From Bugula neritina (lineage: Eukaryota > Animalia > Bryozoa), in NCBI GenBank assembly GCA_964035545.1, contig OZ037766.1, forward strand, positions 28,999,673 through 29,063,672: 64,000 nt of DNA, written 5' to 3'. How positions within the stretch are numbered: the stretch's first letter is position 1; the number at the start of each line of letters is the position of its first letter. The position numbers and the translations under genes are program-made. Under the pieces are notes generated by a model. That model was given only the letters and a program-made list of their open reading frames with translations, was not told the origin of the DNA and ran no database searches. This document shows, in pieces, positions 1-64,000 of this stretch.

Positions 1-173
1 AATAAAATAGCAACACCGCACACATGAAGTTTTTATAAAGCTTCCAAACCCCTTTCTGACAAATAAATACAAAATTTAAATGTTTAAAGTATTCTTTGAG
101 TAAAATATAATTACTTCTTGAGAGCTCTAGGCAATCCCAAAACAACTATAGCTGATATATAGTTCTAACATAC

Positions 174-482
174 AGCTTTGAGTAAGGAGTAAACTGTTGC
201 TTGTAACTCTACAATAGTTTTCTGTTGAGTTTCAGATTCTTGCTGTTGAAGCTCTAATTCTTGCTGTAAAGCTTTATCTTTTAGGTGTAAGACTTCAACT
301 TGCTGCTGTAAAACTCTCTTTTGTTGATGATGCGTTTTATTCTGTTGTTTTAGAATAACAATCAGTTCTTCTCTTTGCTCTGCCAGCAACTCTCTAACAC
401 CCTCTACATCATAACTTCCAACACCAGCTGAGTATCCAATCAGACAACAGAGTGTGACCAAGGTTGCTACTGGAACACGCAT
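174..482 (-). CDS. First coding exon (signal peptide + Gln-rich coiled coil) of a short-chain collagen gene, 'MRVPV' type; rest of gene lies left of the window
   Basis: ORF 165..482 is closely similar to exon 1 of gene H (56312..56641). GT donor at 173 (GTATGT), phase 0, 103 codons. Flanks 1..1640 match about 56140..57650. Confidence 0.85.
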
Positions 483-924
483 TTTTATGGTGTTCTTTTA
501 ACAAAACTTTTATGAAATCAAAGCACAAGGACACATTCGAACTGTCTATAACACTTTCTTCTCGGGACCTCGTTAAGTAAAGCCTTCTGACTCACCTCTA
601 GCACACTATGATTAGAAACAGAGTTTATACAACTTTAATATTCACGAAGAGCCAATGATTAAGTCACATCTATTAGCTGGACCCAGCTGCTGTGTAATCA
701 ATCTCTCTACTTTATTCAGTTTGCTCATGAGATAGGAATAAGTCTTTTGTTACATTATTATAAAATATACATTTTATTGCCATTTGGTTTTGTACTGTAC
801 CTATTATCTTTCCAAAATAATACACAGTTTCTTCTTTTTTATTTAATTTGAATAATTTGCTTTTTAATTTTTAAACTGCAAATACTTGTTCAAAGATTCT
901 GGTTGCTTATAGGATTCTTATATA

Positions 925-1110
925 CATTGTTATTGTCTACTATCACTATATTGTTATTGTTTACTATCAATATATTGTTATTGTTTACTATCACTATATT
1001 GTTATTGTTTACTATCACTATATTATTATTGTTTACTATCACTATATTATTATTGTTTACTATCACTATATTGTTATTGTTTACTATCACCATATTGTTA
1101 TTGTTTACTA
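925..1110. repeat. 27-bp minisatellite (TATTGTTATTGTTTACTATCACTA-type), about 7 copies
   Basis: Visible tandem units. The paralogous position near 57075-57115 has only about 1.5 units. Explains spurious ORFs 890..1135 and 903..1154. Confidence 0.9.
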
Positions 1111-1478
1111 TCGCTACCCTGTTATTTTTTATCAATATTATAGGCCTACTATAGTTTTCATTTGGCTATTTTGTTATTTTCTGGCACTTGGTGATGCACT
1201 TTATTTTTGATTATGAACGTCATCACTATAGCTTTAAAACTATGTTTTACTTATAGAATGTGTACCATAACTTATAGCTGCACATTAAACTTATTATTTT
1301 TATAAAGTCACACGCCTAACCCAACACCTAACCAACCTAACCTTAACCTACCCCATCCAACTTTGGTGTAAAGAGGAAGTTATTAGAATTCCCTTTGACA
1401 TCAGTATTTATATATTTGAAAAACTCAACATTCTGATCTTATCATCTCATAGAAAAACTCAGTTTAAGAATTTTTTAT

Positions 1479-1640
1479 AGACTGTATATTGAGGTATTCA
1501 GTTTAAGAAGGAAGTTCCTAGTTCATATCAGCTCATAGAATAAATAATAATCATCAGTATTCAGTCACATTCAGTGTTATCTGATTCAATCATCAGTTCT
1601 GAGTACAAGTTTATTATCAGAATAATAGAAATATTTTATT
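1479..1640. repeat. Conserved ~160-bp intergenic spacer element of the array
   Basis: GAGGTATTCAGTT..GAAGGAAGTTCCTAGTTCATATCAGCTCATAGAATAA..ATCATCAGTATTCAGTCACATTCAGTGTTATCTGATTCAATCATCAG. Recurs at about 8764, 19432 (degenerate), 25550, 33053, 33533, 40201, 48810 and 57490. Confidence 0.85.
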
Positions 1641-1982
1641 CTTTTTAAGTAAACTCATGCATACTAATTTTAGGTATGCTTTGCTGTTATGTCATTTCTC
1701 TTTTACCTGAATTTAATGAAAAGCATTACCTGCTTTTACTTACTAACAGCATCCCAGCTGTTTTATTTGCTTTTTTCTATGAAAACTAAAATACTTTACA
1801 GTGGAAATATATTACACTTTTATTGCGACTAAAGCTATGGATAATGTTGTGTTTGAGATAACATTTTGTGTAACATAAAATGATATATTCTGATGAAGTA
1901 GTGAAAAATTGAAAGCCAGTGTCACAGACTTCATTGCTTACAAGTGATAAAAACTGTTGCACTTTTGCAATAGCAAGCTTGC

Positions 1983-4900
1983 TTATTTAGAACAAACAAC
2001 ACAAGTAAGCTGCTTCTTGTCATCATATGGTGGACAGTGTCCAGTAGTTCCATACCCTGAACAACCAGTTCTGACAAAGAAAAACAGAGCTCCATCTGTG
2101 TTGGCACTCATCCCTGTGATATACTCAGGATACTGATCTACACACTCATATGTAGTTGGTTTATAATCATATCTCGAAGTCATAAGGTATCCTGAAAACA
2201 CAAGCATATAAAACATTGTAAAGGAATTTAGACATGGGCTGTGTCTGTGAGCTTAAAACAGTGAATAATGTGCCAGCCAACAACAATGAAACTAGTAGTT
2301 GATATTATGTAGTATAAACCTATAATCACACCATTGTCTATACTACCATCTCTTATACATGCATTTCTAATTATAAGCTGCTATAGACCTACAGCACCTT
2401 CATATTCCTTTGTCCACCCAGTAGGACAAGATCTCTTGGCTGGAATCATCATAAGAGCTGGTCTGTTCTCTGTATAACATCTGGCACATGGTACATTCTG
2501 GTCATGAGCTGTACTGGGGAATATTCCATAATGTCTTTGAGATTGATATTCTACTCCACGAATCCCAGAACCAAGAAAACTGTCACCAGTGTATCCTCTG
2601 TTGTATTGTGGATCAGGGGGCATACACTGGTAGTTAACTCCACCTCCTGGAATGGAAAAAAATTCTCCACCAGCAAATCCTGAAAAAATAAAACTATTTC
2701 AATAGTATTAGAATGTACATATAGTTAGCAAAAATTGTCTAAACACTAAATAGTGATACAGTTAATTAAAGTGAGATAAAGTGAATAGATTTCTCAGCAG
2801 TAATTGCTGACTAATATTGTCATAGTTTTTATATACGATCAAAAGTTCTGCTATACGTAATAATAGTATAATCTGACTCACCTTCATAAAGCAAAGTTGA
2901 TTGTGAACCACAAGATTTTCTTCCCCATCTTACATAAACAGCACCTCCTTCATTATGTGCCACATTGCCAGGTGCTCCTTTTACTCCTTTCATCCCAGAA
3001 GCACCTTTTATTCCTGTAGGACCAGCTGCACCTGTAGCACCTTTTGCTCCTGGATTCCCATTTTTCCCAGGTATTCCAGAAACACCTCGAGTTCCATTGA
3101 CACCAGGTAAGCCAGGAACACCAGGTGATCCTAAATCTCCTTTAGCTCCTTTAGACCCAGGAACCCCTGTAAGTCCGGGACTACCAGGCAACCCATCTCT
3201 CCCTATTTATAAGACAGAGCCAAAAACAGTTTTATCCAAACACATTAAAGGCCTGGCCTCACGATCGTTATCCTCTCGTTATGACCAGCCGCCCACTCGT
3301 CAGACGAAACACATAATAGATAGTCCGTGAATGAGTCTTGCATGAGATACAAACAGCAGAAAAATGCCAAATGCAGAAATGTGGTAGAAATGAAATAATT
3401 ACTGTTGCTAAAATTTCATTGACCAATCAACTGGTGCTTATCGTCGATTTTGATTTTTCGTCTATCATCATCGGTGTGTGCACCCAACAAATATGATTTT
3501 GTTTGAATTCCTTTAAATTTTCTTGTACAATTGCTTTTACGTGTCAAATAGACAATTTCCTGTGATTCTCACGATTGTGAGGCCAGGCCTTTAATCATTG
3601 AATTTACAAAAAAACATTTGTATTCTGATATAAATGCTAGGTGATAAGTTAAGTTTCTCTCACCATCACGGCCGTTTGCACCATCTTTACCATCATCTCC
3701 ATCTTTACCATCCTTACCGTCTTTACCATCATCTCCACCTTTACCATCTTCTCCATCTCTACCATCTCTGCCGTCTTTACCATCTTTACCATCTTTACCA
3801 GAAATACCTCTAACTCCTATATAATTATCACATTGAAAATGTATGATTACAAAAGTAAGAATATTTCAGCCTTTTAATTTCCTACAATGTGTTTGCACTG
3901 CACCTTTACTATGCAAATACAAGCTCTTACAACAAAATGACATAATTATTACAGAATTGATATGTTACAAATATTCAAGCTGCATTATACTTAATCAAAT
4001 ATACATGTAAACACACTTTTAATATCAATATCTTTAATAATTTCTTTCATTTTGTGTATAATTGATGTAATAAAATATTTATAAACTTGATCTGTTAAAT
4101 TTTTTGATAATATAAACCTGAAAATGTATTATCCTTGCTCAAACTTTAATTGCCTAATTGCTTTTTGTCACTACAATTGATTAAAAGCCACTATTTTATA
4201 TAAACCATTCTTTATATAAATTTCCTATAAAATCTCAATATATTTCAATAAAGCTGCTGCAATCAAACCAGAAAACACGATCAAAGTAAAACTAGTTTGT
4301 CTAAACCTGTATATAATACTTAAAAAGGCCTCTAATTCAAAAAAAAATTACCATAAATACACAGCTGATCTAAAAAGTTATCAACTTCCTTTTCTTCCTC
4401 TTTTTCAAGAGAATCTGCAGTTGGCAACTTTCCATTGAGCAACTATAATAAATAATATTACACATTTCAATAATAGCTTTTATCTAAATTCATTGTGTTT
4501 GGGGTTGCAATTATGGTCACAGTGTATGAGTAATCCTAGCTATAACAAGTACACAAAATACTCCATTAAACTACTTGTAATTAGAATGTATTGTAAAGCT
4601 AAATATTTTCAACTCTAGATATAAATTGACTGACATAATTTGACCAGATTTCTTACGACAACTTAACATTGTTTTACTATTTTCTACTTGTAAATAATAA
4701 AAAGAAAAACCCTTCGAAACAGCTCAGTCAATCGACACTCAGAAAACAATCAATGGAGTTGGTTCAAAGTTGAACAGAATGACTTGCATTCCACATGCTG
4801 AATGCTTGAACTCATCTCTAAAATCAGACAGCTGTGAAGTAACAGCAGATGAAAGCATATAATAGCAGTGATGAGTGTGTACTCTTAGCTATAGTGTGAA

Positions 4901-5369
4901 CACTTTTAGCTACATGGGCGTAATGTGGGGGATAATTGCAAAAGCAGAAATATTATGAAGTATGTACTACTTTAATTGTTAGCAAAAACAATTCTTAAGC
5001 TAAAATAATTACTAAACCACTTTCTGTATATAATATATATAATAATGTTAATACACTTACAACATGCAGTAGTGAAAGTGTTGTGTGTTGTTGGGAAGTT
5101 ATCTGCTCCTGTTGTCTTTCTACCAAAAGCTGCAGCTCTCCTATCTGCAGCTGCTGATTTTCTATTTGCAGCTGCTGCTTTTCAATTTGTAGTTGCTGAC
5201 TTTCATTTTGCTGCCGAAAAACCTCTGCTAGTGTTTCCAACTTATTTTGTTGTTCTTCCAGAAACTCTTTAATATTTTCAACAGTACCACTGAGTATCCC
5301 CTCAGAAGAGTGAACTAGCAGTGTGCTTAGTGATATTAAGAGGAAAACTACAACATAATATACCAACAT
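1983..5369 (-). CDS. Short-chain collagen C4/spongin-like secreted protein, copy A (about 454 aa)
   Basis: Exons 5061-5369, 4352-4442, 3664-3816, 2882-3202, 2398-2679, 1983-2191. All introns GT..AG, phases 0,1,1,1,1, and the join is open. Contains Gly-X-Y repeats and the motifs GGAVYVRWGRKSC, NYQCMP, VPCARC, IPAKRSCPxGWTKEYEGYLM and CPPYDDKKQLTCVVCSK, typical of the spongin short-chain collagen NC1-like domain. Confidence 0.9.
3248..3591. mobile_element. MITE (non-autonomous DNA transposon) in intron 3 of gene A
   Basis: TIRs AAGGCCTGGCCTCACGATCGT / ACGATTGTGAGGCCAGGCCTT with TA on both sides. Absent from the same intron in B, C, D, E and H; present in F. Confidence 0.85.
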
Positions 5370-5842
5370 GTGTTTGATAGTCTTCAGTCAATTAACATGG
5401 TAATCTGGCATAAAAACAAGCTTGAGGATAATTCCCCCTGAGGTCAACAAAGTGTATTGCAGAAACCAATTTTATATAATATAGTAGCTATATAGTAATA
5501 TATAAGCTTGAGATTAACTCATCTTAAAGCCGACAAAGTGCAGAAACTATAACTATTATGTAATATAGTAGAAAGAAACTTTACACAATAGCCTACTATG
5601 TGAAAGCTAGATTATTATGTTATATGACCATTAAACTTGGTGATGTATTTATAAAAGCTCTAAATGTCTTTCTAACTTATCTTTGTATACTTAATTTGTT
5701 CAAGCGATGTGAATGTAGTAATTTTCATTGTAAGTTTCTAAAATCACAAAGTTGTTATATTACAGTGTTCCCTTATTTATCTCACTAAAGCAATCAAAAT
5801 ATCAAAAATCTTTATAATGTGTCATTGAATACCATACTTAAT

Positions 5843-5930
5843 ACAGTACTACAGTACTACAGTACTACAGTACTACAGTACTACAGTACTACAGTACTAC
5901 AGTACTACAGTACTACAGTACTACAGTACT
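5843..5930. repeat. (ACAGTACT)11 tandem repeat
   Basis: Perfect 8-bp units, flanked by a duplicated TGTCATTGAATACCATA (5820-5836 and 5948-5964). Confidence 0.95.
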
Positions 5931-6160
5931 ACATACCTTCATAATTATGTCATTGAATACCATACAACTTTTACAAATAACTCTTTTTCCAACCTATTGT
6001 ACTTGCGCATTTGAAACATTGTAACCACGTGAACCCACATTTACAGCTTTTTACGACAGTTAGAATCAATATCAATAACCTTATTTACCAACACCAGTAC
6101 AACTTGTCGGCGATGCTACAGAGACAAACTGTACAGAAACTAATATTGCTATAAACCAAC

Positions 6161-6362
6161 CTTTTTCAACAGTCTTCATCTTTGTGTCATTCCCTGTGAC
6201 TGTCTGACAGTCTCTAAGGTTTGTCAAAAATATGTATAATAGATATTCTATAGTGAAGCTGATACAGAGATCTGATTGGCTGATCTGTCCAGAATACAGC
6301 AACAAATTAAATAGCAGAAAAAGTGATAACATAGTTTTTCAGTTCCATATGTTAGCCAATCA
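6161..6362 (-). promoter_or_regulatory. Putative promoter and leader exon of gene A (two oppositely oriented CCAAT boxes, TATA-like element, short exon ending ATG AAG ACT GTT GAA AAA G|GT)
   Basis: The block is conserved upstream of every MLVYY-type gene (exon ends at 6161, 17306, 24659, 29187, 29590, 38095, 47751), always followed by a GT donor. Confidence 0.6.
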
Positions 6363-6479
6363 AAATTATGTGTCTTAAATAAGCCCATTCAATACCAAAT
6401 AATTTTGATAATCACACTATAGTATAATAAAATATAAACATCCCTTTTCACAAAGTCCTGAATTTATTATATAGAAAGC

Positions 6480-6665
6480 TGTAACTCCCTGACAACACTC
6501 TGCATAATTTTTATTCAAAGTGACCATAACTCCCTAACTACACTTTAAATATTTATACAAAGTGACCATAACTCTTTAATTATACTCCACATGTTTATAC
6601 AAGGTGACCATAACTCCCTGATTACACACTCTATATCTTTATACAAAGGGACCATAACTCCTTGC
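6480..6665. repeat. ~42-bp promoter-proximal minisatellite (CAAGGTGACCATAACTCC core)
   Basis: About 4 units here. Homologous arrays at about 17600-17710, 29860-30030, 38380-38530 and 48040-48300. Confidence 0.8.
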
Positions 6666-7679
6666 TGTTTTGTCAAAAACTCTTTTCTAAATGGTACGTC
6701 GCGATTGAATGGCACAAGTAGAGAGGATAACATACACGTTTAGCGACTATAAACATGTTTATAGTCGCTAAACTTTATTATAATAAACTTTCTAAAAACA
6801 GGGTATTTTGCAGAAGCTTTTTGTTGTAGTTAAGAAAAGTATTTTGTGATGAAAGCTTTTTGTGAAAGCTTTTGCATGAGCTTTTTTGTTAGTTGTTATT
6901 GAGTCAGTTTAGCTCAGTTTTTCTCATGGTAAAAATGCAGGCAACTTAAACTTTGTTGTCCGAATAATTGTTACAGTTTAGGTTTGAGTTTGAGTTTTTG
7001 TGAGAAATAAACTGTTGGCAATAAACAAAAAGTAGAGTTTTGGCCTGCTTCTGTATCCTCTATCCATTCTCCCTTCATTAAGTGAATTACAATATATACA
7101 AGCATCTGTGCCACTCAGCATCCGTGCTGTCACGGTATATATGTAAAAAGCTAGTTTGTGCTTTTTGTAGAATTGTTTTTATAGTCACTAAAGTTGATTA
7201 TATTCAACTTTTCAAAGCAGTGTACTCAAACTTTTCTAATTTATTAGGAAGCTGGGTAAAATCCTGTAAATAATCTTTCTTCAGACATTGTAGCTATGGT
7301 TTGTTATAATGCCTTAGGGCACAAACAATCAGTGAGACCATTAGGCTATTCAATTGTACATTATACCACTTTGAAATTTTGCAAATATAATAACAAACTG
7401 CTAGTTTATCAGCGATTTGCTTCAACTGAATGCTATTTCTTGACTTTTACGGTTACATTTCAAGCTGATGTTAAGTCAAAACTATGAAAATATCGTTGCG
7501 AATATTACAAATACGCATATACACATACCTCCACATGATTTTAGGTAAAACTGGCACACTAATATTTAATTTTCTCAGACCTCAAACCCAAACCCCTAAC
7601 TAGAAACTTAGACCTCAAATTCAAACCCCCAACTACCCACCCTAAATCCTAATATTGAAAATGTGCCATTTGCACACCC

Positions 7680-8572
<893 letters not shown>

Positions 8573-9339
8573 AAAATTTGTTATTTCAGACTGTCTGTAG
8601 TGCCATTGAAAATTTCCAAAACAGTTTTTAACATTTAAATTTTCAAACAAACTATGCAATAAAATTGTAGAACATACATCCAGGTAATTCTATTCAACCC
8701 CATATATCTTTCCAAATATGAAGTTTTTATGTTCCATAATGACAGTGTAGAACATAAGCTATTAAGCTATTCAACTGAGGAAGGAAGTTCCTGTTTCACA
8801 TCAGCTCATAGAATAACTAATAATCATCAGTATTCAGTCACATTCAGTGTTATCTGATTTAATCATCAACTCTCAGTACAAGTTTATTATCAAAATAATA
8901 GAAATATTTTGTTCTTTTCATGTAAACTCATGCAAACTAATTCTAGGTATGCTATCCTTTTATGTCATTGCTCTTGTGACCAAATCTTTTGATAGTAGGA
9001 ATTAGCTGCATTTACTTTGTAACCATATCAATTGCGTGTGTTTGAAAACCTTTACAATACTGCACACCATGGCCCTTGTACTGTCATAAGTGTACAATAA
9101 TTGGGTGCTGAGTTAGTGAAATCTAAAATGTTGGATTTGCAATAAAATTGTTAGTGGAGGAAGCTGTGTTCTTTGACATTGTGCAAACAAGTTCACTCTT
9201 TGAACTTTGTAGCTTGAAGCCATTTTATGGAAAGCTAAAAATTTAAGATTGCTTAAAGCTGCATGTACACAGGCCAATTTTTTCAGCCGATTTTGTACTT
9301 GCCGATTTCGCTATTGTTGATTAAAAAATCGCTTGCTGT

Positions 9340-12004
9340 TGTAGTGTTAACCTACCAGGCTAAGCTCCAGCTCCAGAGTGTTCCTTGTTGGCTTTCCTTC
9401 GGCTATCACTTGTCAGTAGCTTTAGTACTTGTTAGCTTGTAGCTTGTCAACATCAGATCATCTTACATGCTCCCTCCTTACAAAAGAGAAGCAGGGCACA
9501 AGAGCACATTTTCAGAATACCAGAACACATATCTATATTATCATCATCATGATGCTAATAATTCCACATGCCCTTTTCTTTTAAAAGAGAAGTGCAATCA
9601 ATTCAAACAAAACTAGCTTTCAACTAATGCCCTTGAATACTTAAACTTATTATGAAGTGGTTCAAAGTGGCTCAGTCCTAGATGTCGAATCCCACCTCCT
9701 CTCATTGCTAGTACTGTTGGGAAGAACAATGCCAAATTTGACATTTATCATATTATCTGAAAGTGAAGTAGCAGCAAGGGTCAAGGCTGACTTCTCTTGC
9801 TAGCTTGCAGAGTCTTCTATGAGTTAAACTAAGGAACTCACAGGAGCAGACAACATTAGTGGAAATGTTGATGATATCATGTCAGTACTGAGGTCAAACC
9901 TCACATTTATCATATTATCTGAAAGTGAGATGTCGAGGGTCTGCATATAGACTACACTCGGCTCACACCCCGTGAAGCAACAGCGAGGGTCACAACTGAC
10001 TTCTCTCGTCGGCTTACAGAGTCTTCCATGAGTTAAACTCACGGGAGCAGACAACATTGTTGGTAACTGCTTCTGCCTGTCATTCCATAGTATTCCACTG
10101 CAATAATGTGTTTATATCATTACAGTGAACATCAATACACTTTTCCATATCTACAACACACATGTATCATTTTATATCAACATTGCAGATCCAGCAATTT
10201 TAACCTAGTAATATCAGCTATACCAAGCAAATTTTCAGTAGAGTTTGCCAATACATAAATCTTGGTATCCACAAATCTGTTGAAGTCGCCAATGCAAACC
10301 TTAGCTCTGCCTAGCACATTCACCAAAGACTTATCAACACCTGTAATATGCTTATCTGGTTCCTTTAATTTAATGTTCAACTTTTCTGCAGTCGCCTCAG
10401 TAAGTGTAGAAACTTCAGACCCAGTATCTAGCAAGAATTCTACACGTCTACCACTAACTAATAAAGTCCTTGTTATTTTAGGACTGACATTGTGATTATA
10501 AGTCCCATCACTCTTTGTAGAAAACTTCATTGATTTTAGGGAGTCCATAACTCCGATCCTGTTTTCTCTTTGTTCCACATACCTCTTTTTGTGATGGTAT
10601 CTTTTGTTATCAGAACAATCTTGAGCAATGTGGCCGAATTCCTTGCACATGTAGCAACGGGTTTTAGGACAGTTTCTCACATAATGTCCTGTACGGCCAC
10701 ATCTAAAGCATCTGCCATGACTCTTGTAAGCATTTTGCAATTTATAACTACAATGTTGATATGAATGACATGCCTCTTTTTTCTTTGAAAAAGAGTTGTC
10801 TCTATTGATAGAAATTGTCTTATCATAATTAGATCTATGTAGAACTTTATCTCTTTTCTTACGGTGTTCTGAGCTACCATTAGCTCGGTAAGAATATGTG
10901 AGTCTACCAATTGACTGTTCATCTATGCATTCATTGTTTATTGCATTTAAAGCATCCTCGGAAAGTTTACTTAAATGTGCAGCACGACTTTTCCTTTTCA
11001 GCTGTTCCCAGCTTAGATTAGCATGCTGCAACAAATGTCTACGTAATCCTGCATTTCTTAGACCATTAACTGCTAGCGCAACTGCAAATCCCATTCTAAC
11101 ATCATCATTATTGCCAAAGTTTATTGCTCTACTTAGCTTCTCAACTCTTAGCAAATAATCAATTTCGTTTTCTCCACAAGCTTGGGTCACAGTGACAAAC
11201 TTCATGGTTTTCACATAAAATGTATCATCTCTATCATAGTGAGATTGCAGTAAGTCTAAGGCTAACTCATATCCATCATCAGAGTTATTATTTAAATCAA
11301 AACCTAATGAATGTAAAGTATCAAGACCTTCTGGCCCTACAGCTCCTAACAGAGCTAAAAGCTTTCTCCTACCTCTAAATCTGCTAACCTGTTCATCCCC
11401 TACTACTTCAAACCCTGCATTAAGGGAAGTAACTTCTATACTCAATTTAAATTGAATGAGCCATGAGTTCCAAGATTTGGTTATGTTGCTTTCATCCAAC
11501 TTTAATTTAGGAAAAGCATTAAGGTCTAATTTGATGTCTTCATGAGCCATACTACAGTTAAGCAGTTTTAATAGAGTAAATAAAACAATTTAATTTTAAG
11601 CAGCTATCTCGTGATTATGCACTGTACTCTCAGTTCCAATCCCTGGGCGCATCCGTGTCTCTCAAAGTTTAATTCTCAGTTCCTTTCGCCGGCACTCTTA
11701 TTCTGAATCTATTAGTAATATTTATAAATTGCTCAAAAGTCAACACTCACCACCTTTCTCAACAAGCCTCTCAACTCTTTTTCTCAAATATAAACCTCTG
11801 AAGTCTAGTGAACTCCAAACAACACACTTCTCTCTTTTGTAACTCTTGTCTCCTCAATATCCTGCCGACTGCGCCATGTAGTGTTATCCTACCAGGCTAA
11901 GCTCCAGCTCCAGAGTGTTCCTTGTTGGCTTTCCTTCGGCTATCACTTGTCAGTAGCTTTAGTACTTGTTAGCTTGTAGCTTGTCAACATCAGATCATCT
12001 TACA
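9340..12004 (-). mobile_element. Non-autonomous Ty3/Gypsy (Mag-like) LTR retroelement, 2665 bp, Gag-protease only
   Basis: 128-bp LTRs at 9340-9467 and 11877-12004 (TG..CA, one mismatch seen). 5-bp TSD GCTGT. PBS TGGCGCAGTCGGCAGGAT (tRNA-Ser-like) next to the 5' LTR and PPT AAGGAGGGAG before the 3' LTR. Confidence 0.92.
10177..11550 (-). CDS. Retrotransposon Gag-protease (457 aa)
   Basis: Two CCHC knuckles (CFRCGRTGHYVRNC, CYMCKEFGHIAQDC), aspartic protease motif LDTGS and NLLG. No RT, RNase H or integrase follows. Confidence 0.9.
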   Translation of the reverse strand: MAHEDIKLDLNAFPKLKLDESNITKSWNSWLIQFKLSIEVTSLNAGFEVVGDEQVSRFRGRRKLLALLGAVGPEGLDTLHSLGFDLNNNSDDGYELALDLLQSHYDRDDTFYVKTMKFVTVTQACGENEIDYLLRVEKLSRAINFGNNDDVRMGFAVALAVNGLRNAGLRRHLLQHANLSWEQLKRKSRAAHLSKLSEDALNAINNECIDEQSIGRLTYSYRANGSSEHRKKRDKVLHRSNYDKTISINRDNSFSKKKEACHSYQHCSYKLQNAYKSHGRCFRCGRTGHYVRNCPKTRCYMCKEFGHIAQDCSDNKRYHHKKRYVEQRENRIGVMDSLKSMKFSTKSDGTYNHNVSPKITRTLLVSGRRVEFLLDTGSEVSTLTEATAEKLNIKLKEPDKHITGVDKSLVNVLGRAKVCIGDFNRFVDTKIYVLANSTENLLGIADITRLKLLDLQC

Positions 12005-13089
12005 GCTGTCAGGATTTTCTGCCACTTTTTGATTGGCTGGCTCCACAGAAAATCGGCAAAAAATGAACATGTTCAATTTTAAACACCGCCTAAAAAATCA
12101 GCCAAAAGCAAAAATCGCCAATTAACTTAGAAATCGTAGAGAATCGCAAACAGTTATTATCGACGATTTCCATGAAAAATCGGCCTGTGTACATGCAGCT
12201 TTAGTATACCTACATGCATGGCTCTTCCTAAATGTTGTTATAGCTTTGAGTCAAACAAAACTTTGATTGCTATTTTATATTCTACAGCTTGCAGAATTGT
12301 TTTTAGAAGTAGTATTATTAAAAAATCATTTTAAATTGATACAGACACACTTCTCAGAAAAACTACTGCTGTGACCCCTGACTCATATATAATATGTTGG
12401 ATTTAATGCTTAAATTGAATTATAGCAAATATTATACGTCGTAACATGTGCCAGGATCTTTTCAAAAGAATAAAATGGGAGACTTGTTAATGACAAAATA
12501 CAGATAATGTGTGATATAACCAAATTATAGTCAAGGTGGAACAACTTTAGACTATCCAATATATGCAGAATTTTGTTCTACAATAAATTCATAGAATGGG
12601 GCAGACACCTTTGTTTGAATAACGTGCCAACTAAACCTTTATATTCTAATGCATAATAATGCCAATACTGGATGTAATAACGTGGAGAGTGTATAGCCAT
12701 GCTATAACACGTTCTATAAATCCAAAGTAAATCAAGATAAACAGCTTAATGAAACCTATCTACTTTTTAATTATGGAGGTCTTTAGTAGCTGTGTGATTT
12801 TTATATCTGGGCCTAACCGGGTAAATCAATACTAAATAGCTATAAGATATACTAGTAGTTCATTTCAACAATTTTCCATCTCTTGCAATTTTTTTTATTT
12901 GTGGTGCCATGAGTTATTTAAAAACTTTATTCTTACATAAAGTACTACAACATAGTAAAATATGACATGTATGCCAATAAAATTATGTGCTTACATAATA
13001 AAGTAAGCTAGATTAAAAAAACAATGGTAACATACATATACTTATTTACTGTTCTAAAATTTTTACCACTTTCATAATCACAAAGCCGT

Positions 13090-16000
13090 TTATTTAGAAC
13101 AAACAACACAAGTAAGTTGTTTCTTGTCATGATATGGTGGACAGTGTCCAATAGTTCCATCTCCAGAGCAATCAGTTCTGACAAAGTAGAACAGAGCTCC
13201 ATTTGCATTGGCACTCATCCCATTGATATACTCAGGGTATTGGTCTACACACTCATATGTAGCTGGATGAGGATTGGCATTACCCTCAGTCATGAGGTAT
13301 CCTGAAAATATACAGAGGAGTTTTAACATGTGCTACATAATTACTACTTACATTAGCAATAGATTTTTATGCCTGTTTTAGTTATATATATTTGTAGCAA
13401 TCTGTGGTTTAACCTTGATAGGGAAGCATTTCTTCCAAAAAAGCATGAACATAAACATACCAGTATTGGTAAATTTAAAGATTTCTGTTAGAGATCACAA
13501 ACAGGCTATATTAATTGCACGACATGTTTTATTACTCTATGTAGTGTTGAATCATTCCTATTTCTGCATTATAGGGTTTAAATACTAAATTTATCAAAAT
13601 TGAATAATAGTTTATATAAAAAGGTGCTAAAAAGTAAAGTTCAAAAAGGATTCACAAACTATGATTTCATGGTATTTTAGCTTAAATGCATTGCAACCTT
13701 GGGGTAATAATATTTAAAACTAATATCAGCATTGCTTATTACCAACTTACAAGAACAATAATAGTTAGTGTTACCTTCATATTCTTTTGTCCACCTAGAT
13801 GGACAGGATCTCTTAGCTGGAATCATCATAAGAGCTGGTCTGTTCTCTGTATAACATCTGGCACATGGTACATTCTGTTGATAAGCTAAATCAGGGAATA
13901 TTCCAAACTGGTTTGTTTGATATTCTGAACCAGTCATTGCAGAACCCTGAAAACTGTCACCAGTGTAAGCTCTGTTGTATTGTGGGTCAGGGGGCATACA
14001 CTGGTAGTTCACCCCACCTCCAGTGTTTTTATAATATGCTCCACCAGCAAATCCTGGAAAAATATAACTGTTTCAACAGTAGCCTATATCATGTGCGTAC
14101 ATATAGTTAGCAATCATTAAACTTAATCAGTTCAACACCTAATAAGTTTCACATTGTGTGCAATAAGTTTCTTAGAAGTGTTGCCATATTTTTCATAGAG
14201 TCAAACCTTCAGTTATACAAAATAATTGTAATCACATTTACCTGCATAAAGTAAAGTTGATTGGGAACTACAAGATTTTCTTCCCCATCTTACGTAAACG
14301 GCTCCTCCTTCAACATGTGCCGCATTGCCAGGAGCTCCTTTCACTCCTTTGAGACCAGCTGCACCTGTAGCACCTTTTGCTCCAGGAGTGCCATTTTTTC
14401 CAGGTGTTCCAGAAGCTCCTTGAGCTCCATTGACACCAGGCAAGCCAGGAACACCAGGTGACCCTATATCTCCTTTAGCTCCTTTAGACCCAGGAGCCCC
14501 TGTTGGACCTGTAGGTCCAGGACTACCGGGTACTCCATCTCTCCCTATTTATAAGACAGAATCAAAATAGTTATATACCAAAAATTTACTTATTGAATTG
14601 GCAGAAAAACACTTGCATTCTGATACAAAGTTTAGGTGCATGGTATATAAGTTAAGTTTCTCTCACCATCACGACCATTTGCACCATCACGACCATTTGC
14701 ACCATCACGACCATTTGCGCCGTCATCTCCATCTTTACCATCCCTACCGTCTTTGCCATCTTTACCATCTTTACCAGCGATACCTCTAACTCCTAACATA
14801 CATTGTGAATGTATGATTACAAAAAAAGAATATAGCTTTATGGTGACCTGTATAGTGTTTACGCATTGCACCTTCATTGTGCAAATACAAGCTCTTACAA
14901 TAGTATGACATTTTACAGATGTTAAAAATATCCACAGCTGTATTATACAATCAAATAATCAACATGCAAACACACTTTTGATATAAATATCTTCAATAAT
15001 TATTTTCATTTCATGTATAATTGATGTAATAATATATTGAAAGGATTTATATAGGAGTTATCTTTGTATCGAAAGGACAACTCTCTTACTACTTCGCTAC
15101 TATCATCTACTCGGTCTGCTAGTAATGGCCTACTACGCTACTAACCTACGCTGTGGACTATGGGAGGAGCCTAGTAATGTGAACTGACAGTTACCACACT
15201 CGGGTAGCTGGCAGTCAGGCAGTGAATTAGCTAGTAATAGGTTGTTGTTTTCTAAGTCAATTGTATAGTTTTACTCGTGTATAAATTGTATTAAATAAAT
15301 GCATAATAATTCCTTTAGCTTGGCAGTGTTGCATTACTTTAAATACTCAAGCAATTAGTGAATGCACAGTTTCACAACAATATTTATAATCTTGACTTGT
15401 TAATTTTTTCATTATTATAAACCTGAAAATTTATTATCATTGCTCAAACTTTTACTGCCGAATTGTTTCTTGTTACTACAATTGATTAAAAATCCACTTT
15501 TTTATATAAACCACTTCCTATATACATTTCCTATAGAATCTCAATATTTTTTATGAAACCAATAAAGCTGCTGGCTAAACCAGAAAACATAATCAGAGTA
15601 AAACTAGCTTGTCTATATAAAACTTAAAAAGCCTTTAATTCAAAAGTTATACTTTTTACCATAGATGCACAGCTGATCTAGAAAATTATCAACTTCCTTT
15701 TCTTTCTCTTTTTCAAGAAAATCTGCAGTAGGCAACTTTCCATTGAGCAACTATAATAAATAAAATTACATATTTCAAAAATAGCTTATATCTATACATG
15801 CATCAAGGGTGTACAGGCTCGTTATTTGCAACTATGGTCACATTGTAAGAGTGTGTTAATTGCTTTAATCTTAGATATCACAAGTAAACAAAATACTCTA
15901 TTAAACTGCTTTAAATACAGTGTATTGTAAAACTAAAGATTTTCAGCTCTGGATATAAATTTATTGAAATAATTTGAGCAGATTTATTACCACAACCTAA

Positions 16001-16729
16001 CATTATTTTACTATTTTCTACTTGTAAATAATAATTAGAAAGCCTTGCGAAACAGCTCAGTCAATCAACACTCAGAAAACAATCAATGGAATTGGTTCAA
16101 AGTTGAACAGAAAGACTTGCATTCCACATGCTGAATGCTTGAACTCACCAGTAAATGAAAGCAGTCATGAGTGCTTACTTTTAGCTACAGTGTCAATGAG
16201 AATAATGTGGGGGTAATTGCAAAAAGAGAAATATGTGTGTACTACTGTTAGCAAAAACAACTCTTAAGCTAAAATAAGGATTAAATCACCTTCGATATAT
16301 TATATATATAATATATAATAATGTTAATCCACTTACAACATGCAGTAGTGAAAGTGTAGTGTGTTGTTGGGAAGTTATCTGCTCCTGTTGCTTCTCTATC
16401 TGCTGCTGTTGCTTCTCTATCTGCTGCTGTTGTTTTTCTATCTGGAGCTGCTGTCCATCATTCTGCTGTTGCTGCTCTTTATTCTGAAGCCGCTGATTTT
16501 CTATTTGCAGCTGCTGATTCTCTACCTGCTGCTGGAGCTTTTTAATTTGTAGTTGCTGACTTTCATTTTGCTGCCTAAAAACCTCGGTTAGTGCTTCCAA
16601 CTTATTTTGTTGCTCTTCCAGAAACTCTTTAACATTTTCAACAGTACCACTGGGTATCCCCTCAGAAGAGTGTACTAGCAGTGCGCTTAGTGTAATTAAG
16701 AGGAAAACTACAACATAATATACCAACAT
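13090..16729 (-). CDS. Short-chain collagen C4/spongin-like protein, copy B (about 467 aa)
   Basis: Exons 16337-16729, 15660-15750, 14667-14792, 14242-14544, 13775-14053, 13090-13301. Canonical splice sites and the same phases as A. Confidence 0.9.
15038..15379 (+). mobile_element. Probable solo LTR in intron 2 of gene B
   Basis: TG..CA termini, 4-bp TSD ATAT, internal AATAAA. Empty site in A (about 4070) and F (about 43385). Confidence 0.7.
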
Positions 16730-18589
16730 GTGTTTGATAGTCTTCTGTCAATTAACATAATATTCTGGTTTAGAAACAAGCTTGAGGATAATTCCCCCTG
16801 AAATCAACAAAGTGTATTGTAGAAACCACTTTTTTATATAATATAGTAGCTATATAGTAATATAAAAGTTTGAGATTAACTCATATTAAAGTCAACAAAG
16901 TGTAGAAACTATAACTATTATGTAATATAGTAGACAGAAACTTTACACTTTACTACGTACTAAGTGAAAGCTAGACTATTACATTCTCAATATATCATTA
17001 TATAGGAGACTTGGCGGTGTACGTATTTATAAAAGCTCTAAATGTCTTTCTGACTTATCTTTGCATATTGAATTTGTTTATGTGATGTAGATACAGTAAT
17101 TTTCTAAAAACACAAAATTGTTAATACAATGCTCCCCTACTTATCTCACTAAGCAAAAGGTGATGAATTCAAAAATCTTTATATGTCATTGAATACAATA
17201 CAACTTTTATAAATAACTTTTCTTTTCCCAACCTATTGTAACCACGTGAACATTATTTTCCAGCTTCTAACAAAAGTTAGAATCAATATAAATAAACTTA
17301 TTTACCTCTTTCAACAGTCTTCATCTTTGTGTCTTTCCCTGTGACTGTGTGACAGTCTTTGAGGTTTGTCAAAAATATGAATTATAGATATTCTATAGTG
17401 AGGGTGACACAAAGATCTGATTGGCTGATCCGTACAACAGAGGAATAGCATAAAGAATAATATATTTTTCAGTTCAATACATTAGCCAATAAAAACGATG
17501 TGTCTTATAAATGAGCCATTCAATACAAAATAATTTTGATTACCTGATTGTTGTATAAAAGAATTTAAACATTCCTTTTCACAATCGTCTTGAATCTATT
17601 AGAAAGCTGTAATTCGATGACTTCACTTTACGTAATTTTTATACAATGTGACCATAACTCCCTGACTACACTCTACATTTTTATACCAAGTGCTGATAAC
17701 TCCTTGCTATTTTGTCATGAACTTTTTCTAAGTGGCACATCTTGATTGAATGGTCATCAGTTGAGATGTTAGCAGCTTAAGGTGATAAGACTTGTATATC
17801 GTGTTTATATGCACTAAACTTTATGATATTCAAATTTCCAAAAATACATATAAAACTATCTCAATATACACTGAAGTCAGCCTAAAAACACATGAAGTAT
17901 ATCTTGCTATACACATTGGTTATAAACAATATTGAAACTATATTAGAGTATTAGATTGTACACCTTAAAACCACTTTTGAGAGTTCTACATACAGATGAA
18001 TAATAAACTGTTATAGTTTGTTGCAGGTGTTCTGTTCGGGATGAACGTTTTCCTTACCCTTACATTTCAAGCCAATAGTTTAATCAAAACTCTGATTATC
18101 AATTTATCAGATGAACAACCAAGTAATATGATGCGAAAAATAGTTAATAGAATAATAGGTATCACTATGTACTACATGCATTGCTACCATTTCTATTACA
18201 TCTATTTTGTCAAAATTGACAAATTTTAAAGTGAAAAGCTAAGATGTGTGTAATATAATTGAAATCGTTGGAACTAGCTTTGTTTGTTTATATATAAAAA
18301 CTTATAGTATTTTTAAAACTATGAATTACTATAAGTCTAGTAGCTATAGCTACCATTCCTATTATACATCTATTTTGTCAAAATTGACAAATTTTAAAGT
18401 GGAAAGCTAGGCTGTATAATGAAATATAATTTAAATTATTGCAACTCAAAATTTATAGTATTTTCTAAATTACGTTTCTATATAAGAGCCTAGTATAGCT
18501 AAAATATGTTGTAGAATATATAAACATTGATTTTTAGAGCATATAGTACCGAAATTGAATCTATAATTGTTTCATACTATATGTGTCTG

Positions 18590-18750
18590 TATGTGGTGTG
18601 TATGCGTGTGTGTGTGCGTGTGTGTGTGCGTGTGCGTGTGCGTTTGCGTGTGCGTGTGCGTGTGCGTGTGCGTGTGCGTGTGCGTGTGCGTGTGTGTGTG
18701 TGTGTGCGTGCGTGTGCCTGTTTGTGTGCCTGTTTGTGCGTGTGTGTTTA
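18590..18750. repeat. (GT)n/(GTGTGC)n microsatellite
   Basis: Direct reading. Confidence 0.95.
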
Positions 18751-20131
18751 TTTTGCATATTTATACATGTGTGTATTGTGTAGCTAATAATCTATTATAT
18801 ACATACATTTATTATACATAATGTGTTTATAAACTTTGCTCTTATAATGGACCAGAGATGTTCAACAGGGAACCCAGGGCTGGATAAGGCCTCAAGTTTA
18901 CATTTTTGTGACTTTCAAAGGTATAACACATGAATTATTTTGTACACATTATATTCATAAATCAGAGTGGAAAAATACCTTTTAAATGTGTAAATTTTAT
19001 ACATGCAAAATAGCATGCAGCCTATGCAGCAAGTATAACATTTTACTTAACTGGGTAAAGATTCTTAGGCAATGAAGTAATTTAAAAATTACAATGGTGC
19101 TGTGGCCCCTAGCTCAAACTAAATTTTTCGATTCAACTCTTGTGATGTGAATATTCCATCAAAAATGAAAAGATTAGACACCCATGCTTTAGACTGCTGA
19201 TATATAATCGGTTTAAACACACAGTTTTAGTTTTAGTATGTTTCTTGCAAATAAAACGCGAAGTTTTCAAATATAATATTACAAATAAAGTGGAAAAATC
19301 AAATTGGGCTGATGCCATATTTGATTAAATTAAGAATCTATGAATCCAGGTGCTTCTTTATAACAAAATTATAGCATTGAATGTAAGTAGGGATGTGATT
19401 TTTTAAACTGCATTGAATGATTCAATTTAAAAGAGATGGTCCTAGTTTTTATCACCTCATAGAATACCTTATATATAGTACTCCTCAGTATGTATAGAAA
19501 CATCCAGGGTTATTTAATTCAATTATCAGTTTATTATCAGAATATTCTGCTTTTTTATTTTATTGTAAATTATATATGCTGATGTTAGGTATAAATGATT
19601 CGATTTTTTGTTGGAATTTCCTGTATTTAATTACCTAGTAACTGTGACAACAGCAAGTTTTCAATGGCCTATAAATTCTTTATGATTTTGTTATACTAAC
19701 TGTCATCATAATAGGATAAGTGAGCAGTAAGTCTTAGTGAAATCAAAGAATTTAGTGCTTCAAACAGCATTTTTTCTTTTGGTTTAGTAGAATAGCACAC
19801 TGAAACAATATCTTTTAGGTTTTAAAGTTATAATATGAGTAATATAATGTGTCTTTATTGTATGGAATAAAACTCAGGGTAATGAATGTACTATATTCTA
19901 AATCTATAAAATGAAAAAAGCAAGCAGCTATAGGTTTACACAACTCAGTCAGTTTTATTTTTAAAAGTTTTTAGCAAAATATTTAATACAAACTATAATG
20001 TCAGAGTTAATCACTAAAAAGAACTATAGAAACTAGAATATAAAATGTATTAGAAACATTTGACATTTTACACTACTTGTATTTTAGAAAATGAAAGCAC
20101 CAAAGTAAAGAATATTACACTTTACTATTGT

Positions 20132-23100
20132 TTATTTAGAACAAACAACACAAGTTAGCTGCTTCTTATCATCATATGGTGGACATTGTCCAGTAGCTCC
20201 ATTTCCAGAGCAAACAGTTCTGACAAAGTAGAACAGAGCTCCATTTGCATTACCACCCATTCCATTGACATACTCAAGATCTTGATCTACACACTCATAT
20301 GTAGTTGGGTGAGGATGATCATAACGTTGACTCATCAAGTAACCTGAAATGACATGCAAACAAGTTTCAAATTTACTGTAAATACTAGATTTAATAGAAG
20401 TAGATGTTTATAAGAAGTGTTTTGCATTGTTTAATAACCATTATCAGCTTCCCAATATAAAAATTATATTTGGCAACTAGCAATTAATGCAGTATGTATA
20501 GTAATAAATTAGACAAAGCAAACTATCAAAAACTAATGCTTTGAAACTATAACTTCTACAAGCATGCGACTTCATGTTTTTCAATATAACAGGTTGTGAT
20601 TAATTGCTTAATTGATATTAATGATTTAAGGGCTTTTAGACAATACTTTTTTGGTGAATAAAAAATAATACAATATATAAAATAATACTATTAAATTAGG
20701 TGAAATTATTACATATACATAGCACTATGCCTATCTTTCAAATTTAGCCATAGGAACCTTAAGAATAAAAAATAAACATAATAACACTAAGTTATAGATA
20801 TATGGATCATTACTAATTTCTGGAAATAGGGCATTTGTTGAGATATAAACAATATAATTACCTTCATACTCCTGTGTCTACCCAGATGGACAGGATCTTT
20901 TAGCTGGAATCATCATAAGAGCTGGTCTGTTCTCTGTATAACATCTGGCACATGGTACATTCTGTTGAACAGCTGTATTGGGGAATATTCCATAGTGTTC
21001 TGTTTGGTATTCTGCACCATTTATGGAAGAGCCTTTAAAACTGCCACCAGTGTAGGCTTTGTTGTATTGTGGGTCAAAGGGCATACACTGGTAGTTAACT
21101 CCACCTCCAGTGTTTGTATAATATTCACCTCCAGCAAATCCTGAGAAAATAAAACTGTTTTATTAGTATGTGTGTTCATGGATAAATAGTAAACATTATC
21201 TATAAAACACTAAATGATAATCTAATTAATTAAAATGAGATAAAATAGATAAACTTCTTAGCAGTAATTTGCTGAGTAATATTGTCATAGTCTTCATATA
21301 CAAATATAACCTTCTATGACGCAATAGATTAGTACTAATTATTTCACCTGCATAAAGTAGTGTTGATTGGGAACCACAAGATTTTCTTCCCCATCTTACG
21401 TAAACAGCTCCTCCTTCATTATGTGACACATTGCCAGGAGCACCTGGAGCACCTGTTGGACCTCTCAATCCTGTAAGTCCAGGAATACCAGGTAATCCGT
21501 CTCTCCCTATTTTTAAAACAGAGTCAAATGCTGTTATATGCTAAAATATTTGCTCATAGAATTGGCAGAACAATACTTGTATTCTAGCTGATAAGTTAAG
21601 TTTTTCTCACCATCACGGCCACTTGCACCATCATTTCCATCTCTACCATCTCTGCCATCTTTACCAGTAAAACTTCTGACTCCTAATATAGATATTGAGA
21701 TTGTATGATTGCAAAAGAAAAAAATGCAGCTTCTCATTATCTTGCCATGTGTTTGCTTTGCACTTTCATTGTGCAATTACAAGCTCATGCAATGATGTAG
21801 CATTTTACAAAATTCGTATCTTAAAAATATTTACGGCTATATAAATTTTGCTGTAAACTTTTAAACAGCCACTCATATAGTATATAATCAACGAAAGATA
21901 TTGCTTGCATGCGTGTGATATTTTGCCATTAATGAGTGCATGTATAAACTTTAATATATGTAGCCTATTATATTAGCTGCCATCTATTGCAAAGTGAGAA
22001 GCAATCATTATATTATAGTTCAAATCTAAAAAAGAATCAAGTTATATATGCAGTACTTTTGATCTAAAATGTATTTATTTTGAATTATATTGCCAATTTA
22101 AATTAAATTACAGTTGAGTTCAAGCTGTGATGGTAGAAAATTAAAATCTGAATAGCCTCAATCAAATTCACAATTAAGATATGCACATTTTTGGTCTAAT
22201 CTTTTTCATTGGTTTAAAATTATATATTGGCGTAATAAAACATAAAAGTTTGCTTTTTAATTTTGATTCATAATGAACCTTAAAAGTCTCAATATCCGTT
22301 GTGTTCACCTAAACTGCATGTCAGCTAGTTAATTGTTTACTGTGACTAAAATTGAGTAAAATTGACTTTTTCTCCATATAGACCAGTTCCTATAATATAT
22401 ACTGATAATTTTAATTCAGAAATTTGTAATAAAACCTACATATAAAGCTGTTTGCCAAATCTAAATAAAATATAATATATAAATAAAACATTTTCTGTCA
22501 TTTTAAGACAAGAATAATTTTATCTATAATACAAAGCCTTTAATTTAAGAATAATAACTTTTACCATGTATATGCACATCTGGGATAAAAAGCTAACAAC
22601 TTCATTTTCTTCCTCTTTTTCAAGATAATCTGCAGTTGGCAAAGTTCCATTGAGTAGCTATAAATGAGATCAAACATTTCAATAACAATTTTTATATATC
22701 CTCATGCATGGCTTTATAGATTAATCGTCTGCAAATAAACGGTCACAAAGTATGCGTGAGTATATTTTACTTTCATCTTATAGCTATCACTAGTTATGCT
22801 AGAAAGTACACTAAAATTCTTTACCAGACGTTGTATTTTAAGTTTAAAAATTGTCAGCTCTAGATTTTGTAATTAATTTACTCAAATAAACTACAGCAAG
22901 ATTCACTACCATAATTTGATATAACTTTGAATATTCTGTTTGTAAATACTAAATATTAAATTATTCGAATATATAGTAACCCGAAAAGTTAAAACTTATA
23001 GGAAAAAAACTATTGGAATTGATTCAAAATTTAAACAAAGTGTTTTGTCTTCTTTATATGGCAGATGCTGAAAGCAGGCAGCTGTGATGTAACAGCCAAT

Positions 23101-24143
23101 AAAAGCGCTTAGCCTAGGGCCACACTGTGCGTAAATTCTCGCATGCGAAAATTGAAACCGCAGGTAGCAAAGGTGTCCACTGTAGCGTCAGGGAGATCAG
23201 AAAACTACTTATAGCTAATAATATTTGCGTTTAACTTTACGTACTGCCCGCCTTGTTGCTATATGGCTACAAGTGTGGGATAAATGAATTTTTCATTTTT
23301 AAATTGCCCTCGCTTTCAATAAAACGCACTTGCATTCAGAATGCTGAGCGGCAAGTGCGAATGTTTTCTCAACGCATACAGTGGACACCTTTGCTACTTG
23401 TGGTTTAAATTTTCTCATGCGAAAATACGCACAGTGTGGCCCTAGGCTTAGCACAATATAGCGTAAACTGGGAATTATGTAACAAAAGCAACAAACGTGT
23501 ACATATGGTGTATACATTAATTTAATCATTAGCTTATATATGATCCAATTCAGTTAAGATTTCCAGTACATTGGACAGAACTAAGTGAATATATTCTGTG
23601 CCATAAGGTATAACTATGATATTGTATGCTTCTTGAGAGAAAAAATTTGATTAAAATAAATCTAAATACAAAGTTCATAGCATAAGTGTTCACTAAATTG
23701 TAACGAAAGGATTCAGAACACAAATGCTGCAATGGCTAAAGCGAGTAAAATATGTATATAGGGTATACGCAGAGCTGATAACGCAAGTTGAAACTTATTG
23801 CATCATTCAATTCTTGATGTTAAATTAAATATTAAACCACACTTTGTTTATCGGGTGTATAATAATATGTTAATCCACTTACAACATGCAAATGCGCTGT
23901 GCGTTTTTGAGCAGTTATCTGCTCCTGAAGCAACTCTATCTGCTGCTGCTGCCTCTCAATTTGTAGTTGCTGACTTTCATTTTGCTGCCTAAAAACCTCT
24001 GTTAGTGCTTCTAACTTATTTTGTTGTTCTTCTAGAAACTCTGTGATATCTTCAACAGTACCACTGGGTATTCCCTCAGAAGAGTGAACTAGCAGTGTAC
24101 TTAGTGTTATTAAGAGGAAAACTACAACATAATATACCAACAT
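20132..24143 (-). pseudogene. Short-chain collagen copy C, pseudogene
   Basis: Exons 23883-24143, 22565-22657, 21611-21682, 21348-21506, 20862-21140, 20132-20343. Exon 2 is 93 nt instead of 91 (frameshift). The conserved Trp codon is TAG at 20878-20880. There is a Gly-to-Ser change in the collagen of exon 3. Confidence 0.85.
23111..23448. mobile_element. MITE with ~70-bp TIRs (AGCCTAGGGCCACACTGTGC...) in intron 1 of copy C
   Basis: Long TIRs including GTAGCAAAGGTGTCCACTGTA, with T/TA flanks. Same family as 33730..34073 in the opposite orientation. Confidence 0.85.
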
Positions 24144-24257
24144 GTGTTTAATAGTCTTCTGTCAATTAACATGATATTCTGGTATAGAAACAAGCTTGAG
24201 AATAATCCCCCTTGAAATCAACAAAGTATATTGTAGAAACCATTTCTATTACTAATA

Positions 24258-24370
24258 TGCTGTGGAGTGCCAAGTGGTCAAAAATTCACTCTCCATCATG
24301 TCTCGTATGCTTACCAAATGCTATGAAATACAACAATGAATGAACTTTTGACCATTTGGCACCCTATACA
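24258..24370. mobile_element. Small TIR element (about 110 bp)
   Basis: GTGCCAAGTGGTCAAAAATTCA ... TGAACTTTTGACCATTTGGCAC inverted ends. Not seen at the paralogous leader introns. Confidence 0.55.
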
Positions 24371-25041
24371 TATACTATAATCTAGTAGAAATAAACCTTA
24401 TTGTGTATGATAATAGGCTAAGGCTATATTATTGCGGCCACTCATTCTTAGTAATGCATTTATAATAGTTTTTTGTTATTCTAAACATCTTTGTAAGCTA
24501 AACATTTTTTCTCATGTATATACAGTAAATATTGATGTCTATAATAACACAAAGTTGTTATTAGAATGACAGCATTGCAAATGTATATAGTTATATATTT
24601 AAAAATGAGACAAGCTGTACAAGAACTACAATTGCTTTATAATATAAACCAGACAAACCTTTTTCAACAGTCTTCATCTTTGTGTCATTCCCTGTGACTG
24701 TTTGACAGTTTCTATAATTTGTCAAAAATACTTATTATAGATATTCTATGGTGAAGCTGACACGAAGATCCTATTGGCTAATTTGCAAAAATTTTGACAT
24801 GAAAGGAAATAGCAGAAAGAATAATATATTTTATTTTCTTACTTTTGCTTAAGTTAGCCAATCAAGATGGTGTGTCTTATTTCAGATGAGCTATTAAATA
24901 ATTTTTATTTTAATAAGTAATTTGATTGCTGTATAAAATATTGACATTAATCTCTTCACAAAAGCTGCGAATATATTAAAAATTTGTAACTCTCTTATTA
25001 CACTTTACACACAAACACACACATACACACGAATATACAAC

Positions 25042-25253
25042 TTTTACCTATAAGTATATTAAGTGTATTTAATGAGGAAATATAAAGTTACAGCCTTTAT
25101 AAAGTAGAAAAATAAATTGTTATGAGTATACATGCATGTTATATTATGTTATAATATAATATACTCTTCAATAATTTATTTCTCTGTTTTATAAAGGCTG
25201 TAATTTTATATATTTCTCGTTAAATATTATACCTATTATACTTATAAGTAAAA
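25042..25253. mobile_element. AT-rich foldback/MITE-like inverted repeat (about 210 bp)
   Basis: TTTTACCTATAAGTATA..TTACAGCCTTTATAAA is mirrored by TTTATAAAGGCTGTAA..TATACTTATAAGTAAAA. Confidence 0.65.
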
Positions 25254-26234
25254 AATAAAGCTTGAGACAAAAAGCATATTTTACTCTTCAATTTAGAATG
25301 TATTCGCATTGAGTTTGCATTTATAGCATTGCATTTACTTATTTGCAATTGAGTTTGAAAAAATTTGTTATGTTTTTTAAAATGGCATTCACATGGCTAT
25401 CACATTACATAACAAAAATGTAAACATTACTTCCAAATCTTTCTATTTGATCAAATTAGAAAACAGTTGCTTCTCTAACACAGGGATTTTAAGAGCAAAT
25501 TTACATAAGTTCTATCACATTACAAAATCACAGTGCAGAGCATATGTAACATCCAGGTGTTTCTCTTAGATTATGTATTAAGCTATTCAGTTGAAAAAGG
25601 AATTGTTCCTAGTTCATATAAGAATAACTAATAATCATCAGTATGTAGTCACATTCAGTGTTATCTTATTCAAGTATCGGTTCTGAGTAGGCTACTTAAA
25701 TTTAATCTCCCCTCAATAATAGAAGTACTTTTACTTAAATTATATTAACTTATTTCAATCAATTAGGTATCCTTTGCTTTTATTTGGGAATTTCTGCATT
25801 CGATTAACTATTTAGTGGACCTACTGGGAAAGAATCTCTTGCAGGTTTGAAGGTAAAATGATGCCTTTATTGTAAGTAATAAATCACAGTGTAGTGCATA
25901 TATGGTTTATTTCTAGTCCATAAAATTCAATTAGCAAGTGGATTTGCAAAATACAACCAGTTTTTTTAAATGGTTTCTCAGCAAAACAAACAAATGGGTT
26001 TGCTTACTAATTTACTATTTACTCTATTTTATAAAACTCATCATAATATTAATTTAGTGTTAAGGAAGTTCGACATTTTATGCTACTTGATATTTGTGCA
26101 AAGTAGGGCTACCATAATGATTTAGAAATGCTGTTTTTGCATGGAAGCATTTAGCATAACACAATATGTAAGTAGGTCTTGTATTTTAGTAGATGAAAGC
26201 ATTAAAGTAATAAAACATTGCGCGTCTTTGTTTT

Positions 26235-28780
26235 TTACTTGGAACAAATAACACAAGTGAGCTGCTTCTTGTCATCATACGGTGGACAGTGTCCAGTAGT
26301 CCCCTCTCCAGAGCAATCAGTTCTGACAAAGAAAAACAGAGCTCCATTTGTGTTGGCACTCAATCCATTGATATACTCAGGATCTTGATCTACACACTCA
26401 TATGTAGTTGGGTGAGCATGATCATAACGCTGAGTCATCAAGTAACCTGAAATGATATATGCAAACAAGATTCAAATGTTACTATCACTACGGCACTACG
26501 ATTTAGTGAATAGATATCTAATCATTGGGCAAGTTTTTTTCATAGCAAAGATCACTTGATATATGCACATGATAATATATATAAAATGGATGCGATCTGT
26601 TTGAAGTGGACCATAAAAAAACCATGCAATATTATAATACTAACATCAACATTGAGTTATAGGTATATGGATCATTGTGAGCTTAGAAAAATGATGCTTC
26701 CAATATATAAACAATATAATTACCTTCATACTCCTTAGTCCACCCAGTTGGGCAAGATCTTCTTGCTGGAATCATCATAAGAGCTGGTCTGTTCTCTGTA
26801 TAACATCTGGCACATGGTACATTCTGTTCATAAGCTAAATTGGGCAATATTCCATAACTAAAAGATTGATATTCTCCACCATTTATCGAAGAACCCTCGA
26901 AACTACTACCAGTGTATGCTCTGTTATATTGTGGGTTCAGGGGCATGCACTGGTAGTTAACTCCACCTCCAGTGTTTCTATGAAATTCTCCACCAGCAAA
27001 TCCTGAGAAAATAAAACTGTGTTCACAAATAAATAGCATTCATTGTCTATATAAACCACTAAATGGTAATTTGATTAATTAAAGTGACATAAATGATTAA
27101 ATTTTTAGCAGCAATTGCTGATTAATATTATCATGACATTTTCCATATACAAGGAAACATTCAGTGATACATAATAAATGTAATCTATTTCACCTTCATA
27201 AAGTAAAGCTGATTGGGAACCACAAGATTTTCTTCCCCATCTTACATAAACCGCACCTCCTTCAACATGTGACACATTGCCAGGAGCACCTGGAGCACCT
27301 GTTGGACCCCTCAATCCTGTAAGTCCAGGACTACCGGGTAATCCATCTCTCCCTATTTATAAAACAGAACTGAAATCAATTGCTCATTGAATGGACACAG
27401 AACACTTATATTCTAATATAAGCGTTTAGTTATAATTTTTAATTTTCTCTCACCATCACGGCCATTTGCACCATCTTTACCATCATCTCCATCATCTCCA
27501 TTTCTGCCATCTCTACCATCTCTGCCATCTCTACCATCTTTACCAGCAACACCTCTAATTCCTAATACACATTAAGACTATGATTACGAAGATAAGAATA
27601 TATTGCCTTTTGTTATCTTATAATTCCAATATGTTTGCTGTGCACTTTTATCCTGCAATTGCAAGCTCCTGCATGTAAACTAAATGCTCCAGCTCATACA
27701 TGTAAACTACATGCAGTTTGTTACTTGCTTAATATACATTTTCTATATATAAACTGTAATTGACGTTCTAATCTTTGTCACGACACCTAAAACTAAAAAC
27801 TACTTGCCACATCCAAATGAAAATATAAATGAAGCCTTTTTTGTCTGTATATAACAATTTAAAAACACTACATCATAATTCAAATGAAAAGCTACTAATT
27901 TCAAAACAATAATTTTCACCATGGGTGTAAAGCTGGCCTAAAACGCTACTGATTCCTTTTTCTCCGTCATTTGCAAGAGATTCTGCAGTTGGCAACGCTC
28001 CATTAAGTAGCTTTAAACAAAATTAAAATTCACAGAAATATCTTTTATCTACATGCATGTGTACATTTTCAGGGTGTGGCTGCGTTAATTACTTTCGTCT
28101 TAGTTATCACAAGCACTGCAAAAATAAACCTAATTAACTGCTTTAAAATACTATGTGTTTTGAAGTTAGACAGTTTTAGTTTTAGATACAGAAATTTACT
28201 AAAAAAACGTCTGCCAGATTCACCAGCAAATTTGTTCAAAAATAAACAGAATGTTTACCGTTTGACTCATTGAATGTCTGAATTAATTTCTACAAGCATA
28301 CAGCTGTGAGGTAACAGCTGATGATAGCGTATAGTACAATACTAGCTACGAGTGCTTGCTTTTATCTTTGGTGTGAACTGAGCATAATGTGGCATCAACA
28401 AATATATCTTTATATTATTAGGTGGAGAACAAATCTTTTTGTAGCTGTTGAAAATTTGACATAATTACATCCAAATAGCCTATTGTTTCAGTGATTATTT
28501 AACTATTCTCTCCCGCGCACACGCACAATGGTGATCCACTTACAACATTCAGTAGTGAAAGTGTTGTGAGTTGTTGAGCATTTATCTGCTCCTGAAGCAA
28601 CGTTATTTGTTGTTGCTGACTTTCATTTTGCTGCCTAAAACCCTCTGTTAGTGCTTCCAACTTATTTTGTTGTTCCTCTAGAAACTCTGTAATATCTTCA
28701 ACAGTACCACTGAGTGTCCCCTCAGAAGAGTGTACTAGCAGTGCGCTTAGGAGAAAAACTACAACATAATATACCAACAT
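26235..28780 (-). CDS. Short-chain collagen C4/spongin-like protein, copy D (about 361 aa; short collagen, no linker Cys)
   Basis: Exons 28544-28780, 27920-28010, 27454-27561, 27194-27352, 26724-27002, 26235-26446. Confidence 0.88.
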
Positions 28781-29186
28781 GTGTTTAATAGTCTTCTGTC
28801 AATTAACATAATATTCTGGTTTAAAAAACCTGAGGATAATTCTTCTTGAAGTCAGCAAAATGAATTATAGAAACAATTTTTATATACACTAGTAGAAATA
28901 GACTTTATTATACGATAATATTCTGAGGCTAGATTATTGTTTACGGTCATTCTTGGTATAATGGATTTATATGAAATTTGTGTAGTTCTAATTTATTTTC
29001 TTTGACTAAATTTGTTAATTAAATGTAAACATATATATATAGTAAGTATCATTACTTAAGTAATGACACATTAAGTTCTTATTATCAGAAGAATAATAAT
29101 AACTGATGTATATGCATGCAATTCCACTTTAAAAAGTAAAACAAGCTGTACAGAAACTACAATTGGTACATATAAACCAAACAAAC

Positions 29187-29780
29187 CTTTTTCAACAGTC
29201 TTCATCTTTATGTCATTCCCTGTGACTGTCTGATGGTCTCTAAGGTTTGTCAAAAATACTTATATTAGATATTCTATAGCTAAGCTGACACAAAGATCCG
29301 ATTGGCTGGCTTGCAAAAATGTTGACACGAAAGGAAATAGCAGAAAGAATAATATATTATATTTACTTTATAAGTTAGCCAATCAAGATGCTGTGTCTTA
29401 AAATAACAATGCAACAGAGAGCCATCATATCTTATGAGGAGTCGTCTTTTCTTAACATTGGCCTGCGGATTATAATAGTATGCTTTTATTAAGCAGTTGC
29501 AATTTTGAGCAATAGCTAATGATGTTTGACCTGAGTAAAACAAGTTGTACAAAAAAACTACAATATTGCTTCATATAAACCAGACAAACCTTTTTCAACA
29601 GTCTTCATCTTTATGTCATTCCCTGTGACTGTGGGACAGTCTGTAAGGTCTGCCAAAGATATTCTATAGTGAAGCTGACACAACGATCTGATTGGCTGAT
29701 CTGTCTGAAAACGGCAATAAATTAAATAGCAGAAACATTGGAATGCGGTTACTCCAGTTGCATAAATTAGCCAATCAATG
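29187..29780 (-). promoter_or_regulatory. Tandemly duplicated promoter/leader-exon module upstream of gene D
   Basis: Two copies of the CCAAT..MKTVEK|GT block (exon ends 29187 and 29590). Confidence 0.6.
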
Positions 29781-30404
29781 AAATATAACTTTAATAAATG
29801 CACAATTGTTGTACATGGAATATTGACATTAATGTCTCACAAAAGCCTTGAATCTATTAAAAAGTTGCAACTCCCTGACTAAATTTGATATATCTATATA
29901 CAAAGTGACCATAACTCCTTAAGTAGGCTCTACATATTTATACAAGGTGACCATAACTCCTAAACTGCAATCTATATATCTATACAAGGTGACCATAAAT
30001 CATAAATGCCTTGCTATTTCACCATAACTTCCTGTCTAAATAATACATATGGATTAAATAGTGGTATAACAACTTACAGCATTGAGACTGTTTTGTAGAC
30101 ACTGAATTTTGTTTAATATTCAAATTTCCAAGAATAACAAGTTAACCTATATATTAATTACCGCTGTAACTAGTCAATCTTATTTCTATATACACGGGCC
30201 CAAACAGTCATGGGGACTTATAGAATAAACTGTATAACTTAATAAAACTGTTTTTGAAGATTTTACAGATTATAAATAATTTAATTGCTAGTTTGTCAAT
30301 AATTAGCTTAAAGGAAAAGCGTTTACTCTTATCTTTTTACAGTTGCGTTTCAAAGTGATATTATGTCAAAACTTTGAAAATACTAATACAAATATTACAA
30401 ATAC

Positions 30405-32030
<1,626 letters not shown>

Positions 32031-32134
32031 CCATTTACATATAAAACTTGTTTCTTAAGAACTGTCGGAAGTGCTTTGATAGATTTTTGGAGTTTTCCTT
32101 TGATTTCATATTATTTAGCCTTTGAGTGATATAT

Positions 32135-32588
32135 TGTAAAGAATTTGTATCGTTATTATTATTATCGAAAGGAAAACTCCCCGTGGCTTATTTCTTATAC
32201 GCATCATGGCACGATGTCTACAATTGCAGCAGATCAATTATCGTAATAGCTGACAACCGTAATGCATATCGTTTTTCCTATACTTGGCTGGACAGTTACT
32301 ACTAATATAAGCTGTGAACCAAGGCAAGACTAGTTAATTAGAAATAATAGCTAGCGTTAGTAAATAGCCAATAATTAGCGTGCTCGACTAGCCGGCAAAG
32401 AGGACTTGATCGTGCTAGTGTAAAGTTGTGTACTAATAGCTCTCTATTATGTAGCAGTTTGTGTTAGTTGCTGTATATTTTGTTCGTGTATAATTAGCAA
32501 TAAATAAACTCTTATTAATTACCAGACCTGGTGAAGTGGCTTTCAATAAATAAACTCGTTGATTGCAGTGAAGCATAAATTCACAATA
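32135..32588 (+). mobile_element. Probable solo LTR related to 15038..15379
   Basis: Starts TG, ends ..CACAATA, TSD ATAT. Empty site at about 39725. Shares ATCGAAAGGA.AACTC and GACAGTTAC with the other solo LTR. Confidence 0.7.
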
Positions 32589-33729
32589 ATATTGCTTAAC
32601 TTTATTTGGTCTCTTTTCTTTTTGTGCACTGTAAACCAAAGTTCACTGGAAGATCGGTAGAATATTCTGGAAGTCAGAGGGGCATCTGATTTCCAGAGTA
32701 TATAAGGAGGTGAACTCACAGTGTAGAGTCAGTCTATAGCTGGAGCTCATCAGAGAAAGACCCACTACAGATATCTCTACCTTCAAAAAAGATTCTAATA
32801 TACCTTACTGGACACTCTCTGCTTCTTTACTAAATGCAAGGAGTTATGCTCTCCACTTAATTATGTTTCCAAATCCACCAAATTACTACAGTGTGCTTGA
32901 AAATTTCCTAACCAGTTTTTAACATTCAAATTTTTAATCAAATTATGTAATAAAATCGTAAAACATACATCCAGGTATTTCTATTCAACTGCATGTATAT
33001 TTTCAAATATTACATTTGTATATTACATAATGACAGTGTAGAACATATATAACATCCAGGTGTTTCTATGAGACTTTATATTGAGGTATTCAGTTGAAGA
33101 AGGAAGTTCCTAGTTCATATCAGCTCTTAGAATAACTAATAATCATCAGTGTGTAATCATATTCAGTGTTATCTGATTCAATCATCAGTTCTGAGTACAA
33201 GTTTATTATCAGAATAATAGAAATATTTTATTCCTTTTTTAAATAATTTTATGGTATGTCTTGCTTTTATGTCATTTCTTTCACAATAATATTTGAATTG
33301 AGTTTGCATTAGCATTGCATTCAATTTGCAATGGAGTTTGAAGAAATTTGTTATGTTTTGTAAAATGACATTAACATTGCTATCACATTACATATAAAAA
33401 TGTAAAAGTTACTTCCAAATGTTTCTATTTGATCAAAATAGAAAATAGGTGCTTCTCTAACACAGGGAGTTTTAAGAGGAAATTTACATAAGTTCCATCA
33501 CATTGCAAAGTGACAGTGCAGAACATATGTAACATCCAGGTGTTTCTATTAGACTGTATATTGAAGTATTCACTCAGTTTAAGAAGGAAGTTCTTAGATC
33601 TCATCAGCTCATAAAAAGCTAATATAGTCATCAGTATATGTAGTTACACTCAGTGTTATCTGATTCAAGTATCAATTTTGAGTAGGTTACTTAAATTTAA
33701 TCCCCTCCCCCAATAATAGAAATACTTTA

Positions 33730-34073
33730 AGCCTAGGGCCACACTGTGCATATTTTCACATGCGAAAATTGGTATCACGAGTAGCAAAGGTGTCCACTGT
33801 ACGCGTTGAGAAAACATTCGCACTTGTCGCTCAGCATTCTCAACGCAAGTGCGAATCGTCTGTCGTTGTCACCTAATTGGCTGGTAGTTATTCAGCGAGC
33901 CCAATTTCTTTATTTTAGTGCTACATTCCAGTAAATTGCGTTTTATTGAAAGCGAGTGCGATTTAAAAATGAAAGCTTTACTTATCACGCATCACTGACG
34001 CTACAGTGGACACCTTTGCTACTCGTGGTTTCAATTTTTGCATGCGAAAATATGCACAGTGTGGCCCTAGGCT
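33730..34073. mobile_element. MITE, same family as 23111..23448
   Basis: TIRs AGCCTAGGGCCACACTGTGCATATTTT.., TA on both sides. Empty site at about 25730. Confidence 0.88.
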
Positions 34074-34580
34074 TACTAAAGTTATATTAACTTATTTCAA
34101 TCAATTAGGTATCCTTTGCTTTTATTTGGGAAGGTTATGCATTTAATTAACTATTTAGTAGATCTGTTGAGAAAGAATCCCTTGCAGGCTTGAAGGTAAA
34201 ATGATGTCTTTATTGTGAGTAATAACTCACAGTGTAGTGCATATGGTTTATTTCTAGTCTATAAAATTCAACTAGCAAGCAATTTGATTTACAAAATACA
34301 ACAAGTTTTTTTAGCAAGTTCTCAGAAAAATCTTCAATGCAAACAGATGGGTTTGTTTACTAATTTACTACTTACTCAATTTTATAACACTAATCATAAT
34401 GTTAATTCTGTGTTCAAGAAGTTTAACATGTTATGCTACTTGATATTTTCAAAAGGCGCCATAATATTTAGAAATGCTGTTTTTGCATGGAACTGTGTAA
34501 CATAACACAATATGTAGGTAGGTCTTGTATTCTGGTAGATGAAAGCATTAAAGTAAAAAAACATTGCGCGTCTTTGTTTT

Positions 34581-37527
34581 TTACTTAGAACAAACAACAC
34601 AAGTTAGCTGCTTTTTATCATCATATGGTGGACAGTGTCCAATAGTTCCATCTCCAGAGCAATCAGTCCCGACAAAGAAAAACAAAGCTCCATTTGTATT
34701 ACCACTCATCCCATTGATATACTCAGGATTTTGATCTACACACTCATATGTAGTTGGGTGAGGATGATTGGAATATTGAGTCATCAAGTATCCTAAAATG
34801 ACATGCAAACAAGATTAAAATGTTACTACCACTATGGCACTATATGATTTAGTTAAAGGAAATCTAAAGATTGGGCAAGGTCTTTTCATAGCAATAATCA
34901 ATTTATATATGCATAGTGATATATATAAAGTGAATGCTGATATCTGTTTCAAGTAAGTCATAAAAACCATGCAATATTCAGAACTAACATCAACATTGAG
35001 TAGGTATATATGGATCATTGCAAGCTTAGAAAAGTGATGCTTTCAAAATATGAATAATATGACAACCTTCATACTCCTGTGTCCACCCAGATGGACAAGA
35101 TCTTCTAGCTGGAATCATCATAAGAGCTGGTCTGTTCTCTGTATAACATCTGGCACATGGTACATTCTGTTGCACAGTTGAATCAGGGAATATACCATAA
35201 AACTGTGATTGATATTCTGCACCACTTATCAAAGAACCCTGGAAACTACCCCTAGTGTATGCTCTGTTATATTGTGGGTTCAGGGGCATACACTGGTAGT
35301 TAACTCCACCTCCTGTGTTTGTATGAAATGCTCCACCAGCAAATCCTGAAAAAATAAAACAGTTTCAATAGTATGTGTGTAATTCACATGTAAGTAGCAT
35401 TCATTGTCTATATAAACCACTAAATGGTAATTTGATTAATTAAAGTGACATAAATGAATAAATTTTCAGCGCAATTGCTGATTAATATTATCATGATATT
35501 TTCCACATACAAGGAAACATTCAGTAATACATAATAATAGTAATCTAATTCACCTTCATAAAGCAAAGCTGATTTGGAACCACAAGACTTTCTTCCCCAT
35601 CTTACATAAACAGCACCTCCTTCAACATGTGACACATTGCCAGGAGCACCTGGGGCACCTGTTGGACCTCTCAATCCTGTAAGTCCAGGACTACCAGGCA
35701 ATCCATCTCTCCCTATTTAATAAAAGGAACCAATTAACAGCTCTTATATACCAAACATGTCGTTACTCATTCAATTTACAGAAAAACATTTGTATTTTGA
35801 TATAAAGTTTAGGTGATGAGTTGAGTTTCTCTCACCATCTCGGCCATTTGCACCATCACGACCATTTGCACCATCATCTCCATCTTTACCATCTTCTCCA
35901 TTTTTACCATCTCTGCCGTCTTTGCCATCTTTACCATCTTTACCATCTTTACCAGAAACTCCTCTAACTCCTATATACCGTCACATTGAAAACAGATGAT
36001 TACAAAAGTAAAAATATTAAAGCCTTTTAATATCCCGGCCACAATGTGTTTGCATTGCACTTTTATTCTGTAAATACAAGCGGTTACAACAATATATAAA
36101 TATGATAGCACTTTACAGAATTAAGATCTTGCAAACATCTCTACAGTTGTATTTTACATCAAATATACGTGTATACACGCTTTTGATCTAAATCTCTTTT
36201 ATATAATTCATGCGCTAATTCATATATAATAATTGTACTAATATATTTATAAACTTTGCTTGTAAACTTTTTAACAATAAACTTAAAAATGTATTATCGT
36301 TGAGCAAACTTTAACTGGCTAGTTGCCTATTAATTCTCAACAAAATTGATTGAAGGCCACTTGTTTGTCATATAAACAATTCCCTTTATAAACTGCAAAC
36401 AAAATCTCAACATTTGCTTCTGAACCTAGTATATAAAGCTAGTAGTTAAACCAAAAGAAAACATGATCAATGTAAAGCTAATCTGTCTATAATGCAGAAA
36501 TAATTAATAAGGCCTCTAATTCAAAATTTATACTTTTTACCATAGATGCACAGCTGATCTAAAAATTTATCAACTTCCTTTTCTTCCTCTTTTTCAAGAG
36601 ATTCTGCAGTTGGCAAGTTTCCTTTGAGTAACTATGATAAATAAAATTACACTTTTCAATAATTGCTTTCATCTATACATGCATCATGAGTGTACAGGCT
36701 TTTCATTTGAAATTAAGGTTACATTTTATGGGTGTTTTAATTGCGTTAATCTTAGCTATCACAGTACACAGAATATTTCATTAAACTGCTTTAAATACAT
36801 TGTAAACCTAAAGATTTTTCCTTCTGAATATGAATTTACTGACATAATTTGACCAGATTTATCACCACAACCTAACATTATTTTACTATTTTCTTCTTGT
36901 AAATAATAAATAGAAAGCCTTGCAAAACAGCTCAGAAAACAATCAATATATGGAGTCGGTTCAAAGCTGAACAGAATGACTTGCATTCTACATCCTGAAT
37001 GCTGGAACTCATCTCTAAAATCAGATAGCTGTGAAGTAACAGCAAATGAAAGCGGAGCTCAATAGCAATGATGAGTGCTTACTCTTAGTTACAGTGTGAA
37101 TGAGCATAATGTAGGGAAAAGTGCAAAAGCAGAAATATGTATGTGCTACTTTGATTGTTACCAAAGACAACTCTTAAGCTAAAACAATGATTAACCTACT
37201 CTCTATATGTTATGTGTGTTATAATGTTAATCCACTTACAACATGCAGCAGTGAAAGTGTTGTGTGTTGTTGGGAGTTTATCTGCTCCTGTTGCCTCTCT
37301 ATCTGCTGTTGCTGCCTTTCATTCTGAAGTTGCAGCTTCTCAATTTGTAATTGCTTACTTTCATTCTGCTGCCTAAAAACCTCTGTTAGTGCTTCCAACT
37401 TATTTTGTTGTTCTTCTAGAAACTCTTTAATATTTTCAGCAGTACCACTGGGTATCCCCTCAGAAGAGTGAACTAGCAGTGTGCTTAGTGTTATTAAGAG
37501 GAAAACTACAACATAATATACCAACAT
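34581..37527 (-). CDS. Short-chain collagen C4/spongin-like protein, copy E (about 387 aa)
   Basis: Exons 37240-37527, 36541-36631, 35836-35970, 35554-35712, 35067-35345, 34581-34792. Confidence 0.88.
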
Positions 37528-38889
37528 GTGTTTGATAGTCTTCTGTCAAATTAACTTGATATTCTGGTATAGAAACAAGCTTGAGGATGATTCCCCTGAG
37601 GTCAACAAAGTGCATTGTAGAAACCACAGCATCATTCCAGATAGAAGCTTCCCAGTTATACATGCAAAGCCTCTCACTCAGAGCTATTTATTTAGCTTTG
37701 TATAACATATTATGTATTCTGTGTGGAGTTTGGTTTTTGGGAAGCGTCTAACTAGGAAGCAATTATCTGGGATGAAACCGACATCACTTCTATACAATAT
37801 TATAGTAGAAAAACTTTATTATATGTTTATTGGTAAAGGCTAGATTATTGTCTCCACTCGTTCTGAGTATTTGGATTTATATAAGGGAGTTTTGTTAATC
37901 TATTTTTTTCTGTAAATTGAATTTGTTTTTATCGTTTAAATATACAATCAGTCTATATGTTTGTAATAATACAAAATTGTTATTACCAAGAGAGTAGTAA
38001 ATGATGACATTGTTCATGTATATATAGTTATATGTTTAGAAGATATAGACAAGCTGTGCAAAAACTACAATTAGTACATATAAACCAGACAAACCTTTTT
38101 CAACAGTCTTCATCTTTGTGTCATTCCCTGTGACTGTCTGAGAGTCTCTGACGTTTGTCAAAAATATGTATAATATATATTCTATAGTGAAACTGACACA
38201 AAGATCTGATTGGCTGGTCTGTCTAAAATACAGCAACAAATTAAATAGCAGAAAAAAATTGGAACGTCATTACTCCAGTTGCATAAATTAGCCAATGAAA
38301 GATAACTTTAATAAATGCACAATTGTTGTAGATTGAATATTGACATTATTGTCTCACAAAAGCCTTGAATCTATTAAAAAGTTGTAACTCCCTGCAACTA
38401 AGCCTTATGTATATACAATGTGACCATAACTCCCCGACTACACTCTATATATCTACAATGTGACCATAACTCCACATATTTATAGCAAGTGCCCATAAAT
38501 CATAAATTATTTGCTATTTCACCATAACTTCCTGTCTAAATAATACATATTGATTGAATAGTCATCAGTTAGTATAACAGCCTTAAGACTGTTTTGTAGG
38601 CACTGAATTTTGTTTTATATTTAACTTTCCAAAAATAACAAGTTAACCTATAATAATCACCACTGTAATTAGTAACTTATATTTCTATACACGCAGAGCA
38701 CAAACAGTCATGGGGACTTATAAAATAAACTGTATATTTTAAAACTATTTTTGAAGATTTCACAGATTATAAATAATTTGAATTGCTAGTTTGTCATTAA
38801 TTAGCATGCTTTTTTTTTATTTTTGCGTTGCGTTTCAAGGTGATATTATGTCAAAGGTTTGAAAATACTAATACAAATTTTACAAATAT

Positions 38890-39625
<736 letters not shown>

Positions 39626-41034
39626 TAACCATTTACATATAAAACTTGTTTCTTAAAAACTGTCGGAAGTGCTGTGATGGATTTTGGAGTTTTCCTTTGA
39701 TTTCATATTATTTAGCCTTAGAGTGATATATTACTTATCTTTTTTGGTCTCTTTTCTTTTTGTGCACTGTAAACCAAAGTTCACTTGAAGATCGGTAGAA
39801 TATTCTGGAAGTCAGAGGAGCATCTGATTTCCAGAGTGTATAAGGAGGCGAACTCACAGTGTAGTCAGTCTACAGCTGGAGCTCATCAGAGAAAGACCCA
39901 CTACAGATATTTCTACCTTCAATAAAGATTCTCATATACCTTACAGGACACTCTCTGCTTCTTTATTAAATGCAAGGAGTTATGATCTCCACTTAATTAT
40001 TTCCAAACCCACCAAATTACTACAGTGTGCTTGAAAATTTCCTAAACGGTTTTTAACATTTAAACTTTTAATCAAATTATGCAATAAAATCGTAAAACAT
40101 ACATCCAGGTAATTTTATTCAACTGCATGTATCTTTCTAAATATTACATTTGCGTATTACATAATAACTGTGTAGAACATATGCATCTATGTGTATTTAT
40201 ATTAGACTGTATATTGAGGTATTCAGTTGAAGAAGGAAGTTCCTAGTTTAGATCAGCTCATAGAATACCTAATAATCATCAGTATGTAGTCACATTCAGT
40301 GTTATCTGATTCAATCATCAGTTCTGAGTACAAGTTTATTATCAGAATAATAGAAATATTTTATTTTTTTCACATAAACTTTTGAACATTGATTTCAGGT
40401 ATGCTTTTCTTTTATGTTCTTTCTCATGTAATTAATTTCTTTGTTGGTAAGAATTACCAGAATTTAATTTATAACAATAATATTAGCTATGAGTTTTGAA
40501 AAGCCTCTGTAATTTCACATAACCATTGTACTGTCGTAAGTTTACAATCGGTTGGTGCTGAGTAAGTGAAATCTAAAATGTTGAATTTCCAATGAAATTA
40601 ATAGTGGAATAGGCTGTGTTCTTTGTCTAAAATCTAAACAACCACTATTTTAACTTTGAACCGTCAAGCTATTTGAGAAAAGCTAAAAATTCAAGAGCTC
40701 TTTAGTAGTTATATGATTTGTATGCCTGGGCCTATAACCGTGTAAATTAATAAGAAGAAACTAAAATGTATAAGTAGTTCATTTCAATAATTTTTCGATT
40801 TTTGCTACTTTTATTTGTGGTACTAATTTAATAAAATCTTCACTCTTACATAAATAGAATTCTAGAAAATAGTTTGCAATATGATTATATGATTGGTTTA
40901 GCCACTCAAGAATTTGGCCAATAAAATGATGTGCTTACATAACAATATACGTTAGATGAGAAAAAACAGTTGTAGCATAATACACTTATCTAGTTTTAAA
41001 AAAAGATTTTTTACTTTTGTCATCACAAAGCTGT

Positions 41035-47193
<6,159 letters not shown>

Positions 47194-48664
47194 GTGTTTA
47201 ATAGTCTTCAGTCAATTAACACGATATTCTGGTATATAAACAAGCTAGAGAATAATTTCCCCTGAAGTCAACAAAGTGTATTGTAGAAACCACAGCATCA
47301 TTCCAGATAAAAGCTTCCAAGCTAGACGCAAAGCTTTTCACACTGAACTATTCATTTAGTTTTGCATAATATATGTATTCTATATGTGGAGTTTGGTTTT
47401 TGGGAAGCGTCTAACTAGGAAGCAATTATCTGGGATGAAACTGACGCCACTTCTATATAATATAGTAGAAAAACTTTATTACATGTTTATGCATAAAGGC
47501 TAGATTATTGTCTCCAATCGTTCTGAGTATTTGGATTTATGTAACATATTTTTGTCGTTCTAACTTTTTCGTAAATTTAATTTGTTCTTTTCATTTAAAT
47601 ACAGTCAGTCTCAATGTTTGCAATAATACAAAGTTGTTATTAGTACAAGGAGAAGGATAACTGATGATATTGTAAATGTGTACAGTTGTATATTTAAAAG
47701 AAAGACAAGCTGTACAAAAACTACAATTGCTTTATATAAACAAGACAAACCTCTTTCAACAGTCTTCATCTTTGTGTCATTCCCTGTGACCGTGTGATAG
47801 TCTCTAAGGTTTGCCAAAAATATGTATAATAGATATTCTATAGTGAAGCTGACACAAAGATCTGATTGGCTAGTCTGTCCAAAATTCAGCAACAAATTAA
47901 ATAGCAGAAAAAAATTGGAACGCGGTTACTCCAGTTACATATATTAGCCAATCAATGGAAGGTAACTTCAATGAATGCACAATTGTTGTAGATTGAGTAT
48001 TAACATTAATGTCTCACAAAAGCCTTGAATCTAATAAAAAGTTGTAACTCCTCAACTCAACTTTATATATATATATATATACACAAAGTGACCATAACTC
48101 CTTAACTAGACTCTATATATACATACAAGGTGACCATAACTCCTTGACTACACTCTACATATTCATACAAGGTGACCATAACTCCTTGAATATACTCCAC
48201 ATATTTATACAAGGTGACCATAACTCCTTAGCCACACTCTACATGTTTATACAAGGTGACCATAGATCATAAATTCCTTGCTATTTCACCATAACTTCTT
48301 GTCTAAATAATACATATGGATTGAATAGTGGTATAACAACTTACAGCGTTGAGAATGTGTTATAGTCACTGAATTTTTTTTATATTTAATTTTCCAAAAA
48401 TAACAAGTTGAACTATATTAATTACCACTGTAACTAGTAAATTATATTTCTATATACACAGGGCACAAACAGTCATGGGGACTTATAAAATAAACTGTAT
48501 ATCTTAAATAAACTAGTTTTTGAAAATTTTACAGATTATATATAATTTTAATTGCTAGTTTGTCATTAATTAGTTCAATGGAAATGCTTTTTCCTTATTT
48601 TTTCAGTTGCATTTCAAGCTGATATTATGTCGAAGCTTTGGAAATACTAATACAAATAATATTA

Positions 48665-48696
48665 CAAATACATATACATATACGTATACGTATACG

Positions 48697-48740
<44 letters not shown>

Positions 48741-48755
48741 CACATATACATACAC
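48665..48755. repeat. Short (CATATA)n microsatellite
   Basis: Same left flank (AAATACTAATACAAAT) as 30405 and 38890. Confidence 0.9.
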
Positions 48756-49331
48756 CAAATATTACATTTGTATGTTACGTAATGACAGTGTAGAACGTAT
48801 GTATATAAAATCCAGGTGCTTCTATTAGACTGTATATTGAGGTATTCAGTTGAAGAAGGAAGTTCCTGGTTCATATCAGCTCATAGAATGACTAATAATC
48901 ATTAGTATTCAGTCACATTCAATGTTATCTGATTCAATCATCAGCTCTCAGTACAAGTTTATTATCAGAATAATAGAAATATTCTATTATTTTTATGTAA
49001 ACTGATGTATACTTATTTTAGGTATGCTTTGCTTTTGTCATTTCTCTTTTACCTGAATATTTTTATGAAAAGCATTACCTGCATTTACTTACTAGCAGCA
49101 TAGCAGCTGCTTTATTTGCTTTTTTCTATGAAAACTAAAATGCTTTACAATAGAAATATATTACACTTTTTATTGTGACTAAAGTTATGGATAATGTTGT
49201 GGCTGAGATAACATTTTGTGTAACATAAAATGATATATTCTGATGAAGCAGTGAAAAATTGAAAACAAGTGTCACATACTATATTGTTTACAAGTGATAA
49301 AATTGTTGCACTTTTACAGTAGCAAGCCTGC

Positions 49332-50390
49332 TTATTTAGAAAAAACCACACAAGTTAACTGTTTCTTGTCATAATATGGTGGACAGTGTCCAGTAGTTCC
49401 ATACCCAGAGCAATCAGTTCTGACAAAGAAAAACAGAGCTCCATTTGTGTCATCACTCAGTCCTGTTATGTACTCAGGGTATTCATCTACACACTCATAT
49501 GTCGCTGGTTTATAATTATGTCTCGAACTCATATAAGGTATCCTGAAAACACAAGCATATAAAACATTTAAAGGAATTGTAGGCATGGGCTGTTTCTGTG
49601 TGCTTAAAGCTGTCAATAATGAAACTATAGTAGTTGATATTATGTAGTATAATCACACCATGGTCTATACTACCATCTCTTATACATACATTTCTAATTA
49701 TCAGTACCTTCATATTCCTTTGTCCACCTAGTAGGACAAAATCTCTCAGCTGGAATCATCATAAGAGCTGGTCTGTTCTCTGTATAACATCTGGCACATT
49801 GTACATTCTGGTCATATGAGCTGTATTAGGGAATATTCCATAATGTCTTAGAGATTGATATTTTGCTCTGCCCATCAAAGAGCCAGAAAAATCATCACCA
49901 GTGTCAACTCTGTTGTATTGTGGGTCAGGGGGCATACACTAGTAGTTCACTCCACCTCCAGTGTGGTTATAGTATGATCCTCCAGCAAAGCCTGTATGTT
50001 TACAAGCGTAAAAACATAACGTGCTTGTTAAAAACAACAATGTGCACTAGTGTGTGGGTGTGTGAGTGTGTGAGTGTGTGAGTGTGCGAGTGTGCGAGTG
50101 TGCGAGTGTGCGAGTGTGCGAGTGTGCGAGTGTGCGAGTGTGCGAGTGTGCGAGTGTGCGAGTGTGCGAGTGTGCGAGTGTGCGAGTGTGCGTGTGAGCG
50201 TGTGAGCGTGTGAGCGTGTGAGCGTGTGTGTATGTGTGTATGTGTGTGTGTGTGTGTGTGAGTGTGTGAGTGTGTGAGTGTGTGAGTGTGTGTGTGTTAA
50301 CACCCAACCTTTAATTAATAAAGTTGATTCTGCAATGCAGCATATAGTTCTTCCCCATCTTGTACAAACAGCACCTTCTTCAACTTCATC
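49332..50390 (-). pseudogene. Truncated short-chain collagen copy G (exon 4 remnant, exons 5 and 6)
   Basis: Exon 5 (49708-49991) has TAG at 49939-49941 and a 2-nt insertion near 49815. Exon 6 (49332-49542) has a 2-nt insertion and the last Cys is Phe. EEGAVCTRWGRT remnant at about 50345-50385. No exons 1-3 found. Confidence 0.88.
50050..50297. repeat. (GAGTGTGC)n/(GT)n repeat
   Basis: Direct reading. Confidence 0.95.
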
Positions 50391-51481
50391 AGATGGTTAA
50401 ACCACTGCTTAAACTATGAATAAATAAACCTATAAAATATACCTAAACTTGCTTAGCAGCCCCAACCCGTGAGCTATTGAAATATATTAGCACATTTAAA
50501 TAGCTAAAATATTAACAAACTAACTGGTAACTTTATCATGTTTGTGGAAAATCGTTTTAATTACTTCAAGGTAGTTGATTAATATGTATGTGGTTATGTG
50601 TATGTATACGCATGCTCGGATCTGGATATGTGTGCACATAGGTATAAATGTTGCAATTGCTAAGTCAGAACAAATGCTTTGAAAGATATTTTCGAAAACA
50701 CACGCTATAAATTAGAGGGGGGAGCATAAGTTAAATTGAATGTATACATTTTGACAAGTACAATAAGTTGTATACTTGTAACACTACGCAAAGTTAGCAG
50801 AGAAAAGACTGAATAAACAAAATCATAAAACATAGCTGAGGGCTAGAACATTTTTAAACTCGTTTGTTTCAATGACTTAGATATATAATAAGCCTTTATA
50901 TATTCCGATGCATAAGACTGCCATTATTGGATGTTTTAAAGTGGCTAGTTTAGGTAATGCACGGACTACATTCTATAAAAATTAAAGTAGCTCAGGTGTA
51001 GTATTATGATTGAGGATGAAGTAGATTATATTTTGTTAACGAACACGAGCGAGTATAGTATTTAACATGGCGATAACGTTATTGAAAACTTGAAGTAACC
51101 TTGATTTAATAACATTATAACCTCGTACATTATAATACAACATCAAGATCAACATGCAGATTTACAAAGCTCAACCACTTTATGCTTCAAGAGATTTTTA
51201 ATGAGGAATTTAGTGCAGAAAAATGTAAATGTTTGTCCAAAACCTTTTACATATTGGCCTAACAGAGTGAGTAAGTCAGATATAACTGAAACTTGCAAAT
51301 AGTACAATAAGTTGAAAATTTATTGTGTTTTGCAATTTAATTAGTTTTTTGACACCAAATCATTTAAAAATGTTATTCTTACAAAAAGCTCTATATAATA
51401 AAATAAAATAGAGGATATTAATCTTTGATTTAAAAGTCTTACAGCTCTTTGGTATTAGATTGAAAAACCAACGGTAATATA

Positions 51482-52785
51482 GGGGTAACGGGGGCACAAC
51501 GGTCATAGGGGTACAAAAAGCCGGCCAAATTGTGAGAGAACTTATTAACTTAGAGTTGTGATTTTTTTCATAAAAAGATATTGACATACTTAGTTAGCCT
51601 TTGTAGTTTCAACACTTGCGGAACATACGTGTTGAAAAGGCGAGTAAAAAACTGTTTTTACCTACTTTTAGTAAATTTTTTAGGACGTCGTTAAAGCCTC
51701 ATAACTTTTTACACTCAAAGGCAAGAAGCCTAGATTTTAATAATATTGTTGCCATTGCTTGTCTCTACAATGCTTAACTAGTATAACAGCAAACACTGAA
51801 ATAAATTTTCCTTGAGGCACATTTATTCTCAATTTGGCCACACGGGGCACAATGGGCCACGCTAACCGGAGCACAATGGGCCACCTGATTATTGCACCCT
51901 GATCACTGTTATTAGTTTGTTTGCCTAAAAAGTTGGTTGAACTGTTACTAAAATCTATAGATATAGCCATTTCTGACATTTTTGTAAAATATCAAAAACA
52001 TCATGGTAAGACTACAAAACTACAAGTTGAAGCTCCCCTAATATATACATCTGGTGAGGTTAAAGCTTTGCAATTTTATACATAATACAAAACACTCTGC
52101 TGTTGCTACTAGTAGATAGTCATGATAATCATTATATATTACACCATTGAGGGAATATACATGTATTTGACTGAAATAAATTGTAATTTGCTCATTTGCT
52201 CCCCCTCTCCCCTCCGTACTCCAGTCACAAACCTCAGTCATGCATGCAACTTAGCTACAGTTCATAGAAAAAAGTCTACTCGGATTTTTGTAGTACACGT
52301 TACTAAAGTTTTTTTTGATAAACGTTGCTCTGAAGTGAAAATAACAGAATATTTTTAGTTCTAAACAGTAATGATAATGGCACTGCAGAACCGAGTGACG
52401 TGCGTTTGATTTTGCCTTCCTCTGCTAACCGTAGTAACACAAACTGTACAGCTAAAACATGAATTTTGCTGTAGATCTGAAAGAGTATCTTTATTTATTT
52501 GTAATATTAAATAAATAAAGATCAGATGTAACAAAATATACGCAAAATTTCAATATATTTGTTGTGTCCCATTGTACCCCGGTACCGGGGCACAATGGGC
52601 CGATTTTTTCGTCGTGAACATTTCATTATTCTGAAAGTTGTGAGAGAGATAGAAACAACAAACTGATACCTGTAATAGACAACAGATGCAGCATTAAGAC
52701 TAGAGATTATTGAACTAGTAACTTGAAAAACAGACAAATGAGAGCAACGAATGCAAAATTCGGCCCGTTGTGCCCCCGTTACCCC
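51482..52785. mobile_element. Non-autonomous TA-targeting DNA transposon (pogo/Tc1-mariner-like), about 1.3 kb
   Basis: TIRs GGGGTAACGGGGGCACAACGG / CCGTTGTGCCCCCGTTACCCC flanked by TA. Internal repeats of GGGGCACAATGGGCC. No transposase ORF. Superfamily assignment is inferred. Confidence 0.8.
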
Positions 52786-53620
52786 TACTATACTTATTTA
52801 GAATTATAAAAATATCATTCCACTTTTGTCATCATAAAGCTGTCCATTTAGAATTTATAATTTAGATAACAGCCTTGTGCTTAAAAATTTCCAAAGTATT
52901 TATTTTTTACATTTAAATTTTTAATCACATTATAGAATAAAATTGTAAAACATACACCAAGGTGTTTCTATTCAACTGCATATATGTTTTCCCAAAATAT
53001 ATATAACATTTGTATATTACAAAATGACAGTGTAGAACATATTAAATGTACATCCAGGTGGCTCTATATATCAACTCAGAATTTTTTTCTACAACTACTC
53101 CACAAATTGTGACATATGTATTTGTTTTGATAAAAGACAAATTTAGCCTTTGTGTTTTAATGCACAGTACTGCCGTTATTGGATGCATTAAAGCTCAGTG
53201 CATATTCTATGAAATCAAAATAAATCAATTAATATAAACAAATTCACATGGCTCAACAACTTTCTACTTCAGGAGGTCTTTAGAAATCATAGGCTTTTTG
53301 AGGCCTCGGCCTATAACAGGCTAAATCAATAATCAAAAATTAAAATATATGAATATAGTTTGTTTCCACAATTTTCTGTTTTTTTAAGCTTTTATTTGTA
53401 GTATACTAAGTCAATAAAACCTTTAATCTTACAAAGACTTCTGCAAAATAGTATAATATAGTTGTGAGTAGTTCAACCACTCAAAATTTTGGGCAATAAA
53501 ATGGTGTGCTCATAACATATATAGTAGTTAATGTATATCAGATTAGAAAAAAGCAATTACAACATACTACACTTATTTATTTTTATGAAAATTAATTAAA
53601 TTTTGTCATCACTAAACTGT

Positions 53621-53724
53621 TTATTTAGAACAAACTACACAAATAAGTTGTCTCTTATCATCATATGGTTGACAGTGTCCAGTAGTTCCATGTACAACTA
53701 GCTCTGATGAAATAGAACAAAGCT
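53621..53724 (-). pseudogene. Degenerate, internally deleted copy of the last exon
   Basis: Reads ..GTTGHCQPYDDKRQLICVVCSK* about 200 bp downstream of the stop of gene H. Confidence 0.8.
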
Positions 53725-53925
53725 ATGTTATAAGTATCTTTCTATTAATATTAAATACTTATCTGAACGAGCAAAATAATTATTTAGGATGATCTTTAGC
53801 ATTGCATTTCGTGCACTCATTGAGTAATTCAAGTCATAGTTGAGCATATAAAGGTTATTAAAGGTTAAAATATTTAGCAGTTAAATACTAGTTGAATACA
53901 TAAGTCTTTTTTGATTAGACACAAA

Positions 53926-56641
53926 TTATTTAGAACAAACAACACAAGTAAGTTGTTTCTTGTCATCATATGGTGGACAATGTCCAGTAGTTCCCTTTCC
54001 AGAGCAATCAGCTCTGATAAAGTAGAACAGAGCTCCCTCTGTATCACCACTCATCCCATTGATATACTCAGGATCTTGATCCACACACTCATATGTAGTT
54101 GGATGGCCATGGTTGCAATGAGCAGTCATTAAATATCCTGAAATACAACTTGAATGTATTATATTGACTCTTAAACTGACAAGTTTAGCAAACCATCTTT
54201 CATTTGTTAAATTTCTGTTTATTTGTTTTAAAAAAAACTAAAAAGATGCTATAATAGCAGTATATTATGCAGACAAAGAATTTATGCCATATTAGTGAGA
54301 ATTCAAAGTCATATTTTAAAAAAAGTGATTTTATAATGTCGATTACCTTCATACTCCTTAGTCCACCCAGATGGACAAGATCTCTTAGCTGGAATCATCA
54401 TAAGAGCTGGTCTGTTCTCTGTATAACATCTGGCACATGGTACATTCTGGTTATGAGCTGTACTGGGGAATATTCCATAATGGTAAGATTGATATTCTGC
54501 ACCATTTATCAAAGAGCCTCCACCATAGCCACTGGTGTAGACTTTGTTATATTGTGGGTCAGGGGGCATACACTGGTAGTTAACTCCACCTCCTGTGCTA
54601 TCATAATATACTCCACCAGCAAATCCTAAAACAATAAAATTATTGTGTTAGTATATTGTGCATGTGTACATATAATTAGTAAACATTACTTAATCAGTTT
54701 AAAACCTAATAAGTTTCACTTTGTGTGTAGTAATACATTTTTACCAGCAATTTCATGGTGATTATTGATATTGTCATATTCTTATTAAAAACCTGCTCTG
54801 TGATGCAAAATAATAGTAATCTAATTCACCTTCATAAAGTAAAGTTGATTGAGAACCACAAGATTTTCTTCCCCATCTTACATAAACAGCACCTCCTTCA
54901 ATATGTGACACATTGCCTGGAGCACCTTTTACTCCTTTCATGCCAGGAGCACCTTTTATTCCTATAGGACCAGCTGCACCTGCAGCACCTTTTGCTCCAG
55001 GATTCCTATCCTTCCCAGCTGCACCTGTAGCGCCTTTTGTTCCATTGACACCTGGCAAGCCAGAAACACCAGGTGACCCCAAATCTCCTTTAGCTCCTTT
55101 AGACCCAGGAGGCCCTGCTGGACCTCTCAATCCTGTAAGTCCGAGACCACCAGGTAATCCATCTCTCCCTATTTATAAGACCGAACCATAAACAATTGAA
55201 TAATAAAACACAAATTACTTATTGGATCGTCTGAAAGGCTTTTTTATTCTAATAAAAATGTCGATTGTGAGAATTGCTTTATTGCTTTCACCATCACGGC
55301 CGTTTGCACCATCTTTTCCATCTTTACCATCTCTGCCATCTTTACCATTTTCCCCATCCTTACCATCTTCCCCATCTCTACCATCATCTCCATCTCTACC
55401 ATCTCTACCATCTTTACCATCTTTACCATCTTTACCAGCAACACCTCTAACTCCTAATACACATTGAAAACATATGATGACAAAATTAGGAATAGAGCTT
55501 TTTAATATTCTACATGTGTTAATACATATAGCACCTTTATTGTGGAAATATACATGCCCTTGCAACAGCAGCAAGGAGTTATACAAAATTAAAATATTAA
55601 AAACAGCCACAGCGCTGTAATATCCATTCAAATATACGTGTACACACACTTTGTACAATTAAACATACAAACACTTACATCTAAGTATTCTCTATCTGTC
55701 ATTCTTTGAAATACAATATAGCCTACAGTGCTTGGTAGTGGTTGAGCTAGCTAGTATAATATTATTGGTTGTGATATAAGCAGTAGAAGTCATATTAGTA
55801 GCATCAGTACAAGTAGTGTTGGTAGTAGCGGTAATGGTAGTGGCAGCAGCAGTGGCAGCGGCAGTGATAGTGGCAGTAGTGGCGCCAACATGGGTATTTA
55901 TAGATTGTTAAAGTGAGGTCTTTACCAAAAATGCAGATCTGTTCTAGCAAACTTGGAAGCTCTTCTCCCTCGCTTTCTCCAAAGTTTTCCGTTTTAGGCA
56001 ATTCTCCAGTCAGCAACTTAAAAAGCAAGTTGTAGCAGAGCTGTTACTTTATACTTACATCTACTCATTGAGTACATTATTATTTGAATGCATTGTATGT
56101 ATATTATTGTATTGTATTGCATGTTATTGTAGTAAATAAAATAGCAACACTGCACACACGAAGTTTTTATGGAGTATTCAACTCTAACTCTGACAAATAA
56201 ATACAAAATTTAAATGTTTGAATTATTTTCTGAGTAAAATTTATTCTTATTTCAACAGAGTTCCAGGCACTTCCAGAAAACAACTAGAGCTACTATGTAG
56301 TTCAAACTTACAGTTTTGAGTAAGGAGTAAACTGTTGCTTGAAGTTCTTTATTAGTTTGTTGTTGAATCTTGGATTCCTGCTGTTGAAGCTCTAACTCTT
56401 GCAGTAAAGATTTATCTTTTAGCTGTAAAGCTTCCACTTGTTGCTGTAGAACTACACTCTGTTGCTGTAAAGCTATAATTTGTTGCTGATGCGTTTCATT
56501 CTGTTGTTTAAGAATGACTTCCAATTTTTCCTGTTGTTCTGCCAGCAACTCTCTAACACCCTCTACATCATAACTTCCAACACTATCTGAGTATCCAATC
56601 AGAAAACAGAGTGTGATCAAAATTACTACTGGAACACGCAT
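53926..56641 (-). CDS. Short-chain collagen C4/spongin-like protein, copy H ('MRVPV' type, about 470 aa)
   Basis: Exons 56312-56641, 55926-56016, 55292-55453, 54830-55168, 54347-54625, 53926-54137. Confidence 0.9.
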
Positions 56642-58320
56642 CTTCGTATTCACTCAGCAAAACTTTATAAATCAAAACACAAGGAGACACTGAAACTGTT
56701 TATAACACTCTCTTCTTAGAAGCTGCTTCTGTAAAATCCGTCCATTTATGTCTATCATACTATGATTATGAACAGAATTGATACAACTTTTATATTCACA
56801 AGGAGCCAATGATCAAGTCACATCTATTAGCTGGACCCAGCTGCTGCGTATAATCAATCTCTCTACTCTATTCAGTTTGCTCATGAGATAGAAATAAGTC
56901 TTTTGTTACATTGTTATAAAATATACATTTTATTGTCATTTAGTTTTGTACTGTACCTATTACCTTTCAAAAGTGATATGCAGTTTCTTTTTTGATATAA
57001 GTTGAATAATTTGCTTTTTAATTTTTAAACTGCAAATAGTTGTTCAAAGATTTTGGTTGCTTATAGGATCCTTATATACATTGTTATTGTTTACTATCAC
57101 TATATTGTTATTGTTTAATGATATTATAGGGCTACTATGGTTTTCATTTGGCTAATTTGCTATTTTCTGGCACTTAGTGATGCACTCTATTTTTGATTAT
57201 GAATGTTGTCACTAGCTTTAAAATTTTGTTTTGCTCATAGACTATGTACCATAACTAGCTGCACATTAAACTTACTATTTTTATAAATTAATCTAACCAA
57301 CCTAAACTTAACTTACCCCGTTCAACTTTGGTGTAACGCGGAAGTTATTAGAATTCCCTTTGGCTAACATCAGTATTTATATCTCTTAAAAACTCAACAT
57401 TCCGATGTTATCATCACATAAAAATAATTCAGTTTAAGAATTTTTTATAGACTGTATTATACATAAAGGTGTTTTTATTAGCCTGTTATATATTGAGGTA
57501 TTCAGTTTAAGAAGGAAGTTCCTAGTTCATATCAGCTCATAGAACAACTAATAATCATCAGTATTCAGTCACATTCAGTGTTATCTGATTCAATCATCAG
57601 TTCTGAGTACATAAGTTTATTATCAGAATAATAGAAATATTTTATTCTTTTTATATAAAATCATTTAAACTAACTTTAGGTATGCTATGTTTTGATTTCA
57701 TTGCTCTTGTGAATAAATTTTTTGATGGTAGGAATTAGTTGCATTTAATTTGTAACCATATCATGCAGTTGCGTGTGTTTCACGGCCTTCACAATACTGC
57801 ATACCATGACACTTGTACGGTCATCAGTGTACAATAAGTGGATGCTGAGTTAGTGATTAGTCTAAATGTTATATTACAGATAAAGTTTCTGGTTAAAGAG
57901 GCTGCATATTCTATGACATTGTCCAAGCTGGAACTCATAGGCAAAGACTATATGATCAAATAAGAACTTTTCCACACTCATACTAATATTTTACATTTGT
58001 GCAGTCGATCACAATTCTACTTATTTTTTAGCATATAAGGCTTAATTTATAATACTACTTGCTATTCAAAATATGCTTAATTCACCACATTGTCATATGT
58101 TACCATATTACAGTTGACTGCTAGAAGTAGATTTAGAATCAAGCAAACACTTGCATTGGACTTCATTTCAATTTGCCACTATATATGCACCTGAAATAAT
58201 TTGCTTGCTTGCGCTTTAACTTCTTGCATTGAGTTAGTGCTTTATCTATAGGTGTAAATACTTCCTAACTTTGTTCCAGCTTGGCTACAGAGTCAAGATA
58301 TTCAAAAGTAAGTTTATACA

Positions 58321-60560
58321 ATGTCTAATATTGCCAACACAGAGTTACCTGACATACAACAACATATAGCCACTGAATGTTGTACGATTGAGTTCGCCGA
58401 TGACTCAGACCCGTTACAGAGCCCGGGAGACCCAGTCACTGAGTCTGCAGAACAAATCGGTTCTGGACAGTTAAACAGATCTTTAGAAGTCAATGACTCT
58501 ACGTCCATGTCTATAGAGATTAAAAGAAAGTATAAATTTACTAGCAGTACCTCTATCACGCCGGTCTCGGCCAATGAGAGAGCAGAATTTAAAGTGACCG
58601 CTAAAGGGGTAAACAAAGCTACAGCTAAATGTCGTATAGCACCCATGAAACAACAACTCAAGATTCTTCAACTAGAACTCAATGCGGCCGTATTATCAAA
58701 GAGAGGCAAACAAGTTATCGAGACTGAAATGCGCTATGAGTTTGAGAAAGTTTATCAGCTTATAGATTCTGAATCGGTGCTCAAGATGCTCCAAAAGAAG
58801 TCAAAAAGGTTTCATGTTTACGAGGGTGTACGCATTGGAGAAATTCAGGAAGCAACCAATGGGGATATGAGCTGCTGCCACTGGGCAAGTGGCAAGGAAA
58901 ACACGGCAGATTGGTTTAAAAGAGGGAACCCTGTCAATGACATTGGACCTGCGAGTGAATGGTGGAGAGGCCCAAATTTTCTCTATCTGCCGGAAGATCA
59001 ATGGGATATAAAATCGCCATCTGACTCAAATGAGCTTGTCTTTGGAGAGAAGAAAATAGTTTACACCGTGATTGCATCAACAGAAGTCCAATCATTTATT
59101 CAATATAAAAATTTCAGCAGTCTCAAGAGTCTAACATAGACAATAGCTCAAGTTCGCAACATCTTCAAGTACAAAAGTTTTAAGGGAATCCAACCTGATC
59201 TCATCACTGTGACAGATCTATGGCAGACCAAACTCTACTTCCTGAAGCAGGTACAACGCACTATAGATTCTGAGTTGAACAAGATTAAAGGGAAATATAC
59301 AAGACTTCACCCCATTAAGACAGAGAGTGGAGTATGGATAATAGGCAGTAGACTCCTAAGGCATAACCCCATGATAGCGATTAAAACGCACATGCAATCA
59401 ACCCTTCCCACCACTCACTATACTTTACCTACTTGGCAATGCGGCAGGCACATACAGACAGCTATCACCGTGGCCGAGATGCAACACTCGCAAGATTCCG
59501 AGAAAAGTTTTGGACTGGCTCTGGTAAATACAGTCTCAGATGACTTCTGGCAAAAGTGGACCGAATTGTATGCACCCACACTGATTCATCACCAAAAGTG
59601 GCATACCCCAAGACGAAACTTTCAGGTGGGAGATGTTGTAGTTGTTATGGATCCAAATCAGTTGCATAATCAGTATAAACTAGCTCGAGTACATCAAGTA
59701 TATCCGAGCAAGGATGGCGTAGTAAGGAAAATAGCCCTTTCCTACAAAAAAGCTATAAGGTAGCAGGAAAACTGAGGGACTATGTAGGCTGTAAAGACAC
59801 TATCATAACCCGCAGCATGCATAGGTTGACTTTATTAACTGAGGTGAACCCATAAATGACTGATCTACCTTCTTGGCCGTGTGTACGCTCGTGTCGCTGG
59901 AGGGGGTTTGCATTCAACCGTTTTTCGGGGGACGTGCTGGTGCGCGGAGGGGTCAGCGGATTGGTGCAAGAATTTCATGGTCTGTGACTGATCTTATTTT
60001 GTTTTGTTTGTTTTGATTTACATAATTTATCAATATTTGTCAGAATAGTATCCGCCAAACAATTCGACCCCACCGATGTATTGGTATGCCACCCAGATGT
60101 ATTGGCAGGCCGCCAATCATTAAAGCTTTCAGGCTTTAAAGCTTTCACCAAAGCTATTATTAGCTGGCAGGGCTAGTGCTATAATTCACTGTACTGCATG
60201 AGTCAGTGTGTCATGATCAAACCGTCAGAGAGGAGCATTTTTAGCATTATACGATTAACACACAGTTAGACTCCAATATTTACACTCTTTGTGAGAATAG
60301 ACTATCGGTTTTGGCATTGTGATGGCTAAGAAGTTTATCTATGCATCAATATTGCAAGTTTTATTAGAATTATAATAGATCATATCAATTTGTTTGGTTC
60401 TGTAATGTTCATGGTGTTTCTCTGACTTTTGATTTATATTGTTACTACTTACTTATACAATTTCTATTTTTTCCCATTTTTCTAGGGTACGGTTTGAGAG
60501 TAAATAAACTTGAAAACCTGTTGCCAAGTTGGCTAGTAGTTAAAGTAAATCATTCAACCA
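58321..60560 (+). mobile_element. Internally deleted BEL/Pao LTR retrotransposon remnant
   Basis: BEL/Pao motifs AKCRIAP..LELNAAVL, ENTADW.KRG, WWRGPNFL, integrase Zn-finger fragment HRGRDATL..FW, and C-terminal FWQKW..KW..VGDVV. RT and integrase core are missing; stops and frameshifts present. PPT GGAGGGGG at about 59899, then a probable 3' LTR (about 59909-60560, end uncertain). Confidence 0.8.
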
Positions 60561-61296
60561 GACACTAACACAAAACCGATACAGTTATATTATATCATTG
60601 TCCAACGAAAATATTAAATAAATTTAAATTTTATTAAAAATGAATTTCTATATATTAAATTATGTATTAAAATGTATTTTCCTAGATTTATTACTTATAA
60701 TAAATTTTCACTTAATAATTGATGGGTTGGAATTGATCAAGGACGACAATTAACAATTTAGATATTACTTGATATAATTTTGCTTTAAAAGTTAGTGTAT
60801 GCAATCCAGCAACTGTAGAATAAAAATAGGAGTTATCTCCGCTCGACAAATGTTTATTTATGGTTTGGTTTGGCAATATTACTCATGTATAAACAATATA
60901 TGTGATTCTATGTGTATTGTGCAACGGTTAGCACTCAGGTTAATATTCTGTGTGACAAATTTGGGATTTGCTCCCCCAAAGAATTGAAATTATAAGATAT
61001 ATATTATATGTTTTGTATAATATGTATATCTATATTTGATGATAATATCAAAGCAAGCAAAATTACAATAACAAAATATTACAAGAAATTAACCAAACCA
61101 AAAAAAAGATTATCCTAGCGATCCTTTGAAATCTTGCTGTGTTTACATTATACTAGCAAACATAAATTAATAAGTCTGACAAGCAAGATAGACAAATTAT
61201 CCAGATTAGATTCACAAAAGAATTGCAGTTAAAACATCAATATTTAAAATACTTCCTTCAACATATATTTCAACAAATTTCAACAAATATTTCACA

Positions 61297-62034
61297 ATGC
61301 GTTCTACTAGATCAACTAAGTCTACCTCAGAAGATGAGGTGACTCTAAAAACACTGGACAACAAACTAGATCTGGTTTTGAGTGAATTCTCCAGTATCAA
61401 ATCAAGGCTGACAGCTATTGAGAATACTCAAAAAGAATTCGAAAAGTCCCTGGAATTCGTACATCAAGAAACTAGGAAAAATGACTACAATATCTCAAGG
61501 ATTGAAAATTCTGTCAAACACGTTGAACAAAAACTGGAGGAGTACAAGTCTCTTGATGAGAGAATAGAGACATCTGAACACCATGAGAGAGCAAAGTGCG
61601 TCGAGTTAAATGGTATTGAATACAACAAAGATGAAGACCTAATGACTGGTTTTGATAGAATCATCAAAAATCTAAAAATGACCTCAATATCAACTACACA
61701 AGACATTGATAAAATCTATAGAATTCGACAAACCAAGCGCATCGTGGTTAAGTTTGTTCACACCAATAAAAGAGATACATTCTTCCACACTTATCGTAAA
61801 AGTATTATGTCAACAAAACAATTAGGTTTTCAAACAGATTCCAAAATATTTATTAACGAGGTTCTCAGTAGTAAGCAAAGGGACCTTTTTTGGAAAACCA
61901 GAAACTTCAAAAAATCAAACAACTATAAGTATGTTTGGACATTTGCCCAACGAATTTACTTGCGCAGAACACCTGACTCGGAGGCTATCCAAATAAATGA
62001 TGTAAATGATCTCGAGAACCTGAAATGTGTTTAG
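61297..62034 (+). CDS. LINE ORF1 protein (coiled coil + RRM-like + YKYVWT C-terminal domain)
   Basis: 245-aa ORF directly upstream of APE-RT. Motifs VELNGI, IVVKF, IFINE.L and YKYVWT..IYLR are typical of CR1-group ORF1. Confidence 0.85.
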   Translation: MRSTRSTKSTSEDEVTLKTLDNKLDLVLSEFSSIKSRLTAIENTQKEFEKSLEFVHQETRKNDYNISRIENSVKHVEQKLEEYKSLDERIETSEHHERAKCVELNGIEYNKDEDLMTGFDRIIKNLKMTSISTTQDIDKIYRIRQTKRIVVKFVHTNKRDTFFHTYRKSIMSTKQLGFQTDSKIFINEVLSSKQRDLFWKTRNFKKSNNYKYVWTFAQRIYLRRTPDSEAIQINDVNDLENLKCV

Positions 62035-62084
62035 TGTACCTCACTTTTGTATTTAACTTAAACTGCTAAGTTATCTTTTGCAAA

Positions 62085-64000
62085 ATGCATGAAATTAACT
62101 GCACAGCATACGACATCTTTTCTTTTAACAAACTAGAAGTAAATAATTCAACTTTCTCTCTTCTTAACTTTAATATTCAAAGCATTAGAAATAAATTTTC
62201 ACATTTTGAATATTTTTTGAACACTTTTTCTAACCCCTTTGATGTAATTTGTTTAACTGAAACTTGGCTAAATGATGATGAAATTCAATTTTTTAAACTT
62301 GAAGGTTATGATTTTGTAGGTAGTCAGAGACTGGGTAGAGGAGGTGGTGTTGGGGCCTATGTGCGGTGTGGCCTGGGGGCCGACACGAAGGCTGTTTCGC
62401 TGTCTGGAGCAGACGTCCTCTCACTTGTTCTACACAGTCAGGCCTCAAAGTCTTCCCATTTCAGACTCACAATTATATACAGGCAGCCCGGTGCTTCCTC
62501 CACTGATGCGTTTCTTAGTGACCTGGAGGCTTATATTTCCCATGATTCTTCTCCCCATATTGTAGTAGGTGACATCAATATAGATACCCTTGACATGAAT
62601 GTAAGTGACACTTATTCCACCACTATTTCTACCTATGCCTTTTACAATGCTATCACTCTCCCAACTAGAATCTCATCGTCACGAGCTAGCTGTTTAGATC
62701 ATATCCTTCTAAACTTCTCTTGCATAAACGGTAAATCTGGAACCATTGAGTCAGATTTGAGTGACCACCTACCCACTTTTGTGACGTTTCAACTGAATTG
62801 TTCAAATAGAACTAATATTGTCTCAGATGATATGTATAGAACTATTAATTATTCCAAACTAGTTTCCAAGATAAACTCATTTTGCTGGTTGAAGCTCTTT
62901 GATGACTCACAAAATTGTGAAGTAAACTATGATATATTTATTACTAGACTAAAATTTCTCATTGAAAGTTGTTCACAGACTATTGAAAACAATAGGCCTT
63001 CTAAAAAGTTTGCACAAAAACCATGGATTACTGAACATCTTTTAACTCAAATCAAAAAGAAATATGCACTTCACAAACGAGTGAAAAAAGCACCCCTGAA
63101 TAAAAAGATTTTAAAAAGATATAATGCTTTTAGAAATAATTTGAATGCTGATCTGAGAACCGCTAAATATGATTATTTTAAAGCTTTTATTAGCAATTGT
63201 AACAGTTCGCAGCTTTGGGTACTTATAAATGAACAAACAGGGAAAGCCAAACTAAACAAAAGATGCTTTTCATCAAAACTGTATTCGGTTGAGGACTCTG
63301 AAACCATGCTAGATAGCAATATGGATATAGCTAACAATTTCAATCTGTATTTTTCAACAATAGCCCAAAAACTAGCTTCAAATTTTACAAATTCGAACTC
63401 CGATACCTACTCAATGCTGACAAATATTACTAAAGAAGAATTTCATTTAAAAAAAACTGATGAATCTCAAATAATTGAGATCATTGAAAAACTAGATTCC
63501 AAGAAAGCTATAGGTTTAGACAATATCCCGACTAAACTTATCAAATTTTGCAAAATTTCACTATCTACACCACTTGCCTATTTATTTAACAAAAGCATAG
63601 AAGAAAAAATTGTTCCAGCGCAAATTAAAACTGCTAAAATATTACCATTCTACAAAAAAGGTTCTCATGACAGATGTGAAAACTACCGCCCTATTTCAAT
63701 CCTCCCCATTTTTAGTAAAATACTTGAAAAAATTGTTAACAATCAAATTTTAAACTTTTTAGAATCTAAAAATTTGATTTCTAAGAATCAATATGGCTTT
63801 CGAAAAAATTTAAGTACTGCAGATGCTGTTGTTAAATTTAAAAATAATACGCTCGAAGCTTTTAACAATGGAAATTGCGTTCTCGGAATTTTTATAGATT
63901 TTAGTAAGGCTTTTGACACTATAAATCACAATATTTTACTTGCAAAAATGAGAAAACTTGGTTTTAGTGAATCCACAGTGTCATGGGTTGCTAACTACCT
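62085..64000 (+). CDS. LINE ORF2 (APE endonuclease + reverse transcriptase), CR1 group, runs off the window
   Basis: ATG at 62085. Motifs LNFNIQS, LTETWL, GDINID, SDHLP, KPWIT, NYRPISILP, QYGFR and FIDFSKAFD. NYRPIS is in frame with the ATG, and the ORF track shows no internal stop. Confidence 0.92.
   Translation, partial: MHEINCTAYDIFSFNKLEVNNSTFSLLNFNIQSIRNKFSHFEYFLNTFSNPFDVICLTETWLNDDEIQFFKLEGYDFVGSQRLGRGGGVGAYVRCGLGADTKAVSLSGADVLSLVLHSQASKSSHFRLTIIYRQPGASSTDAFLSDLEAYISHDSSPHIVVGDINIDTLDMNVSDTYSTTISTYAFYNAITLPTRISSSRASCLDHILLNFSCINGKSGTIESDLSDHLPTFVTFQLNCSNRTNIVSDDMYRTINYSKLVSKINSFCWLKLFDDSQNCEVNYDIFITRLKFLIESCSQTIENNRPSKKFAQKPWITEHLLTQIKKKYALHKRVKKAPLNKKILKRYNAFRNNLNADLRTAKYDYFKAFISNCNSSQLWVLINEQTGKAKLNKRCFSSKLYSVEDSETMLDSNMDIANNFNLYFSTIAQKLASNFTNSNSDTYSMLTNITKEEFHLKKTDESQIIEIIEKLDSKKAIGLDNIPTKLIKFCKISLSTPLAYLFNKSIEEKIVPAQIKTAKILPFYKKGSHDRCENYRPISILPIFSKILEKIVNNQILNFLESKNLISKNQYGFRKNLSTADAVVKFKNNTLEAFNNGNCVLGIFIDFSKAFDTINHNILLAKMRKLGFSESTVSWVANY

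Follow-up and report, generated by a model that had tools for sequence, protein, structure and literature searches.

A Tandem Array of Spongin-Type Short-Chain Collagen Genes with Variable Head Loops in the Bryozoan Bugula neritina

The 64,000-nucleotide stretch of Bugula neritina DNA analyzed here, referred to as the window, carries a row of genes for short collagens whose C-terminal heads keep a fixed set of cysteines and differ from copy to copy in a few short segments. Do these segments form a diversified surface, or are they loops of a structural collagen under little constraint? An earlier note on this DNA, made from the sequence alone, had proposed diversifying selection on a binding surface, serving either non-self recognition or combinatorial assembly. 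Our results place the genes in the spongin short-chain collagen family, and the window is probably one stretch of a large, tandemly arranged family of this type whose products serve as structural matrix or cuticle.

Gene content and turnover of the array

As listed in Table 1, the window contains six intact six-exon genes (G1, G2, G4, G5, G6 and G8). Alongside them lie a damaged copy (G3), exon 1 of a further copy (G0), a fragment (G7) and the isolated remnant of a last exon. All lie on the minus strand, in line with the same-strand arrangement described in the earlier note, and its count of at least nine loci holds when the G7 fragment and the lone G0 exon are included. A five-exon gene model left exon 1 out of phase with the collagen exon, and this was resolved by adding a small exon 2, which encodes a single cysteine ahead of the collagen and stands out as a conserved island within intron 1. 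With exon 2 in place, every junction of the intact models is GT-AG and in phase, and the six-exon numbering used previously, with the head assigned to exons 4–6, is correct.

Table 1. Short-chain collagen loci in the window (exons in order of transcription)
Locus	Span	Strand	Exons	Description
G0	174..482	(-)		exon 1 alone: signal peptide and helix, MRVPV type
G1	1983..5369	(-)	5369-5061, 4442-4352, 3816-3664, 3202-2882, 2679-2398, 2191-1983	intact, 6 exons, 454 aa, 44 Gly-X-Y triplets; GT-AG throughout, frame open
G2	13090..16729	(-)	16729-16337, 15750-15660, 14792-14667, 14544-14242, 14053-13775, 13301-13090	intact, 467 aa, 39 triplets, GT-AG throughout
G3	20132..24143	(-)		damaged copy, probable pseudogene
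G4	26235..28780	(-)	28780-28544, 28010-27920, 27561-27454, 27352-27194, 27002-26724, 26446-26235	intact, 361 aa, short collagen, 21 triplets
G5	34581..37527	(-)	37527-37240, 36631-36541, 35970-35836, 35712-35554, 35345-35067, 34792-34581	intact, 387 aa, 24 triplets
G6	41035..47193	(-)	47193-46843, 43748-43658, 43139-43032, 42565-42236, 42044-41763, 41246-41035	intact, 457 aa; intron 1 hosts retroelement ORF
G7	49332..50013	(-)		fragment: one exon 5-like and one exon 6-like piece, exons 1-4 missing
Last-exon remnant	53621..53689	(-)		tblastn match to exon 6 end, CVVCSK and stop codon
G8	53926..56641	(-)	56641-56312, 56016-55926, 55453-55292, 55168-54830, 54625-54347, 54137-53926	intact, 470 aa, exons 1 and 2 of a second type, GT-AG throughout

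The second-type exons 1 and 2 of G8 read MRVPV... and LLTGELPK...ICIFG, and its product shares 83% identity and all exon junctions with the Bugula neritina annotation KAF6033447.1. Exon 1 of G0 shows 71% identity to that of G8 in tblastn and ends in a donor, GCT|GTATGT, at position 174. The remainder of G0 lies beyond the left edge of the window; since its collagen B exon, in locus L018, is frameshifted, G0 is likely a pseudogene. G3 has lost the exon 2 donor (TG where GT is expected) and carries an in-frame TGA in exon 5 (CPSG*TQEYEG). Both pieces of G7 contain frameshifts and stops, and its terminal residues are CVVFSK. In G4, the linker cysteine of exon 2 is replaced by tyrosine. The ORF in intron 1 of G6 (44952-46253) matches RVT_1 in Pfam.

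Genome-wide, at least 76 matches to exon 5, and hence head exons, were detected. They lie in several tandem clusters, and the cluster containing the window comprises about 26 genes across 330 kb. G3, G7, G0/L018, L025 and the last-exon remnant are broken copies. The tandem array described in the earlier note is confirmed, and the birth-and-death process it proposed is evident in pseudogenes, fragments and near-identical recent duplicates: the family expands and decays through tandem duplication, pseudogenization and retroelement insertion.

Protein layout, head fold and family membership

The genes encode, in order, a signal peptide, a long helix, a cysteine-bearing linker, 21–44 Gly-X-Y triplets and a 187-residue head. 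A structural model of exon 1 consists of a signal helix and a single long helix (residues 26–102), which is Gln/Glu-rich, differs in length between copies owing to internal repeats and is probably a trimerizing coiled coil. The linker is short and acidic, with one cysteine, and the Gly-X-Y runs that follow are uninterrupted in all six intact models; exon 4 matches Pfam Collagen. The head is internally duplicated, as revealed by BLASTP, and has 10 invariant cysteine columns across 21 intact paralogs. HSQ is absent from the lobe starts, and the one HSQ found, inside a variable loop of L017, is a chance occurrence.

The genes belong to a known family, the spongin short-chain collagens, annotated as "short-chain collagen C4-like." A profile search with window exon 5 returned 1799 representative protein clusters; full-length matches from Watersipora and the sponge Amphimedon carry this name, and window exons 5 and 6 show 46–47% identity to the Amphimedon protein (E = 3e-25 and 3e-19). 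Spongins are defined by a short helix and an NC1 domain with 7 shared and 3 own cysteines and without the HSQ motif (Fidler et al. 2017, PMC5395295); the Ephydatia "short-chain collagen C4" was described earlier (Exposito 1991; Aouacheria 2006; cited in PMC5395295 and PMC12749355), and Pfam PF01413 fails to detect spongins too (PMC12749355). Our literature search yielded no publication on spongin-type collagens in bryozoans.

An AF2 model of the head of a Watersipora relative, which is 53–56% identical to the window heads, has a pLDDT of 92.3. When this model was used as a Foldseek query, the best 42 matches were all collagen IV NC1 domains (best E 6.7e-6; TM 0.39–0.53 by query), and VIA gave Z values of 7.2–8.1 over 128–154 residues with an rmsd of 4.3–5.4. 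As modeled, the head has the two-lobed collagen IV NC1 fold, and the fold search bears out the earlier description of the proteins as secreted short-chain collagens carrying an NC1-like head. The relationship is visible at the level of fold only: Pfam C4 (PF01413) did not match window exons or full-length relatives, and nothing turned up, even at E = 10, when profiles of exon 5 or of 100 whole heads were run against PDB sequences. Pfam also detected no C-type lectin, fibrinogen-like or C1q domain on the exons or full-length relatives, and the resemblance to defense collagens suggested in the note is not supported: the head has the NC1 fold and belongs to the structural spongin short-chain collagen family. 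A CTHRC1/C1q-like reading of the head was rejected because the structural matches are all NC1.

Loop variation, selection and recombination

The seven strings following GFAGG in the earlier note (EFFSIP, AYYKNT, EYYTNT, EFHRNT, AFHTNT, VYYKGT and VYYDST) and the seven following YLM match exactly, in the order G1, G2, G3, G4, G5, G6, G8. One-residue indels are present, and the placement of the two main loops behind two internal repeats agrees with the BLASTP result. The proposed richness in Tyr, His, Ser, Asn and Gly stands as a sum (50.7%, versus 29.9% in the scaffold) but not for Tyr, which is not enriched; Ser, Thr, Asn and His drive the effect. Variation is strongly clustered, and the variable segments fall in loops, with a mean entropy of 0.73 bits versus 0.29 in strands. 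Variable positions in the array coincide with those of the family as a whole (rho 0.62 between array and family-wide entropy), and members from other phyla, among them sponges, molluscs and amphioxus, vary in these loops as well. The variable segments are surface loops, weakly constrained, on a strongly constrained scaffold.

Codon tests were conducted on 21 intact heads from 3.3-kb loci of the cluster, with the L030 outgroup left out because of its long branch (1.8). The M0 omega was 0.29. Two site classes improved on one omega by 203 log-likelihood units, 115 of 187 codons were significantly below omega 1, and the site classes comprised 61% at omega 0.04, 36% at 1 and 3.5% at 3.2. Scaffold omega was 0.15, with synonymous divergence of about 0.45, while variable segments ranged from 0.5 to 1.2 and, when pooled, gave 0.8, significantly below 1. 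The two loops stressed in the earlier note had omega values of 1.2 and 0.9, neither differing from 1, and no loop group was significantly above 1. In the variable segments dN was 0.16, compared with an intron divergence of 0.13 and a dS of 0.26.

An M2a-type test was formally significant (LRT 23.8, p = 7e-6; 25.3 for exon 5 alone), and some positive selection may accordingly have occurred. The signal is carried by 3–4 codons in exon 5 with omega about 3 and vanishes once the synonymous rate is site-specific: in a FEL-like test with its own synonymous rate, columns 59, 62 and 71 were not confirmed and nominal hits fell only at columns 28, 66 and 83. It is also confounded by significant recombination, which inflates such tests. 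The site-model analysis proposed in the note thus yielded a few fast codons that are not robust to synonymous-rate variation, and diversifying selection on a binding surface is a weak proposal in light of the pooled loop value, the recombination and the family-wide variability.

The histories of exons 5 and 6 differ significantly (AU tests, p = 5e-7 and 4e-4), the PHI test gave p = 0.0035 and 0.0065, and recombination is significant both within and between head exons, with visible mosaic paralog pairs. L012 and L017 differ by 9.2% in exon 6 but only 1.9% in intron 5, and in some recent pairs the head exons diverge more than the neighboring intron, an excess that selection for diversity would likewise yield. 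Recombination or gene conversion shuffles head exons and exon pieces among copies. Loop variation drifts near the neutral rate and is reshuffled, and we see no convincing sign of antibody-like selection.

Predicted assembly, alternative readings and known systems

The multimer modeling suggested in the earlier note was carried out on the Watersipora relative. Its head was predicted by predict_complex to form a homotrimer with a score of 0.94 (best control, 0.00); in calibration, this score was reached by 21 of 30 proteins whose solved structure pairs two copies of one chain and 0 of 23 single-chain proteins, with 17 of 29 and 0 of 30 among eukaryotes. Runs agreed in at least 87% of contacts, partner pLDDT was at least 88, and the result may stem from solved NC1 hexamers memorized by the predictor. 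In this homotrimer the interface takes up 101 of 182 residues, and the contact set includes 4 of 6 positions after GFAGG, 12 of 13 in columns 52–66 and 10 of 10 after YLM. Residues 37–42 and 62 of one chain contact residues 120–131 of its neighbor. Of the fast codons, column 62 lies on the contact face formed on the exon 5 side, and columns 71 (also encoded by exon 5) and 123 lie on the opposite contact face; column 59 sits in an insertion without a counterpart in the model. The main loops are thus placed at chain seams, but variable positions overall are not enriched at the predicted interface (27/46 versus 72/134, odds ratio 1.2, p = 0.6). The predicted trimer favors chain–chain seams, and with them assembly, over a free recognition surface.

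As the results stand, we read the array as an ordinary expansion, specific to its lineage, of a family of structural genes, and not as a new recognition system. Heads and N-terminal helices would gather three chains, and the products would be structural matrix or cuticle collagens, an assignment based on what the family does in sponges. The handful of very fast exon 5 codons may mark chain-pairing surfaces diverging after duplication; they are equally explicable as an artifact of recombination and local rate variation. A stronger version, rather unlikely in our estimate, holds that seam loops decide which paralogous chains assemble, as NC1 does in collagen IV, so that duplication, selection on seam residues and exchange of exon 5/6 faces would create many homo- and heterotrimer specificities. 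This would fit the model, in which the three main loops lie almost entirely in inter-chain contacts, residues 37–42 and 62 meet 120–131 of the next chain and columns 62, 71 and 123 occupy contact faces, as well as the discordant exon histories and the M2a-type LRT (p about 1e-5). It is opposed by the absence of interface enrichment, loop-group omega at or below 1, the null result for columns 59, 62 and 71 with site-wise synonymous rates and the inflation of M2a-type tests by recombination; moreover, the model is that of a relative's homotrimer and possibly a memory of NC1 hexamers. That the array actively generates pairing specificities, with conversion swapping exon 5/6 seam faces and pseudogenes as possible donors, is unlikely. 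If true, such a generator would keep supplying a cuticle or matrix of graded composition with new homo- and heterotrimers.

It is very unlikely that the heads, borne on a collagen stalk, serve in pattern recognition or allorecognition in the manner of collectins, ficolins or C1q, with ligand-binding loops under diversifying selection. The layout of coiled coil, stalk and globular head, the large tandem family, the Ser, Thr, Asn, His and Gly content of the loops, the few codons with omega about 3 in one test and the head exons that outpace adjacent introns in some recent pairs are all compatible with recognition, but the head has the NC1 fold of a structural family with no lectin, fibrinogen or C1q domain by Pfam, omega in the loops does not rise above about 1, the loops vary likewise in sponges, molluscs and amphioxus, and the main loops are predicted at chain seams rather than on a free face. 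Still more improbable is an array in which most copies are dead or dying and variability is pseudogene drift. Despite the broken copies and retroelement insertions, six window and 21 cluster copies have kept an open reading frame, GT-AG splice junctions and all 10 invariant cysteines, and the low scaffold omega at appreciable synonymous divergence and the 115 constrained codons argue against it. Structural spongin-type collagens remain the more probable reading.

Defense collagens (collectins, ficolins and C1q) share with the window proteins an oligomerizing collagen stalk and a globular head, and some form multigene families, but their heads (C-type lectin, fibrinogen-like and C1q/TNF) are unrelated to NC1 in fold and ancestry. 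Nematode cuticle collagens, cnidarian minicollagens and mussel byssal preCols provide examples of tandem short-collagen paralogs with cysteine knots; large structural collagen families build extracellular materials, and collagen length varies among their paralogs. Their terminal domains differ from those described here.

Spongin short-chain collagens are an old, little-studied sister of basement-membrane collagen IV. Like the window genes, they combine a short Gly-X-Y region with a C-terminal two-lobed NC1-type head that has 10 cysteines in total, lacks HSQ at the two lobe starts and goes undetected by PF01413. The window genes add a long N-terminal helical exon and a cysteine linker ahead of the collagen, features common to other bryozoan, amphioxus and further database members, and differ from previously described spongins in the very large size of the family and in head exons that are recombination mosaics. 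With collagen IV NC1 (PDB 1LI1, 1M3D, 5NAX, 8TYS), which directs chain selection, the modeled head shares its fold and two-lobe duplication, and the predicted trimer is similarly ring-like, with a lobe of one chain contacting its neighbor's other lobe. Identity is 12–17%, however, and the TM-score only 0.39–0.53; the head is ~40 residues shorter (182–187 versus about 225), has 10 cysteines rather than 12 and does not match Pfam C4, and there are 21–44 triplets and no 7S domain, in contrast to the long, interrupted helix of about 1400 residues and the HSQ-bearing NC1 of collagen IV. The bryozoan head exons, at least 76 in number, represent a natural variant series of an NC1-type trimerization head, and their combination of a constrained scaffold, free seam loops and recombination could be used to probe how NC1-type domains choose their partners.

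Gene units and their products

tblastn searches with exon-sized ORFs as queries resolved the window (G000:C2:28999673-29063672 of a eukaryotic 216 Mb genome with ~31% G+C) into repeated gene units, every one on the minus strand and with six coding exons. Intron 1 of every copy carries a conserved 170-nt island that represents a small exon 2, with a product of 31 letters (LLTGELPK...QICIF-G in G8). With exon 2 counted, six of the spongin short-chain collagen copies, numbered G0 to G8 from left to right, have open frames and GT-AG at all junctions. G8 is 83% identical to the independently annotated Bugula neritina protein KAF6033447.1, with identical exon junctions, and taken exon by exon the copies are 79-97% identical to B. 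neritina proteins, which makes the genome that of B. neritina or of a close relative. The exon numbering, coordinates and loop strings of the earlier note are correct according to our gene models.

Gene copies, repeats and mobile elements in the window, and family loci elsewhere in the genome
Feature	Location	Strand	Description
G0	174-482 (first exon)	-	collagen exon beyond window, frameshifted
G1		-	intact, 454 aa
G2		-	intact, 467 aa
G3		-	damaged: exon 2 donor lost, TGA within exon 5
G4	27920-28010 (exon 2)	-	intact, 361 aa
G5		-	intact, 387 aa
G6		-	intact, 457 aa
G7		-	fragment: exons 5-6 only, frameshifted
G8		-	intact, 470 aa
Last-exon remnant	53621-53689
ORF between G1 and G2	10177-11550	-	457 aa; zinc knuckles and retroviral-type aspartyl protease; gag-protease portion of LTR retrotransposon
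ORF in G6 intron 1	44952-46253	-	433 aa; reverse transcriptase domain RVT_1 (E = 2e-9); retroelement insertion, (TA)n runs on flanks
Just past last collagen gene	58321-59763; 61297-62034	+	BEL/Pao-type retrotransposon fragments (Peptidase_A17); 245-aa ORF with baculovirus FP-like domains
Intergenic spacers	7744-8573; 30392-32043; 38891-39641; 44339-44582		very long microsatellites of compound (ATATAC)n/(TA)n type, the longest 1.65 kb
C2 cluster	C2 28.75-29.08 Mb		two blocks, opposite orientations
Further cluster	C1 2.19-2.25 Mb (G000:C1:2187000-2254000)		at least 13 tandem copies, different subfamily
Further cluster	C1 2.70-2.74 Mb
Further cluster	C1 29.59-29.65 Mb
Further cluster	C5 14.74-14.77 Mb
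L028	G000:C2:33293724-33297002		lone family member, 4 Mb off

Exon 1 encodes a hydrophobic signal helix followed by a single long predicted helix (residues 26-102; pLDDT ≥90 along most of it), whose length differences come from Q-rich repeats. Exon 2 supplies an acidic linker with a single Cys immediately ahead of the collagen helix, exons 3 and 4 together contribute 21-44 Gly-X-Y triplets, and the end of exon 4 with exons 5 and 6 encodes the C-terminal head of ~187 residues with 10 invariant Cys. In G4, which is otherwise intact and has the shortest collagen helix (21 triplets), the linker Cys is replaced by Tyr (QLYTHG vs. QLCIYG); judging from its sequence, this chain may lack the inter-chain disulfide. 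Spliced coding sequences were used for local alignment and codon analysis, database searches were run with single exons, and fold and complex predictions were made on the head of a database relative from Watersipora rather than on window proteins.

Family distribution and exchange between copies

The exon 5 profile matched 76 places genome-wide. The C2 cluster accounts for ~28 of them, namely 26 exon-5 matches that are complete and two copies that are split and frameshifted. Copies in the C1 2.19-2.25 Mb cluster are 79-97% identical per exon to the B. neritina protein EB796_009150 (P0160) and have the same exon layout. The collagen exon of L028 is long and highly repetitive, with GASGKPGSKGET many times over, and is followed by a head of the same type. 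Because several matches from other species sit on common contigs, a tandem arrangement seems usual for the spongin-type family.

The copies are actively born, lost and exchanging sequence. In AU tests each of the two exons rejected the tree of the other (p = 5e-7 for the exon 5 data, p = 4e-4 for the exon 6 data), and PHI was significant inside exon 5 (p = 0.0035) and inside exon 6 (p = 0.0065). A mosaic structure is visible in recent pairs. Between G1 and locus L017, divergence is 6-10% from intron 5 through exon 6 to the 3′ flank, but intron 4 cannot be aligned; between loci L012 and L017, exon 6 differs by 9.2%, synonymous changes among the differences, and the adjacent intron by 1.9%. Intron 4 of L012, L014 and L017 contains (CA)n runs, and such runs and long microsatellites could favour unequal crossing-over.

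Family and fold of the head

Searches with the exon 5 profile returned 1799 representative clusters. Full-length matches named "short-chain collagen C4-like" came from Watersipora subatra, a bryozoan, and from the sponge Amphimedon, the latter 46-47% identical to window exons 5 and 6, and by sequence the window genes belong to the spongin short-chain collagen family. Members of this family, which ranges from sponges to amphioxus, combine a short helix with a collagen IV-like NC1 (PMC5395295). Pfam C4 did not match the genes and PDB sequence searches likewise showed no collagen IV relation; spongins are reported to be missed in the same way (PMC12749355). The AF2 model of the Watersipora head (pLDDT 92.3; 53-56% identical to window heads) had structural matches to collagen IV NC1 only, with the top 42 Foldseek hits (best E 6.7e-6) and VIA Z of 7.2-8.1. 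The fold of this relative thus agrees with the NC1-like head proposed earlier. The likeness to defence collagens suggested at the same time is not supported, the head being neither a lectin, a fibrinogen nor a C1q domain.

The exon 5 profile search also recovered two multi-domain proteins (P0001, P0007). One, from the choanoflagellate Choanoeca perplexa (EukProt), is 3949 aa long and has 11 tandem spongin-type NC1-like domains without collagen, followed by Cys-rich repeats and a membrane span; the other, a metagenomic relative of 3827 aa, has 6 domains of this kind. Spongin-type heads are therefore not confined to animals or to collagens.

Variable loops, selection and predicted chain contacts

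Among 21 aligned intact heads from the C2 cluster, variability was limited to seven column segments, which are loops in the Watersipora model (mean entropy 0.73 bits in loops vs. 0.29 in strands). Site by site, array entropy correlates with that in a set of 100 heads representing other phyla (Spearman 0.62, p = 3e-20). Selection was analyzed with custom codon-likelihood code, with relative branch lengths held fixed from IQ-TREE. The one-ratio ω was 0.29. By segment, ω was 1.2 after GFAGG (columns 28-33), 0.9 at 52-66, 1.0 at 70-74, 0.8 at 79-85 and 0.9 after YLM (122-131), none differing from 1, and fell below 1 at 143-150 (0.7, p = 0.027), at 161-168 (0.5, p = 0.00017) and in all variable segments pooled (0.8, p = 0.005); the scaffold, at 0.15, was far below 1. 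In 22 pairs with alignable introns, dN was 0.16 in variable segments and 0.04 in the scaffold, intron divergence 0.13 and dS 0.26. The scaffold is strongly constrained, and the loops evolve near the neutral rate.

The earlier note had read the loops as a binding surface under diversifying selection, serving either non-self recognition or an assembly code, and site models gave a signal of such selection: M2a was preferred over M1a (LRT 23.8, p = 7e-6), with site classes at ω 0.04 (61%), 1 (36%) and 3.2 (3.5%), and posteriors above 0.98 at columns 59, 62 and 71 (lower at 31, 123 and 165). Exon 5 on its own tree gave an LRT of 25.3, and exon 6 alone a non-significant 2.4. M2a-type tests yield false positives under recombination, which weakens this result, and when each site was given its own synonymous rate in a FEL-like test, columns 59, 62 and 71 were unsupported, appearing fast for synonymous and non-synonymous change alike. 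With no loop segment significantly above 1 and an NC1 fold, recognition is not supported. The loops might instead determine chain pairing, as an assembly code at the chain seams. Modelled as a complex, three copies of the head from Watersipora gave a score of 0.94 in three runs (best control 0.00), with contact agreement ≥87% and partner pLDDT ≥88; of proteins solved as one-chain pairs, 21/30 attained the score mark, against 0/23 of those solved as single chains (17/29 and 0/30 in eukaryotes). The pass may be owed to the predictor's memory of solved NC1 hexamers. When loop columns were placed on this homotrimer by alignment, predicted inter-chain contacts took in 4/6 residues after GFAGG, 12/13 at columns 52-66 and 10/10 after YLM, with residues 37-42 and 62 contacting 120-131 of the neighbouring chain. 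The predicted interface, however, comprises 101/182 residues, and variable positions were no more frequent in it than elsewhere (odds ratio 1.2, p = 0.6). An assembly code is possible on these predictions and unproven.

Taken together, our results identify the array as part of a known family of structural collagens that has undergone lineage-specific expansion in tandem.
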